DNA of 64,000 bases from Desulfomonilia bacterium. GTDB lineage: Bacteria; Desulfobacterota; Desulfomonilia; UBA1062. Positions within the stretch are counted from its first letter, which is position 1. The number at the start of each line of letters is the position of its first letter. Positions 1-64,000 of the stretch are shown here, one piece after another. Under the pieces are notes generated by a model. The model searched no databases. It was not told where the DNA came from and worked only from the letters and a program-made list of their open reading frames with translations. The translations under genes were made by a program, and so were the position numbers. The stretch lies in assembly GCA_963664325.2 (NCBI GenBank), contig CAXXDQ010000004.1:320001-384000 (forward strand). Reading direction: 5' to 3'.

Positions 1-113
1 TTTACAGGAAAAGATCACCTGGAAAAGATCAAGAGAGAGGCCCGGGAGATTGTAAACTCGGCCTTTGCCGGGGCTGGTGCTTGATAAGAATTGCTGTGGA
101 GGATTAGCCGATT

Positions 114-1094
114 ATGAAAAAGCTTGTCACAGGCTCGACGGGATTCATAGGCTCCGCAATCGCGAGAGAGCTCCTCAGGGATGGCGTTGAGGTAAAGGTT
201 TTAATAAGAACAACCAGTGATACCCGCAATATCGATAAGCTTGATGTCGAAAGGGTATATGGAGATATCCGCGACGGCGGTTCCATGAAAAGGGCGCTTA
301 AGGATTGTGACACGCTCTATTTTACGGCCGCATATTTTGCCCACTGGGCGCCGGACCCGAAACTGCTCTACGATGTCAATGTCGGCGGCACGAAGGCGAC
401 AATGCAGGCGGCGCTTGAAGCCGGGGTGGAAAAGGTCGTCTATACCAGCACCAACAACGCGATAGCCGCGAGCGGCCCTGTGCCTGCCAACGAGGAAAAG
501 GCCTTTAATTACTGGGAAGCGCGCGATCACTATTCCATGTCCAAATATATTGCCGAAAACGAAGCAAGGATATTTGTCACGCGGGGGCTGCCGGTCGTGA
601 TGGTCAATCCCACCCTTGTCATCGGCGTAAACGACATAAAGCCGACTCCGTCAGGGCAGATGATCATCGATGTGGCCAGACGGAAGATGCCGGGCTACAT
701 CGACGGCGGAGTAAACATCATCGATGTCGAAGACGTCGCCCGCGGCCATATCCTTGCCGCAAAAAAGGGCCGGGTGGGCGAAAGATACCTCCTGGGAAAC
801 AGAAACATCACGGTTCACGATTACCTGTGGCTGATAGCAGATATTGCGGGCGTGAAGCCGCCGGCCTTCAAGCTGCCATACCGGCTGGCCCTTGCGTTCG
901 GATACGCCTTTGAGCTGGGCGCCTTCATAACCAAAAAGGCACCGGTGGTTACGGCCAGCGAGGTAAGGATAGGCAAGATGACGGAGTGGTATGACTGCTC
1001 CAAGGCGGTCAATGAACTGGGCCTGCCCCAGACACCGATCGATATGACCGTCAGAAAGGCTCTCAACTGGTTCAGGGAAAATGGATATCTGTGA
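114..1094 (+). CDS. NAD-dependent epimerase/dehydratase, extended SDR (dihydroflavonol reductase/HpnA-like)
   Basis: N-terminal VTGSTGFIG Rossmann motif, catalytic YSMSK, 326 aa, GGAGGA RBS upstream. Confidence 0.85.
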   Translation: MKKLVTGSTGFIGSAIARELLRDGVEVKVLIRTTSDTRNIDKLDVERVYGDIRDGGSMKRALKDCDTLYFTAAYFAHWAPDPKLLYDVNVGGTKATMQAALEAGVEKVVYTSTNNAIAASGPVPANEEKAFNYWEARDHYSMSKYIAENEARIFVTRGLPVVMVNPTLVIGVNDIKPTPSGQMIIDVARRKMPGYIDGGVNIIDVEDVARGHILAAKKGRVGERYLLGNRNITVHDYLWLIADIAGVKPPAFKLPYRLALAFGYAFELGAFITKKAPVVTASEVRIGKMTEWYDCSKAVNELGLPQTPIDMTVRKALNWFRENGYL

Positions 1095-1338
1095 GGGGTT
1101 TGCAGAAATCCGGATCCGATCTTATAGATCACTCCGGGAAGATATGACCTTGTCATACAATCCCGGGAACCATGATTTTTTGGTGATATGTTAATAAAGT
1201 CAGACTTTCTATTTCCTCAAGATATGTGTACTTAATAGTATACCTTCCGGCACCTTGACAGATGCTCTCGAAGGTGTATGCTATAAAAACTTGCAGCTTT
1301 GCACATGCTTATCTTTATTATGAATGGGGAGGCATTTC

Positions 1339-4300
1339 ATGAAACGATCTATTTGTTTACTGGCTGTTGTCCTTTTAGCTTCTATTCTGAGCGGGTGTAT
1401 AATTTCCTCCACACCTAAAAACAATGAGGTGAACGTACTCATTACTGCATCACAGTCATTTTCAATCAAGGTATTTCCTACAGGTACCCAATATGTATGG
1501 ACTCTGGACGGTAATGCTATCTCGAACACCACAAACACCTATATATATACCCCCAAAGATGATGGTTTATCTGAGCATGTGCTGAAAGTTGAAGCCAGTC
1601 ATCTCTTCGGGAAAGACACAAGGGAATGGAAGATTGTTGATGCCCTCGCTTCTCAAACAGTAGGTCCCGATGGTGGAACAATCACACTTGATAACTCTGA
1701 TTACTTTGCAAACGGATTCGAGATTCAGATACCCGAAGGGGCACTTACTAAGAAAACTGTCATAACACTAGCAGAACTTTCATCCTGCCCCGTTTACAAG
1801 GATAACGAGGTGGGCTTGAATTTCCCAATAAAACTTCTTCCGGAAGGACAGATTTTTTCAAAACCAGTCCGAATTAAAATGCCTTTCTCTGAAAATGCCA
1901 TGACCGAGTCAGGAAATATAGACCTTACATATGCAAACCTCATGTCTTTTAATGAGTCTACCCAGACCTGGGAGAATAATCCCATTCTCTCAGTAGACTA
2001 TACAAACCACATAATCGAAGCTGAAATCACACATTTTTCGAAATGGCGCATCTGGGTACCGTGGGCGAAGAAGGATGAATTGGATGTCATTGACCAGGAA
2101 GTCCATTATATACAGAATGTCTGGGGTTTAGCCGGAACGACTGACGAAATCAAACAGGCATTAGTTGGTGGAGAAGGACTTCTCGATGGAATACCTTTCA
2201 AGAATGGAATTGGAGCTATCCTGATTGCAGGTGATCTTTCATATAAACTGGTTAACAAGGATATAAAAGGGGCTTGCTCCACATTAGCAAAATGGGGAAT
2301 TGAAAAAGGTATTTCAGCAGCAGGGTTGCCTTTGCTTTCAGGTATCACCAGTATGGGTTTTATGACCTATTCATATTTTGATTATCTCGTTACCAGCCTG
2401 GATGATGGTGCATTCGTAGCGCAGACAAATTATTACGTCACTTGGATAAAAGATATGGGATACACTGAGCAGGATCTTCTTGTTGATGATGAGTGCGGGA
2501 TAACAATAGACGGGTGGCTTTTCAATCCGCACTGCATGATGCAAAGTCTATGTGGAATACGGCCGGTTTTAAAAGACAAATATACGATTGAACAAGTCTT
2601 TGCTGTCGGAAGGGTAAACCTTGCCATACAAAACAACATCTCGAACAAAGCATATGAAGAAGACCAGCTGAAAGAGCTCTTTATTCAGGAGTTGAATGAT
2701 GTAAAGAATAGAAACAATCCCGTCGCCCAGATAACTTTACAATCCGCCAGCTCAGGATTAGTGCCTTTCTCGGTTTCACTTGATGCAAGTAGTTCGTATG
2801 CGAAATCCGGCACTATAAGTAAGTATGAGTGGGACATGGGAGATGGGACAGGAAATAGTGAGGGGGCAATTGCACAGTATACCTACAACCGTCCCGGGAA
2901 CTATATTATCACTCTTAAAGTAACCGATTCAGAGGGAAGAGAAGGAAGCACTACTGTCAAGGTATTCTCCACAGTAGCGAACCCGAACAATGTAGCTCCT
3001 GTTGCCAGCTTCACATATACTATTGCTCAGGATAACACAGTAACATTCGATGCCACCTCATCGACTGACAGTGATGGTTCTATCATTAAATATGCCTGGC
3101 AGTTCGGTGAAGGGAACACGGCCAAGGGCATGACCGTATCCTTCCAGTATTCTACAGAAGGTGTATATCCAGTGACCCTGGAGGTTGTGGACAATGATTT
3201 CGGGACAACTAAAATCACCAAGAACATTATCATAGGGCCCTATAATCCTCCGGTTGTAGAAGCCGGTTCAGACCAGCTTGTCTCTGTGGGGAGTTCAGTG
3301 ACACTCGAAGGGTCAGGTTCATCAGACCCTGACAATAACATAGTGTCCTATCAATGGTGGCAGCTGAGCGGTCCAGCTGTTGGACTCAACAACGGCTCTT
3401 CAGCTACTGCACAGTTTATTGCGAATGTCCCTGCTGATTCAGTACTGGCATTTGCACTTATCGTAACCGACGCTGAAGGATTGGTGTCAACCGATACATG
3501 CACAATTCGAGTCATCAGTGGGAAGCCTCCAGTTAAAACGTTCGGAAAACTATTCAACAGAGGTAGTCATGACTTCATTCGTTCAGTTGAGCAGGACATG
3601 GATGGGGGTTATGTCCTTGCTGGCAACACAATGACTGGAGGAGAGGAATATTATGATGTCTGGCTATTAAAGTTCGATATAAATGGCAACAAGTTATGGG
3701 ACAGGACATTCGGTTGGAAGAGGAATGAATACGCAACAACTGTCCAACAAACCCTCGATGGAGGATATATACTGGCTGGGGGTTCATCAAAAGATCCTTA
3801 TGGTGGAGGAGAGGGAGACTTCCTTCTTATCAAAACTGATCATAATGGTCTTGAATGGTGGCATAAGTTGTATGGTGATGAAGGTTATGACCAAGGTAAT
3901 TCAGTCCAGCAGACCAGTAGTGGTGGCTATATATTAGCTGGATGGACATCATATTGTAACAACCTTGGTTGTTATTACGGACGACTTATCAATACCGATG
4001 CAAACGGTAATATATTGTGGGACAAGTTTTATGGATCAGGCGGTGATTTATTTTATTCAGTCCAGCAGACCAGCGATGGCGGATATGTCGCTGCCGGTAC
4101 AACTGCATCTCATGGAGACATCAATAGTGAATTCTGGCTTGTTAAAACGGATTCAGGCGGAAATGTAGTCTGGGAGAAAACCTATGGCGGTATAGGTGAA
4201 GTTGCTTACTCAGTCGAGCAGACCAATGACGGTGGTTATATCATGGCTGGAGTGGCACAATACCCCAACGGAAGCAATGGGAACAGGCTAATAAAGATCG

Positions 4301-4632
4301 ATCCTTCAGGGAACATGCAATGGAGCCAGATGTTGTATTCGCCGGGTATAGGTTCATCTGCCTGTTCGGTGAAACAAACCTCTGATGGTGGTTATGCAGT
4401 TGCCGGGTCAGGAACTGCAGCATGGTCATATAGCTGGCTCATTAAAACTGATACTTATGGGAATGTCATGTGGGACAAATTTTATTGGGAATGCATAATA
4501 AAGAATGTCGCCCGATCAATGAAGCTAACAAGTGATGGTGGTTACGTTTTGGCAGGATATACTGAAGATGACTATAAGGGCTTTATTATAAAAACAGACG
4601 AGAATGGCAATACACCTGAAAGTCCTAATTAA
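1339..4632 (+). CDS. Large surface lipoprotein: Ig-like N-domain, ZU5-like domain, helical domain, 3 PKD-like domains, C-terminal beta-propeller repeats
   Basis: MKRS..LSGC lipobox (ATG 1339 after GGAGG; ORF track starts 1324). IPEGAL..F.KPV.I..P..THFS; PKD motifs YEWDMGDG, YAWQFGEG, AGSDQ..LEGSGSSDPD; repeated QTxDGGY(I/V)xAG blades. Confidence 0.75.
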   Translation: MKRSICLLAVVLLASILSGCIISSTPKNNEVNVLITASQSFSIKVFPTGTQYVWTLDGNAISNTTNTYIYTPKDDGLSEHVLKVEASHLFGKDTREWKIVDALASQTVGPDGGTITLDNSDYFANGFEIQIPEGALTKKTVITLAELSSCPVYKDNEVGLNFPIKLLPEGQIFSKPVRIKMPFSENAMTESGNIDLTYANLMSFNESTQTWENNPILSVDYTNHIIEAEITHFSKWRIWVPWAKKDELDVIDQEVHYIQNVWGLAGTTDEIKQALVGGEGLLDGIPFKNGIGAILIAGDLSYKLVNKDIKGACSTLAKWGIEKGISAAGLPLLSGITSMGFMTYSYFDYLVTSLDDGAFVAQTNYYVTWIKDMGYTEQDLLVDDECGITIDGWLFNPHCMMQSLCGIRPVLKDKYTIEQVFAVGRVNLAIQNNISNKAYEEDQLKELFIQELNDVKNRNNPVAQITLQSASSGLVPFSVSLDASSSYAKSGTISKYEWDMGDGTGNSEGAIAQYTYNRPGNYIITLKVTDSEGREGSTTVKVFSTVANPNNVAPVASFTYTIAQDNTVTFDATSSTDSDGSIIKYAWQFGEGNTAKGMTVSFQYSTEGVYPVTLEVVDNDFGTTKITKNIIIGPYNPPVVEAGSDQLVSVGSSVTLEGSGSSDPDNNIVSYQWWQLSGPAVGLNNGSSATAQFIANVPADSVLAFALIVTDAEGLVSTDTCTIRVISGKPPVKTFGKLFNRGSHDFIRSVEQDMDGGYVLAGNTMTGGEEYYDVWLLKFDINGNKLWDRTFGWKRNEYATTVQQTLDGGYILAGGSSKDPYGGGEGDFLLIKTDHNGLEWWHKLYGDEGYDQGNSVQQTSSGGYILAGWTSYCNNLGCYYGRLINTDANGNILWDKFYGSGGDLFYSVQQTSDGGYVAAGTTASHGDINSEFWLVKTDSGGNVVWEKTYGGIGEVAYSVEQTNDGGYIMAGVAQYPNGSNGNRLIKIDPSGNMQWSQMLYSPGIGSSACSVKQTSDGGYAVAGSGTAAWSYSWLIKTDTYGNVMWDKFYWECIIKNVARSMKLTSDGGYVLAGYTEDDYKGFIIKTDENGNTPESPN

Positions 4633-4704
4633 AGAAATATGGAAGAAGAGGAAGTGTTTCTTTCTTATATATGAATAATTGCCAGTAATAAGAGGAGGGT
4701 TATC

Positions 4705-7700
4705 ATGAAAAGGGTTGTTTTTATCTTTCTGGCATTGTTTCCACTTATTTTCACAGGTTGCATCGTCTCTTCCACGCCCAAAGAATCATCGGTTGCAGTA
4801 TGGTATGGCGACCAACAGGCATTCCAGATAACTGTCTTTCCAAAAAGTGCCTCAACCGTATGGAAATTGGACGGTACAATTTGCTCTACAGGAAGTACTG
4901 AGTTCATCTATGCTCCACAGATTGGCACATCAACAAGCCATACCCTTGAAGTTGAGGAAAAGAGCTTCCTGGGAACACATAAACATACATGGACATTAAC
5001 CGATCAGGCTACTCCAGCAGCTTCAATTGAGAGAAAGAAGGCTTTGATAAACGCATCAGAGGGTGGAACAATAACAGTATCCGAAGAAGAAAGTTTATAT
5101 TCCAGCCGGCTTGAAGTTATCATACCCCCTGATGCATTGTCACAGGACACTGAGATAACCATAGGAGACCTGGTTGCTGCGATACCTCAGGCTCCTGCAG
5201 ACTATGTGCATGGAGGACTGCCCATCGAGCTGAAACCGGACGGATTAACCTTTAACAAACCGGTTACATTGAAAATACCGTTCAAAGATGATGAGATGTT
5301 CTATGCCGGGGCAACTGATCCGAACTCTGTCATGATAGCCTATTATGACCAGACCACTATGCGATGGGAATCCGTGGATATCGTATCAATAGACACTCAG
5401 AACAAGTACATCATCGTGAATACGACGCATTTCAGCTTGTGGCAGAAGTTCTGGCCTTTTGGCAACAACAAGAAAGATCCAAAACCAGTCACCCATGATG
5501 ACATCAGAAATTATGTCCAGAACACCTGGGGTGTGGTGGGAAATATTGATGATATCAATGCCCTCATTAATGATCAGAGTCTTGACGTACCCTATGCAGG
5601 TCTTATAGGCGGCCTTCTTACCTGGGAATCCATGTGGGATTCCATCGGCAACAAGGATTATTCCCGCGCCATAAATGAGGGCCTGGTATTTACTGGCGAG
5701 TTTATTCTATCTGAAACCGGATACCTGTTTGCTAGCTCTATTGTCGGCCTTTCAAGTCTTTCCTATAAGTTAATGGATTCATATGCCAATATGCTTGATG
5801 ATTCGGCATTCAATGTCCAGACAAGTTTCTATGTGCAATGGAGGACGCAGGGTGTCACCAGGGAGGAACTGGCAAAAAAAGGTGGAGACTTCACGGATGA
5901 CAACGGATGGGTATTGAATCCTTCAGGGAGCTATTCATGGCACCCGGCTTTCAATACGAAATTGCAGCCGGAGGTCATCTGGGCTGAAGGAGAGTATCTC
6001 TTCCAGATGGGTAAAGCCAAGGAACGGACAGTTGAAGAAAGTAATACCCTGAAGAATAGTTTCATAAATGACCTTGCAGAAATTGTAGCTCAAAAAAACC
6101 CTGTGGCCACATTCACGATTTCGCCCTCTCGCTATGGCAATCCGCCCTATTCAGTCACACTTGATCCCAGCGGAAGCAGTGCCAAGGAGAATGCTACAAT
6201 CACCCAGTACCGTTGGAAGATCAACAGCGAGGTAATAATAAAGAATTCTCCGGAAGTTATTTCACGCACTTTCGACAAACCCGGGGACTACCCTGTCTGT
6301 CTTGATGTCACTGACAGCAACGGACGCATATCTTATGCATGTGATATAATCTCTGTGGCAAACAAGAATCCCAACGATCAGCCTCCCACAGCTGATTTCA
6401 CATACACCCTCACCGACCAGAATTATCTGACATTGAAGGTGGACGCATCACCATCACATGATCCAGATGGTTCTATCATTTCCTATGAATGGTCCCTTGG
6501 TGACGGGCACATCAAACGTGGAATGCAGGTCGATGAAACATATGATGCTCCAGGGTGGTACACAATAGAACTCAGAGTGACGGATAACAACTTAATTACT
6601 ACGCGGTTAAGCAAGAAGATCCTCCTGGGAAATGCTTCTCCTATAGCTGAGGCTGGTCCCAATCAATCGGTTCAGCCCGGGGTAACTGTGACTCTCGATG
6701 GATCAGGATCGTCGGACCCGGACAACAACATTGTTTCGTATCACTGGCAGCAGACTGGTGGACCTACTATTACACTCTCGGATCCCAATGTGGTCAATCC
6801 TCAGTTTGTTGCTCCCGGTTTGCCAAGTGGGGCTGTTCTAGTCTTCAAATTGTTAGTAACGGATGCGGGTGGTTTTCAATCAACTGATACGTGCCTTGTT
6901 ACAGTACAACCATCAGGGCCAATAATTACCTTTCAGGGAATGTATGGTGGCTCAGGTGGCGATAGTGGATGGCCATCGATCATGCAAACGAAGGATGGGG
7001 GTTATATAGTCGTTAGTTCTTCAGAGTCTGTAGACATACAAGGTGTTACCAATCATGGAAGTACTGATATGTATATTGTTAAATTGGATGCCTATGGAGA
7101 TGTCGTATGGCAAAAGATGTATGGCGGTTTAGCGGATGATTATCCTCTTTCTGTCCAACAAGATACTGATGGTGACTACATGGTCGCAGGTTTTTCGAGA
7201 TCCAGTGATATTGTAGGTGTCACCAATCATGGCTGGTATGACTATTATGTATTAAAGCTCGATACCAACGGTGAGATCATTTGGCAGAAAATGTACGGTG
7301 GATCTGGTGACGATAGAGCCACTTCCATCAAGCAGACAATCGATGGGGGTTATATAGTCGTCGGTGTTGCGCAATCAAACATCATACCGGGAGTCATATA
7401 TCATGGTGGATACTCCGATGTATATGTCATCAAACTTAGTAAAAATGGTGATGTCGTCTGGCAGAAAACGTATGGTGGGAATTATGATGATATTGCTAAT
7501 GATATTCAACTCACTAGCGATGGAAGTTACATAATCGCTGGTGAATCAAGTTCCACAGACATCCCTGGTACTGTTAATCATGGTGGAGCTTATGATTCTT
7601 ATATTTTAAAAATAAATTCTGATGGGGATGTAATTTGGCAGCAATTGTATGGCACTATAGAGGATGATCGTGCTTTTTCCATTTGTTTGACAACTGGTGG

Positions 7701-8124
7701 AGGATACATGTTCACAGGATGGCAGACCCCAAACGATATCCCTGTAACTAGATTGGATGCTAACGGCGGATTAATCTGGCGGAAAATGTATGGAGGATCA
7801 GAACCCGAGCTATCTTGGCACATAACGCAAGCAAGCGATGGGGGGTATATCATTGCTGGAGAATCTTATTCTACAGACATCGTTGGCACTATCAACCATG
7901 GAACTTGGGATGCATACTTATTTGAGGTGGATATTAATGGTGAAGTAGCGTGGCAGCGATTGTATGGCGGTTCAAGTGTTGATAAAGCCTATGATATAAA
8001 ACAGACATTCGACGGTGGATACATCATCGCTGGAGGATCAAGTTCTACCGATATACCGGGAGTAATCAATTCTGGATCAAATGATCTTTATATAATTAAG
8101 ATCAATAGTGATGGAAATTTTTGA
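4705..8124 (+). CDS. Large surface lipoprotein, tandem paralogue of 1339..4632 with the same architecture
   Basis: MKRV..FTGC lipobox, AGGAGG RBS, IPPDAL..FNKPVTLKIP..THFS, PKD motifs (YEWSLGDG, AGPNQ..LDGSGSSDPD), repeated QTxDGGYI/WQKMYGG blades. Confidence 0.75.
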   Translation: MKRVVFIFLALFPLIFTGCIVSSTPKESSVAVWYGDQQAFQITVFPKSASTVWKLDGTICSTGSTEFIYAPQIGTSTSHTLEVEEKSFLGTHKHTWTLTDQATPAASIERKKALINASEGGTITVSEEESLYSSRLEVIIPPDALSQDTEITIGDLVAAIPQAPADYVHGGLPIELKPDGLTFNKPVTLKIPFKDDEMFYAGATDPNSVMIAYYDQTTMRWESVDIVSIDTQNKYIIVNTTHFSLWQKFWPFGNNKKDPKPVTHDDIRNYVQNTWGVVGNIDDINALINDQSLDVPYAGLIGGLLTWESMWDSIGNKDYSRAINEGLVFTGEFILSETGYLFASSIVGLSSLSYKLMDSYANMLDDSAFNVQTSFYVQWRTQGVTREELAKKGGDFTDDNGWVLNPSGSYSWHPAFNTKLQPEVIWAEGEYLFQMGKAKERTVEESNTLKNSFINDLAEIVAQKNPVATFTISPSRYGNPPYSVTLDPSGSSAKENATITQYRWKINSEVIIKNSPEVISRTFDKPGDYPVCLDVTDSNGRISYACDIISVANKNPNDQPPTADFTYTLTDQNYLTLKVDASPSHDPDGSIISYEWSLGDGHIKRGMQVDETYDAPGWYTIELRVTDNNLITTRLSKKILLGNASPIAEAGPNQSVQPGVTVTLDGSGSSDPDNNIVSYHWQQTGGPTITLSDPNVVNPQFVAPGLPSGAVLVFKLLVTDAGGFQSTDTCLVTVQPSGPIITFQGMYGGSGGDSGWPSIMQTKDGGYIVVSSSESVDIQGVTNHGSTDMYIVKLDAYGDVVWQKMYGGLADDYPLSVQQDTDGDYMVAGFSRSSDIVGVTNHGWYDYYVLKLDTNGEIIWQKMYGGSGDDRATSIKQTIDGGYIVVGVAQSNIIPGVIYHGGYSDVYVIKLSKNGDVVWQKTYGGNYDDIANDIQLTSDGSYIIAGESSSTDIPGTVNHGGAYDSYILKINSDGDVIWQQLYGTIEDDRAFSICLTTGGGYMFTGWQTPNDIPVTRLDANGGLIWRKMYGGSEPELSWHITQASDGGYIIAGESYSTDIVGTINHGTWDAYLFEVDINGEVAWQRLYGGSSVDKAYDIKQTFDGGYIIAGGSSSTDIPGVINSGSNDLYIIKINSDGNF

Positions 8125-8512
8125 AGTAGATGAACTTAAGCAATAAAAAATGGGATTGGTGGTTTTACTGCCGGGTATGGGAATGACACTATATGTGTCA
8201 AGGCATTCTATCTTGATGGGTCGAGTAGCAATTGTGGAATAAGCCATATCAGGCCTTTATCCTTGCAAATATTGAAATGACATCTTTAATAAAACATCTC
8301 TCAAACTGCACATATCTGCGATATATCTTTATTCATTGCTCAATCTCCGGGATTATAATCTGCTGAAGATATCTCTGTTTTTCCATGGGGTAACAATGAC
8401 ATTATGCTGGAAATAATCATAGTCCATATCTTTTATTTATCAGACCGGATTGCGACTGATACAAATGATTTCAAGGCAACAGGATTTTCTATGAAGGAAT
8501 CTTGCCGGGATG

Positions 8513-8773
8513 TTATTTCTTCCTGTTGGCGGCGATATATTCGACCATGGTCCCGAAAGTCTTGAACACTTTTGCGCCGAGTTCCTTGTTGTCGATCTTG
8601 ATGCCGTAATCTTCTTCAATCATTATGACCAGTTCAAGTATGTCAATGGAATCGATCCCGAGGCCCTCGCCTATCATGGGGGTTTCTCCGTCTATTTCCT
8701 CGGGTGTTATGTCTTTGATATTGAGCCTTTCCAGGACCTTCAGCTTGAGTTCTTCCATCAAATCGTTCATCAA
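8513..8773 (-). CDS. Acyl carrier protein
   Basis: Acidic 86-aa protein with GLGIDSIDILEL phosphopantetheine-Ser motif. Confidence 0.92.
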   Translation of the reverse strand: MMNDLMEELKLKVLERLNIKDITPEEIDGETPMIGEGLGIDSIDILELVIMIEEDYGIKIDNKELGAKVFKTFGTMVEYIAANRKK

Positions 8774-8832
8774 TGATTACCGCCCGTCATAATGTAATCT
8801 GCTTTACTACAAAGAAGGCTTAATATATAAAT

Positions 8833-8848
8833 TGAAAACCGGTTTTCA
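8833..8848. promoter_or_regulatory. Perfect 16-bp palindrome, candidate operator in the divergent ACP / radical SAM promoter
   Basis: TGAAAACCGGTTTTCA in a ~110-bp intergenic region between divergent genes. Confidence 0.5.
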
Positions 8849-8883
8849 GTCAACAGCTATAGTTTTTTTAGGGGGACAACCAG

Positions 8884-10131
8884 TTGAAATTTCATATAAT
8901 TTATCCAAGGTGGCCAAAGCTTAAATATCAGACCGAATTCAACCTGCCCCCGCTTGGCGTGATTACTGCGGCCGCTTCGGTCCCGGAGGGAACTGATGTT
9001 TTCATCACCGATGAAAATGTCCAGGAAGTCGATATGGACCGGGATTGCGACCTCGTGGGAATCGGCTGCATGCTTACCTGCCAGGCTCCCAGGGCGTATG
9101 AGCTGGCCGCCGAGTTCAGGAAAAAAGGAAAGAAGGTCGTTATGGGAGGCCTTCATGTGGCGCTTTGTCCCGAAGAGGCCGCTCTTCATGCCGATTCCAT
9201 AGTTGTAGGCGAGGGCGAGGGGCTTATAGAACAGATGCTCTCCGACTTTCAGGACGGCAGGCTGAAGGCTTCATACGTAATGAAGTCCTTTCCTGATATC
9301 AACAATATCCCCAATCCCAGGCGGGATCTCTTTGACAAGAAAAGGCACTACTCGCATAAGGGCTGGGAGCTTGTCGATCTTGTTCAGACATCACGCGGGT
9401 GCCGCTTCAACTGCTACCCATGCTGCGTCCCGTATCTGGGAGGACGCGTGCACCGGACCAGGCCGATCGGCCATGTCCTTAGCGATATTGAAGCCGCATC
9501 GGACAGGCTCTTTATCGTGGACAATTCCCTTGAGCAGAGCATCCCCTGGCAGAAGGAACTGTTCACGGCGATGAGGGGAATGGGCAAGGACTGGGTGGCA
9601 CACCCCATCTCTGCGGAGCCGGAGTTGCTCAAGCTGGCCAAAGATGCCGGCTGCTGGTATGTCTATCATGCCGTCTATACGATATCCGACAAGATAAAGG
9701 ACCGGATCAAGCTTTATCATGACCACGGCATCGGCGTTGAGGGCACAATCCTTCTGGGCATGGATGAGCATACCGAAGACTTCCTGAAGCGCTTCATCGA
9801 TTTTCTCCTGGAGATCAACCTCGACCTGGCTGAATTCACCGTCCTCACGCCCTTTCCCAGAACCCGGGTCTGGGACGAACTCCAGGCACAGGGCCGGATC
9901 ATCGATACGAACTGGGCCAGATACAATGCCGGAAACGTCGTATTCAAACCTCTTCAGATGAGCCCGGAAAGGCTTCAGGAGCTGTATGATTATGCCTGGG
10001 ACTCCTTCTATCGAGAGCAGCCGCAAAGCGTGAAAATGACAAAACTCATTACTAATCTCCTCAGGGAAAAGCGCAGGAAGGAACGGCTGGGCCCGGGTAT
10101 TGAAAAGAACAGCTCCATTCCGGGGGACTGA
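8884..10131 (+). CDS. Cobalamin-binding radical SAM protein
   Basis: N-terminal B12-binding signature (PPLG..VVMGGLH..VVGEGE), QTSRGCRFNCYPC CxxxCxxC, LTPFPRT; TTG start. Confidence 0.88.
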   Translation: MKFHIIYPRWPKLKYQTEFNLPPLGVITAAASVPEGTDVFITDENVQEVDMDRDCDLVGIGCMLTCQAPRAYELAAEFRKKGKKVVMGGLHVALCPEEAALHADSIVVGEGEGLIEQMLSDFQDGRLKASYVMKSFPDINNIPNPRRDLFDKKRHYSHKGWELVDLVQTSRGCRFNCYPCCVPYLGGRVHRTRPIGHVLSDIEAASDRLFIVDNSLEQSIPWQKELFTAMRGMGKDWVAHPISAEPELLKLAKDAGCWYVYHAVYTISDKIKDRIKLYHDHGIGVEGTILLGMDEHTEDFLKRFIDFLLEINLDLAEFTVLTPFPRTRVWDELQAQGRIIDTNWARYNAGNVVFKPLQMSPERLQELYDYAWDSFYREQPQSVKMTKLITNLLREKRRKERLGPGIEKNSSIPGD

Positions 10132-10133
10132 AC

Positions 10134-12287
10134 ATGCCGAGGGCCTTTATTACAGGTCTTGGTCTGGTTTCTCCTGCAGGCGCAAACGCCGATGAGCATC
10201 TTTCTTCCCTTCGGGAAGGCAGAACATTCATAAAAAAGCTTTCCCGTTTCCGGTTCGAGGCCGCCGAGGACGCCTTTCCTGCGGGTGAAATCGCGTTTCC
10301 CGTCAATGAAATGCCCGGGCTTCCCAGGACGCATGCCCTGGCAATCATGGCTGCAATGGAGGCCGTCAGGGGTTCAGGCCCGCCTGATGCCGTTATAATC
10401 GGATGCACAACAGGCGGCATGCCGCTCACTGAAGAATATTTAAAGGATAATATCAAGGCCCCTTTGGCCTATAAATATCACGGGACCGGGACCGTTGCGG
10501 AATATGTCGCACAGGAGCTCGGATGCACGGGCCCCGGCCTTACGGTTTCAACGGCCTGCTCGAGCGGCGCGCTGGCGCTGAAAACAGGCCTTGAAATGAT
10601 ACGCTCGGGCCGGGCCGGAAAGGTCCTTGCAGGCGGGGTGGACGCCCTGTGCAGGCTTACATGCTACGGGTTCTACACGCTTCAGCTCATTGACCCTTCA
10701 GGCTGCCGGCCCCTGGACAAGAGCAGGCTCGGAATGACAGTAGGCGAAGGCGCAGGCATGCTGCTCCTTGAGGCGGCTGATACACCGCCGGCAAATGCAA
10801 TCGCCGAACTGAGAGGCGGAGGCCTCAGCTGCGACGCCTATCATGCGACAAAACCGCATCCCGACGGCGACGGCGCAATAGCGGCCATGAACGCATGCCT
10901 TAGCGATGCAGGCATCGAGCCTGTGGAGGTGGATTATATAAACCTTCACGGCACCGGCACGCTTGACAACGATGCGGCAGAGGCAAAGGCCGTGCTGAAA
11001 GTGTTCGGCGGAAAACCGCCTCTTCTGTCCTCGACAAAAGGCCTTGCAGGCCATCCGCTGGCCGCAGCCGGTGCGATTGAGGCTGGTTTCGCCTTCCTTG
11101 CCGTAAAGCATGGTTTCGTGCCGCCCAATATTGGATTTTCCCAGACGGACGAATCCCTTGGCATTGTTCCGGTTTCCCGGGCTTTAAACGTTGGAATAGA
11201 TACTGTATTGTCAAATTCATTCGGCTTCGGCGGAAACAACGCTTCCCTTGTAATTTCAAAACCGGCTGTTACCGGTGCAATTGATATAAACAGGCCGCGA
11301 AACCTTAAGGTCAAAGGCGTTTCCCTGATCACAGGCGCCGGCCATACGGCCGAGACCCTGATCATGCTGGAAAAGGGGCTGCCCTGCGCGGGCAGACTGG
11401 CAATTGAGGCTGTTGCCAAAGACCTTCCTCCGCGTCTTGTCAGAAGGCTGGGCAGACTCTCCCAGATCGTACTGGCCCTGAGCGAGGCCGCATACAAGGA
11501 CTCCGGTGAGGCAGAAAAACCCGGGTCCGTTTATTTCGGAACCGGATGGGGCGCCCTCAGCGAGACAAGCGACTTTCTCGCTAAAATTTTCGAGACCGGA
11601 GGCAAATACGGCAGCCCAACGGATTTTGTGGGCTCGGTTCACAATGCCCCTGCAGGCCAGGCGGCTTTGTTTTTCGGAGCAAAGGGCGCCAATGTCTCGG
11701 CCACTTCAGGTGATTCAAGCTTTGAGCAGGCTCTCTTCATGGCGCAGATGCTCATCGAAAAGGGCGGAGGTGATGCCATACTTATCGGCGCCGACGAATT
11801 CCATGAGGAAATGACCCCTCTGCTGGATGCTTCATCCGCCCTTTCTCCAAGCCCGTCGGACGGAGGGGCGGCCCTGCTCGTAAGTGCAGATGAAGCGCTT
11901 CCCGGCCCTTCATTAAACCTGGTTTTCTATGAAAGAACTTCTGAAGAGCTGCTGATAAGGTTTATTGAAAGGCTTAAGGCAGCCGGGATAGATAAACGCT
12001 TTGCCGCCATATTTGCAGGAATTCCCGCTAAAGAAAACGGCCTTGCCAGATCGCAGATTGAAAAGATTATGAAGGAAACGGCCTTTTCAGGTCCTTTTTT
12101 CGACTACAGGAAATTTTTCGGCCAGTTCGCTACATCAGGCGCCGTGGCTGCGGCTTATGCAGCGGACTGTGTCAGGAAAGGGGCTTTGCCCTTTCTCATC
12201 GCAAACGGGAATGGAGCTCTCGCCGGACGCGGGATCCTTCTGCTCGGGCTCGGCGGAACATTAAGCGCCATAGAAATTACCCCGTAA
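10134..12287 (+). CDS. Beta-ketoacyl-ACP synthase fused to a chain-length-factor-like domain (KS-CLF didomain)
   Basis: N-half has STACSSG, HGTGT, TKGLAGH, SNSFGFGGNN. C-half has RRLGRLSQ and SPTDFVGSVHNAPAG and lacks the catalytic Cys motif. Confidence 0.85.
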   Translation: MPRAFITGLGLVSPAGANADEHLSSLREGRTFIKKLSRFRFEAAEDAFPAGEIAFPVNEMPGLPRTHALAIMAAMEAVRGSGPPDAVIIGCTTGGMPLTEEYLKDNIKAPLAYKYHGTGTVAEYVAQELGCTGPGLTVSTACSSGALALKTGLEMIRSGRAGKVLAGGVDALCRLTCYGFYTLQLIDPSGCRPLDKSRLGMTVGEGAGMLLLEAADTPPANAIAELRGGGLSCDAYHATKPHPDGDGAIAAMNACLSDAGIEPVEVDYINLHGTGTLDNDAAEAKAVLKVFGGKPPLLSSTKGLAGHPLAAAGAIEAGFAFLAVKHGFVPPNIGFSQTDESLGIVPVSRALNVGIDTVLSNSFGFGGNNASLVISKPAVTGAIDINRPRNLKVKGVSLITGAGHTAETLIMLEKGLPCAGRLAIEAVAKDLPPRLVRRLGRLSQIVLALSEAAYKDSGEAEKPGSVYFGTGWGALSETSDFLAKIFETGGKYGSPTDFVGSVHNAPAGQAALFFGAKGANVSATSGDSSFEQALFMAQMLIEKGGGDAILIGADEFHEEMTPLLDASSALSPSPSDGGAALLVSADEALPGPSLNLVFYERTSEELLIRFIERLKAAGIDKRFAAIFAGIPAKENGLARSQIEKIMKETAFSGPFFDYRKFFGQFATSGAVAAAYAADCVRKGALPFLIANGNGALAGRGILLLGLGGTLSAIEITP

Positions 12288-12297
12288 TCATCCGGCC

Positions 12298-13644
12298 ATG
12301 AAAGTCCTGTTGATTTCAGCAAACAAAGTCAGCGTGCCTTTCCCGGTATATCCGATCGGTCTTGATTACCTGGCAGGCGCTCTTAAGCCGGGACATATTG
12401 TCAGACTGCTCGATCTCATGGACAAGGATGCGGCAACGGCAGTCCCTCTTGAGATAAACGATTTTATGCCGGACTGCATAGGCCTTTCAATACGTAATAT
12501 AGACAACAGCGAGGCCACGGACTCCAAAAGTTATATCGATGAATATAAGGAAATTGCCCAAATTATCCGTGGTGCAACCGGTGTGCCTCTGATACTGGGA
12601 GGGGCCGGTTTTTCCCTGTTCCCCGGGAGACTCTTGACCGACCTGGGAGCCGATTACGGCATTGCGGGCGAGGGCGAGCGCCTGCCTGCCCTTTTGGACG
12701 CCCTAGGAAAAGGCGTCGACGCCCTGAAGATTCCGGGTGTCATATCCGCCGGAGCACAACCAGAAAGGCCCCGACCCTGGGATGGAGAGATCAGAAGGGA
12801 TCTGCCCGTAAATAATGCATCAAGCTCATTTTACATTCAGAACTCCGGCATGCTCAATCTGCAGACAAAGCGCGGATGCCCGTTCAACTGCATATACTGC
12901 ACTTATCCTGTAATAGAGGGCTCCCATATCAGACCCGCTGACCCCGGGCTTTGCGCTGGCACAGCCCTCGGGCTTAAAGAAAGCGGGGCAAAATATATCT
13001 ATATTGCAGACAGCGTTTTCAACTCGGATCAAGAGCACTGCCTTAAGATAGCCGATGAATTTACCAGGGCCGGGCTTGATATCCCATGGGGCGGGTTTTT
13101 CGCTCCCTTAAAGGGGCAGGAGGGGCTGTATCGAATACTCAAAAAGGCAGGGCTCTCGCATGTTGAATTCGGTACGGAGTCGCTGTCCGGGCGCATGCTG
13201 TCGTCCTACCGCAAGCCTTTCGAGGTAAGAGATGTTTTCAGTGCGCACGAATCGGCAAAAAAGGCGGGCCTGAATGTCTGCCACTATTTCCTGCTCGGAG
13301 GTCCGGGAGAGAGCCTTGACAGCATTGAAGAAACGCTTGAGAATGCCGAAAGGCTGGTTTCGGCGGTTTTTTTCTTTTTCTGCGGGATAAGGATATACCC
13401 CGGGACCGAGCTTTACAATATTGCGCTTGCCGAGGGCCGGGTTTCACCTGATGATAGTCTGCTCAAGCCAGTTTACTATCAGGCGGACGGCGTTTCCCCG
13501 TCCGAGATTGAGGACATGATAATTAAAAAGGCGGCCGGAAGAAGGAACTGGGTCATAGGTTCGGGCGGCAGCGAGATGAACAGGATTATGGCAAGGCTCT
13601 ATTCAAGAGGCCGGGTCGGGCCGCTATGGGAAAAGCTTATTTGA
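12298..13644 (+). CDS. Lipid-biosynthesis-type cobalamin-binding radical SAM protein
   Basis: PVYPIGLDYL, GLSIRNIDN, ILGGAGFS, QTKRGCPFNCIYCTYP, GIRIYPGT. Confidence 0.88.
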   Translation: MKVLLISANKVSVPFPVYPIGLDYLAGALKPGHIVRLLDLMDKDAATAVPLEINDFMPDCIGLSIRNIDNSEATDSKSYIDEYKEIAQIIRGATGVPLILGGAGFSLFPGRLLTDLGADYGIAGEGERLPALLDALGKGVDALKIPGVISAGAQPERPRPWDGEIRRDLPVNNASSSFYIQNSGMLNLQTKRGCPFNCIYCTYPVIEGSHIRPADPGLCAGTALGLKESGAKYIYIADSVFNSDQEHCLKIADEFTRAGLDIPWGGFFAPLKGQEGLYRILKKAGLSHVEFGTESLSGRMLSSYRKPFEVRDVFSAHESAKKAGLNVCHYFLLGGPGESLDSIEETLENAERLVSAVFFFFCGIRIYPGTELYNIALAEGRVSPDDSLLKPVYYQADGVSPSEIEDMIIKKAAGRRNWVIGSGGSEMNRIMARLYSRGRVGPLWEKLI

Positions 13645-13645
13645 T

Positions 13646-15013
13646 ATGGGCAGAAATAATAAATCAGAAATCAACAGTCAGATCACTGGCTTTCTTGAGG
13701 GGCTTTCTGATAATTCCGGCTTTGATTATGTTTCAGGAGGGGCAGAAAGTTTCAGCCTGTTTGGAAAAGCAGCGATAATCAGGAATGCGCTTGTAAGTGC
13801 TGCACTGCAGGAAAAGTCCGTTTGCATCTGCACCGAAGACAGGGGTTTTATTATGGCGGCAATCCTGGCTGCGCTTGCCGGCGGGCCGGATTTGATATTG
13901 CCTCATGTCACGACGGAACAGGTTATTATTGATGCCTGCAAGGCAAGAAAAACACAAACAGTCCTTTCAGACGCCAGGCAAAAACTGAACGAGCACCTGC
14001 TGCAGATTATTCCAGATAATAGCGAGGCATCTGCAAAACCCTTAAGCTTTTCAAGGGACATCTCTTGCCCGTTTTTATGGCTTTACTCGGGAGGTTCTAC
14101 GGGACGGCCTATAATCTGGCCCAAGACCCCTTTGAACCTTTTGGGAGAGGCTTTTTTCCTTAAAGAATATTTTAAAATAACCCGTGAGGACATCCTTCTT
14201 GCATCCGTCTCTCCCAGACACATTTACGGGCTGCTCTTCTCCGTGCTCCTTCCTTTTGTCGCCCAGGCCCGCGTCATCAACGATTCTCCGGTGTTTCCGG
14301 GAGAGATTATCAGCTCAGCAGCATCAAGCAGGGCGACAGTCTATATAGGGGCGCCCATGCACTTTAAGGCGCTTGCAGCCGGCAATTCCAACCCGGGAAA
14401 TATCAGGCTGGCCTTTTCCTCGGGAGGATTTCTCGACAGAGCACACAGTCTGGCCTTTTCAAGGGCGGCCAAAGCGCCGGTTGAGGAGGTGTACGGGTCG
14501 ACTGAAACAGGCGGGATTGCGCACAGGAGCCGGGTGCGTGATGAAAACGAATTCAAACCTTTTCCCGTTGTCAAATGGAAGGTTGAAGATGAAAGGCTGT
14601 TCATTAAATCTCCGTTCATTTCCCCGGGCCTTCCTCTGGACGGGGAAGGCTATTTCAGGACAGGCGACAGGGTCAGCCCTTCCGGTGAAGGGTTTGAACT
14701 CCTGGGCAGGGTGGATAATGTCGTAAAGGTGGGAGGCAACCGTGTCGAGCTCGATGCAGTAGAACAGAAAATCAGGACATTAAAAGCCATCAAAGATATT
14801 TTTATAATTCAGGTCGCGGCGGAACAGGGGCGTGATAACGCGGTTGCAGCCATTGTTGTAGCAGATACGGATATAAAAGAATTAAGAAGGCTTTTCAGAA
14901 AAGTACTTAACCCTGTTGAAATGCCGCGGCATATCCTGAAGGTCGGCGCCATCCCCGTGACGCCCTCCGGCAAACGGGACAGGCAGGCCGCCCTGAGCCT
15001 GATTCAGGGATGA
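13646..15013 (+). CDS. AMP-binding enzyme (acyl-CoA / acyl-ACP ligase)
   Basis: YSGGSTGRP (A3), HIYGLLF, EVYGSTETGG (A5), TGD, GRVD..VKVGG, SGKRD (A10). Confidence 0.88.
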   Translation: MGRNNKSEINSQITGFLEGLSDNSGFDYVSGGAESFSLFGKAAIIRNALVSAALQEKSVCICTEDRGFIMAAILAALAGGPDLILPHVTTEQVIIDACKARKTQTVLSDARQKLNEHLLQIIPDNSEASAKPLSFSRDISCPFLWLYSGGSTGRPIIWPKTPLNLLGEAFFLKEYFKITREDILLASVSPRHIYGLLFSVLLPFVAQARVINDSPVFPGEIISSAASSRATVYIGAPMHFKALAAGNSNPGNIRLAFSSGGFLDRAHSLAFSRAAKAPVEEVYGSTETGGIAHRSRVRDENEFKPFPVVKWKVEDERLFIKSPFISPGLPLDGEGYFRTGDRVSPSGEGFELLGRVDNVVKVGGNRVELDAVEQKIRTLKAIKDIFIIQVAAEQGRDNAVAAIVVADTDIKELRRLFRKVLNPVEMPRHILKVGAIPVTPSGKRDRQAALSLIQG

Positions 15014-15065
15014 TGTATTATCCTGCAGCCTGAACCGGCATCAATTCAGCTCAATCACTGATTTT

Positions 15066-15167
15066 TTATTTGGCTGCTTTTTTCGATGCCTTTTCAAGCC
15101 TTTTTTCTTTCAATGTTTTTGTGGGTTTCTTTTTTGCATCCTTTTTTATATCCTGGCTCTTGGACAT
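15066..15167 (-). CDS. Small Lys-rich protein, 33 aa (MSKSQDIKKDAKKKPTKTLKEKRLEKASKKAAK)
   Basis: Read manually: AAAGGAG RBS, ATG at 15167, TAA at 15066; below the ORF-track cut-off. Confidence 0.65.
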   Translation of the reverse strand: MSKSQDIKKDAKKKPTKTLKEKRLEKASKKAAK

Positions 15168-15229
15168 GGGGTTCTCCTTTTCTGATTTTTATTGACCCTT
15201 ACTGATTATATTTTAATCAGATTTAGTTT

Positions 15230-15610
15230 TCAATCAACCCCGGATTTATCTGCATGTTTTTTTATAAAGACCCTTATCATGTACCTCGATATCAAATCGG
15301 CCCCCTTGTAGCTGTGAATTCCGAGTAACAACATAGATATTCCGAACACGGCCCAGGACAGTCCATAGGTGACTGGGCCGCCGATGACAAGGATCAGCGG
15401 TTCATGGAAATAAAACGCCAGAATCCCGCATAATCCCACTGCCGGCCATCCTATCAGATAGCTCAAGCCCAGAAGGATGAGCCCGATTATAACCTTCGGA
15501 GGCGGAGCCTGCTTGAAATAGCCGAGGTCGATTTCTTCTTCAAGGGCCTTGCGCCCGTATTCGGTGCGGGCAACCCTCTCGGCTATTTTTTTAAGAACAG
15601 GCATTTCCAA
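15230..15610 (-). CDS. Small membrane protein of unknown function
   Basis: 126 aa with 2-3 hydrophobic segments, 2 bp downstream of the KS gene. Confidence 0.6.
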   Translation of the reverse strand: MEMPVLKKIAERVARTEYGRKALEEEIDLGYFKQAPPPKVIIGLILLGLSYLIGWPAVGLCGILAFYFHEPLILVIGGPVTYGLSWAVFGISMLLLGIHSYKGADLISRYMIRVFIKKHADKSGVD

Positions 15611-15612
15611 GT

Positions 15613-16845
15613 CTATACTTTTTTAAATATAAGAGAAGTGTTTATGCCGCCGAATGCGAAGTTGTTGTTCATGCCGATTGCAAAAGGCTTCTCCACGGCC
15701 TCGTTCATTATGTGGTTGAGCCTTGGAAATTGAGGGTCCGGCGTTTCGAGGTTTTTAGTATGCGCCATAAATCCTTCATTCATCATGCATATGGTGATTA
15801 TGGACTCAAGCGCTCCGCATGCGCCCAACGTATGCCCCATGTAGCCCTTGAAAGCGCTTACAGGGACCTTGTCACCGAACACCATTGATATGGCTGCGGC
15901 CTCGGCTGTGTCGCCTACATCGGTGGCAGTGGCATGGGCATTGACATGCCCTATTTCATCAGGATCCATACCTGCATCCTTGAGCGCAAGAAGCATCACC
16001 CCTGCCATGCCGTCAGCGCTCGGATTGGTCAGGTGCGCACCGTCGCAGTTGGTTGCATATCCGGTTATCTCGGCATATATTTTCGCACCGCGCACTTTGG
16101 CATGCTCATATTCCTCCAGCACCAGGCAGCCTGCACCTTCCCCTACCACCAGGCCGTCGCGTTCCGCATCGAAAGGTCTGGGTGTTTTGTCCGGAGTGTC
16201 GTTGTATTTTACCGATGTCGCCCTAAGGAGCTCGAATATGGCCGCATTGTAAAAATGCATTTCTTCGGCTCCTCCCGAGAGCATAACGGTTGCCTTGCCG
16301 TTTTTAATCGCCTCATATCCGAAACCTATCCCCTGCGAGCCCGAAACACAGGCCGTGCAGGATGCAACCAGAGGCCCCTTTGTATGAAACATCATTGAAA
16401 TATTTGCAGCGCATGTGTGGCTCATGAACTTAAGGTATGTGGATGATTCAAGTCCTAAGAGGCTGCCATTTTTTGAATAATCCCTTGTGAATTCCTCCAT
16501 GGCCTGCGAACTGCCTTCCGTTGAACCGTATGAAACACCGCACTTCCCGGAGCCTATGAAATCATCATCGAGCCCGGAATCTTTAACCGCATCCATAACC
16601 GAAAGGGCGGCCAGTATCGACAGGCGTCCCATGCTCCTCCTGACCGGCCTGGGAATTACTTTTTCATCGATGCCATCGCATACCCCTGAAAGGCGGGTGC
16701 GCATATGTCCTACCTTTTCCCATTCAGGAATATATCTTACCCCGCTCTTGCCTTCGATCAGTGATTTCTTCAGCTCATTCATCGTGTGGCCTATCGGCGA
16801 ACGGAAGCCTATCCCGGTAACAACCACCCGGATATCGTTTGTCAT
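15613..16845 (-). CDS. Beta-ketoacyl-ACP synthase (FabB/FabF-like; ApeR-like)
   Basis: VVVTGIG, CTACVSG, NAHATAT, KGYMGHTLGA, NNFAFGGIN. Confidence 0.92.
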   Translation of the reverse strand: MTNDIRVVVTGIGFRSPIGHTMNELKKSLIEGKSGVRYIPEWEKVGHMRTRLSGVCDGIDEKVIPRPVRRSMGRLSILAALSVMDAVKDSGLDDDFIGSGKCGVSYGSTEGSSQAMEEFTRDYSKNGSLLGLESSTYLKFMSHTCAANISMMFHTKGPLVASCTACVSGSQGIGFGYEAIKNGKATVMLSGGAEEMHFYNAAIFELLRATSVKYNDTPDKTPRPFDAERDGLVVGEGAGCLVLEEYEHAKVRGAKIYAEITGYATNCDGAHLTNPSADGMAGVMLLALKDAGMDPDEIGHVNAHATATDVGDTAEAAAISMVFGDKVPVSAFKGYMGHTLGACGALESIITICMMNEGFMAHTKNLETPDPQFPRLNHIMNEAVEKPFAIGMNNNFAFGGINTSLIFKKV

Positions 16846-16866
16846 ATACGGCTCCTGATTATGATT

Positions 16867-17649
16867 TTATTTTTTATGGTTTTTATCATGACCGAGCCCC
16901 AGATGCTCCCTGAACGTCTTTTCCAGTTCCTTTGCCGCCTTCATTTCCCGGCCTGCCTTCGGGGGAGGGACAGGTTCAAGAAATTCGGCTTCGAAAACAG
17001 ATTTTTCATACTGCGGGTAATACCACTTGTCTTCTTTGGGCATGAACGGCGGATTGTTTCTGATCAGCACGGGCTGTATCGGCACGCCCGCCACCCTTGC
17101 AACCTTGAAGGCCCCCGACTTGAACCCCAGCAGTTCCCCTTTCGGAGACCGGGTGCCTTCGGGAAAAAGCATGAACCTGCGGCCTGATTTAAGCACATCG
17201 ACTATACTGCTGGTCAACTGTACGGCTGCAGACAAATCATCTTCACCGGATGCAAATATAAAGCCGGCGTGCGCGAATATCCTTCCTAAACCCGGAAGCG
17301 CTTTCAGGGACTGTTTCGCCAGCAATGACAATCCCGGGATGTCGCGAACCAATACAAGCACGTCAAAGAGTCCGGGATGGTTTGCCACAATGACACACGG
17401 ACCGCTGGCCATCGTCCCCTTTATCCTTTCCGCCTTGAAAAGACCGCCTGCATCGAGCAGCTTCAGCCATAAGCTGAAATGAAACCGGTTAATGCGCTGC
17501 ATCAGGTACCTGTCTTTTCCGCCAAGGGCATTATAGACGTTTATGAACGGGATGAAAAAAAGGAAGGCCGACAGCATGCCGATTTCGAATACGGCGAACA
17601 TGAAAAACATATAAACGCCCTTGGCATATCTGACGGCAGGCCTGATCAT
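16867..17649 (-). CDS. Lysophospholipid acyltransferase (PlsC family)
   Basis: VANHPGLFD (HxxxxD) and FPEGTRS motifs. Confidence 0.88.
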   Translation of the reverse strand: MIRPAVRYAKGVYMFFMFAVFEIGMLSAFLFFIPFINVYNALGGKDRYLMQRINRFHFSLWLKLLDAGGLFKAERIKGTMASGPCVIVANHPGLFDVLVLVRDIPGLSLLAKQSLKALPGLGRIFAHAGFIFASGEDDLSAAVQLTSSIVDVLKSGRRFMLFPEGTRSPKGELLGFKSGAFKVARVAGVPIQPVLIRNNPPFMPKEDKWYYPQYEKSVFEAEFLEPVPPPKAGREMKAAKELEKTFREHLGLGHDKNHKK

Positions 17650-19376
17650 TATCTGCCTTCCCGTCTTATCTTGAGCCCGTTAGTATAGGGCATGACTGCA
17701 ACCGCCCATGTGCCAGGCCCCATATGTGTGCCGGAAGTAAGCGAGAGCGGCTGCAATATTATTTCAGAGCCGTTGAATTCTTCTTGTAAAAGCGGTTTTA
17801 TTTCCGCCTCAAGCATTTCCCGGTTGTCTGAATACTCGAGCATTATAATTGCGTCCCTGCCCTTTAAAAGCTCCCGGAGCCTCTTTAAGGCAAACGCTGT
17901 CTGGTCTTTGCGGTTGCGTACTACCCCAAGCTTTTTCACGCCTTCAGGCTGCGGGCTTACAACAGGTTTCATGTTCAGCATATCTGCAAAAAAACCGCTT
18001 GCCTTCGAAACCCTGCCGCCTGCGACAAGGTACTGAAGCTTGTCTATAAAGACATATTCCTCGCATAAAAGGGCGGCCCTGCCGGCAAATTCGATCACAT
18101 CTTCAGGAGATGCCGCTTCGAGTGAATACCGCGCAACCGCCAGCACCATAAGGCCCAGCCTTCCCGATGCTGCGCCCGTATCTATTACGGTAAGCCTGTT
18201 ATCAGGGTCGTGAGCGGCTTTCCATTCGGATGCAACCTGATAATTGCCGGTGAAGGCGGAACCCACGCAAAGGTAGAGAGCTCTACCGTAAAGTCCGAGC
18301 ACTTTCTCATAGTGCTGGTACCTTTCAAAGACCGAGGCCTGGGCCGTTGTGGCCCTTATTCCTTTCCTCATCGACGAGTACAGCAGCGAAGGCTCCAGGC
18401 ATGTTTCGGGCATGTCCAGTCTGCCCAGGGATATGTAGCTGTCAAGCAGTGAAAACCCCAGTCCTGCGGCATCATTTCTCGTGACGCTGCCTGCGGCATC
18501 GGTAACGATATGCAGAGCGGGCTTTAACGAAACACAGAAATTTTTTGTCTGCTCCTTAAGATCATCTTCAGACCACTTTACCACTCTCCCCAGCTTTGAT
18601 ACGGAGCTGCGGACCGACTCCGAAGAATTTGAATGCAGGTGAATCTTGATATAGTCATCTTGCCTTATTGCCACAACGCTCTCATCAAAGCGTCCGATTT
18701 CATCGCTGAGGTTCTGGTTGTCGCCGTTGATCTTCATGACGAAATCGATGCAGCTCCCTGAAATGCCTTCTTCCTTTTTCCAGTCGGCGCTTATGGAAAG
18801 GCGGTCGTTGAAGAGTTCTGCAATATGATTCATCTCGTCGCGGGTGCCATTCAGGGCGTTGAAAAACGCATCAAAAAAAATGAACATGCCCAGGGCGCCG
18901 GAATCGACCACCATGGCCTTTTTAAGCTCCGGATTTATCTCGGTGGTTGCCATCACCGCGTCCTTCAGGTTTTCCAGTATGTTTTTTTTGTCGGCAATTT
19001 TTTCACCGGTTTTGGCCAGCTCTTCAAGAGTTACGAATATATCCAGCATGGTCCCTTTTCTGGGCTCCGGCACTGCGCCAAACGCCCTCTTCCTGCCCAC
19101 ACTTACGGCATGTGCCATGTCCCGGTGCGGATTACTGGACAGGAATCCGGTAAAAAAGCTCGCGGCAATGTTTCCGGAATTCCCCCTGGCCGAAAGCAGA
19201 AGGTCGTTTATAATCGAATCGCTGGGGAGGACCCTCAGGGGAGCAAGGCTCAGAACAAGGTTTCTGCCGGTATCTCCGTCGGCAACCGGAAACACGTTTA
19301 TGCTGTCAAGCAGGTCCGACCATGCAGCAAGCCTTTCGGTACCGGCGGAAAGCGCAGAGAGGAATTCAGATGTCAT
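17649..19376 (-). CDS. DAK2 (FakA-like)-DegV (FakB-like) fusion, putative fatty acid kinase
   Basis: INVFPVADGDTGRNL, ARGNSG, GTMLD, VVDSGALG, KIHLH, then DegV motifs IVTDAA, TTAQAS, DTGAASG, GGRVS, THMGPG; start MTSEF overlaps upstream gene end. Confidence 0.85.
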   Translation of the reverse strand: MTSEFLSALSAGTERLAAWSDLLDSINVFPVADGDTGRNLVLSLAPLRVLPSDSIINDLLLSARGNSGNIAASFFTGFLSSNPHRDMAHAVSVGRKRAFGAVPEPRKGTMLDIFVTLEELAKTGEKIADKKNILENLKDAVMATTEINPELKKAMVVDSGALGMFIFFDAFFNALNGTRDEMNHIAELFNDRLSISADWKKEEGISGSCIDFVMKINGDNQNLSDEIGRFDESVVAIRQDDYIKIHLHSNSSESVRSSVSKLGRVVKWSEDDLKEQTKNFCVSLKPALHIVTDAAGSVTRNDAAGLGFSLLDSYISLGRLDMPETCLEPSLLYSSMRKGIRATTAQASVFERYQHYEKVLGLYGRALYLCVGSAFTGNYQVASEWKAAHDPDNRLTVIDTGAASGRLGLMVLAVARYSLEAASPEDVIEFAGRAALLCEEYVFIDKLQYLVAGGRVSKASGFFADMLNMKPVVSPQPEGVKKLGVVRNRKDQTAFALKRLRELLKGRDAIIMLEYSDNREMLEAEIKPLLQEEFNGSEIILQPLSLTSGTHMGPGTWAVAVMPYTNGLKIRREGR

Positions 19377-19791
19377 TCGGGGTCTCCAATGCGTCACGGA
19401 TATCCTTTGGTATCTCAAGGTCCATCCCCGAACCCGTAAACAGGACAGCGGCCTGCTCGGTCGTTCCTGTGGCGCAGAGCAAGTTGTCCGATATCCTGCG
19501 GATGGCGAAATCCATGATGATTTTTCTTTTGGCCCCCTTCAAATAGGCCGTGCAAATGATTTCATCCCTAACCTTTAAAGGTGCGATGTACTTTACGGAA
19601 ACCCGGATGACAGGGAAAAGGTAGTGGAATCTGCAAAAGTAGTCATAGAGGTCAATGCCCTTTTCAGAAAACAGGGCGTCTCTGGCGATCTCGAAATACT
19701 TCAGGTAATTTCCGTGCCACACGACCTGCATCGCATCAGTGTCATGAAAGGGAATGCTCAGTTTTACCGAATGTTCAAACAAGGAGCCCAT
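19366..19791 (-). CDS. Acyl-CoA/acyl-ACP thioesterase (YbgC/4HBT hotdog family)
   Basis: FHDTDAMQVVWHGNYLKYFEIAR motif. Confidence 0.9.
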   Translation of the reverse strand: MGSLFEHSVKLSIPFHDTDAMQVVWHGNYLKYFEIARDALFSEKGIDLYDYFCRFHYLFPVIRVSVKYIAPLKVRDEIICTAYLKGAKRKIIMDFAIRRISDNLLCATGTTEQAAVLFTGSGMDLEIPKDIRDALETPNDI

Positions 19792-19795
19792 TTTA

Positions 19796-21328
19796 TCAAT
19801 CCCACGTCATTTCATATAAAGCCGAGGCCAGCCTGCCGATGTCCTTTCCCATTTCCCTGTCTGTTGCCGCATCTTGAACGACATCTCGAACCAAGGATAC
19901 GATTTTCTTGATTTCGGGTCTCAATTCAAGCCCTCCCCTTATCTCGCAGGCCTGCACAGCCGCCATAAGATGGACCGCAACCATGCTTGATACCAGCTCG
20001 CACTGCCTCAGCGCATCCCGGGCCGCAATCGTCCCAAGGCTGACCTTGTCCTGGTTGTGCGATTCGGTCGAGCGGGAAAAAGACGCCACGGGCATGGTGT
20101 TTTTGAGCGCCTCGGCGGCCAGGGCCGAGGCCGTTATCTGCATGCCCTTGAATCCATGGTGCTTGATGTACTGATTCCCTTTTACCTTGACAAGGTTAGA
20201 AGGCAGGCCGCGGTTGAAACGCGTATCGACAAGCAGCGCCATCTGGCGGTCGAGGAGGTCGGCCATCTGCGCAAGGGCGCTTTTCAGGCTATCCATTGCA
20301 AAGGCTATGTGGCCTCCATAAAAATTTCCTCCCATTAAAACGGCTCCGGTCTCAGAATCGAACAGGGGGTTGTCATTTGAGCTGTTGATTTCCGTAACCA
20401 CCCATTTTTCCACCCAGCAAACGGCATCTGCGACAACGCCCAGTATCTGAGGTACGCATCTTATCGAATAGGGGTCCTGCAGGTGGTCGTTATGCCCTGA
20501 CTCCCCGGGGTTTCCCCCTGATTCAAGCAGCTTCCTTAATTTTCTCCCTGTCATTATCTGGCCGGGATGCGCTTTGGAATCGGTTATAACTTCGTGGAAG
20601 TGGTCTGCGTGCCCCTTCAACGCATGCACGGTAAGGGCGGTTGCCGCTATTGCGGCTTCAAGTATCTTTTTTGAACGGTACAGCGCCACAGCGGCGATGC
20701 CGGTCATGACCGAGGTCCCGTTCAAGATGCCGAGCGGTTCCTTGGGTTTGAAGGTGTACGGCTTAAGACCTGCCGTAGCGAGGGCCCTGGCAGACTCCAT
20801 GATTTCCCCTTTGTAGACGACCTCCCTCTTTCCGGCCAGGCAGGCCGCCAGATATGAAAGCGGAGTGAGGTCACCGGATGCGCCTACCGAGCCCAGTGAC
20901 GGGATAACAGGGGTAATACCTGCGTTTAAAAAAGCTGCAATCTGACTGAGCAGCTCGACCGTGACACCGGACAGCCCCCTTGAAAGCGAGATTATCCTGC
21001 ACATCATAGCAGCGCGCGTCTCTTTTACACCCAGGGGTTCCCCGGTGCCGCATCCGTGATATGTAATGAGGTTATTGCCAAGGCTTTCAATATCTTCAGG
21101 GCCTATCCTGTTTCCGCATGAGGCGCCGTAACCAGTGGTCACACCATATACAGGGGTTCCCTGAGATATAGCCATGTTAAGGACTTTCCTGCTTGCCTCC
21201 ATTCTTGAAACAAACTCATCAGATTTGCTTATAAAGACCTTTGCCCGTGCATCGGCAATATCGATAAGTCTGACAAGGCTAATGCTTTTATCTCCGATGA
21301 TAACATCCGATTTCTTGTGGGCGTTCAT
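19796..21328 (-). CDS. MIO-dependent aromatic amino acid ammonia-lyase (HAL/PAL/TAL family)
   Basis: VYGVTTGYG, GSVGASGDL (Ala-Ser-Gly MIO), LNGT, QDPYSIRC, DNPL, GGNFYG, HNQD. Confidence 0.93.
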   Translation of the reverse strand: MNAHKKSDVIIGDKSISLVRLIDIADARAKVFISKSDEFVSRMEASRKVLNMAISQGTPVYGVTTGYGASCGNRIGPEDIESLGNNLITYHGCGTGEPLGVKETRAAMMCRIISLSRGLSGVTVELLSQIAAFLNAGITPVIPSLGSVGASGDLTPLSYLAACLAGKREVVYKGEIMESARALATAGLKPYTFKPKEPLGILNGTSVMTGIAAVALYRSKKILEAAIAATALTVHALKGHADHFHEVITDSKAHPGQIMTGRKLRKLLESGGNPGESGHNDHLQDPYSIRCVPQILGVVADAVCWVEKWVVTEINSSNDNPLFDSETGAVLMGGNFYGGHIAFAMDSLKSALAQMADLLDRQMALLVDTRFNRGLPSNLVKVKGNQYIKHHGFKGMQITASALAAEALKNTMPVASFSRSTESHNQDKVSLGTIAARDALRQCELVSSMVAVHLMAAVQACEIRGGLELRPEIKKIVSLVRDVVQDAATDREMGKDIGRLASALYEMTWD

Positions 21329-21360
21329 TTGTTAACTGCTATAAGCATTGCCCCTAATTG

Positions 21361-22786
21361 TCAAGAAACGGGTTTGAAGTGCCGGATCAGGCCTTTCTTG
21401 ACAAACATGTTTTTTATTGATTTCCGGGTGAGCGAGACAAAATCTGTAAATGAATATTCGGGAAACTTGATCAGACCTTCGGTCATGGAAATGGTTTTCC
21501 TGTCCTCTTTGTCCCAGAAGGTGATGCTCCTGGGTTTGTAGACCTCGGGCGCCCTGAGCAGGAAATCAACGTCCAGCAGTTCGCCGGGGCAGCATATATC
21601 GACCTTTAACCCTTGAAGAAAAGGCCTCGCAAAGCTTTTCATAAGACTCCGGGGAGTACTCCTTCTTTTTATTGTGCGTTTCGACCCTCAGCACGATTTT
21701 GCCGCCTTCAACGATCAGATAATAGACAGGGCTGTCAAACTGTTTTGAAAAGTCCATGACGGCATCCTCTGCGTTCAGGAAATAGACCTTTTTCTTATCA
21801 GAGCTTATCACCTCATCGGACCTTCCCAGCACCTCGATAACAGGATTCGGGTTGCCGCAGACGCATGTTTTCTCCGATATACGCGCATAGTCGCCCGTGT
21901 TGTATCTGATCATTGGAGCAGCCTGTCTGTAATATGAAGTTATTACAGCCAGGCCGACATCCCCTTTTTGAACCGGCTTTGCTGTTTTATCATCGAGAAT
22001 TTCAACGATATGCGCACCTTCATGAATATGCAGGTTTCCCTTTTCGCAGGTTGATGCAATTCCCCCGCATTCGGTGCTGCCGTAGACCGTCGACATTTTC
22101 GCATCCCATTTTTCCTCGATGTAATTCCTGAGCGAGTCCGGTACTATCCGGCCGGAAGTCAGGATGTGGCCCACGGTTTTAAAATCCCTCCTGATATCGT
22201 AGTTCATATACTTTGCAACCATTTCAAGGATGATCATTTCAGTGGGAAGGCAGCATATCGCCTCAACCTCGAGCCTTTTTATTATGTCCAGGACCCTGGC
22301 ATAAGGCATATTCCAGCTCAAATAACCTACAGGCAGGACTATTCCGCCGTCCTGCCTGCATTTTTCCTCAATCACAAAGGGAGGGATGGCAAAGCTGTAT
22401 GGAAACCTGTTGAGCACCTTCATCCCGGGTTTTATGCACGAGGTCCAGTCGCGGGTGATCTTGACCTCGTTAAGATAGTCTTCACCCGAATACCATGACG
22501 AGATGGGCGCGCCCGTCGTGCCGAATGATTCATGGTAATGCCAGACCCCTGCTTTATCCATAATGAGATTGTCCGCCGGGCGAATGCTTCTCAGTATTTC
22601 TTTTGAAGTGAGCGGAAGACCGATAAAATCATCCCAGGTTAAAAGTTCTTTGTTTTGAAACGAGGATTTATAAAGCGGCGTTTCTTTCAGCCTGTTGAAC
22701 AATGCTTTGATAACATCAAAATCCGGCAGACTGCTGTTTGAGTCGAGCAAAGACTGAGCCAAAGAATCCATGGGGTCTCCAATCAT
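21361..22786 (-). pseudogene. Phenylacetate-CoA ligase (PaaK)-like adenylating enzyme with an apparent +1 frameshift near 21605-21622 (pseudogene or sequence error)
   Basis: ESFGTTG, VYGSTECG, IRYNTGD, GRSDE in 21566..22786. The C-terminus (LKVDICCPGELLD..YKPR) continues in another frame to 21361. Confidence 0.7.
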
Positions 22787-23245
22787 AGAATTTGACGGTT
22801 CAAAATTGTTAACATAATAGACTCATTGACACAAGCCGATCGTACCGAGACATTACTGTTCAAAACATCTGGCCGCAAAATATCGGCCCGATACAGAGAG
22901 TCATACCTTATATTTTAAAAGTCTTTCAGCTCTCAAAATTCGTCCTGATTGCCATCTGTCAAATCTATTCTGAAACTTTTCCCAGATCGAAATTATTTAG
23001 GCTGTTACCTTTTGCCGCTGGTCTCCTGTTGACAGCCACGAGGGTCAATGTTATCCAAACTGCAGAGAAAAATTTACACCCGCCGGACCACTCATTCTGC
23101 GGATCTTAGGATCGACATGAGAGGGTTCGCGCAAGAGAACATCAACAGCCCTTGCAATGCTTGTGACAGGCACGATATGGGCGAGGAAATGCATCCCTGA
23201 GACGTAAAGAGGCATGATGGGAAAATTTAATCATATGAGGAGAGA

Positions 23246-24359
23246 ATGATGAGGTGTATCGCTGTTATTAACCAAAAAGGCGGATGCGGCAAGACAACAA
23301 CGACGATGAATCTCGGGGCCTGTCTGGGATTGCTGCAGAAAAAAACCCTCATCGTTGATCTGGACCCCCAGGCACATGCCACTCTGGGCCTCGGTCACGC
23401 GAGAGACAACGACGCCCCGAGCGTTTCAGACCTCCTGATGGAGGACCCTCCAGGCGCCACTGCGGTCGCAACCGCCATCGCAAAGCTCCCCTACAGGCTG
23501 CACCTGCTCCCGTCCGATATCAGCCTCAGCATGGCCGAGCCGGTCCTGCTCCAGCGTCAGAACCGCGAAACAGCCCTGGCCACCATACTTGCACCTCTTG
23601 CCGACCAGTACGATTTCATCCTCATCGACTGTCCGCCTAACATCGGAATCCTGACCTTCAATGCGATCTTCGCCTGCACCGAGGCGATCATACCGATCGA
23701 GAGCGGGCTGTTCGCATTGCACGGCCTGGCCAGGCTCCTGGAAACAATAGAAATCGTGAGCCGGCAGCGCAACCGGGAAATCCCGGCATACGCCCTGGCT
23801 ACGATGTTCGACCGCAGGACGAGGATCGCTCACGAATCGCTCAAGGAAATCAGGACCCACATGCAGGAACATGCATTCAAAACGATCATCAACTACACTG
23901 TGAAGCTGAAGGAAGCCGCCGGATACGGGCAGAGCATCATCGACTATGACATACTGAGCTCGGGCTTCAATGACTACATAAGCCTGGCGCGCGAGGTCAT
24001 AGCGCTGCGCAAAACCAGACAGGTCAGCGACCAGTTCGATTCGACACTTCCTTCCAAATTTCCCCATGAGGTCAGGCCGGACAGGGGCGCCCATGACATC
24101 GGCAGCCTCACACCGGTGGTTACAGAGGAAGGGGTCCTGTTCCGTTATTATTCCCAGGAGGCCTCCCGGGTCCACGTGGTGGCCGGTTCCAAGGAATGGA
24201 CCATCGGAGATGCGCCCATGGAGAACGTCGACCATGGTATGGAAGAGGCTCGTGCCGCTTGCCAGGGGGAAATATGAATATAAATTCTATGTCGATGATA
24301 AAAAATTGTTGAACCATATGATGAAATGCTCTGAAAACATACTTCCTATTTATATATAG
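23246..24359 (+). CDS. ParA/Soj family ATPase with a frameshifted, truncated C-terminal CBM48 (AMPK-beta-type glycogen-binding) domain
   Basis: NQKGGCGKTT, DLDPQ, IDCPP (ORF 23246..24277). VLFRY..VHVVAG..W..PME in frame, then VWKRLVPLARGKYEYKFYVDD in the +1 frame to 24359. Confidence 0.8.
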
Positions 24360-24444
24360 CTATATTATTTTACTTAATAACCTTCCTGATTAATAAAACT
24401 AATCAGCATTGACATCTTACAACAGTTTATTTTACACCCGACGG

Positions 24445-25155
24445 ATGCGGTTCTCTTTTGTCATTCCAGTTTATAACCATGCCGGTTCACTGGCCTCCGT
24501 GCTTGACGGGTGCATTAAACTCGGCCTGCCCGTCATCGTCGTGGATGACGGATCCACAGACGGCATATCTGAAGTTTTAAGCCGGTATAGTGATATATCT
24601 GTTGTCAGGCATGAAAAGAACCTGGGCAAAGGAGCGGCAATCCGTTCAGGCCTGAAGGCGGCTTTAGGAATTGCCGATTTTGCCGTGACCCTTGACGCCG
24701 ACGGGCAGCATGCGCCAAGTGATGCCGTTAAACTTATTGAATCGATAAAAGCGGGCGTAAGGCCGATGGTCATAGGAGCGAGAAAAAACATGCAGGGTGA
24801 TGCGGCCGTACCCTGGACCAGCAGGTTCGGCCGTAAGTTTTCCAATTTCTGGGTAAGGCTTTCCGGAGGTCCCGTGCTGACGGACACCCAGAGCGGATTC
24901 CGGATTTATCCGGTGAAAGAAATCCTGGGGCTTAAAAGCAGGGCCAAAAGGTTTCAGTTCGAGGTGGAGATCCTTGTGCTGGCCCACTGGCAAAAAATAC
25001 CTGTCTATGAGGTGCCCGTAAGCGTTGTTTATCCCGAGGCAGGGATGAGGATTTCACATTTCAGGCCTTTTGTCGATTTTCTCAGGAACTCTTTAACCTT
25101 CACCCGTTTGATTGCCATGAGGCTTTTAATACCCCATTCCCTCAGAGGAGCCTGA
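24445..25155 (+). CDS. Glycosyltransferase family 2
   Basis: VIPVYNH, VVDDGSTD, NLGKGAA, TLDADGQH, DTQSGFRIY, SHFRP; ATG 24445 preferred over TTG 24409. Confidence 0.92.
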   Translation: MRFSFVIPVYNHAGSLASVLDGCIKLGLPVIVVDDGSTDGISEVLSRYSDISVVRHEKNLGKGAAIRSGLKAALGIADFAVTLDADGQHAPSDAVKLIESIKAGVRPMVIGARKNMQGDAAVPWTSRFGRKFSNFWVRLSGGPVLTDTQSGFRIYPVKEILGLKSRAKRFQFEVEILVLAHWQKIPVYEVPVSVVYPEAGMRISHFRPFVDFLRNSLTFTRLIAMRLLIPHSLRGA

Positions 25156-25162
25156 GACTGTC

Positions 25163-28100
25163 ATGAAATTCCGAGGATACAGCATCAGCCTGAGGCTTCT
25201 GATTTTCGTCCTTGTCTCTCTTTGCCTGATGACCTTCTGGACTCAGGCCCATTTGAAGTTAAGTTCGGACCTCCTTTCATCGGTGCCGGTTAACGACCCG
25301 GTAATATCAGATGCAAAAAAGATATTTGAACGCTACAGGCTGCCTGACAAGGTGGCTGTAGATCTTTCAATCGACGGTGAGGCTGCGCCGGATAAAGACA
25401 TGCTGGCCTCCTCCGCCGGGTATCTCGAAAACGAGATGAAAAAATGCGGCCTGTTTGAAAAAGTCGGTGTGGATCAGCCGGGAAGTGTATTCGCTCAAAT
25501 CATGGACACGATAACGGATAACCTGCCCGGGAGTTTTTCGGCTGGCGACCTCAATAAACGCGTGTCGCCGCTTCTTGATACCGATAAAATCAGGGGCAGC
25601 CTTAAAGATGACATTGAAATGCTCGGTGGCTTCGAGGGTATCGGGCAGGCGGATATGATTTCAAAAGACCCTCTCGGCTTGAGGTTTATTGTCCTGGAAA
25701 GGCTCAGGAATTTTATGGAGGAAAAAGGTTCATCCGTCTACAAAGGCCATATATTCACCTCTGACGGCAGGCATTGCCTTGTTGTTGCGCACACAAAAAG
25801 TAACGGCATGGACACTGAGGGCGCCAGGCAGATTGCTGATGTCTTCAAAAAAGTGTCCGATGAATTCATATACAAGGCGGTCCGGGATAACGCCAGGCCG
25901 GTAAAGCTTAATGCAATAGGGTCGTACCGTGCAGCCCTCGATAACGAAAAAACGGCAAAAAGAGATGTAATATTTGCGGCAATAGCATCGACAATAGGCA
26001 TTGCACTGCTCCTCATAACGTGCTTTCCAAGGCCCTATATAGGTCTGCTCTCCCTTTTGCCCGGTCTTGTCGGCACAACAGTTGCCATGTTTATGTTATC
26101 CATCATAAGGCCTGAAATGTCGCTCCTGGCGCTGGGATTCGGAGGGGCCATCCTGTCATTCACCGTGGACAGCGGAATATCCTTTTTCCTCTTCCTTGAC
26201 CGGACTTCCGAGACAACTGGAAAAGAGACCTCACACGAGATCTACTCCGTGGAACTCATGGCCATGTTTACAACCGCAGGGGCGTTTCTTGCACTCGTTT
26301 TCAGCGGATTCCGGATCATGGCCGATGTCGGCATGTTCGCTGCGCTTGGTGCGATATTCACATTCATATTCGTTCACACGATGCAGCCGAGAATTTTTAT
26401 AAGCATGCCGCCAGCAAAAAGAAATGCCCTGCTCCCGGTCGAGCGGATTGCAGATTTTCTGAGCCTGAAGCCGGGATGGACCGGGTTTCTTCTTGCCTCC
26501 GTCCTGGGGATTGTCATGGCCCTTGCAGCAAGGCCTGTCTTCAATGCCGATCTGAACAGGATGAACGCGGTCGGCCCGGTTACGCTCAAGGCCGAGGAGA
26601 CGTTTAAACAAATATGGGGAGACGTTTTCAGCAGGATATATTTTCTCTCCGAGGCGGGATCTGTTGAAGAGCTCAGAAATATTTCCGACAGGATGTCGGT
26701 TTTTTTCAGGCGGCAGGCTGAAATGAAAACCCTGGCCTCGTCATTCACGCTGTCCGACCTGTTGCCGTCAACGCATCTTTCGGGACAGAACCTTGAAGCG
26801 TGGAAAGGCTTCTGGAACCAGGGCAGGGTGTCGTCTATTAAATCAACGCTGCTCTCGGCATCAAGAGATTATGGTTTCATGAATAATGCCTTCGTTCCTT
26901 TTATCGGTTCAATCGAACATCCACGGATAAAAAATACTGCAATCTCAGGCAATTCATACGAAATCCTGGGGTTCTTCAATGGCAGCAATGATAAAAAACC
27001 CATACTGATAAGTTCAGCCATGCCCGGAGTTTTTTACAAGGCACAGGCGCTTTTCGATGAGTTCCACAAGAACAGGCTAGGCAGTATGCTTGATTATGGT
27101 CTTTTCACCGAAAGGCTGTCCGGCCTGGTACACGGAATTTTCATGAGGACGCTCATCACTGCAGGAAGTGCTCTTGCCATTTTGCTGCTTTTCTATTACC
27201 TCGACTTCACCCTTGTGTTTCTGACCCTTCTGCCCGTGGTCTTTTCCATAATCTGCACCCTCGGGACTTTTACCCTGATCGGCCATCCTATCGATATACC
27301 CGGACTTATGCTGGCGGTGGTGGTCCTGGGCCTGGGAATTGTATTTTCCATATATATAGTAAGGATGCAGCAGCGGTATATCGATGAAAGCCACCCCTCC
27401 ATGAAGACGATCAGGGCCTCGGTCCTCATGGCCGCAACGGCCATCTTTACGGGGTTTTCAGTTCTGGCGGCTGCCAGGCATCCCCTGTTGTCAAGCGCTG
27501 GACTGTCCGCGACACTGGGCATATTATATACCTATGCGGGAACAAGCCTTCTCCTGCCGCCCCTTCTAAGGTATGTGTTCAGAGAACATCCGTTTCCTCA
27601 AGAAAAACTTGTCTTGCCGGGATCGCCTGCACACCGGAAAATGGTAATGTCGCGCTTTAAACACCTTGAAGTCTATGCCCGCATGTTTGCCAGATTCAAG
27701 ATGAAATTCGACCCCATGTTCCCAAAACTGGCCGGGTTCATAAAAGGCAGGGGTACAGTCCTGGATATAGGCTGCGGGTACGGGGTACAGGGCGTATGGC
27801 TTAAGACCCTTCTCCCGGGTACAAGGATATGCGCCCTTGACCCCGACACTGAACGCATCAGGATTGCCCGAAGGGTCCTTGGCAGGGACGACTGTGCTTT
27901 TGTTTCAACAGCCCAGGCATTCAACTCGTATCCGGAAACCATAGATACGGCACTGATGCTGGACATGATACATTATATCCCTGATGATGAACTAAAAAAG
28001 ATATTGAGTGATATAAGATCAAGGCTTGCAGACAGCGGACGGCTTATATTGCGCGTGACGATTCCGTCTGAGAAAAAAGTCCCTTGGGAGAGATGGCTTG

Positions 28101-28276
28101 AAATAATCAGGAACAGGTTAACCAGAAACACAATCTGGCTCCGTTCGAAAGACGGCATCACTTCTCTGCTTAAAGATACCGGCTACAAACTGGTGTTCTG
28201 TGAAGTAACCGCTCCGGGAAGGGAAGAGACCTGGTTTTTATCCGAGCCTGATGAAGGGCGCAGGGTTCTGTCATGA
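25163..28276 (+). CDS. MMPL/RND-type lipid exporter fused to a C-terminal class I SAM-dependent methyltransferase
   Basis: Two blocks of multiple TM helices separated by large loops, DPLGL motif; C-terminal VLDIGCGYG, ALDPD, LDMIHY. Confidence 0.85.
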   Translation: MKFRGYSISLRLLIFVLVSLCLMTFWTQAHLKLSSDLLSSVPVNDPVISDAKKIFERYRLPDKVAVDLSIDGEAAPDKDMLASSAGYLENEMKKCGLFEKVGVDQPGSVFAQIMDTITDNLPGSFSAGDLNKRVSPLLDTDKIRGSLKDDIEMLGGFEGIGQADMISKDPLGLRFIVLERLRNFMEEKGSSVYKGHIFTSDGRHCLVVAHTKSNGMDTEGARQIADVFKKVSDEFIYKAVRDNARPVKLNAIGSYRAALDNEKTAKRDVIFAAIASTIGIALLLITCFPRPYIGLLSLLPGLVGTTVAMFMLSIIRPEMSLLALGFGGAILSFTVDSGISFFLFLDRTSETTGKETSHEIYSVELMAMFTTAGAFLALVFSGFRIMADVGMFAALGAIFTFIFVHTMQPRIFISMPPAKRNALLPVERIADFLSLKPGWTGFLLASVLGIVMALAARPVFNADLNRMNAVGPVTLKAEETFKQIWGDVFSRIYFLSEAGSVEELRNISDRMSVFFRRQAEMKTLASSFTLSDLLPSTHLSGQNLEAWKGFWNQGRVSSIKSTLLSASRDYGFMNNAFVPFIGSIEHPRIKNTAISGNSYEILGFFNGSNDKKPILISSAMPGVFYKAQALFDEFHKNRLGSMLDYGLFTERLSGLVHGIFMRTLITAGSALAILLLFYYLDFTLVFLTLLPVVFSIICTLGTFTLIGHPIDIPGLMLAVVVLGLGIVFSIYIVRMQQRYIDESHPSMKTIRASVLMAATAIFTGFSVLAAARHPLLSSAGLSATLGILYTYAGTSLLLPPLLRYVFREHPFPQEKLVLPGSPAHRKMVMSRFKHLEVYARMFARFKMKFDPMFPKLAGFIKGRGTVLDIGCGYGVQGVWLKTLLPGTRICALDPDTERIRIARRVLGRDDCAFVSTAQAFNSYPETIDTALMLDMIHYIPDDELKKILSDIRSRLADSGRLILRVTIPSEKKVPWERWLEIIRNRLTRNTIWLRSKDGITSLLKDTGYKLVFCEVTAPGREETWFLSEPDEGRRVLS

Positions 28277-29145
28277 TGATGCTTTTTTATAAAGTCATGC
28301 ATGTCCTTGCGGGCTCCAGGGCCGGGATATGCCTTGCCGAGTTTGCCACCTGGTGCATTACTACATGTTATTTCCTCATGCCCAGGCCGCAGGTGGGATG
28401 GAGCATGGACTTTTACAGCTCCCTCTTTCCCGGCAGGTCAAGGCTTTACTACCTTCTGTGCGCATGGCGGCAGTTTCATCATTTTTCAACCGTGTTTACA
28501 GACAGGCTGATCGTGGAATCCTCGGGAGAAATATCATGCGAGAGCATCGGCTGGGAGCATATATACAATGCACATGCAAGCGGCAGGCATGGTATTCTTC
28601 TCATGTCGCATGTAGGCAACTGGGAGCTTGCAGCGAGGAAGCTAAGTGCTTTCGGGATAAAGGTGGCCCTGTTCGTGGGCTCGAAACAGGCACAGAAGAT
28701 CGAAGCGCAGATGAAAAGGGAAATAGCCGGCAAGGGGATAAAAATCCTGGCCATCGACGAGAACGAGAATGCTGCACTTAATGTCTTTGAAGTGCTTCAT
28801 TACCTCAAGAATGAAGGCTTTGTGTCAATGACAGGGGACCGGGTCTGGAGCGACAAACAGAAATCAATAGAGCTTGAATTTCTTAACCGGTCGGTGAGGC
28901 TGCCGTATTCCCCGTTTGCACTTGCATACGCACTCAGGGTTCCCCTCTTCGTTTTCTTCATAATCAGGACAGGCCGCGCAAAATACCGGATTGAATACAA
29001 CCCGCCGATCAGTCTTGAAACGGAAGACCGCTCTGAAAGGGAAAAGGTTATACATGAGGCGGCTAAAAAATATCTCGGCTTGTATGAAAGCGTAATACGC
29101 AGGCACCCGGATCACTGGTACTGTTTCGAGCCGTTCCTCTTTTAA
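28273..29145 (+). CDS. LpxL/HtrB-like acyltransferase
   Basis: SHVGNWE, MTGDR, HPDHWY motifs. Confidence 0.85.
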   Translation: MMMLFYKVMHVLAGSRAGICLAEFATWCITTCYFLMPRPQVGWSMDFYSSLFPGRSRLYYLLCAWRQFHHFSTVFTDRLIVESSGEISCESIGWEHIYNAHASGRHGILLMSHVGNWELAARKLSAFGIKVALFVGSKQAQKIEAQMKREIAGKGIKILAIDENENAALNVFEVLHYLKNEGFVSMTGDRVWSDKQKSIELEFLNRSVRLPYSPFALAYALRVPLFVFFIIRTGRAKYRIEYNPPISLETEDRSEREKVIHEAAKKYLGLYESVIRRHPDHWYCFEPFLF

Positions 29146-29155
29146 AAGGCGGAAA

Positions 29156-29965
29156 ATGTTAAGCAGCAGCCATCCCAGGATTTTTTATATAGGTATCACT
29201 GCAATGGTTATTGCTATCATGTTATTTCCGATAAGGCCGGTTTATGCACTGCTCCCGCTGTCAGTATTTGTCCTTCTTTCAATAGCGGCTCCGTTTTTTC
29301 CAGGTGCCCAGATGTTTCTTCCTTCTATCATGCGGGGTGTATCAGGTTCACAGGGTGTTGCCCTGACCTTTGACGACGGTCCGGACCCCTTCAGCACCCC
29401 TCTTCTTATCGAACACCTGAAAAGGCACGGCATCCATGCACATTTTTTCATTATCGGTCAAAAAGCTTCAGCACATCCTGAACTTATAAGGCTTATCCTG
29501 GATAACGGCCATACGCTCGGCAACCACACCATGCATCATGATGTGTTCATAATGCTGAAGCCTGCAGCAAGGCTTGATCAGGAAATCACGCTTTGCCAGG
29601 AGCTCATGAAGGGTTTCGGCATAAAGGCATATACATTCAGACCCCCTGCCTCAATTGTTAATCCAAGGCTGGGGCCGGTACTTTCAAGGCTTGGTCTTCT
29701 GTGTGTGATATTCAACAGGCGCGGAAGAGATTTCGGCAACCGCTGCCTGGACAATATAAGCAGGAATGTCATAAATGGCATTAAAGCGGGTGACATTATC
29801 ATGCTTCATGACAGGGCCCCGGCACAGGATGTTCCTGTTTCAAAGCTGATCGGACAGGTGGAAGAAACAGTTACCGGCATCAGGAAAAAGGGCCTTGATT
29901 TTTTACCCCTTGAGAAGCTTATAGGCAGGAAAGTGATGGAGGATTTATGGCAGAAAGAGAAATAG
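29156..29965 (+). CDS. Membrane-anchored polysaccharide deacetylase (CE4/NodB)
   Basis: LTFDDGP, GNHTMHH, FRPP, IIMLHD; N-terminal hydrophobic helices. Confidence 0.9.
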   Translation: MLSSSHPRIFYIGITAMVIAIMLFPIRPVYALLPLSVFVLLSIAAPFFPGAQMFLPSIMRGVSGSQGVALTFDDGPDPFSTPLLIEHLKRHGIHAHFFIIGQKASAHPELIRLILDNGHTLGNHTMHHDVFIMLKPAARLDQEITLCQELMKGFGIKAYTFRPPASIVNPRLGPVLSRLGLLCVIFNRRGRDFGNRCLDNISRNVINGIKAGDIIMLHDRAPAQDVPVSKLIGQVEETVTGIRKKGLDFLPLEKLIGRKVMEDLWQKEK

Positions 29966-30676
29966 CACTGGTTACAGGCGGCAGCCGCGGCATAGGTCGG
30001 GCGATATGTATGGAGCTTGCGGCAAACGGATATTATGTAATCATCAACTACCGCTCACAAAAGGATGCGGCGGCTGAAACGCTCTCAAAGATAAAAGAAG
30101 CGGGCGGCGAAGGCGAAACCGTGCAGTTCGATGTTGCAAACAGCGACGAGACCGCATCTGCATTGAAGGAACTTCTGGATAAGCACAAATATATCAGGGT
30201 GCTTGTAAACAATGCGGGCATAACCAGCGACAGCCTCTTTCCCATGACATCGAGACAGGGCTGGGAAAGCGTTATAGACACCTCTCTCAAGGGCTTTTAC
30301 AACGTCACGAAGCCGGTGCTCAGAAGCATGATCAGGCAGAAGAACGGAAATATAATAGCCATTGCCTCTATCTCGGGTCTTGCAGGAAATGCAGGACAGG
30401 TGAACTATTCCGCAGCCAAGGCGGGCCTGATTGGCGCATGCAAGGCCCTTGCAAAGGAGATGGCCAAGCTCGGCATAAGGGTAAATGCCGTGGCGCCGGG
30501 ACTTATCGAGACCGAAATGATAAAAGACCTGCCCCTGGACGCTCTTGTCCAGTACATTCCGATGGGCCGTGTGGGCAGACCGGAAGAGGTTGCGAAGGCC
30601 GTCATGTTCCTGTGCTCTGAGAATGCATCGTACATTACCGGACAGGTACTGTCGGTCAACGGGGGGCATGGTCTGA
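29947..30676 (+). CDS. fabG: 3-oxoacyl-ACP reductase (appears fused to the LolA-like gene through one extra G in a G6 tract)
   Basis: VTGGSRGIG, VNNAG, NYSAAK, VNAVAPG, YITGQVLSVNGG. Removing one G at 30661-30666 gives ..VNGGMV-TGA ending at 30676. Confidence 0.88.
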
Positions 30677-31287
30677 TGAAGCCTTATTTTAAGGCCCTTG
30701 TCCTTCTTCTTGCCTTCTCTGCGCTTGTCCTGGCGGGCTGGACCCTTAACTGGGAATCAATTGAAAAGAACATGTCCCAGGTAAAGTCCATCTCTGGAAC
30801 ATTCACCCAGAAAAAAAACGTGAAGATCCTCACCAGGCCGCTGATCAGCAAAGGCCGGCTCTATTACCTCTCGCCTGATTCGATAAGGTGGGAATATACC
30901 GAACCCGTTAAAAGCATCCTTCTTGTGCATAAAGGAAATGTGAAACGTTACATCATGAAGGACAATAAGCTGATTGAAGATTCAAGCGCAAGGCTTGAGG
31001 CCGTCAGGATAGTTGTAGGCCAGATTACCGAGTGGTTTGCCGGCAGGTTTAACGGGAACAGGGATTTCAAGGCGGAAATTATTGAAGGAAGAGTGGTGCT
31101 GACCCCTCAGAATACAACCATCCGGAATTTTATTCAGAAGGTTGTAATAACCTTTTCAAAAAACGACGGCGTGATCTCTGCCATTGAGATTGTCGAGGTA
31201 CAGGCGGGTGCGTCGATATACCTGGAATTTGACGATATAGCTATTAACAAACCCGTCCCTGACGGCATCTTCGAGAGAGCCAGATGA
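30676..31287 (+). CDS. LolA-like outer-membrane lipoprotein/lipid carrier
   Basis: MKPYFKALVLLLAFSALVLAG signal peptide, FTQKK, SKGRLYY..IRWEYTEP; ATG overlaps the restored fabG stop (TGATG). Confidence 0.82.
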   Translation: MKPYFKALVLLLAFSALVLAGWTLNWESIEKNMSQVKSISGTFTQKKNVKILTRPLISKGRLYYLSPDSIRWEYTEPVKSILLVHKGNVKRYIMKDNKLIEDSSARLEAVRIVVGQITEWFAGRFNGNRDFKAEIIEGRVVLTPQNTTIRNFIQKVVITFSKNDGVISAIEIVEVQAGASIYLEFDDIAINKPVPDGIFERAR

Positions 31288-31934
31288 GAAGGGCCGTCTG
31301 TTTTTTGCTGCCGCTCTGCTGTCTGCTCTTTCAATGCGCGCATCAGGAAAAACCGGCAGGTTTGACAATAAACCCCGAGATTGAAAAAGAGTGCCTGTCG
31401 GTTTACCCGTCTAAATCCTTCCGGGCGGTCCACAAGATAGAGGCGGACCTTCCTTTCGGCGGGTACGAGACTTTTATCGGTGTGACAGAGGTTCATCCCG
31501 ATACCGGCCTTATCAAGGTGATCCTATTGTCTCCTGAGGGCATAACCCTTCTTGATGCCGAATGCTCGAGCCAGGGAACAACGGTCAATTCTGGTATTCC
31601 ACCGCTTGATAAAAAAGATTTTGCAGAAAAGTTCTCGGATAACATACGTTTTCTTTTCATGCCCCCCAAGGGCCGTCTCGAAGGTTCTTTAACTAATTCA
31701 GACAGCTCATGCCTCTGCATCTGGACAAAAGATAATTTCAGGACGGAAATTAAAAAAGAAAAAGGCCGTGCTGTTTTAAGCGAGATAGAAGGCTCGTCAA
31801 GAATCTCCCGTCAGGTTGTCTTTACGCCGCCTGCAACTGATGGATTGTACTCAAGGATGACACTTCAGACAAAAGGCCTCGGCGGATACAGGCTGAACTT
31901 TGAATTGCTTCAGACCGAAGATACCGGCAACTGA
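31284..31934 (+). CDS. Putative lipoprotein (DUF3261/ApeM-like by context)
   Basis: Signal peptide ending LLFQC; ATGA overlap with the lolA-like gene. Confidence 0.55.
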   Translation: MRRAVCFLLPLCCLLFQCAHQEKPAGLTINPEIEKECLSVYPSKSFRAVHKIEADLPFGGYETFIGVTEVHPDTGLIKVILLSPEGITLLDAECSSQGTTVNSGIPPLDKKDFAEKFSDNIRFLFMPPKGRLEGSLTNSDSSCLCIWTKDNFRTEIKKEKGRAVLSEIEGSSRISRQVVFTPPATDGLYSRMTLQTKGLGGYRLNFELLQTEDTGN

Positions 31935-31958
31935 ACGGTTAGCAACAGTTGCCGGTAT
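31921..31958. terminator. 13-bp perfect inverted repeat between convergent genes
   Basis: ATACCGGCAACTG-N12-CAGTTGCCGGTAT. Confidence 0.55.
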
Positions 31959-31977
31959 TGCGTTTAATACAGAATGA

Positions 31978-32400
31978 TTATTTGACTTTCTTGAGGACCA
32001 TCGGGGTCGGGGCGGTCTGGCCGGTATCGCGGGATTTGTAATAATTGCCATAGAGTTCTTTACCGTTTCTCAGTTCAAACTTGGCAGTATAATCGACCGC
32101 GGCTCCGTTATAGAGGACCAGGTAGACTGTGTTTCCGGACACTATTCCTTTAATGACATAAGTGCTGATATTGCCGGTTACATTATTGCCTTTCTGCAGC
32201 AGTTCGCCCTGTCCCCAGCTCATGAATGAATCTGTTTCATTGAGAGAGTCTTTCCAGGTTCCCGAAATATTCACGGCGGCAGGTGTTCCACCCGCTTTTG
32301 CTGCAAGCCATGAATCAATGTCGGTCTCCTTCAGTGCGCTGGCGCAGGACATGATAAAGAATACCGGGACGATAAATAGAATTAACATGAGTTTTTTCAT
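31978..32400 (-). CDS. Small lipoprotein of unknown function
   Basis: MKKLMLILFIVPVFFIMSC lipobox-like signal, AAAGGAG RBS. Confidence 0.7.
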   Translation of the reverse strand: MKKLMLILFIVPVFFIMSCASALKETDIDSWLAAKAGGTPAAVNISGTWKDSLNETDSFMSWGQGELLQKGNNVTGNISTYVIKGIVSGNTVYLVLYNGAAVDYTAKFELRNGKELYGNYYKSRDTGQTAPTPMVLKKVK

Positions 32401-32459
32401 AATCGGGTCTCCTTTCTTTATCGTTTATTTTTAATAATAATGCAGCTGAAAAAATATAA

Positions 32460-33047
32460 TCAAGCTGTTTTTTTCCGTGACAAGAACTCAATGATATTTT
32501 TCTTATGGCCGGCAAAAATTAAAATAACTGTAGCAGCCGTTGCAGCCGCGGAGATGGGGTTAAACTGAAAATTAAACGACAAGCCGATTCCCATCAGGGC
32601 TATGACAATAAAAGACGGCATGAACGTAATCCTGACAAGCTTGTATATCAGAGGCCAGAGAAAGGTCGCCAGGAGTCCCCAGACGGGTAAGATGAATATG
32701 GCAAAACCCATATAACTGGCCACGCCCTTGCCGCCTTTAAAGCCGTGGAAGCACGGATAGCGGTTCCCAAGCACAAGGAAAAATCCGGCAAATGCAACAT
32801 CCTGCACGGGCAGAAGTTTAAGCGATAACAATGAAACCAGACCTGCACGGCCTATATCAAGTACAAGCACCAGGGCGGCCCAGAAAGGTCCCGCTATTCT
32901 GTATACATTGGTTGTCCCGGGATTCCCTGAAAATTTTTTTCTCGGGTCATCCAGTCCAAGCAGCCTGAAGGTGATCATGGAAAAATTTATTGAACCGATA
33001 ATGTAGGAGCAAAGAAGAATTAGAACAGCTACAAGAGTCGTATTCAC
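32460..33047 (-). CDS. plsY: Acyl-phosphate:glycerol-3-phosphate acyltransferase
   Basis: SYIIGSINF, SGNPGTTNVYR, FKGGKGVA, HKKNI; multi-TM, 195 aa. Confidence 0.88.
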   Translation of the reverse strand: MNTTLVAVLILLCSYIIGSINFSMITFRLLGLDDPRKKFSGNPGTTNVYRIAGPFWAALVLVLDIGRAGLVSLLSLKLLPVQDVAFAGFFLVLGNRYPCFHGFKGGKGVASYMGFAIFILPVWGLLATFLWPLIYKLVRITFMPSFIVIALMGIGLSFNFQFNPISAAATAATVILIFAGHKKNIIEFLSRKKTA

Positions 33048-33448
33048 GGGTTGTATACTTGGATGGCTGTCGTTCCGTATATTGTATCACCAGTAAAAAC
33101 GCGGCCTTCGAACACGCCGTAATTATCCATATCAAGAGTCCTCCTGCATGAAATATAAACAGGGATTCCCACCGGCAGATGAGCCGTCCCGATCTCGGCA
33201 CTGCGTATCCCGACAAGAAACCCGGCCCCTCCCAATTTTTTCTTATCGCGCCTGCACCAGCCGACATAAGCGCTTGTAGTCTGTGCAACGAGTTCAATAA
33301 TCACCATCGGATCAATCCCTTCCTGCCTCTGGAAAGGCCATGTTTCTGTTGGTACGGCTATGGCCTTGCAGCTGTTTTCATCCGATTCGAGAATATCCTG
33401 AATCAGTTTCATTCCGTCCCTGTGGGGCATGTAGGATTCAATATCCAT
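33044..33448 (-). CDS. Hotdog-fold 3-hydroxyacyl-ACP dehydratase (ApeP-like)
   Basis: MPHRDGMKLI, IELVAQT, GFLVGIR. Confidence 0.82.
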   Translation of the reverse strand: MDIESYMPHRDGMKLIQDILESDENSCKAIAVPTETWPFQRQEGIDPMVIIELVAQTTSAYVGWCRRDKKKLGGAGFLVGIRSAEIGTAHLPVGIPVYISCRRTLDMDNYGVFEGRVFTGDTIYGTTAIQVYNP

Positions 33449-33453
33449 GATAT

Positions 33454-33825
33454 TTATTTTGAATCATTAACTGGCCTGTCCGTTTCAATAAAACCGGAGC
33501 ATATAAGGTTTTCATCCCCTGATATGTCAAATGAGACGACTTTTGAACCTCCCTCGTTTCTCCATGCAATTTTTATATTCAGGAATGCATTGTCATGAAC
33601 AATCTGCCGGAAGCGGGTACGCCTCAGGCCTGTTATCCTTATATCCGGAATTGCTTTTCTTAAAAGCTCCTGAACCATACACAGCATGGAAACACCGGGC
33701 AGGACGGGCTCCCCGGGGAAATGTCCATTAAACCATAAAGATCCGGCCGGAATATTGAATTGTCCGGTAATACAGTCTTTGTTCAAGTTGTAACCGAGCA
33801 GTGTATGCCAGGTGACTTCCGCCAT
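33454..33825 (-). CDS. FabZ/ApeI-like dehydratase
   Basis: WFNGHFPGEPVLPGV motif; ATG 33825 just after the ACP stop. Confidence 0.82.
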   Translation of the reverse strand: MAEVTWHTLLGYNLNKDCITGQFNIPAGSLWFNGHFPGEPVLPGVSMLCMVQELLRKAIPDIRITGLRRTRFRQIVHDNAFLNIKIAWRNEGGSKVVSFDISGDENLICSGFIETDRPVNDSK

Positions 33826-33829
33826 ATAA

Positions 33830-34075
33830 TCAGCTTGGGATTTTTTTATAGATAAATTCAACAACATCCCTGACGGTACGGATATGTTTGAGTTCTTCTC
33901 CTTCAATTTCCATATCGAGCCTTGCTTCAAGCATTCCTATCATATCAAGCGCATCGATGCTGTCCAGACCCAGGTCATCTTTGAGGAGAGCTTCCATTGT
34001 TATATTATCCTCCGGAACCTCAAACTGGCTGATGAAATATTCTTTGATGATATCAAAGATTTCCTTTTTTTCCAT
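33830..34075 (-). CDS. Acyl carrier protein
   Basis: DDLGLDSIDALDM motif, acidic, IRTVRDVV. Confidence 0.92.
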   Translation of the reverse strand: MEKKEIFDIIKEYFISQFEVPEDNITMEALLKDDLGLDSIDALDMIGMLEARLDMEIEGEELKHIRTVRDVVEFIYKKIPS

Positions 34076-34236
34076 GTTTTCTCCCAAGCGGGTCTAAAAA
34101 ACCGATCCGAAAATCATTTACAATGCAAGGGTGCCCAGTGTCAAATTGATTAAAGGTGATATTTCAAATGCCAGCAGCATACGCTCTGTGGTATTTTATT
34201 CCTGTTATATAAAGCCGATTGATAAAGGGGGTTGAT

Positions 34237-35304
34237 ATGAAAATTCTAGCAATAAGCTCAAGCCCGAGAGGGAACGGGCAGAGCAAGACGGAGATGCTTC
34301 TTGAACCTCTTCTGGAAGGTATGAAGGAGGCTTCAGCCGAGATCGAGGTTATCCATCTTCGGAACAAAAAAATTAAGAACTGCACCGGGTGTTATTCCTG
34401 CTGGACAAAAACTCCGGGTAAATGCGTGCATAAAGACGACATGACCAAAGAGCTGTTCCCGAAATACATCGGGTCTGACATAGTCATATTTGCATCCCCT
34501 CTTTATTTTTTCTCGGTTACAGCGGGCATGAAGACCTTCATTGACAGGACGCTTCCGATGGCAGAGCCCTTTATGATTGAGAAGAACGGCAAATCATCAC
34601 ATCCTCTGAGATGTCATGTCCCGAAGATCGTGGCCCTCTCTGTCGCCGGATTTCCCGAACTGGCTGTTTTTGATCAACTTTCATCATGGCTTAGGTATAT
34701 TTACAAAACGGATCTGATCGCGGAGATTTACCGGCCAGGGGCGGAATCTCTCGCCGCACCGGCTTTCGATAAAATAAAGGCGGATATTTTTGATGCATTA
34801 AGGAAGGCCGGACGCGAGATAGTTATGAACCAGTCCGTATCTGCAAATATAATGGAAAGGATATCGCTGCCCATTATTGACACGGAGACTTTCAAGCTCC
34901 TTGCCAATATGTGGTGGAAGACCTGCATAAAGGAAGGGGTGAATGCCAGGGAGGCTTCGAAAAAAAACCTAATCCCCAGGGCCGAGAATATTCCCGAGTT
35001 TCTTGCCATCTCGCGCATCGCATTCAAGCCCGAAAAGGCAAGAGACATTCGGACGGACATTCAATTCCTGTTCACCGGAGAAGGAAAGGGAGCCTGCACG
35101 CTGCACATTAAAAACGGCGCCATCAGGACTTCGGAAGGCATCGCCTCTGAAAAACCCGGCCTCACGATCAAAACGCCGTTTGATTTGTGGATGGACATAA
35201 TGACCCAGAAGACGGACGGAGGGGCGGCTTTCATCGAAGGCAGGTATACCGCTGAAGGAGACCTCGATATACTGATGAATTTTTCCAAATACTTTGGGGC
35301 ATAA
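34237..35304 (+). CDS. Iron-sulfur flavoprotein / NADPH-dependent FMN reductase fused to an SCP2 lipid-binding domain
   Basis: SSSPR, CTGCYSCW..GKCVHKDD, ASPLY, KTFIDR; C-terminal IQFLFTGE..AFIEGRYTAEGD. Confidence 0.82.
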   Translation: MKILAISSSPRGNGQSKTEMLLEPLLEGMKEASAEIEVIHLRNKKIKNCTGCYSCWTKTPGKCVHKDDMTKELFPKYIGSDIVIFASPLYFFSVTAGMKTFIDRTLPMAEPFMIEKNGKSSHPLRCHVPKIVALSVAGFPELAVFDQLSSWLRYIYKTDLIAEIYRPGAESLAAPAFDKIKADIFDALRKAGREIVMNQSVSANIMERISLPIIDTETFKLLANMWWKTCIKEGVNAREASKKNLIPRAENIPEFLAISRIAFKPEKARDIRTDIQFLFTGEGKGACTLHIKNGAIRTSEGIASEKPGLTIKTPFDLWMDIMTQKTDGGAAFIEGRYTAEGDLDILMNFSKYFGA

Positions 35305-35312
35305 TATAGCTC

Positions 35313-37439
35313 ATGCCGCGCATATTTAAATGGCTTGGCCGTGTCATAATAATTATTCTGGCTGCCGGGGCAGCCTTGTTTCTGGGTTTCTACCTTTGTC
35401 TTACCCCTTACAACGTTGAAAAAGCCTGCTATAACGGGCCCGGTGATGGCCTTGGCCAGGCAAGGTTGTTAAACAGCCCGTGGCAGGCCGGAAGTGCTGA
35501 AAACAATATCACGGTCGAATATAAGGCTGGCAAAGACGGCATAGCCGAAAACGGCGGGATCAAGATAAGCCTTGGCCATGTCATTGCCATCAGAGGGATG
35601 AGAGAACTGTATGTACCGTTTGACCTTTCGATATGGGCCCTTGTTTTTTTCGATATGAACCCTTACAGAAATGCTGCCGTATCCTCAAGCGCTCCCCTTT
35701 CGCAGGCGGAGCTGAATCTTGAAACCCCTTCGAAATACAGCCTGTTGAAAGACTATTTTTCCCTGATAAAATACAAGCGTTCAGAGACCGGAAAGAGTTC
35801 GCGCGATAACCTTTTAAGGGATATCGACAGGAACATCGGCCTGACGGTCAGGGTTAAAAGGGGAGCACTCAAAGAAGGCGATGTTGTAAGAATTACTTTA
35901 AAGAATATAAAGGCTCCTTTCAGGGAAACGGCCTGGGATATTGTCACATCCGATGACCATGACGGCGATGGATTGTTCGGCTTTATCAATCAGATGCCAA
36001 GGCTGGAGGTCAAGGTAAACAAAACCGCTGGCCTTTTTCTGAGCGCGCCCATGAATGCAAAGCCAGGAGAAGAAATCGATCTGCTTGTTGCCGCATCCGG
36101 CAGCACAGATTCCCTGGAAAGGGCTGAGGCTTATAAATCCACAGTGAAGCTGTATTCAAACCAGCCAGTTACCGGGCTGCCTGAAAGTTATAAGTTTATG
36201 CCTGAAGACAGAGGCTTTAAGCGTTTCAGGTTTAAAATCCCAACAGAAGGCCTTTACAAAATTACGGCCATAGATGAAAACGGATTAGCCGGCAGCAGCA
36301 ATTACATTGATACGAGACCATACAAAGATTTTATATTCTTCGGCGATATGCATGTCCACTCTGTCCTCTCTTATTTCGGTGAACGGGAGCCCGAATACGT
36401 CTTTGAAAGGAAAAGGGATATCGAAGGACTGGATTTTGCGTGCCTGACCGATAATGACATGGCAGGCGTTCCTCCACATACCAGCATAAATGCAACGCTC
36501 GGTATGACCCAGGGCGAATGGGAGCATATCAGGAAGCTTTCCGAAAGGTTCAACCGGCCGGGAAAGTTTGTAACCTTATCCGGTTATGACTGGATCTCCG
36601 GCAAAAACGGCTTCAGGAATATTTATTTCGGACCCGAAGTCGACAACCCTCCCATATTGTACCACGGCAGGGACGAGTACGATTCACCGTTAAAACTTGA
36701 TAGCGCACTTAACGGCATTGATGCCTTGATCGCAGATTATTCTCCGGCCCTTCTTACTGAAAATGCAAGCCACAACTGGGGCTCTTATACGCAAAGGCGC
36801 AGGATCATAGAAATTTACAACAGTGACGGGGCCTGTGAGTTTTATGACAATCCTTTCAATGTCAGCAAAGCATGGCAGGATATACCCGTTAAAAACAGGT
36901 TTTTTAAATGGCTGACAGGTTATGATTTCAGACAGGCACCAGACGATTCCGGCAGTTTTGTACAGGATATCCTGGCCAAGGGCTGGAAACTGGGCTTTAC
37001 GGCCTCAAGCAACGGGTATTATATGGCCTGGATAAACCAGACCTACAAACCCGGGTTAACGGCAGTTATCAGCACCGGCCTTGACCGGAAAAGCATTTAC
37101 AATTCAATTAAAGATCGCAGCACTTATGCAACCACCGGGGTGAAAATCGGCCTGAGATTCACCTGCAACAACCTCCCTATGGGCGGTGCCGTAAAAACAT
37201 CAGGCGCCCCTCTGCTTTCTTATGAGGTCCTTGGCACCGGTAAAATAAAATGTATCGAACTGATAAAGTTTGACGGTAAATATGCTGTGCTCTCAACAAA
37301 CACCCCCCCGGGCGACACGGCCTGTTTTAACTTCAGGGACATCGCATTCAGTAAAAAGGCTTTCTATTATGTCAGGGTCACGCAGGCGGACGGCAATATG
37401 GCATGGAGTTCGCCGATATGGGTGGAGCGGGAACAATGA
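35313..37439 (+). CDS. Membrane-anchored DUF3604/PHP-like protein
   Basis: N-terminal TM, FFGDMHVHS, LDFACLTD, STYATTG, YYVRVTQADGNMAWSSPIW. Confidence 0.7.
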   Translation: MPRIFKWLGRVIIIILAAGAALFLGFYLCLTPYNVEKACYNGPGDGLGQARLLNSPWQAGSAENNITVEYKAGKDGIAENGGIKISLGHVIAIRGMRELYVPFDLSIWALVFFDMNPYRNAAVSSSAPLSQAELNLETPSKYSLLKDYFSLIKYKRSETGKSSRDNLLRDIDRNIGLTVRVKRGALKEGDVVRITLKNIKAPFRETAWDIVTSDDHDGDGLFGFINQMPRLEVKVNKTAGLFLSAPMNAKPGEEIDLLVAASGSTDSLERAEAYKSTVKLYSNQPVTGLPESYKFMPEDRGFKRFRFKIPTEGLYKITAIDENGLAGSSNYIDTRPYKDFIFFGDMHVHSVLSYFGEREPEYVFERKRDIEGLDFACLTDNDMAGVPPHTSINATLGMTQGEWEHIRKLSERFNRPGKFVTLSGYDWISGKNGFRNIYFGPEVDNPPILYHGRDEYDSPLKLDSALNGIDALIADYSPALLTENASHNWGSYTQRRRIIEIYNSDGACEFYDNPFNVSKAWQDIPVKNRFFKWLTGYDFRQAPDDSGSFVQDILAKGWKLGFTASSNGYYMAWINQTYKPGLTAVISTGLDRKSIYNSIKDRSTYATTGVKIGLRFTCNNLPMGGAVKTSGAPLLSYEVLGTGKIKCIELIKFDGKYAVLSTNTPPGDTACFNFRDIAFSKKAFYYVRVTQADGNMAWSSPIWVEREQ

Positions 37440-38464
37440 CGGGATTTAAGGTCCTCACCCCTGATATAATCATCAATACGGTTGAAAGGGCTGTCGGCAA
37501 AAGATTTACTGGCCTTTTGATACAGCATCCGAGCTATATAAACCGCGTCTACGAACTGCAGGCCATGGACGGCGAGCGTGTCGTTGCCAAGTTCTACCGG
37601 CCGGGCAGATGGAGCAGAGAGGCCCTGGAAGAAGAGCATGCCTTCATTGCCGACTGCGAGACCGATGAAATACCGGTTGTGGCGCCTTTTAAGCTGACGA
37701 ACGGATCAACCCTGTTCGATGTCGAAAACATAAACCTTGCCGTTTTTCCCAAAAAGGGCGGCCGGATGTTCGAAATAAATGCCGATGAAGACTGGGTGCG
37801 CGTCGGAGGCATTATCGGCCGCATTCATGCCGCAGGGGCAAAAAGGCAGGCCGTGGCCAGGGTAAGGCTCCATCCCGGGATATCCACCCGGGCGGATATT
37901 GAATTCCTGCTTGAAGGCGGATTTATTCACCCCGAATTGAGGGATGCGTTCAGGGAAGAATGCTTTCAGATACTCGAAGCGATTACGGAGCTGTTTGAAG
38001 GCGCCGAATACATCCGCATTCACGGCGACTGCCACAGGGGAAATCTTATCGAGAGGCCGGGTGAAGGACTGATGGTGATCGACTTTGACGACATGATGAC
38101 GGGCCCGCCGGTGCAGGACATATGGCTGATGCTGCCGGACCACTATACAAGGACAAAGCGGGAAATTGAACTGATAATGAACGGGTATGAAGATTTCAGG
38201 GAATTTGACTATTCATCGCTTAAACTGATCGAGCCGCTCCGTTTCATGCGCATCATTTATTATCTGGCCTGGTGCGCGCGCCAGGGGGACGACCTCGACT
38301 TTCAGCGTGACCATCCGGACTGGGGCAACGAGATGTTCTGGAGCAGGGAACTTGTGGACCTGCGCCATCAGTTCCAGATCATCATGGAGCACAGGGAGGA
38401 ATGGGAGAGGCAGCACGGAAACGTACTGCCCGACGACGAAAGCGATGACGGGTTCTATTACTGA
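37436..38464 (+). CDS. srkA: Stress response Ser/Thr kinase (SrkA/RdoA/YihE)
   Basis: SYINRVY, VAKFYRPGRWS..LEEEH, RIHGDCHRGN, IDFDD..GPPVQDIW. Confidence 0.9.
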   Translation: MTGFKVLTPDIIINTVERAVGKRFTGLLIQHPSYINRVYELQAMDGERVVAKFYRPGRWSREALEEEHAFIADCETDEIPVVAPFKLTNGSTLFDVENINLAVFPKKGGRMFEINADEDWVRVGGIIGRIHAAGAKRQAVARVRLHPGISTRADIEFLLEGGFIHPELRDAFREECFQILEAITELFEGAEYIRIHGDCHRGNLIERPGEGLMVIDFDDMMTGPPVQDIWLMLPDHYTRTKREIELIMNGYEDFREFDYSSLKLIEPLRFMRIIYYLAWCARQGDDLDFQRDHPDWGNEMFWSRELVDLRHQFQIIMEHREEWERQHGNVLPDDESDDGFYY

Positions 38465-38488
38465 TTATATACCCGTCATCCTAATGCC

Positions 38489-39925
38489 TCACTTGAGATT
38501 CCCCTGCATGTCAAGCTTGAGCACGTAGAGCATGGTGGAGCTGCCGTCCCTGCTCGTTTTTCTTCCGGCTGCAATGAAGCCCCCGTCCGAGGTCTGCCCG
38601 ATGGAGTCAATCGTATGGTCGTCAATCGTATCCCCGTAATATCTGTTCCATTTCAACTCGCCTGAGGAATCGAGTTTAATCAACCATGCATCATTCGCGA
38701 ATTCTTTAATCGGGAATAATCCACAAAAAATCTTCCATTCGCAAACCCCAGCTATGCAATCATTTATTGGTAAGCAAAAATAACCTTCTATGGGGAAAAG
38801 CCATGACGATCCTCCAATAATATAGCCACCATCGCTTGTCTGGCTGATGTCATGTACAGTATTGTATCTGTTTAAAGAATTGTCTGTGATTTCCTTTCCT
38901 ATCCATTGTACCTCGCCTGTCTGGTCAAATTTTGTCGTTGTCAAGTTTGAATAGAACAGAAATTCACCGTGGGCTGCCGGTATGATTTTTGAAGCATCGT
39001 TTCCAATGCAGTAGTTATTGTTTTTTTCCCATAGGAAATCGCCCAGAGAGTCATATTTTCTTATATCGGCGCCATCATAGGTCGGTTCGACAGCTATAAA
39101 GCCTCCATCGTCAGTTTCGATAATTTCGCTCACGCTGTTGTCGAAGCCCGTCGCAGTTTTCCATATTGCCATAAAATTGCTGTCGAGCCTTATCATCACG
39201 TTTCCGTCGAGCATCGAACGGGCATAAAGAATATAGCCGCCGCCTGAAACCTTTTTAAATGATATGAGAAGAGATTCTTCATTATTTAGATAATATTGAG
39301 ACCATTCAGTGCTGCCGGAACCGTCGAGTTTGATTATAACGACTCTGCTATCGTAATCTTCGCCGACTTTCAAGAATTCCGTTGAAGCAATCACAATACC
39401 ACCATCCTCTGCCTGAACAATCGAGATATTCGGCGGGCTGTTGATATTGAAATTATCCAGTTTTCTCTCCCATTGCATGTCTCCTGCGCTGTCCAGCCTG
39501 AGGATGTTCAGCTTGCTGTCTGTGATGTCTGCGATCACATAGCCGCCGTCGTATGTCTGCAACACGGCGTTAGGGCTTCCCACATCATCATATGTTTTCT
39601 TCCAGGTGACAACCTCTCCGGATGTTACAAGGACTTTCCATGTGTGCCGGTCACTGCCGGCTGTCACCCTGACTTCATGTTCGCCGGCATCATTCCCGCC
39701 GGGAGTGTATTCATATCTGCTGACTGAACTTTCCTGCTGTACACCGTCGAGTTGCCATGAATATGTCTGAATTACGGGATAGACTCTTATTTCGAAAACC
39801 TTGGCTTCACCAGGTTTTACAACAACCTCGTTCTCATTCGGATAGGTACTTAAAATGCATCCAGAAAAGGATAATGCATATACTGTTAATGCCACCGAAA
39901 GCGAGCAAACCTTGAAGAATTTCAT
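38489..39925 (-). CDS. Lipoprotein with Ig-like N-domain and beta-propeller repeats; short member of the family at 1.3-8.1 kb
   Basis: FSGCILSTYP lipobox, VFEIRVYP..YSWQLDG, repeats QTxDGG(Y/F)I; GGAGG RBS before ATG 39925. Confidence 0.75.
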   Translation of the reverse strand: MKFFKVCSLSVALTVYALSFSGCILSTYPNENEVVVKPGEAKVFEIRVYPVIQTYSWQLDGVQQESSVSRYEYTPGGNDAGEHEVRVTAGSDRHTWKVLVTSGEVVTWKKTYDDVGSPNAVLQTYDGGYVIADITDSKLNILRLDSAGDMQWERKLDNFNINSPPNISIVQAEDGGIVIASTEFLKVGEDYDSRVVIIKLDGSGSTEWSQYYLNNEESLLISFKKVSGGGYILYARSMLDGNVMIRLDSNFMAIWKTATGFDNSVSEIIETDDGGFIAVEPTYDGADIRKYDSLGDFLWEKNNNYCIGNDASKIIPAAHGEFLFYSNLTTTKFDQTGEVQWIGKEITDNSLNRYNTVHDISQTSDGGYIIGGSSWLFPIEGYFCLPINDCIAGVCEWKIFCGLFPIKEFANDAWLIKLDSSGELKWNRYYGDTIDDHTIDSIGQTSDGGFIAAGRKTSRDGSSTMLYVLKLDMQGNLK

Positions 39926-40345
39926 GTGAACCTCCTTTTCATGATATAAAAACACAATATAATAAATTTAACAGTAAGGGCTTATCCAGTCAATCCCCGG
40001 ATTTCCATTTTAGAATATTAATAAATATTTTTTTCCGGTGAATTCACTGTTTGCGAATTGTTCATATAGCGGTATTCCGGGGAATATAAATATTATTCCG
40101 AGAGCTCCCGTTCTCTTTTGTTCCTGAAGACCTGACTGAAGGCGGATTTAATCACCCTGAAGACATGGATAAGTTAAGGGACTATTATTCATGAGAGAAC
40201 CTGGTGTCTTGAATAAGCGGTAACTAATCGTGTATTCTTCAGGACTTGATACTTTCCGGCATTTTATTTATAGTGTTTAAAGGAAATCATATTTCTTCCG
40301 ATATATTAGATTTATATATAGATATTTTACTATGGGGAGCTGAAT

Positions 40346-42268
40346 ATGAAAAAGACCATCCTTCATTCAGGCATTCTTTATGTCTTTACACTAACCGCCC
40401 TGTTGGGTTTTCATGGCTGCAAATATTTAAGAACCCCTGTCCTTGGAGACGTCTCGGTAAAAGCTGTGAGTTCAAGAAGCATTACCCTTGATAAGCCGGT
40501 ACTGACTGATGAGGGGAAGCCTGCTGCGACACTTAATGCATATATCGGCATATCTGGCAGCATAAGCGCAGAAGGGACGGTCATTTCCAATTTCCTGGAA
40601 GGACCCGTCAATGTTTTGAACAGCGGATACCAGTTTATGGGACTCGAAACGGGACAGAGCTATGACATATATGTTGTTGCAGAAAATATATCCGGAAGCA
40701 GTATAAGCAAAATATCTAACATATCCACCGAAATACCCCAGATTGACCCTGCAACCTATCCTGAAATTGCAAATGACGAGATGGGGCTGTTCAGGTGGTA
40801 CCTGTCCGTCGGCGATGATGAGATATCTGATTTCAGCAAGATTGAGGCGTATGATCCGGGACAGGGCGGGCTTTCATCCTACAGGTACAGCCTGGCCTTC
40901 ATAACATATTTCCTGACGCTTGAGCAGTACCACAAACTGCCGGCCTGCCCCGAGATAATCAAACCCAGAATGGACCGGCTTATACAGAAAATGATCGAAA
41001 AGCCGGTCTGGTCATACTGGGCGGATACAAGCCGGGGGATTGTGTACCTTGAACCTTTCATGAACAGGCCATATCCTGAAGCGCATGACCCTGTCGCCGA
41101 AAAGAACATCATGTATTCGGGTCATCTGGGGCATATGATCGCATCTTACGAAATGCTTTATCGTGACCTGAAATGGAGCGAGCCGGGCTCTATTGTATTC
41201 AAATACAGCGACACCGAGCAATTCGTTTATGACAACAATTCGCTGCAGAAGGTCTTGTATGACCAGATGTCGAACAACTGGTATCACGGCATAGTTTGCG
41301 AACCCAATGCAGTTTTCCCCGAGTGCAACCAGCACCCGGTTTTATCGTTGATGCTGTACGACAGCGTTCATGGAAAGGACTACAGCAAGGTCAGGGACAA
41401 GTTCATGGACTTCTTCCTCAAGAGCATGATGATAAACCCGGTGAGTCATGAGACCTGTCTGTTTTTCCTGGTTAAGCAGAAAACTACCGTGTCGCAGGAA
41501 TTTGCAAATTTCGGCAACGGTTTATCGCTTCTCACCATACCGCTTGCATGGTCGGGGCTCCTTAATATAAGGACGTCGGTGGCAAACGGCTGGAATGGCA
41601 CATTTATGCACGCATGGCAGCCAGAATTCATAGAAAGGCATTATCCTTACCAGAAGGAAAGGCGTCTTATCGAGCCTGATGAAAACACGGCTTATCTTAA
41701 GACAGAAATGATCCTTGACCAGATCGTTACCCCGTTTTTCGCAATGCTTGCTTCAGAGGTAGGAGATCTTGAAACCAGGGATAAGCTTATTAACTGGTGC
41801 AGGGATTACTACAAGCCTGTCTGGGAAGACGGGATGCTTAAATATCCGGTAAACGAACCTGTTACGATAATTAATCCCAATAATGGATTTACAGCCAGCT
41901 CTCAGGCCCTTACCGGCATATTGATTGCGTATGCAATGGCCAATACAAAAGACGGCCAGAAGGATGTCATCGCAAGTCCGTTTACTGAAAGGAATTTTAC
42001 CTCGCCCATAGTAACAGGGGTGGATTATCCCAATGTAGTGTTGAGACGCGCCATATACGACTTCGAGAAAGAGACCTTGATTGTTTCAACTGAAGGCGGC
42101 GCATTAAAGAACGGTTCAACCTCAATTTCGATAGAGCAGCTCGATCCTTCAAGGACCTGGTGTCTCATCATAGACGGCTGTCCTGCTGGAAATTTTTCAG
42201 GGATTTCTTCAATGCCTATTGAAGTCGGCCTCGATCAAAAGCACGATATAGTTCTGATTGCTGAATAA
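40346..42268 (+). CDS. Lipoprotein with a linalool dehydratase/isomerase-like catalytic domain
   Basis: FHGC lipobox; VAEKNIMYSGHL and GIVCEPNAVFPECNQ resemble the Ldi NIMYKGHL and GIVCEPxxxFxQCN motifs. Confidence 0.78.
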   Translation: MKKTILHSGILYVFTLTALLGFHGCKYLRTPVLGDVSVKAVSSRSITLDKPVLTDEGKPAATLNAYIGISGSISAEGTVISNFLEGPVNVLNSGYQFMGLETGQSYDIYVVAENISGSSISKISNISTEIPQIDPATYPEIANDEMGLFRWYLSVGDDEISDFSKIEAYDPGQGGLSSYRYSLAFITYFLTLEQYHKLPACPEIIKPRMDRLIQKMIEKPVWSYWADTSRGIVYLEPFMNRPYPEAHDPVAEKNIMYSGHLGHMIASYEMLYRDLKWSEPGSIVFKYSDTEQFVYDNNSLQKVLYDQMSNNWYHGIVCEPNAVFPECNQHPVLSLMLYDSVHGKDYSKVRDKFMDFFLKSMMINPVSHETCLFFLVKQKTTVSQEFANFGNGLSLLTIPLAWSGLLNIRTSVANGWNGTFMHAWQPEFIERHYPYQKERRLIEPDENTAYLKTEMILDQIVTPFFAMLASEVGDLETRDKLINWCRDYYKPVWEDGMLKYPVNEPVTIINPNNGFTASSQALTGILIAYAMANTKDGQKDVIASPFTERNFTSPIVTGVDYPNVVLRRAIYDFEKETLIVSTEGGALKNGSTSISIEQLDPSRTWCLIIDGCPAGNFSGISSMPIEVGLDQKHDIVLIAE

Positions 42269-42294
42269 TATTTTTCGGCAAGCAAAATCAGATT

Positions 42295-42327
42295 AACCCG
42301 GGCAAGAAAACTTTGCTTGTCCGGGTT
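42295..42327. terminator. Hairpin between convergent genes
   Basis: AACCCGGGCAAG-N9-CTTGTCCGGGTT. Confidence 0.55.
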
Positions 42328-42341
42328 TCTTCATGTCTTTG

Positions 42342-43208
42342 TCATGAAGGCATTGCGGGTGCATCATGTACTTTTTTTACTACGCACTGTGCGATAAAGA
42401 CCATCCAGATTATAAGGCCGATATGCAGTACGTCGTTGGCACAAAACCAGATGCCCTGCTTCCACAGCCTTTCGGTCAATCCCGAGAACAGGTAGGCGAA
42501 ATAGGCCAGGTTCACCAGCCCGAGGGAAAGCCATGCAATCATCAGCGAGCGATCCATGCTTTCTTTATGTTTCAGATAGCGCCTCGTATTGATGATAAAC
42601 AATGCGAGGAAGCTTGGCGTAGTAAAGAGAAGCATGAGTTCGAAGGAAACCATGAATTTATTGGGTATGAACGCACCGGCTAAAACTACGCCGAAGTAAA
42701 CAAGCGTATTCGCAAAGGCATAGGAAGAAAGCGTCCGGCGTGCCAGGCCTTCAGCACTGGAATAGGCCACTGCCTTCATTATGGCATTGATGCTGATCAC
42801 GGTGCATATGAGGTAGTATACCTCCCACCAGCTGGTCCATTCACACACAGCGCGGCCTGCACATTTGATCTCATAGCTGAAGGCCTGATAGCTGGTCCCG
42901 GCCAGCAACGCACCGGCCCCCCAGAATAGAAGGCCTATACCCCACCACAGGCGCGATTTTTCATTTTCTCTAATTCGCAGGGCATATATCCCAATTAGAA
43001 TGGTCAGCACGCCCAGGAGGTATATGAAAAAAGTGGAGCTCGGAACGGCCAGGACAAAGTTAAGAGCCCCTATTGAAATGTTCGTGCAGGGCTGGCTGCT
43101 GCACCATGTTTCCGGGGTCTGTTCCGGACAGCAGTACGGTATGGTTTTCAGCCTGCCGCAGCCTAACAAAGTTACCAGTGCAGTAAGCATCCATATTGAA
43201 CGTTTCAT
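42342..43208 (-). CDS. Multi-pass membrane protein with N-terminal lipobox and Cys-rich loop
   Basis: [17 protein letters not shown], about 7 hydrophobic helices, NDVLH near the C-terminus; GGAGG RBS. Confidence 0.65.
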
Positions 43209-43619
43209 GCCGCCTCCCGGAAAATCAAATTTACTGTACATGCTGAAACTATTGGGTCATATCCGCTGTTCTTGTTGATAGTATAATAGGAGGGCGACCG
43301 TAAGACAAGGGCCATGAAGCTGTATTGAACTATCATGAAAGCTGTTAGGTGACGTTCCTTATATTATAAAAATCTGCTTATTTTCAACTTGATTATCTGA
43401 TGATCGGCTCGTGAAATATAAAAAAGTGGCCAGGCTTTATGATGAATGCGATATCGGCCAGCAGGCTGGTTTTGTAAGGTTAAATTTCGTCTTCACGAGA
43501 TCAAGTCATGAAGAACGGCTTATAAGGACCGGTGATGCCGTTTCAGCGAACAAAAAATAATTGTCAATTTAAACGGATACTGTCTTGACGGATTTTGAGT
43601 AACCCTGCAAAGTAGGCCC

Positions 43620-44147
43620 ATGCTGATTGAATTTGGAGGGAAGAAACCGAACATCGCAGGCGGCGTATTCATTGCGCCCAATGCCACTATAATCGGCGAT
43701 GTTGAGATCGGTGAGGGCTCAAGCATCTGGTACGGTGCCGTTATCCGCGGCGACCTCAATGCAATAAGGATCGGCAGGTTTTCCAACATTCAGGACAACT
43801 GCACGATCCATGTCGACAGTAAAAATATGGCCGTAATCGGCGATTATGTAACAATCGGCCATAACGCGGTTCTGCACGGTTGCCGCATAGGCGAAGGCTC
43901 GGTTATCGGCCTGGGTTCAGTAATCCTGAACGGTTCTGTTGTCGGGAAGGGCTCAATCGTTGCCGCCGGAACTGTTGTCAAAGAAAAACAGGAGATAGGC
44001 GAGAGCCAGCTTGTTGCTGGTTCTCCCGCAGTATTCAAGCGCGAACTAGAAGAAAACAGCGTAATTGCCAACAGGGAACCGGCTATGATTTATGTTGAGC
44101 TTGCAAAAAAACATGCTCAGTCAAATGGGAGACAATATGAAACTTAA
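43620..44147 (+). CDS. Gamma carbonic anhydrase family (YrdA/CaiE-like)
   Basis: Hexapeptide repeats, IRGD, NIQDNCTIH, IGHNAVLHGC. Confidence 0.92.
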   Translation: MLIEFGGKKPNIAGGVFIAPNATIIGDVEIGEGSSIWYGAVIRGDLNAIRIGRFSNIQDNCTIHVDSKNMAVIGDYVTIGHNAVLHGCRIGEGSVIGLGSVILNGSVVGKGSIVAAGTVVKEKQEIGESQLVAGSPAVFKRELEENSVIANREPAMIYVELAKKHAQSNGRQYET

Positions 44148-45330
44148 CCTTGAAAAATACACGGATGTCCTTTTCTGGGGACTGACCACGGCCCGCACGC
44201 AGAAATTCAAAAAAGGCGATGTCATCCTGCTCAGGTATGAACTGCCCGCCTTAAGCCTGGCTGAAACCGTTTATTCAAAGCTTGTCAGTATGGGGTATAA
44301 TGTCATTCCCAGGGCAGGTATTACGCCGGTAATGGAAAAAGGGTTTTACAGCCTGTCTGATGACAGGCAGCTTACATTCAGGGTGCCGGGCAATGAGGAG
44401 CTTTATAAGAGTCTGAACGGAAGCATTTTTCTGATCGCGCCCGCCTCCCTCACCCACCTGGCCGGTATTGACCCGAAACGCATAGGCAAAGCAGCGGTGG
44501 CCCAGAAATACCTGCGCGACATCCTGGATAAGCGTGAAGAGCTGGGGCTTTTCAGCTGGACCCTGTGCATGTATCCGACAGATGAACTGGCCAGACACGC
44601 GGGCCTTTCAATTGATGATTACACCGACCAGATAGCCAAGGCCGCCTTTTTGAAAGACAAGGACCCCGTAGCCAGGTGGAAAGGGGTTTACAGGGAAGTG
44701 ACCCAGATTAAGAAACGCCTCAATTCCATGAAAGCGCTTGAATACCATGTGGAAAGCGCAAACACAGACCTGGTGATAACACCAGGCGAAATGAGAAAAT
44801 GGATAGGTATTTCCGGGCACAACATACCGAGCTTTGAAATATTCCTGTCTCCCGACTGGCATGGGACAAAGGGTGTTTACTTTGCGGACCAGCCTTCGTA
44901 CAGGAGCGGCAATCTTGTAAAAGGACTGAGGCTTGAATTCAAGGGCGGCCGTGCAGTCAGGATTGACGCCGCAGAAGGGGCCGACTTTGCCCGTAAGCAG
45001 ATTTCAATGGATAAAGGGGCAGCCCAGGTGGGTGAATTTTCACTGACGGACAAACGTTTTTCAAAGATAGACCGGTTCATGGCCAATACGCTCTTTGACG
45101 AAAACTTCGGCGGGAAATCAGGCAACTGCCATATCGCGGTCGGAGCATCCTTTTCCGATACTTATTCAGGCGACCCGTCCGAACTGACGAAAGAGAAAAA
45201 GGCGGCGCTCGGTTTCAATGACTCGGCCCTTCACTGGGACCTCGTGAACACTGAAAGGAAAAGGGTTACGGCGAAGCTGAAAGACGGGAGAAGCTTAACG
45301 ATATATGAGAATGGAGCATTCATCTTATAA
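44137..45330 (+). CDS. Aminopeptidase, M29 family
   Basis: NIPSFEIF, VGEFSL, LFDENFGG..CHIAVG, SALHWDLV. Confidence 0.88.
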   Translation: MKLNLEKYTDVLFWGLTTARTQKFKKGDVILLRYELPALSLAETVYSKLVSMGYNVIPRAGITPVMEKGFYSLSDDRQLTFRVPGNEELYKSLNGSIFLIAPASLTHLAGIDPKRIGKAAVAQKYLRDILDKREELGLFSWTLCMYPTDELARHAGLSIDDYTDQIAKAAFLKDKDPVARWKGVYREVTQIKKRLNSMKALEYHVESANTDLVITPGEMRKWIGISGHNIPSFEIFLSPDWHGTKGVYFADQPSYRSGNLVKGLRLEFKGGRAVRIDAAEGADFARKQISMDKGAAQVGEFSLTDKRFSKIDRFMANTLFDENFGGKSGNCHIAVGASFSDTYSGDPSELTKEKKAALGFNDSALHWDLVNTERKRVTAKLKDGRSLTIYENGAFIL

Positions 45331-45425
45331 ATCCGGTTTGCATCCAAGATGAGGCGGGAAGCATTCCTGTACAAAAGGCATTGAGCGGTATTTGAGCGCA
45401 GATCGAAAAAAGAACGGAGGAATTA

Positions 45426-47111
45426 ATGGCGGGCGAACCTAACAAAATCATCTATTCCATGATGCGCGTAAGCAAGCGCTATGAAAAAAAGGAAGTCATC
45501 AAGGATATATCGCTGTCCTATTTTTACGGCGCAAAAATCGGAGTGCTCGGCCTGAACGGCTCGGGAAAGAGCTCGCTTTTAAGAATAATGGCGGGCGTTG
45601 ACAATGCATTTGACGGCCAGGCCGTGCTCTCGCCGGGTTATACGGTCGGCTATCTGGAGCAGGAACCTCTTATCGATGAAACAAGGACCGTCCGCCAGGT
45701 GGTTGAGGAGGGAGTTCAGGAGACGGTAGACCTGCTGAACGAGTTCAACGAAATAAACATGAAATTTGCCGAACCCATGGATGATGAAGAAATGAATAAA
45801 CTTATCGAACGCCAGGGGGCGGTGCAGGAGAAGCTGGACCATTTGAATGCATGGGATATGGATTCGCGCCTTGAAATGGCCATGGATGCATTACGCTGTC
45901 CGGGGGGCGATATGCCTGTCAAGGTGCTCTCGGGCGGTGAAAAGCGCCGGGTCGCATTGTGCCGCCTTCTCCTTCAAAAACCCGATATCCTTCTGCTCGA
46001 CGAGCCGACCAACCACCTCGACGCCGAGACCGTGGCATGGCTTGAGCACCACCTCCAGCGCTATGAGGGGACGATCATTGCAGTAACGCATGACCGCTAT
46101 TTTCTGGACAATGTCGCAGGTTGGATACTGGAGCTTGACCGCGGCCAAGGCATTCCCTGGAAAGGAAATTATTCTTCATGGCTGTCTCAAAAACAGGAAA
46201 GGCTGCGCCTTGAGGAAAAGGGCGAAACTGACCGCCAGAAAACCCTCGAGCGCGAGCTGGACTGGATACGCATGAGCCCGAAAGGCCGTCATGCAAAGGC
46301 CAAGGCCCGCATAACCGCTTATGAGGACCTGCTCGGCCGCGAGTCTGAAATCCGTTCAAAAGACCTTGAAATCTATATCCCGCCCGGACCAAGGCTTGGA
46401 AATGTGGTGATCGAATCCAAAGCCTTATCCAAGGCCTATGGCGACAATCTGCTTTTTGAAAACATGAACTTCATGCTGCCGCCGGGCGGCATCATCGGCG
46501 TAATCGGCCCGAACGGGGCTGGAAAGACAACGCTCTTCAAAATGATTACAAGAAGGGAAGTGCCCGATTCAGGGGAGATCCGCATCGGTGAAACGGTTCA
46601 GCTGGCTTACGTTGACCAGAGCAGGGATGCGCTCAACCCGGATAAAACTATATGGGAAACCATTTCAGGGGGAAATGACACGATAATCTTGGGAGGACGG
46701 GAGGTTAATTCACGCGCCTATGTGGCGCGATATAACTTCTCGGGCACCGACCAGCAGAAAAAGCTGAGTGCACTCTCGGGCGGCGAGAGAAACCGCGTTC
46801 ACCTTGCCATGATGCTGAAAAGCGGCGCGAACGTCATCCTTCTCGACGAGCCGACAAACGATCTCGACGTCAACACAATGCGAGCGCTTGAGGAGGCGCT
46901 TGAAAACTTTGCAGGCTGCGCTGTCGTTATCAGCCATGACCGCTGGTTTCTGGACCGTATCGCAACACACATCCTTGCCTTTGAAGGCGACAGCTCTGTC
47001 ACATGGTTTGACGGCAACTACACGGAATACGAGGAAGATAAAAAAAGGCGCCTGGGTGCCGCAGCTGACACCCCGCACAGGATCAAGTACAGGAGATTGA
47101 CCAGGGCGTAG
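45426..47111 (+). CDS. ettA: Energy-dependent translational throttle ABC-F ATPase
   Basis: Two ABC domains (GLNGSGKS, GPNGAGKT; LSGGE; LLDEPTN), no TM, C-terminal PHRIKYRRL. Confidence 0.95.
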   Translation: MAGEPNKIIYSMMRVSKRYEKKEVIKDISLSYFYGAKIGVLGLNGSGKSSLLRIMAGVDNAFDGQAVLSPGYTVGYLEQEPLIDETRTVRQVVEEGVQETVDLLNEFNEINMKFAEPMDDEEMNKLIERQGAVQEKLDHLNAWDMDSRLEMAMDALRCPGGDMPVKVLSGGEKRRVALCRLLLQKPDILLLDEPTNHLDAETVAWLEHHLQRYEGTIIAVTHDRYFLDNVAGWILELDRGQGIPWKGNYSSWLSQKQERLRLEEKGETDRQKTLERELDWIRMSPKGRHAKAKARITAYEDLLGRESEIRSKDLEIYIPPGPRLGNVVIESKALSKAYGDNLLFENMNFMLPPGGIIGVIGPNGAGKTTLFKMITRREVPDSGEIRIGETVQLAYVDQSRDALNPDKTIWETISGGNDTIILGGREVNSRAYVARYNFSGTDQQKKLSALSGGERNRVHLAMMLKSGANVILLDEPTNDLDVNTMRALEEALENFAGCAVVISHDRWFLDRIATHILAFEGDSSVTWFDGNYTEYEEDKKRRLGAAADTPHRIKYRRLTRA

Positions 47112-47246
47112 AATACCTGATGAACTGTCAGGCTGATAAACATGAAAGAATTGAACAGGTCGGTTAGGATTAACATGCGACAGCAGCTTTTGCTTGACAG
47201 CTAACCGACTCAGCAATTTTACAGCTTTTTAAAAGGAGGTAAACAT

Positions 47247-48926
47247 ATGGAAGAAAGAGAAGCGTATGACCTGAAATCGGTCAAGCTGCCCAGGCTGGCG
47301 GGAAAACCGCTGAAGGCTTTCGTAAAACTGCTTGATTCCGGACTGAGCCCTCTCCTGATCCCCAAGCTGATGAAAGATGCAGGTATAACCGCGCTCCGGG
47401 AACTTGAAATCGGCGAGCCGCCTACATTTTACCCCTACTGGAATTTTACAGGCAGCCCGGCAAAGGGTCATGCGGAATTGCCCGTGATGGAAGACGGCTC
47501 CAATTCGGAAGGCTTTATATTCACGTCATCCGCCGAGTATGTATCGGCCTACAAAGAGGGCCGTATCTCTCCCGTCGATGTTGCCGAAAAACTCATCAAG
47601 GCAATTGCTGACAGCAATTCGGCTACTCCGCCGCTCAGGGCGATTATTGCCTTGTATAAAGACGAAGTGATCAGGCATGCGAAAGCCTCTGAACTTCGCT
47701 ACAGGGAAGGCAGATCCCTGGGGCCCTTTGATGGTGTACCTGTAGGCGTCAAGGACGAAGTTGATATGGTCCCGTACCCGACGAATGTCGGCACAAAATT
47801 TATAGGCGAACACCCGGCAAAAGAGGATGCAACTGTTGTCGCAAGAATGCGGGCGGCAGGAGCCATGCTTATCGGAAAAGCCAACATGCATGAAATAGGC
47901 ATCGGCGTAACCGGCCAGAATCCGCATCACGGCTTTGCAAGGAATCCTTACAACCCCGATCACTACACGGGCGGCAGTTCAAGCGGGCCCGCTTCAGCCG
48001 TAGGCGCGGGGCTGTGCCCAGTGGCAATTGGCGCCGACGGCGGCGGTTCGATCCGCATACCGTCATCTTTTTGCGGTGTTGTCGGCATCAAGCCGACCTT
48101 TGCGCGCGTAAGCGAATATGGCGCCGCGCCTTTATGCTGGAGTGTCGGGCACATCGGTCCGATTGCCGCAAGCGTAAAAGATGCGGTGTTGTCTTATGCA
48201 GTAATGGCTGGCCCCGATAATAAGGATGTCAACTCCCAAAAACAGCCCGAGCCTGTTTTTGACGGCATTATGAACACAGATCTCAAAGGATTGAAGCTCG
48301 GCGTTTACTGGCCCTGGTTCAGGCATGCAAGCCCTGATGTGGTTTCAAGGTGCGAGGCCATGCTCAACTATCTTGCTGGCCTTGGCGCAGATGTGGTTGA
48401 CGTAACCATACCCGGGCTGGAAGCCGCACGTGTAAGCCACGTGATAACCATAACATCCGAGATGTGCAATACCATGGACCGCTACTGGAAGGAGCACAAA
48501 AACGATTTCAGCCTTGAAGTGAAAACAAGCCTCTTGCTGGCGCGCACCTTCACGGCCAGGGATTATGTCCAGGCGCAGCGCATGCGTACAAGGACCATAG
48601 AGAACTTCAGCAAGGCGCTCAAAAAAGTAAATGCCATAGCAACTCCAGCCACAGGCATAACCGCTCCAAAAATCCCTTTGGATGCGCTGCCTGATGGCGA
48701 TTCCGACCTGACGACGCTTACTGAAATTATGCGCTTTGCCGCGGCCGCCAACTTTACCGGCCTGCCTGCAATTTCATTTCCGGCGGGTTACGACAGTGCC
48801 GGTCTGCCCGTAGGATTTCAGGCCATGGGCCGGCCTTGGGAAGAGCATGTCCTTTTCAGGCTGGCCTATGCCGGTGAGCGGTTTGTTGTCAGAAAGAAGC
48901 CGCAGGTTTTATACAATATACTGTAA
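47247..48926 (+). CDS. Amidase-signature enzyme (fatty acid amide hydrolase-like)
   Basis: GVPVGVKD, TGGSSSG, GADGGGSIRIPS. Confidence 0.88.
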   Translation: MEEREAYDLKSVKLPRLAGKPLKAFVKLLDSGLSPLLIPKLMKDAGITALRELEIGEPPTFYPYWNFTGSPAKGHAELPVMEDGSNSEGFIFTSSAEYVSAYKEGRISPVDVAEKLIKAIADSNSATPPLRAIIALYKDEVIRHAKASELRYREGRSLGPFDGVPVGVKDEVDMVPYPTNVGTKFIGEHPAKEDATVVARMRAAGAMLIGKANMHEIGIGVTGQNPHHGFARNPYNPDHYTGGSSSGPASAVGAGLCPVAIGADGGGSIRIPSSFCGVVGIKPTFARVSEYGAAPLCWSVGHIGPIAASVKDAVLSYAVMAGPDNKDVNSQKQPEPVFDGIMNTDLKGLKLGVYWPWFRHASPDVVSRCEAMLNYLAGLGADVVDVTIPGLEAARVSHVITITSEMCNTMDRYWKEHKNDFSLEVKTSLLLARTFTARDYVQAQRMRTRTIENFSKALKKVNAIATPATGITAPKIPLDALPDGDSDLTTLTEIMRFAAAANFTGLPAISFPAGYDSAGLPVGFQAMGRPWEEHVLFRLAYAGERFVVRKKPQVLYNIL

Positions 48927-48937
48927 AGGAACAGAGC

Positions 48938-50593
48938 ATGGGGAAGAAATGCCTTAAATGCGGCTATGTCCGAAACACCGGAGACCCCGGACCCCAAACC
49001 GAGTGCCCGCGCTGCGGAGTCATCTATGCAAGGGCAGAGGCAAGGCTTGGCCGTCAGACTGAACCGTCCCCCCTGGAAGCAACAGCAGAAAAACCTTCTC
49101 CCTGTTCCGCACCTGATATTGTCAGGGAGCTGGCCCTTCTTATAAAGTCGCATTACGGGCTGATATGGTTCAGAACGGCTGAAGAGGAACGTGCGGAAAG
49201 CCTGCTCTCCCATCTTGCGGACTCTATGGGTCTCAAACTTTTTACATGGACGCTGACGCAGGGCATAAAGCGCACGGACCTTGACGGCCCGGTTTACATG
49301 ACCACGGAACCCAAGGCCGCCCTGGACCATGTCATCAGTTCTGATTTCCCTGCGATCTATCTGTTCAATGGTCTCGGGTCTTTTCTGAATGATCCCGCCA
49401 TATCGGCCAGGCTGAGCGATGCAGCAAGAAAGTATTCATCAATGGAATCTTCAATCATCCTGACAGGGCCGGAGCTGCATATTCCCGAAGACCTCAAGCC
49501 TTATGCGGCTGAAATATCTGCACCGGCCGCTAAAAGGGAGGAATATTCCGAGCTCCTCAATAATATTATCCGCGACCTTAAAGCTAAAACAGAGATACGG
49601 GTGGAAATAACACAGGATGAATTGAACCGCCTGCTGAATAATCTGAAAGGGTTAACGCTTCTTGAGGCTGAAAAGGTTTTGACCAGGGCCATTATAGAAG
49701 ATGGCGGACTAAATGCAAAGGACATACAGCGGGTGATTGATGCAAAAAGGGCGGTTGTTGAGAGGGACGGTCTGCTGGAATATTTCCCTGCGGAGCACGG
49801 GATGTCCGAGATCGCCGATATGGCCAGCCTGAAGGACTGGCTCAACAAGCGGAGAATGATAATAACAGAGCCTGAAAGGGCCACTTCTTTCGGGCTCACC
49901 TTTCCAAAAGGGATACTGCTGCTCGGTGTGCCGGGCTCGGGGAAAAGCCTCTGCGCCAAGGCCGTTTCAATGGAATGGGGCCTGCCGCTATTAAAAATGG
50001 ACCCGTCCAATCTTTACAACAAGTATATCGGAGAGAGCGAGCGCAACTTTAAAAGGGCTATGGAAACGGCAGAAAGGATGGCGCCGGTCATACTCTGGAT
50101 CGACGAAATCGAAAAGGCCTTCGCCTCTGGCGGCAGCGAGGACGGCGGTGTATCCCAGCGGGTTCTGGGGACATTCCTTTCGTGGATGCAGGATCGAAAA
50201 GGCGATGTATTTGTCGTGGCAACGGCGAATGATGTGGAAAAGCTGCCTCCCGAATTCCTGCGTAAAGGCCGTTTCGATGAGGTGTTCTTCGTAGACCTGC
50301 CCAATGCCGAGAGCAGGGCCGCCATTTTCTCCATCCACCTCAGGAAACGCGGGAAAGATTCTGTAAAATTCAATATACAGGCCCTGGCCAAGGCCTCGGA
50401 AGGATTCAGCGGGGCCGAGATCGAGCAGGTGGTGGTATCCGGGCTTTACGGGGCCTTTTCAGCAAATTGCGATCTTACTAACGATATGCTCCTTTCGGAA
50501 ATCAACAGGACTAGGCCCCTGTCCATAACACGCGCCGAGCAGATTGAAAGCCTCAGGGAATGGGCGTCGGAAAGGACCATCAGTGCGCAGTAG
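48938..50593 (+). CDS. AAA+ ATPase (Ycf46-like) with N-terminal zinc ribbon
   Basis: CLKC..CPRC at the N-terminus; GVPGSGKS, WIDEIEK, ATAN..LPPEFLRKGRFDE. Confidence 0.88.
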   Translation: MGKKCLKCGYVRNTGDPGPQTECPRCGVIYARAEARLGRQTEPSPLEATAEKPSPCSAPDIVRELALLIKSHYGLIWFRTAEEERAESLLSHLADSMGLKLFTWTLTQGIKRTDLDGPVYMTTEPKAALDHVISSDFPAIYLFNGLGSFLNDPAISARLSDAARKYSSMESSIILTGPELHIPEDLKPYAAEISAPAAKREEYSELLNNIIRDLKAKTEIRVEITQDELNRLLNNLKGLTLLEAEKVLTRAIIEDGGLNAKDIQRVIDAKRAVVERDGLLEYFPAEHGMSEIADMASLKDWLNKRRMIITEPERATSFGLTFPKGILLLGVPGSGKSLCAKAVSMEWGLPLLKMDPSNLYNKYIGESERNFKRAMETAERMAPVILWIDEIEKAFASGGSEDGGVSQRVLGTFLSWMQDRKGDVFVVATANDVEKLPPEFLRKGRFDEVFFVDLPNAESRAAIFSIHLRKRGKDSVKFNIQALAKASEGFSGAEIEQVVVSGLYGAFSANCDLTNDMLLSEINRTRPLSITRAEQIESLREWASERTISAQ

Positions 50594-50635
50594 CCAGGCT
50601 ATTAAAGTCAGCCGGATGAAGCAAAGGGCAGCCAC

Positions 50636-51358
50636 ATGAAAGCAGAACTTGTCATTGCTCGACTAAAAGCCCGGGCCAATCCGGCCAATGCGGCAGGCAT
50701 GGCACGCTACGGGATAAACCCCGAAGGTGTTCTTCTTGGCGTTTCAATGCCGGAGCTCAGGACAATGGCAAAGGAGATAGGAATCGATCACGAACTTGCC
50801 CTGGCCCTGTGGGACTGTGGAATTCATGAAGCAAGAATCCTGGCCTCGCTTGTTGACGATTACAGGGAAGTGACATTAAAACAGATGGAAAGATGGGCCT
50901 TGAATTTCAATTCCTGGGACCTATGCGATCAGGTCTGTTCGAATCTTTTTCAGAAAACGCCTTTTGCAGTTCAAAAAGCCCTGGACTGGAGCAAAAGGGA
51001 AGAGGTCTTTGTCAAACGGGCAGGTTTTGTCCTTATGGCCAGGATTGCAGTGGCGGACAAAAAGGCGACTGATGAACTGTTCGAACAATTTTATCCAGCC
51101 ATAATCAGTGAATCAGGCGATGACAGGCCGATGGTCAGAAAGGCGGTCAACTGGGCTATCCGCCAGATAGGAAAACGCAATCTGGATCTTAACAGCAGGG
51201 CTGTCGAGGTTTCTCATAAGATACGCTTATCGGGTACAAGAGCCGGCAGATGGATAGCCGCCGATGCCTTGCGTGAACTCACGAGCACCGGCGTTCAAGA
51301 CAGGCTGGTTAAAAAGTCCAAAGGTCTTACCGGTAATTGCCGGGCTTCAAACAGATAA
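50636..51358 (+). CDS. DNA alkylation repair enzyme (AlkD-like)
   Basis: GVSMPELR, SWDLCD, VRKAVNWAIRQIGKRN. Confidence 0.88.
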   Translation: MKAELVIARLKARANPANAAGMARYGINPEGVLLGVSMPELRTMAKEIGIDHELALALWDCGIHEARILASLVDDYREVTLKQMERWALNFNSWDLCDQVCSNLFQKTPFAVQKALDWSKREEVFVKRAGFVLMARIAVADKKATDELFEQFYPAIISESGDDRPMVRKAVNWAIRQIGKRNLDLNSRAVEVSHKIRLSGTRAGRWIAADALRELTSTGVQDRLVKKSKGLTGNCRASNR

Positions 51359-51515
51359 TAACTTTTGGTTTCAGATTTCCGATATGCACCTCGCCGGCTG
51401 AGACACGGCCTTCTTTTTCCCGGCAGTTTGTGCAGGGGTGTTTGGTTAAGGATTGACATGCAAATCCCTTCCTCATATCGTTTTTATGAAACTCTGATCT
51501 CTATCAGGAGGGCTT

Positions 51516-53045
51516 ATGAAGAAGATCTCTAGAAGGGATTTTATTGCCTTGTCGGCAACAACAGTCGGGATGACGGTCGCAGGAGGAGCAGGGCAGGCCA
51601 TAGGGGAAACAGCACCAGCTGCACCGGTCATGGACGGAAGCCAGATCAAAGAGGGTCCGCGATCTATCCCTGTGATGGCGGAGTGCGATGTCCTGGTGGT
51701 CGGAAGCGGCCCGGCCGGCCTGTCTGCGGCGCTGGCTGCGGCCAAGGAAGGAGCCAGCATTGTAATTGTCGAACGTTACGGCTTTTTCGGCGGTGTTATT
51801 ACGCAGGTGAACATGGGCTCCATTGCCTGGTACCGGTATGCGCATACGGTTGACGCAGGCGGGATTATGAAGGTATTCGAAACCAGGGCCAAGGAAATGG
51901 GGGCGAGCATCGATCCATTCGCCTACCTGAAGAAGATACCGTTTGCAACAGGTGTCCTCGAGAAAGAAGGCCTGCTTGTCAATGGTGTTCCCACCTATGA
52001 GATCCTGGATACTGAGATGTTTAAATATGTAGCAGACACACTTCTGCTGGAAGCTGGTGTCGTCCCTGTCCTGCATTGTTTTGCCGTTGGCGCGGTTATG
52101 GATGGCAATGTCATCCAGGGAGTAATTACCGAGAGCAAGTCGGGCAGGCAGGCGATTCTGGCCAAGCGCGTCATCGACGCCACTGGCGATGCCGATATTG
52201 CCAATTTTGCCGGCGCACCTTTCCGCAAGAGTCCGAAAAACGAGCTTATGGAAGTCACCACGAATTTCAGCTGTACCAATGTCAATCTGCGTTCATTAAT
52301 GATAGATTCCCTTTTGCATACCGGCAAAATGAAGGACTGGGCTTATGAGACCTCGGGAAAGGAAGACGAAATGGCCAGCACTGCCCTGGTTAAGCCTTTT
52401 GAAGAAGCCAAGAAGGCCGGTGAAATCCCTAAAGACTGGGACGTGCGATCCTATTGGAATGGCATGCGGCCGGACGAGGAAATCCTGTCAATGGACGCCG
52501 TGCACATGACCGGTATAGATTCAACCGATGTGTGGGACCTGACCAGGGCGGAAATGGAGGGCCGGAAGCGGTCCATCAAGGTTATGGCGGCCTTGAAAAA
52601 ATATCAGCCCGGATTCTCCAAGGCCCGGATCAGGAACTTCGGAACATCGCTCGGAACCAGGGAGTCGCGTAAGATCATAGGGGCCTGCACCATCACTGAA
52701 CACGATATAAAAAACCAGGCGCGTTTCGCCGATTCCATTGGTGTCTGCCCGGAATTCATCGATGGGTTCAACGTCCTGTACATACCTACCACCGGAAGGT
52801 ATTTCCAGGTGCCTTACGGCATTATCCTGCCGCAGGGGGTCGAGAATCTGCTGGTTGCCGGCCGGTGCGTCGCCGGGGACAGGGTCTCACATGCCGCTAC
52901 GCGCCAGATGGTCTGCTGCATGGTCACAGGACAGGGGGCGGGTGTGGCTGCGGCTGTATCCCTCAGAGACAAGGTGACCTGCAGACAGGTCTCCATTGCT
53001 GAAGTCCAGGACCGCCTCAAGAAGCAGAACGTAAGGATAGCTTAA
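51516..53045 (+). CDS. FAD-dependent oxidoreductase with a Tat signal peptide
   Basis: SRRDFI twin-Arg; DVLVVGSGPAG, IDATGDAD, RESRKI, NLLVAGRC. Confidence 0.85.
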   Translation: MKKISRRDFIALSATTVGMTVAGGAGQAIGETAPAAPVMDGSQIKEGPRSIPVMAECDVLVVGSGPAGLSAALAAAKEGASIVIVERYGFFGGVITQVNMGSIAWYRYAHTVDAGGIMKVFETRAKEMGASIDPFAYLKKIPFATGVLEKEGLLVNGVPTYEILDTEMFKYVADTLLLEAGVVPVLHCFAVGAVMDGNVIQGVITESKSGRQAILAKRVIDATGDADIANFAGAPFRKSPKNELMEVTTNFSCTNVNLRSLMIDSLLHTGKMKDWAYETSGKEDEMASTALVKPFEEAKKAGEIPKDWDVRSYWNGMRPDEEILSMDAVHMTGIDSTDVWDLTRAEMEGRKRSIKVMAALKKYQPGFSKARIRNFGTSLGTRESRKIIGACTITEHDIKNQARFADSIGVCPEFIDGFNVLYIPTTGRYFQVPYGIILPQGVENLLVAGRCVAGDRVSHAATRQMVCCMVTGQGAGVAAAVSLRDKVTCRQVSIAEVQDRLKKQNVRIA

Positions 53046-53157
53046 TAGTAAAATATTAAGGTTCAAGTAGTAAAAAAAAGGCAATAGTCAAAAGCGCTTA
53101 ATGGATCGGTTATACATTTGCAATACCAGATTGCAGCCAACAAACAGAGCATATATT

Positions 53158-53862
53158 CTAAAACTTGAAGTTGTCTTTGACTTTATTCAATTCCTGCCTG
53201 GCATATTCAAGGGGAATAAGATAACTTATCCAGTTTCGCAATATCAGAACATCAATCGAAACCGCCATTACAGTACCGCCCACAACATCCCACAGAACAT
53301 GCTGCTTGGTGAGCAGGGTTGATAAAACTGTAAGAACCGCAATAACAACACAGCCCCAGCCAAGAAAACGGCTTTCCCTGAAAACACAAAAAGTGGCCAG
53401 CAGCGTCAAGCCAACATGCATGCTGGGAAAACCGCACACTGGATTATCAATCCAGTCGAGCTGGGAAAAAGCCCATCCGGTGAAGCCGGCCGGAATGTCA
53501 TATGATCTCGGGACACTTACAGGGAAAAGGACAAATATGGTTGCCGAGGTTATTATCAACAGCGCACAGCCGACAACCGTTCTGAAATAAAGCGTCCGGT
53601 TTTCACATATAAGCGACGGAAGCATGGAGAATACATAAATAAAGGAATAGGGATAAATAAAATAGGGCATGAATGGAAGTGCCCTGTCAACCGGTGTGGA
53701 TATATCGTGACAGGTCCTCATATCAATATAACGGTTGGCTGCCAGATAAGCAATGCAAAACAGCAGATACATCGATACCGTACAAACAAGCCTTTCCTTA
53801 ATGCTTATGCCTGTCTGCAGATGATCAATAAATTTATTGAATCTGCTCAACAATGCATTCAC
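53158..53862 (-). CDS. PAP2-superfamily membrane phosphoesterase/phosphotransferase
   Basis: FPSMHV and TKQHVLWDV motifs, multiple TM helices. Confidence 0.82.
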   Translation of the reverse strand: MNALLSRFNKFIDHLQTGISIKERLVCTVSMYLLFCIAYLAANRYIDMRTCHDISTPVDRALPFMPYFIYPYSFIYVFSMLPSLICENRTLYFRTVVGCALLIITSATIFVLFPVSVPRSYDIPAGFTGWAFSQLDWIDNPVCGFPSMHVGLTLLATFCVFRESRFLGWGCVVIAVLTVLSTLLTKQHVLWDVVGGTVMAVSIDVLILRNWISYLIPLEYARQELNKVKDNFKF

Positions 53863-54022
53863 TTAAGTTCCTCCAAATAAAATGTAATTAAATTAATACG
53901 TAATAGTATCCAAAATTCGGGTGTTGTTGTCCAGAGGGAATTTTTTGGGCATTGTAGCCCTTGATGAAGATGGGCATTGAGTATACTTAATTATAATTAT
54001 TTAAATCCGGGGGAAATCACAA

Positions 54023-55285
54023 ATGGACAGAATCTTATTTCCGCAAAATTTTATGTGGGGCACGGCAGCATCTGCATATCAGACAGAAGGAGGAAATTTC
54101 AACAACGACTGGTATTTTATGGAAAAGCTGGACATGAGGAAACCGTTTTCGGAAAGGAAATTCAAGGAGCCCTGCGGTAATGCCTGTGATCACTGGAACC
54201 TATACGAAGAAGACTATGATCTTGCCCGAAAACTGGGGGTGATGATACACCGTCCATCCATAGAATGGTCAAGGGTGATACCGGCAGAGGGAAAAGTGGA
54301 TGAAACCGCCATAGCCCATTACAGGAAGATCCTTGAATCCTTGAAAACCCGTGGCATTAAAGTCATGCTCTGCCTGCATCATTTCACTATCCCCATATGG
54401 GTAATGGCTTACGGGGGATTTGAGAACCGCTCCGTTTTCATGAAGCATTTCAGGGAGTACCTAAATGTAATTGTAAGTTCGGTCGGCGACCTTGTCGATT
54501 ACTGGCTGCCGATCAACGAGCCGAATGTAGTGCCTCTGGGCGGTTATTTCGCAGGAGAGTTCCCGCCATATAAAAAAAATCCTGTCACTTTTATCAAGGT
54601 CTACCGGACATTTTTCGATATGCATGCACGCTCATACCATATAATTAAAAAATATTTCCCTGATGCCCCTGTAGGAGTTGCCTTCGCCTTCATGCATTTC
54701 AGACCCTTTAACCCTGATAGTAGAATAGACCGTATTGGCGCAAGATTTGCCGATCTTACGGCCAACCTGAGGTTTTTCGAGGGGGTCAAAACCGGAAAAA
54801 TCGGGCCGCCTCTGGGTTTTTGTGATGAAATTCAGGGGCTGAAAGGGGCAATGGATTTTATAGGGCTTAATTATTACAGTTCGAGTTATCAAAAAGGGTT
54901 AACAAACATCCAGTCTAAACCCGGGGATATGGTAACTGATATGGGTTGGGTAATTTATCCCGAAGGTATCTATGACTGTCTTCTTTATCTCGGGAATGAA
55001 GTCCGGTTGCCTGTGATAGTCACTGAAAACGGCATAGGAACAACTGATGAATCCCAGAGGATTTTCTGTATGAATGCACATATCAGGCAGGTTCACAGGG
55101 CAATAAAAAATGGTGTTCCTGTAAAAGGCTATATGTGCTGGTCGCTTACCGACAATTACGAATGGGACAAAGGCTATTCCATGAGATTCGGCCTGATCAA
55201 CATAGATTTCGCCACACAAAAACGTACAATTAAAGAGGGCGGTATATGGTATTCTAAGGTAATAGCAAGGAACGGACTTGAATAA
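54023..55285 (+). CDS. Glycoside hydrolase family 1 (beta-glycosidase)
   Basis: FMWGTAASAYQTEG, INEP (acid/base), VTENG (nucleophile), WSLTDNYEW. Confidence 0.93.
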   Translation: MDRILFPQNFMWGTAASAYQTEGGNFNNDWYFMEKLDMRKPFSERKFKEPCGNACDHWNLYEEDYDLARKLGVMIHRPSIEWSRVIPAEGKVDETAIAHYRKILESLKTRGIKVMLCLHHFTIPIWVMAYGGFENRSVFMKHFREYLNVIVSSVGDLVDYWLPINEPNVVPLGGYFAGEFPPYKKNPVTFIKVYRTFFDMHARSYHIIKKYFPDAPVGVAFAFMHFRPFNPDSRIDRIGARFADLTANLRFFEGVKTGKIGPPLGFCDEIQGLKGAMDFIGLNYYSSSYQKGLTNIQSKPGDMVTDMGWVIYPEGIYDCLLYLGNEVRLPVIVTENGIGTTDESQRIFCMNAHIRQVHRAIKNGVPVKGYMCWSLTDNYEWDKGYSMRFGLINIDFATQKRTIKEGGIWYSKVIARNGLE

Positions 55286-55346
55286 TTGAGAGGCCTTGAC
55301 AAAATTAATCTGCGGCACTACTCAAAGCTCACGAAAGGAGAGGCTC

Positions 55347-55541
55347 ATGCCCATCTATGAATACAGATGTAAAAAATGCAGTAATGATTTCGAGAAGCTA
55401 GTCTCGCTGAGCAATAAAGATAAGATTATATGCCCTAAATGTGGCGCTGAAGACGTGGCAAAGAAGATGTCCATGACCGCATCAGGAAAGTCCGGTTGCG
55501 GGACCTGCTCGTCTACCTCATGCGGTCCGTCCTGAGGATAA
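55347..55541 (+). CDS. FmdB-family zinc-ribbon protein, probably a selenoprotein (UGA 55533-55535 read as Sec, C-terminus ..CGPS-U-G)
   Basis: MPIYEYRCKKC..CPKCG; GGAGAGG RBS; TGA-GGA-TAA followed by a SECIS-like hairpin. If TGA is a stop the CDS ends at 55535. Confidence 0.75.
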
Positions 55542-55546
55542 AACGG

Positions 55547-55565
55547 TCAGCGCGGTCAGCGCTGA
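55547..55565 (+). promoter_or_regulatory. Candidate bacterial SECIS element
   Basis: TCAGCGC-GGTCA-GCGCTGA, a 7-bp stem beginning after an 11-nt spacer from the UGA, with a G-initiated loop. Confidence 0.6.
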
Positions 55566-55577
55566 ATGATAAAAAAT

Positions 55578-55607
55578 GAAGAGGGCCGGATTATCGGCCC
55601 TTTCTTT
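55578..55607. terminator. Probable bidirectional intrinsic terminator between the FmdB-like gene and purA
   Basis: AGGGCCG-GATTAT-CGGCCCT flanked by A-rich and T-rich tracts. Confidence 0.7.
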
Positions 55608-56884
55608 CAGATCAAATTCTCAACAATTATTGTTTGATCGCGCTTTGGCCCGGTTGATATTATTGCAGCCTTAACGCCCAGTTTTTTCTCGATATATACA
55701 ATGTATGCTTTGCAGTTTGCCGGAAGATCTTCAAATTTCTTGATGTCCGAAAGATTTTCTTCCCATCCAGGAAGTTCATCATACATTATTTCAATCTCAG
55801 GATAAAGCTCCAGGTCGGCAGGCATGCTTTCCATTACCGTGCCCCCTGATTTGTAGGCAGTGGCTACTTTTAAAGTATCGAGACCAGAGAGGACATCAAG
55901 CTTTGTTATTGCGATATGGCTTATGGAACTCAGGCGAATGGTATGCCTTAACGCTACAAGGTCAAGCCAGCCGCATCTTCTCGGCCTGCCGGTTGTTGCT
56001 CCGTATTCCCCGCCAAAGGCGCGCAGCCTTTCTCCCAGATCGTCCGTGAGCTCCGTCGGGAACGGTCCGCCGCCAACCCTTGTCGTATATGCCTTGCATA
56101 TACCAAGGACAGTACTTATCTTTGTGGGTCCGATACCTGAACCGGTACACGCGGCCCCTGCAATCGTATTTGAAGATGTGACATACGGATATGTACCGAA
56201 GTCCATGTCCAGATTGCCTCCTTGCGCACCTTCAAACAAAAGACTTTTGCCTGCCCTGACCGCATTATCAATCAGGATTGACGCGTCGGCAACAAACGGT
56301 TTCAGCCGTTCTCCCAATATTGTATGCTTCTCGATTATCTCGTTTTTGTCCGGGGCTTTTGCTTTAAGAATTTTCGTTATATATTCCTGGCGTTCTTCCC
56401 AGAAGCTATCGATTTTATTCTTTAAGAGTTCGGGGTGGATAAGATCAATCACCCGTATACCGGTTCTTCGGGCCTTGTCTTCATAGGCAGGCCCGATCCC
56501 CCTGCCCGTCGTACCAATACGGGCTGCATCCCGGGCATGGTCTATAACCTTATGATAGGGCATGATAACATGCGCACGGTCGCTGATTGCTACTGTATCT
56601 GGTGTAACCGTATGCCCTTTTAACCTCAGTGCCTCTATTTCACCAAGAAGGATTTCGGGGTCCAGTACGACACCGGAACCGATTATACATAGCTTGCCTT
56701 TATGAAGTATGCCTGAAGGTACAAGGTGGAGTACGACCTTGTTGTCACCTATTACCAAGGTATGACCTGCATTGTTTCCGCCCTGGAATCGTATGATGAG
56801 GTCGGCCTTTTCCGTAAGGAGATCAACGACCTTTCCCTTGCCCTCATCTCCCCACTGAGCACCGACAACTACTAAGTTTGCCAT
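55607..56884 (-). CDS. purA: Adenylosuccinate synthetase
   Basis: GAQWGDEGKGK, GGNNAGHT, GTYPYVTSS, GATTGRPRRCGW. Confidence 0.97.
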   Translation of the reverse strand: MANLVVVGAQWGDEGKGKVVDLLTEKADLIIRFQGGNNAGHTLVIGDNKVVLHLVPSGILHKGKLCIIGSGVVLDPEILLGEIEALRLKGHTVTPDTVAISDRAHVIMPYHKVIDHARDAARIGTTGRGIGPAYEDKARRTGIRVIDLIHPELLKNKIDSFWEERQEYITKILKAKAPDKNEIIEKHTILGERLKPFVADASILIDNAVRAGKSLLFEGAQGGNLDMDFGTYPYVTSSNTIAGAACTGSGIGPTKISTVLGICKAYTTRVGGGPFPTELTDDLGERLRAFGGEYGATTGRPRRCGWLDLVALRHTIRLSSISHIAITKLDVLSGLDTLKVATAYKSGGTVMESMPADLELYPEIEIMYDELPGWEENLSDIKKFEDLPANCKAYIVYIEKKLGVKAAIISTGPKRDQTIIVENLI

Positions 56885-56898
56885 GTTATATTCTCCTG

Positions 56899-58473
56899 TC
56901 AGATTGTAACCTTCTGAACCGATAGGGTATTTGAAACCTTCCTGATCTTTTCAGCCAACGTCTCCGAAACTTCTGCATCCAGATTGATAATTAATATTGC
57001 GGTACCTTTCTTTTTATCCCTGCCAAGGAAAAGCCGTGCAATATTGATCTTTTCCTCTCCCAGTGTGGTGGCAATCCTTCCTACTGTCCCGGGCAGATCT
57101 TTATTGTAGATTACAAGCATATTTCCTTCCGGTGTGACCTCAATAGGATAATTATCAATCTTTACTATTCTCAGATCGTCAGTTGTAAAGACGGCACCTG
57201 CCAGGTAACGTTTACCTGTATCAAGCTGAACCACAAGTTCAATGGTATTTGTGAATATTTCTTCCTTTTCTGTTTTCGATTCCACAACTTCTATGCCTCT
57301 GTCTTTGGCAATAACCGGGGCGTTAATAAAGTTGACGTCATCCATTATGGCTGCAAACAACCCTTTGAGCATCGCAATTGTTACCGGTTTTGTCTCGATG
57401 ACGGAGGCAGCCCCGCAGTAATTGACCGTGACCTTGTGTATCCGGCCTGAAATGAGCTGGCCCATGAAAAGTCCCATTTTTTCTGCAAGCTCAATATAAG
57501 GCTTTACCTTGGGAAGCATTTCCGGGCCGACCGACGGCGCATTGACCGCATTCCTGATTACACCGTTGTTTAGATAATCGGAAATCTGCTCGGCAATGGC
57601 AATAGCAACGTTTTCTTGCGCCTCTTCCGTGGAGGCACCTAAATGCGGCGTGCATATTACCTTCGGGTGAAGAGCAAGGGACCAGTCTTCAGGCGGCTCT
57701 TTTTCGAATACATCAACAGCTGCTCCTGCTATCCTTCCTGAATCGAGCGCTTCAATAAGCGCCTTTTCATCAACAATACCACCTCTTGCACAATTAATAA
57801 GCATGACGCCCTTTTTCATTTTGGCAAAGGCTTCTTTTCCTACAAGTCCAGTCGTTTCCTTTGATTTCGGAGTATGAACCGAAATATAATCACTTTTTGA
57901 ATATAATGTATCAAGAGAAACAAGCTCAATTCCAAGGTTGTCTGCCGCTTCCTTCGATATGAACGGGTCGTAGGCGATGACATTCATTTTCAGCCCCTGA
58001 GCCCTTGTCGCAACAATTGTTCCAACCCTGCCTATTCCGATTATCCCCAGGGTTTTGTTAAAAACCTCGCGGCCTTCAAAACTCTTTTTGTCCCATTTTT
58101 GCGCTTTCATAGATGCAGTTGCCTGGGGTATAAATCTGGTAAGAGACATGAGCATGGCAATCGCATGCTCACCTGTCGTCACAGTATTACCGCCCGGAGT
58201 GTTCATGACAACAATACCCTGTTTGCTTGCAGCCTCTGTATCAATGTTGTCAACACCTGCCCCTGCGCGGCCGATTACCTTGAGTTTTTTGCCGGTTGCA
58301 ATTATATCCGCTGTCGCCTTAGTTGCTGACCGGACAACAAGTCCGTCATAGTCACCGATAATTTCTTTGAGTTCATCCGGTTTAAGGCCGGTCTTTACAT
58401 CAACCTTAAGCCCGCTCTGTTTAAGAATTTCTTCTCCTCGCGTGGAAAGTTTATCACTTACCAGGATTTTCAT
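56899..58473 (-). CDS. serA: D-3-phosphoglycerate dehydrogenase (long form with ASB/ACT domains)
   Basis: VVRSATK, GRAGAGVDNID, GIGRVG, INCARGG, TPHLGASTEEAQ; start MKILVSD at 58473. Confidence 0.95.
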   Translation of the reverse strand: MKILVSDKLSTRGEEILKQSGLKVDVKTGLKPDELKEIIGDYDGLVVRSATKATADIIATGKKLKVIGRAGAGVDNIDTEAASKQGIVVMNTPGGNTVTTGEHAIAMLMSLTRFIPQATASMKAQKWDKKSFEGREVFNKTLGIIGIGRVGTIVATRAQGLKMNVIAYDPFISKEAADNLGIELVSLDTLYSKSDYISVHTPKSKETTGLVGKEAFAKMKKGVMLINCARGGIVDEKALIEALDSGRIAGAAVDVFEKEPPEDWSLALHPKVICTPHLGASTEEAQENVAIAIAEQISDYLNNGVIRNAVNAPSVGPEMLPKVKPYIELAEKMGLFMGQLISGRIHKVTVNYCGAASVIETKPVTIAMLKGLFAAIMDDVNFINAPVIAKDRGIEVVESKTEKEEIFTNTIELVVQLDTGKRYLAGAVFTTDDLRIVKIDNYPIEVTPEGNMLVIYNKDLPGTVGRIATTLGEEKINIARLFLGRDKKKGTAILIINLDAEVSETLAEKIRKVSNTLSVQKVTI

Positions 58474-58632
58474 ATGGCACCCCCCTATGAAATTATAGAA
58501 AACCGTGGCACTTTTAACAAATGGGCTTGTGCGTGTCAACAATATAGAATTGTAAATTATATCTCTATATTATGCTTTTTCAGCCTCCCTAGTCGACCTG
58601 TTTTCTGTTAATATTGTTTAAAGAGTATAAAG

Positions 58633-58842
58633 ATGATGATTACAGAAAATGGCCGGATTTGCGAAAAGTGCGGGCTTCATAAAGCCCTTGTTTTATGTGA
58701 CGGTTGTTCGAAGGCCTTGTGTGAGAAATGCCGAATATTCGACCTGTGGAGCTACGGATGCGGCCACATCGACCCAAAGGCGTTCTGCAAGGAATGTCAT
58801 GACAATCCTGAAAAAAATCCCTGGGGAGGAAACCGCCCCTGA
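58633..58842 (+). CDS. Small Cys-rich putative zinc-binding protein
   Basis: CEKC, CDGC, CEKC, CGH, CKEC in 69 aa. Confidence 0.65.
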   Translation: MMITENGRICEKCGLHKALVLCDGCSKALCEKCRIFDLWSYGCGHIDPKAFCKECHDNPEKNPWGGNRP

Positions 58843-58919
58843 TAATAAATTTAAGGCAAGCTTGACATATCCCGATGTATCCCTATTAAGAACCATATAA
58901 TAATTATGCGGAGATAAAT

Positions 58920-59321
58920 ATGATAAACTTGAAATTCCAGGAGATAATGGGTTTTTTGCTCGGACCGGAAATGGGAGAAGAGCGGCTGGGAATATGTTAT
59001 CCATCAATCGATGTTTACGAATGTTCGGATGATTTACTTATAGAGATGGAAATTCCCGGAGTGATACAGGAAGATGTAAATGTCGAAATAATAGGGAATA
59101 CGTTAAGGATAAGCGGCATGAAGAAAGACCCTCTTTCGAGCGGCGGTGTGAGATATATAAGGATGGAAAGAAGTTTCGGCGGCTTCAGCCGGGAGCTGGA
59201 AATTCCGGAAAGGTTTGACATTGAAAATATTGACGCTAAATTTAAGGATGGTGTTCTGACCGTAAGGATCGCCCGGTCGGAACATAAGGTAGAGATGGTT
59301 AAACGTATAGAGGTAAAATAG
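58920..59321 (+). CDS. Small heat-shock protein (Hsp20/alpha-crystallin)
   Basis: [29 protein letters not shown]. Confidence 0.9.
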
Positions 59322-59341
59322 AATTTTTTCAGGAGAGACGA

Positions 59342-61702
59342 ATGGAAAATGAAAAACAGGTAATAGAAATCCCTGGAAATGTGCCGCTGCTGCCGGTCAG
59401 GGATGTGGTCATCTACCCATATATGATACTCCCGCTTTTTGTCGGCCGCGGGCTTTCTATAAAGGCTGTCGATGAAGCCCTTAACAAGGACAGGTTTATT
59501 TTCCTGGTGGCGCAAAAGGATTCTTCCGTGGAAGAACCGGAACCAGAACAGATCTATACCATGGGAACGATTGCCATGGTCATCAGAATGCTCAAGCTTC
59601 CTGACGGCAGGGTGAAGATACTTGTACAGGGGGTAGCTAAGGCACGGATTAAGAATTTTATAAAGGACGAAAGGGGCTTCTATACAGTTGATATTGAAAG
59701 GCTTGAAGAACCTGAGATCAAGGAATTCACAGTTGAAATTGAAGCGCTTATGCGCTCCGTAAAAGAACAATCCGAACGCATTCTGCAGCTTAGAGGCATT
59801 GTTTCACCTGATGCCCTTTCAATACTTGAGGCAATTGATGATCCCGGCAGGCTTGCCGACCTGGTAGCATCAAATCTCAGGCTCAAGGTGGACGAGTCCC
59901 AGAATGTTCTGGAAATTGTCGATTCGATTGAAAGACTTAAACATGTAAACTCTCTTCTCGCCAAGGAGATGGAACTCACGGAGGTCCAAGCCAGGATACA
60001 GAATCAGGCAAAGGATGAAATGAACAAGACGCAGAGGGAATATTTCCTCCGAGAACAAATGCGCCAGATACAGAACGAACTGGGCGAGGTGGATGACAAG
60101 GGCAAAGAGGTGGACGAGTACAAGCTGAAGATAGACAAGGCCAAGATGCCCGAGGAAGTGGGTAAGGAAGCCATCAAGCAGCTCGACAGGCTGAAGATGA
60201 TGCACCATGATTCCGCCGAGGCAAATATTATCAGGACATATCTTGACTGGATGGTGGAACTCCCCTGGTCAATTGCCACCGAGGACAAACTCAATATAAA
60301 GGAAGCGGACAAGGTGTTGGAAGAGGACCACTACGGCCTCGACAAGGTGAAGCTGAGAATCCTCGAGTATCTTGCGGTCAGAAAACTAAACCCTGAAAAG
60401 AAAGGAGCTATCCTTTGTTTCGTTGGTCCCCCGGGTGTCGGCAAAACCTCTCTCGGCCGCTCGATTGCAAGGGCTATAGGTAGAAACTTCTACCGGCTTT
60501 CAATCGGAGGCGTGAGGGACGAGGCGGAAATAAGGGGGCACAGGCGGACTTACATCGGCGCACTGCCGGGCCGAATCATTCAGGGAATCAAACATACCGG
60601 ATCAAACAACCCGGTTTTCATGATCGACGAGGTCGACAAAATCGGCCAGGATTACAGGGGCGATCCGTCTTCGGCTCTGCTGGAAGTACTTGATCCTGAG
60701 CAGAATTTCAGCTTCCAGGACCATTATTTGAATGTACCTTTTGACCTTTCAAAAGTAATGTTCATTACCACGGCAAATCTTATAGACCCTATTCCGGGGC
60801 CTCTTCGTGACCGTATGGAAGTGATAGAGCTGCCCGGATATACCGATCATGAAAAACTTCAGATTGCCAAACGCTATCTTGTCCCGAGACAGATCAAGGA
60901 AAACGGCATGGCCGAAACCGATATCGATTTTTCCGATGATGCGATACTCGATGTGATCAACCATTACACAAAAGAGGCCGGCGTCAGAAACCTTGAACGT
61001 GAAATCGGTTCAATCTGCAGGAAGATTGCCCGTGACATCGCGGAAAAAGAAAACAAGAGGAAAAAGATTTACAGGGTAACCACTAAAAACATACACAATT
61101 ATCTGGGCGTTCAGAAATTCCTTCCCGAGCAGGAACGCACGGAACATGAAGTGGGCGTTTCCACAGGACTAGCCTGGACACAATTTGGCGGCGAAATCCT
61201 TTACATAGAGGTTTCCGTAGTGCAGAGCCAGGATGGCAAGGGCGGCGGGCTTGTCCTTACCGGACATCTCGGCGATGTTATGAAGGAATCCGCTCAGGCG
61301 GGTATATCATATATCCGTTCACGTGCAGATCAGCTTGGGATCTCACCGAGCTTCAACAGGGAAAAGGATGTCCATATACATGTGCCTGCCGGTGGAATTC
61401 CAAAAGACGGACCTTCAGCCGGAATAACAATGGCGGTTGCCACAATCTCCGCGCTCACAAACCGTGCGGTCAGGAAAGACATAGCAATGACCGGAGAGAT
61501 CACCCTCAGGGGAAAGGTTCTCCCAATAGGCGGTTTGAAGGAAAAATCACTGGCTGCTCACCGCAACAAGATATTCGACATTATCATTCCTAAGGATAAT
61601 GAAAAAGACCTTGAAGATATTCCGACCGAGGTCCGCAAGAAAATCAACTTCCACCCGGTCAGCAATATGGATGAGGTACTGGACCTTGTTTTTGTGAAAT
61701 AG
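59342..61702 (+). CDS. lon: ATP-dependent protease La
   Basis: [43 protein letters not shown]. Confidence 0.97.
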
Positions 61703-61715
61703 ATGAAAACCAGGT

Positions 61716-61759
61716 AAAAGGCAGGCGGGTCCGGCACAGCTGTTCCGCCTGCCTTTTTT
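61716..61759 (+). terminator. Intrinsic terminator after lon
   Basis: AAAAGGCAGGCGG...CCGCCTGCCTTTTTT. Confidence 0.8.
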
Positions 61760-61927
61760 GTGCATCAGGCTTTATATACATGAATCAGTTATATTTCATG
61801 GAGAATTAAACTCTTCCGGCGATACATTTAACACGAGATGGCCATCGATTTTCTTAAAATATTTCAGTTTTTCATTCTTGATGCTAAAGACCTTGCAAAA
61901 ACTTTTTCCTTTATTTAAGATGCAGAT

Positions 61928-62002
61928 CAGTCAGCAACTGGCGTTCTAGATGGAAATAACCATCGGGAAGCTTCCCTCTTCTGCCGTACGCCTGGGCAGA
62001 AG
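61928..62002 (+). ncRNA. ZMP/ZTP (pfl) riboswitch upstream of glyA
   Basis: ACTGGCG, P2 GATGG/CCATC, GGGAAGC, P3 CTTCTGCC-GTACGCCTG-GGCAGAAG with GGCG/CGCC pseudoknot; precedes a one-carbon metabolism gene. Confidence 0.85.
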
Positions 62003-62028
62003 AAATTAAACCAAAAGGGAGGAAACCA

Positions 62029-63366
62029 ATGGTTATTAACAATCAGATTTCATCAATCAAAAATCCTGTCTTCGAAAAAAAGGATGGTTCACAGGAGTAC
62101 CCGGCAAACAGAAACTGGGACCGGCTGAGACAAAATGATCCGGAGGTGTTTCAGGCGATTACCGATGAAGAGTTAAGAGAACGCAGAGGGATTGAATTGA
62201 TCCCGTCTGAAAACTACACTTATCCCGAAGTTCTTGCCTCAAACGGGTCTATCTTTACTAACAAGTATTCAGAAGGTTATCCGGGAAAGCGTTATTATGG
62301 CGGACAGGAATACACCGATAAGATCGAAACGCTGGCAATTGAAAGGGCGAAGAAGCTTTTCAGATGCGAACATGCCAACGTTCAGGCGCTTTCGGGCTCT
62401 CCCATGAATCAGGCCGTATATCTGGCATTCCTGAAGCCCGGAGATACAATTCTCGGAATGGATCTTTCGCACGGCGGACACCTGACGCATGGAGCTCCGG
62501 TGTCTCACATGGGGAAGCTGTTCAATTTTGTCAGATACAAGACCGATCCTGAGAATTCAGGAATGATTGATTTCGATGCCCTGAGAAAGACGGCCCGTGA
62601 GACAAAACCAAAAATCGTACTCTGCGGGTATACCTCCTATCCCAGGGATTACAACTATGAGGATTTCAAAAAGGTGGCGGATGAAATAGGGGCCATCACC
62701 ATGGCCGACATCTCTCACATAGGAGGGCTGGTAGCGGGTGGGGTAATGAAGAACCCGTTCGATGCGGGTTTCGACATAGTCACAATGACTACTCACAAAA
62801 GCCTCCGCGGACCAAGAGGCGCGCTGATCATGTGCAACTCCGGATACGCCAATGCAATCGACAAATCCGTATTTCCGGGCCTGCAGGGCGGGCCGCATAT
62901 GCACACGATAGCAGGGATAGCGGTGACGCTCGGTAAAGCACTGAAGCCGGAGTTCCATGAATACGCTTCCCAGATTTTGGTTAATTCCAGAACTCTTGCA
63001 TCGGCCTTGATGAAGAACTGCGTCAAGCTCGTCACGAACGGCACTGACAATCATATGATGGTCATAGATACGGTAAAAAGTTTCGGGATCGACGGCAAGG
63101 ATGCCGAGCGGATACTCGACAGGGTTTCAATAACCACCAACAAACAGGTAATCCCTGACGACCAAAATCCGCCCTTGAGGCCCAGCGGTATCCGCTTGGG
63201 CACACCTGCTGCCACTACACGCGGGATGAAAGAACCCGAAATGATTAGAATTGCAGACTGGATCAGCCATGTTCTTGGGAATTTTCAGGATGAAAGCTTG
63301 ATCATAAACGCAAAGAAAGAAGTTGAGGAATTTTGCATGAATTTCCCTGTTCCGGGAGTGTCATGA
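62029..63366 (+). CDS. glyA: Serine hydroxymethyltransferase
   Basis: LIPSENY, NKYSEGYPGKRYYGG, HGGHLTHG, TTHKSLRGPRG, PSGIRLGT. Confidence 0.97.
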   Translation: MVINNQISSIKNPVFEKKDGSQEYPANRNWDRLRQNDPEVFQAITDEELRERRGIELIPSENYTYPEVLASNGSIFTNKYSEGYPGKRYYGGQEYTDKIETLAIERAKKLFRCEHANVQALSGSPMNQAVYLAFLKPGDTILGMDLSHGGHLTHGAPVSHMGKLFNFVRYKTDPENSGMIDFDALRKTARETKPKIVLCGYTSYPRDYNYEDFKKVADEIGAITMADISHIGGLVAGGVMKNPFDAGFDIVTMTTHKSLRGPRGALIMCNSGYANAIDKSVFPGLQGGPHMHTIAGIAVTLGKALKPEFHEYASQILVNSRTLASALMKNCVKLVTNGTDNHMMVIDTVKSFGIDGKDAERILDRVSITTNKQVIPDDQNPPLRPSGIRLGTPAATTRGMKEPEMIRIADWISHVLGNFQDESLIINAKKEVEEFCMNFPVPGVS

Positions 63367-63489
63367 TTTTATCTGCAAGATAAATTAATAGTTCTGGATA
63401 TTTTCAATAACTCCCTGTTGAAAATATCTTTTCTTCGAGTTTCATATTTGTAAGATCTAATCGCAGTCAATGCACCTTATGGTCTGTTT

Positions 63490-64000
63490 TCAATCCACAG
63501 GCGGATAGCCTGTGATTACTGCTATTTTATGGTAAAGAGGCTCGAGCAAAGGATACGTCTTGCTGTATACTTCCCGGTAGAGATCCTCATATACACGGTT
63601 GTTTGCCGCTATGGGCTCGAAAGAGCGGCCCTTTTTCACCATGGATGCCACGGCATCCCCGAAAGAAGAGAACATTCCGCATCCTACAGCGGCGTCTATT
63701 GCCGCTCCCAGCGTACATATCTCGGAGGTGGCCATACGCGAGACCGGCAGATTGAAGATGTCCGCCGCGATCTGAACGGCCGTGTCACTGCGCGATCCTC
63801 CGCCGCCAACGCGTATCTCATTGAGCGTAATCCCGGTCTTTTTGTTCAGTATGTCGTACAGCCTCTTGAGTTCATAGCCTATACCCTCTAGTATGGCACG
63901 GTATATATGAGCGCGCGTATGTACATCGCCGAAGCCTATGATGGAACCCTTTCCGTATTTCGAGCTGGTCATGGGCGTCCAGTGGGGCTGCAGCATGAGT
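63490..64000 (-). CDS. FGGY-family carbohydrate kinase, C-terminal part (5' end outside window)
   Basis: HIYRAILEGIGY, RVGGGGSRS..QIAADIF, LGAAIDAAVG. Confidence 0.85.
   Translation of the reverse strand, partial: LMLQPHWTPMTSSKYGKGSIIGFGDVHTRAHIYRAILEGIGYELKRLYDILNKKTGITLNEIRVGGGGSRSDTAVQIAADIFNLPVSRMATSEICTLGAAIDAAVGCGMFSSFGDAVASMVKKGRSFEPIAANNRVYEDLYREVYSKTYPLLEPLYHKIAVITGYPPVD

Follow-up and report, generated by a model that had tools for sequence, protein, structure and literature searches.

The way in which aryl polyene chains come to be anchored in the membrane is understood only in part, and the locus described here raises the question of whether a cluster can carry its own route for placing them there. 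Aryl polyene clusters have been described as some of the most widely distributed biosynthetic clusters in bacteria (10.1101/2020.12.19.423268), and aryl polyene lipids are already glycerophospholipids in the literature (bioRxiv 10.1101/2020.12.19.423268). Profile and homology matches identify an aryl-polyene-type (ape-like) type II PKS/lipid cluster in the window, the whole 64,000-nucleotide stretch of a Bacteriovoracaceae genome that was analyzed (Table 1). An earlier prediction from this DNA, referred to below as the original prediction, held that the cluster carries its own route from free acid to phosphatidic acid. A route from free acid through acyl-phosphate and lyso-phosphatidic acid to a phosphatidic acid-type anchor, without PlsX, is also the reading favored here, with a probability of roughly 0.6.

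Table 1. Genes of the ape-like cluster, with coordinates counted from the first nucleotide of the window.
Feature	Coordinates	Strand	Evidence or remark
Putative single-chain fatty acid kinase: Dak2 (FakA_N) + FakA middle Zn domain + full DegV (FakB-like)	17649..19376	-	Pfam, NCBIfam
PlsY paralog (acyl-phosphate:glycerol-3-phosphate acyltransferase family), His92 to Asn	32460..33047	-	PF02660 1.6e-33, 116 bits
4HBT hot-dog thioesterase, ApeK homologue	19366..19791	-	PF13279 2.3e-10
PlsC-like lysophospholipid acyltransferase, ApeD homologue	16867..17649	-	PF01553 4e-23
ApeP-like dehydratase	33044..33448	-	stop overlaps plsY start
ApeI/FabA-like dehydratase	33454..33830	-	start uncertain
Acyl carrier protein, first gene of dehydratase-plsY operon	33830..34087	-	PF00550 match at 33851-34051
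Predicted lipoprotein, 140 aa, downstream of plsY	31978..32400	-	kept beside plsY in genus
Aromatic amino acid ammonia-lyase (TAL/PAL type)	19796..21328	-	PF00221 2.6e-157
AMP-ligase, two frames in window genome	21361..22786	-	one extra G
Ketosynthase, ApeR-like (45% identity)	15613..16845	-	
Small membrane protein, 126 aa, conserved cluster member	15230..15610	-	adjoins plsY in some other clusters
B12-radical SAM, KS-CLF fusion, second B12-radical SAM, second AMP-ligase (ApeH-like)	8884..15013	+	
GT2 (ApeJ-like), MMPL-methyltransferase fusion, LpxL-like acyltransferase, polysaccharide deacetylase, KR-LolA fusion (ApeQ/ApeL-like), 216-aa lipoprotein	24409..31934	+	

The genes concerned lie in two operons. 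A minus-strand operon at 15.2-22.8 kb comprises AMP-ligase, TAL, 4HBT thioesterase, Dak2-FakA_M-DegV fusion, PlsC-like, and ketosynthase (KS) genes with overlapping junctions, and a second operon at 32.0-34.1 kb comprises an acyl carrier protein (ACP) gene, two dehydratase genes, and plsY. The overlaps that the original prediction had placed in both operons were all found when the junctions were read: the last 11 nt of the thioesterase gene, stop included, overlap the kinase gene from its ATG at 19376, the kinase gene ends and the PlsC-like gene begins within TAATG, and the adjoining dehydratase gene ends and plsY begins within GTGA, in an operon headed by the ACP gene. The kinase frame is open on the minus strand over 17649-19418, up to a TTG at 19418; since homologues are 572-574 aa long, the ATG is likely the start rather than this TTG. 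The start of the ApeI/FabA-like dehydratase is uncertain because its long open frame extends to 33930, into the ACP gene. The ammonia-lyase is predicted to supply an aryl starter acid, and the 140-aa lipoprotein gave no family match.

The ape cluster (ApeA-R) of E. coli CFT073 and Xenorhabdus has counterparts in the window for ApeR, ApeO/C, ApeQ, ApeP, ApeI, ApeH, ApeJ, ApeK, and ApeD at 27-48% identity, as well as for its LolA and MMPL domains and two ACPs. In tblastn comparisons with the CFT073 cluster, identity was 45% for ApeR, 33% for ApeO, 32% for ApeC (E 7e-5), 48% for ApeQ, 27% for ApeP, and 29% for ApeI. The ape core set, namely KS (apeO/R), CLF (apeC), ACP (apeE/F), DH (apeI/P), KR (apeQ), and transporter (apeM) (Figure 1 legend, 10.1101/2020.12.19.423268), is present in the window, with the transporter represented by an MMPL domain (Pfam) only, as ApeM itself gave no tblastn match there at 1e-3. 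Unlike the canonical cluster, the window has KS-CLF, KR-LolA, and MMPL-methyltransferase as fused parts, and adds the kinase fusion, PlsY, two B12-radical SAM enzymes, TAL, an LpxL-like acyltransferase, and a deacetylase. The annotated CFT073 ape cluster contains no kinase, PlsY, radical SAM, or TAL genes, and the window thus holds more than canonical ApeA-R content. The thioesterase shares 37% identity with the ApeK region of CFT073, and the PlsC-like protein 31% with the ApeD region; the PlsC-like protein, one of eight PF01553 proteins in the window genome, carries an HX4D motif (HPGLFD at residue 91) and a FPEGTRS block, and scores 82.7 against TIGR00530, below the cut-off of 102.95. As ApeK and ApeD homologues, these two are canonical ape parts. 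The earlier claim that the four genes of the route lie outside the canonical set must therefore be narrowed to the kinase fusion and plsY, both absent from the E. coli ape cluster, which on homology are the only additions among the four.

The fusion is predicted to be a single-chain fatty acid kinase that forms acyl-phosphate in an ATP-dependent manner. Its domains match Dak2 (PF02734, 4.9e-13), FakA-like_M (PF21645, 1.9e-8), and DegV (5.1e-37, profile positions 2-279 of 280), and, over its last 290 aa, the protein matches the entire DegV profile as well as full-length FakB structures. A genome profile search returned the fusion as the sole Dak2 and sole DegV match in the window genome, with no second DegV gene, no separate FakB, and no arrangement of FakA_C docking domain plus FakB subunit. 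Alignment to solved structures shows that the DGDTG, ARGNSG, DSG, Cys/HxH, GGR, and HxGPGT motifs are retained. The Mg-binding Dak2/DhaL motifs DGDTG and ARGNSG align to 7W7H and 8VIP, with D33, D35, T36, G37, G65, N66, S67, and G68 invariant across 60 family members; equally invariant are C209, H246, and H248 of the middle domain, which align to the Cys and HxH of 7W7H, a triad whose role in FakA is treated in excerpts of PMC10848957 and PMC9136124. The same holds for G453, G454, R455, H551, G553, P554, and G555 of the DegV part, whose aligned counterparts in 1PZX and 2DT8 are the GGRI and HxGPGT motifs. Taken with an excerpt of PMC9136124, the alignments suggest that the R455 region is equivalent to FakB1 Arg173; a fatty-acid-binding DegV fold with conserved Arg and carboxyl-binding His is present in the fusion. 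Its AF2 model (pLDDT 88.8, pTM 0.90) gave Foldseek TMt values of 0.80-0.87 to fatty-acid-bound DegV/FakB and 0.74 to FakA_N.

The Dak2/DhaL-type ATP domain motifs, the middle Cys-His-His domain, and the DegV fold with its GGR arginine and HxGPGT histidine are shared with FakA/FakB of Firmicutes (S. aureus; S. suis, PDB 7W7H). In contrast to that system, the fusion is one polypeptide in which a full fatty-acid-binding DegV replaces the reduced FakA_C docking domain of FakA, and it occurs in Gram-negative lineages within a secondary-lipid cluster rather than as a scavenging system. The FakA/FakB literature examined makes no mention of a natural Dak2-DegV fusion of such type, and a natural one-chain Fak would be useful for the mechanism of FakA-FakB cooperation.

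The window PlsY belongs to the same seven-TM PF02660 family as PlsY of Aquifex aeolicus (PDB 5XJ5 family), its 116 bits standing against a cut-off of 24.1, and shares with that enzyme the glycerol-3-phosphate (G3P) clamp, the GGKG loop, and Thr41. The clamp (Ser35, Arg45, Lys104, Asn180) and His177 are kept in the window PlsY and in 40-41 of the 41 clade members. It differs from the Aquifex enzyme in scoring 104.4 bits against TIGR00023, below the NCBIfam equivalog cut-off of 137.2, in belonging to a clade confined to fusion-bearing genomes, and at residue 92, which is Asn in the window and in 41/41 clade members but His in 8/8 housekeeping PlsYs; a tree separates paralog clade and housekeeping PlsYs at 100/100. 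Excerpts of PMC5700162 assign the residue roles in PlsY, with His92 in the "phosphate hole" for acyl-phosphate, and its Table 2 gives Asn at position 92 in 0.5% of 7,288 PlsY homologues. The same table reports that H92N reduces the activity of Aquifex PlsY to about 7%, which counts against the proposed route. With a donor-binding residue changed throughout, the clade is of interest for how enzymes of this antibiotic-target family select their substrates.

The window genome encodes one PlsY, no PlsX, and one DegV and one Dak2 in the same ORF. Among 41 Bacteriovoracia genomes, the window's included, PlsX was found in none (the window genome and its three congeners among them), PlsY is found in five (4/4 of the window's genus and one 2.3-kb contig of G018), and the kinase fusion and full-length KS-CLF are each found in the four genomes of the window's genus only, while PlsB-type GPAT_C is present in 40. 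Since the lineage has PlsB and is generally without PlsX and PlsY, the window plsY is an accessory gene and not the housekeeping copy. An objection foreseen in the original prediction, that this plsY is the sole housekeeping copy and unlinked to the cluster elsewhere, holds only in part: the gene is the sole copy, but it is not a housekeeping one in a PlsB-type lineage, and linkage in other genomes is seen. The separate plsX or plsY for which a check had been proposed was not found in the genome, and the background in relatives is PlsB-type instead; a sole copy in a genome need not mean a housekeeping gene. The proposed bypass of PlsX agrees with these data, as in a genome lacking PlsX the fusion is the only known acyl-phosphate source for PlsY.

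Outside the genus, the fusion lies among the same cluster genes in 11/11 loci on assembled genome contigs and in 26/26 loci fetched from 301 evenly sampled Desulfobacterota. At least two other cluster gene families occur at 37/37 fusion loci of other taxa, compared with 0/2 split FakA/FakB control loci, related genomes in these counts not being independent samples. This linkage is far beyond chance. A homologue of the thioesterase gene directly precedes the fusion at 15 of these 37 loci, which also speaks for the proposed route. The PlsY paralog (41-49% identity) is present in 17 of the 301 Desulfobacterota, all among the 27 with the fusion, and in none of the 274 without it. The co-occurrence of DAK2-DegV and plsY with the cluster extends across phyla. 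The paralog is missing from 10/27 fusion-bearing Desulfobacterota genomes, and 5/5 other cluster-bearing genomes tested have only ordinary PlsY and PlsX, which indicates that the kinase does not require the paralog. Genomes G331 and G335 encode both a housekeeping PlsY and the paralog, and G314 mirrors the window pattern of PlsB, no PlsX, and the paralog as only PlsY. In G150 (completeness not given), PlsX is accompanied by the paralog as only PlsY, and the paralog might therefore do housekeeping work there. The recurrence of fusion and variant PlsY with this cluster type in unrelated bacteria suggests that the cluster builds its own phospholipid anchor via acyl-phosphate.

The analysis establishes which genes are present, the retention of their catalytic residues, the linkage across phyla, and the lineage background; the acid itself and each reaction that follows are inferred. 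A one-chain fatty acid kinase and a PlsY paralog of its own would have been recruited by the cluster beside an ApeK-like thioesterase and an ApeD-like acyltransferase. The thioesterase would release the acyl chain from ACP, or the acid would be drawn from a free pool; the DegV domain would bind it and the Dak2 domain of the same polypeptide would phosphorylate it to acyl-phosphate. The Asn92-type PlsY would then move the chain to sn-1 of G3P, the ApeD-like enzyme would acylate sn-2, and the phosphatidic acid-type anchor would be decorated (GT2, LpxL-like acyltransferase, deacetylase) and exported (MMPL, LolA-like). This order is that of the PlsX/PlsY/PlsC pathway, from which the route differs in that PlsX is absent, acyl-phosphate would need ATP-dependent phosphorylation of free acid, and the whole would parallel a PlsB-type housekeeping route; in the window's genus, which encodes no PlsX, none would be needed. 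Counting against the route, some 90-100 kb separate the kinase and plsY sub-clusters in G002 and G003, and the thioesterase is a homologue of ApeK, for which an excerpt of PMC8253772 reports that ACP-bound APE intermediates were not hydrolyzed in vitro and mentions a proposed proofreading role.

The acid to be phosphorylated might be an ordinary one. The published aryl polyene lipid has a plain myristoyl or palmitoyl at one glycerol position, and the chain used by ApeD is supplied by ACP (10.1101/2020.12.19.423268); C14-C18-binding FakB proteins superpose with the DegV domain (TMt 0.80-0.87), and a thioesterase homologue lies directly upstream of the fusion in just 15 of 37 foreign loci. These points would suit a kinase-PlsY pair that makes the anchor from cellular or scavenged C14-C18 acids, with the thioesterase only proofreading ACP loading and the polyene coming from ACP via ApeD-like and GT2/acyltransferase steps, as in Xenorhabdus. 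However, a PlsB-type lineage already makes ordinary 1-acyl-G3P, so that spending ATP on another route to such chains would seem redundant; the clade-wide change of His92 to Asn falls in the acyl-phosphate site, and the kinase start is overlapped by the thioesterase stop. This reading is considered unlikely. The opposite extension of the favored route, a widespread ape-like subfamily with a private, PlsX-independent Kennedy-type entry in which the one-chain kinase phosphorylates a cluster-made conjugated or aryl-polyenoic acid and a donor-specialized Asn92 PlsY loads sn-1, is put forward tentatively, at a little under even odds. The kinase would then possibly be near the ancestral FakA form, with a C-terminal DegV that still binds acid, and would be the first fatty acid kinase in specialized lipid biosynthesis and in Gram-negative lineages.

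The fusion could also be a loading device, in which free acid is converted to acyl-phosphate and, by reversed PlsX, to acyl-ACP for extension by the cluster ketosynthases, PlsY being incidental. The abstracts of PMC12594616 and PMC9083066 describe a Fak-PlsX route to acyl-ACP in Firmicutes, PlsX is present in 5/5 other cluster-bearing genomes tested, and an AMP-ligase gene stands immediately upstream of the fusion in 10 of the 37 foreign loci. Yet the fusion is retained in the window genome, its three congeners, and G314, where no PlsX was found, and the PlsY paralog is restricted to fusion-bearing genomes, which makes this use of the fusion improbable. Bacteriovoracaceae are predators, a lifestyle that would suit general lipid-scavenging genes merely adjoining a pigment cluster. 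Fak systems do scavenge exogenous fatty acids in Gram-positive bacteria (abstract of PMC10848957). This explanation is already disfavored and very improbable, as the same linkage holds at 37/37 loci of non-predatory lineages, the fusion is missing from 37/41 sampled class relatives, and the genes overlap cluster neighbors.

If correct, the favored route through acyl-phosphate would extend fatty acid kinase biology past fatty acid scavenging in Firmicutes, and a cluster-borne kinase and PlsY would define a testable anchoring route for aryl polyene chains. A further point against the route is that the first AMP-ligase gene is frameshifted by one extra G in the window genome, and the cluster may therefore be impaired here, or the assembly may hold an indel error; in G001-G003, the gene is a single open frame of 486 codons.

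The aryl-polyene-type lipid cluster spans about 8.5-38.5 kb of the window, in a genome of 4.3 Mb on 9 contigs that is 95.6% complete, and comprises the units listed in the table. Every gene overlap claimed by the original prediction is in place: the thioesterase gene runs 11 nt into the kinase gene, whose ATG is at 19376, the kinase gene ends and the acyltransferase gene begins within TAATG, and the dehydratase gene ends and plsY begins within GTGA. Because homologues of the Dak2-FakA-like_M-DegV kinase (the fusion) are 572-574 aa long, ATG 19376 is its likely start. A 93-aa ORF at 21361-21642 was considered as an ACP and rejected, as it has no PP-binding match and is the out-of-frame tail of the first AMP-ligase. 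This ligase (21361-22786, minus strand) lies in two frames through one extra G (GGG vs GG in the congeners G002 and G003, where the gene is one open frame of 486 codons).

Features of the aryl-polyene-type lipid cluster in the window
Feature	Position	Strand	Location or content
Operon 1	22.8-15.2 kb	-	AMP-ligase, aromatic ammonia-lyase (TAL), thioesterase, fusion, PF01553 acyltransferase, KS, 126-aa membrane protein
TAL		-	operon 1; PF00221, 2.6e-157
4HBT thioesterase	19366-19791	-	operon 1
Dak2 + FakA-like_M + DegV fusion	17649-19418	-	operon 1
PF01553 acyltransferase (PlsC-like)	16867-17649	-	operon 1
Operon 2	34.1-32.0 kb	-	ACP, ApeI-like dehydratase, ApeP-like dehydratase, PlsY, 140-aa lipoprotein
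PlsY	32460-33047	-	operon 2
ParA-like gene	23246-24277		between operons 1 and 2
Block between operons		+	GT2, MMPL-methyltransferase, LpxL-like acyltransferase, deacetylase, KR-LolA, 216-aa lipoprotein
Upstream part	8884-15013	+	two B12-radical SAM genes, KS-CLF fusion, second AMP-ligase

Comparison with the annotated ape cluster of E. coli CFT073 separates the canonical parts of the locus from its additions. The window KS matches ApeR (45% identity), KS-CLF matches ApeO (33%) and, weakly, ApeC (32%), KR matches ApeQ (48%), the dehydratases match ApeP (27%) and ApeI (29%), GT2 matches ApeJ (37%) and the second AMP-ligase matches ApeH (29%). The thioesterase and the PlsC-like gene also have counterparts, ApeK (37%) and ApeD (31%), and are therefore canonical ape parts. 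By contrast, the CFT073 cluster lacks a kinase, PlsY, a radical SAM enzyme and TAL, all four of which are found in the window cluster. The earlier placement of the whole route outside the canonical gene set thus holds for the kinase and PlsY, but not for the thioesterase and the PlsC-like enzyme. In Xenorhabdus the ape product is a glycerol-phosphate-GalNAc lipid, and ApeD is proposed to transfer the conjugated acyl chain to the sn-2 position of a lysophospholipid (10.1101/2020.12.19.423268). What we rate as new here, ape clusters being known, is one that has a predicted acyl-phosphate entry of its own into glycerolipid synthesis. Full-text search turned up no paper that connects aryl polyenes to cobalamin radical SAM enzymes or to a fatty acid kinase, nor, among the papers listed, to DegV, which co-occurs with the term in a pig-gut genome collection; a natural FakA-DegV fusion is not mentioned in the excerpts of the literature examined.

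The fusion (575 aa) combines a FakA-type part with a complete DegV. Residues 1-295 align to FakA with DGDTG, ARGNSG, VVDSG and the middle-domain Cys/HxH triad in place; the C-terminal 290 residues cover the entire DegV profile and align to DegV proteins that bind fatty acids, with both the GGR arginine and the HxGPGT histidine present. No variation at these motif positions is seen across 60 family members, and very little across 121. In an AlphaFold2 model based on this family alignment (mean pLDDT 88.8, pTM 0.90), Foldseek aligns the C-terminal domain with fatty-acid-loaded DegV/FakB structures at TMt 0.80-0.87 over about 280-290 columns and the N-terminal domain with FakA_N at TMt 0.74; the fit to full-length FakA is loose (TM 0.3). 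The C-terminal domain of canonical FakA is described, in the available part of PMC10848957, as a reduced version of the DegV fold, onto which a separate FakB docks. The fusion differs in having a complete DegV in the place of FakA_C, in a genome with no free FakB, and an assignment of its C-terminal part as reduced FakA_C was rejected because that part fits the DegV profile in full and FakB structures over their whole length. The simplest reading is that the fusion would act as a single-chain kinase with acid binding built in. Among 8,000 candidates scored, 3,537 proteins belong to the family at E <=0.001, and the 120 top scorers all share this three-domain Pfam make-up at lengths of about 570-610 aa.

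A sole housekeeping plsY had been counted as evidence against a dedicated route, and a separate housekeeping plsX or plsY was sought in the genome. Neither was found; a PlsB-type gene is present instead. PF02660 has one match, so the window plsY is indeed the only copy, and the fusion is likewise the single gene for both DegV and Dak2. However, this copy is not a housekeeping gene. A survey of 41 genomes from the class, the window's included, found PlsX in none (0/35 for those of high quality) and PlsY in five, namely the four of the window's genus and a 2.3-kb contig of a relative (G018). The fusion and full-length KS-CLF are each confined to the window's genus (4/41). A PlsB-type GPAT_C domain occurs in 40/41, and the copy in the window's genome matches PlsB models over about 550 residues. 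The same searches detected PlsX and PlsY in control genomes. With PlsB widespread and PlsX and PlsY found in few or none, the lineage therefore acylates glycerol-3-phosphate via PlsB, so the argument from sole copy to housekeeping role was dropped. The window plsY is an accessory gene that came with the cluster. Because PlsX was not found in the genome, the kinase fusion is the only known acyl-phosphate source for the window PlsY.

The G018 PlsY (locus L012, contig C336), the only one outside the genus among the 41 class relatives, is high-scoring and very long-branched, and is possibly binning contamination. The plsB gene of the window's genome (locus L008, contig C8, 158232-159627, outside the window) is broken within the GPAT_C domain into frames of 669 and 180 codons, compared with 816 codons in congeners. 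This break and that of the AMP-ligase reflect either indel errors in the assembly or genuine lesions; if the plsB break is real, the cluster PlsY would be the sole intact glycerol-3-phosphate acyltransferase of this strain.

The window PlsY represents a distinct paralog. It scores only 116 bits against PF02660 and does not reach the cut-off of TIGR00023; five other cluster-bearing genomes have a single PlsY of 176-190 bits on other contigs, with PlsX present. A homologue with 40-45% identity lies within the examined stretch of 5 of 26 Desulfobacterota loci. Two of these five genomes (G331 and G335) have a second, high-scoring PlsY elsewhere, and three (G314, G115 and G150) have a low-scoring PlsY only. 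In a tree of 49 sequences, a 100/100 branch parts nine cluster-linked PlsYs and 32 sampled database homologues from eight housekeeping PlsYs. Judged against the Aquifex structure, the glycerol-3-phosphate clamp (Ser35, Arg45, Lys104, Asn180) and His177 are kept in the paralog clade, but the His92 position is Asn in 41/41 members, vs His in 8/8 housekeeping PlsYs. According to the available portions of PMC5700162, acyl-phosphate is bound by just two side chains, His92 being one of the pair, Asn is found at this position in 0.5% of 7,288 homologues, and H92N reduces Aquifex PlsY to about 7% activity (both in its Table 2).

The paralog (E <=1e-25, 41-49% identity) occurs in 17 of 301 sampled Desulfobacterota genomes, all within the 27 that carry the fusion and none among the other 274; 10/27 fusion-bearing genomes have no paralog. 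In several genomes the paralog shares a contig with the fusion, at a distance of 9-19 kb. G314 independently repeats the window pattern, with PlsB present, PlsX not found and only the paralog. Caution is called for by G150, where PlsX is present and the paralog is the only PlsY found. In G115 (contig C50, 14447-16240; loci L086 and L109), the paralog and a downstream B12-radical SAM gene share one 632-codon open frame, which may encode a PlsY-radical SAM fusion.

Linkage to the cluster extends well beyond the genus. In the three congeners (about 80% identity), the TAL-thioesterase-fusion-PlsC-like-KS and dehydratase-dehydratase-PlsY-lipoprotein blocks are both kept, at about 90-100 kb from each other on one contig in G002 (C4) and G003 (C34); the two sub-clusters are adjacent, with the ParA-like gene between them, only in the window's genome. 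A scan of genome_contigs returned 13 fusion loci, two from congeners and 11 others with 40-51% identity (Desulfocapsa, Desulfobacteraceae, Deltaproteobacteria, Proteobacteria or 'bacterium'), and homologues of window cluster genes surround the fusion in all 11. Of 301 Desulfobacterota genomes sampled evenly, 32 had some match: a long one at >=41% identity in 27, and in the remaining five nothing beyond weak similarity (22-32% identity) to stand-alone FakA-like or DegV-like genes. Within <=20 kb of the fusion, cluster context was found at 26/26 loci examined (the 27th, L038, being already in the set), vs 0/2 for split FakA/FakB control loci treated alike.

The possibility that the fusion is unlinked to the cluster elsewhere is thus contradicted by all 37 foreign loci, and 13/14 sampled genomes with full-length KS-CLF carry the fusion. 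By tblastn with window proteins, between 2 and 13 further cluster gene families were identified at each foreign locus, with the fewest on contigs of 2.8-4 kb. Directly upstream of the fusion lies an ApeK-like thioesterase in 15/37 and an AMP-ligase in 10/37, and directly downstream a PlsC-like gene in 5/37. Given cluster context in all loci, the fusion is a signature gene of a cluster subfamily, which is patchy (27/301) and crosses phyla; the genomes are mostly MAGs, related genomes are not independent samples, and absences in genomes G041-G342 are weak because completeness is not given there. The two B12-radical SAM genes and the KS-CLF fusion are the fusion's conserved partners across phyla.

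The most likely role of these genes, at a probability of about 0.6, is a route from free acid through acyl-phosphate and lyso-PA to a PA-type lipid. The ApeK-like thioesterase would free the acid from ACP, unless it is otherwise free, and the fusion would phosphorylate it. The Asn92 PlsY would then transfer the acyl group from acyl-phosphate to glycerol-3-phosphate, an ApeD-like enzyme would fill sn-2, and GT2, LpxL-like, deacetylase and MMPL/LolA-like proteins would complete and export the lipid. Thioesterase and kinase together would do the one-step job of PlsX at a cost of one ATP, and could serve a chain or carrier protein that PlsX would refuse. This route is weakened by the 10 fusion-bearing genomes that lack the paralog, and by in vitro work on ApeK, which in the available text of PMC8253772 shows no hydrolysis of ACP-bound APE intermediates and is assigned a proposed proofreading role.

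The main competitor, rated as considerably less likely, is that the same route is fed with ordinary fatty acids. It is improbable that the fusion serves instead as a loading device via reversed PlsX, a reading that is inapplicable where PlsX is missing. Least credible of all is that scavenging genes merely happen to sit beside the cluster, which the cross-phylum linkage contradicts.

Several further genes lie around the cluster. The plsY operon has as neighbours, at 34219-38464 on the plus strand, genes for an FMN-reductase-SCP2 fusion, a DUF3604 protein and an APH-type phosphotransferase; the first and last of these are kept beside it in 3/3 congeners. The stretch upstream of the cluster (1324-8124, plus strand) encodes two 1,100-aa paralogues that contain PKD repeats. 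A linalool dehydratase/isomerase-family gene (PF18566; 40346-42268, plus strand) is single-copy in the window but triplicated in tandem next to the cluster of G003 (L025, 8424-14217).
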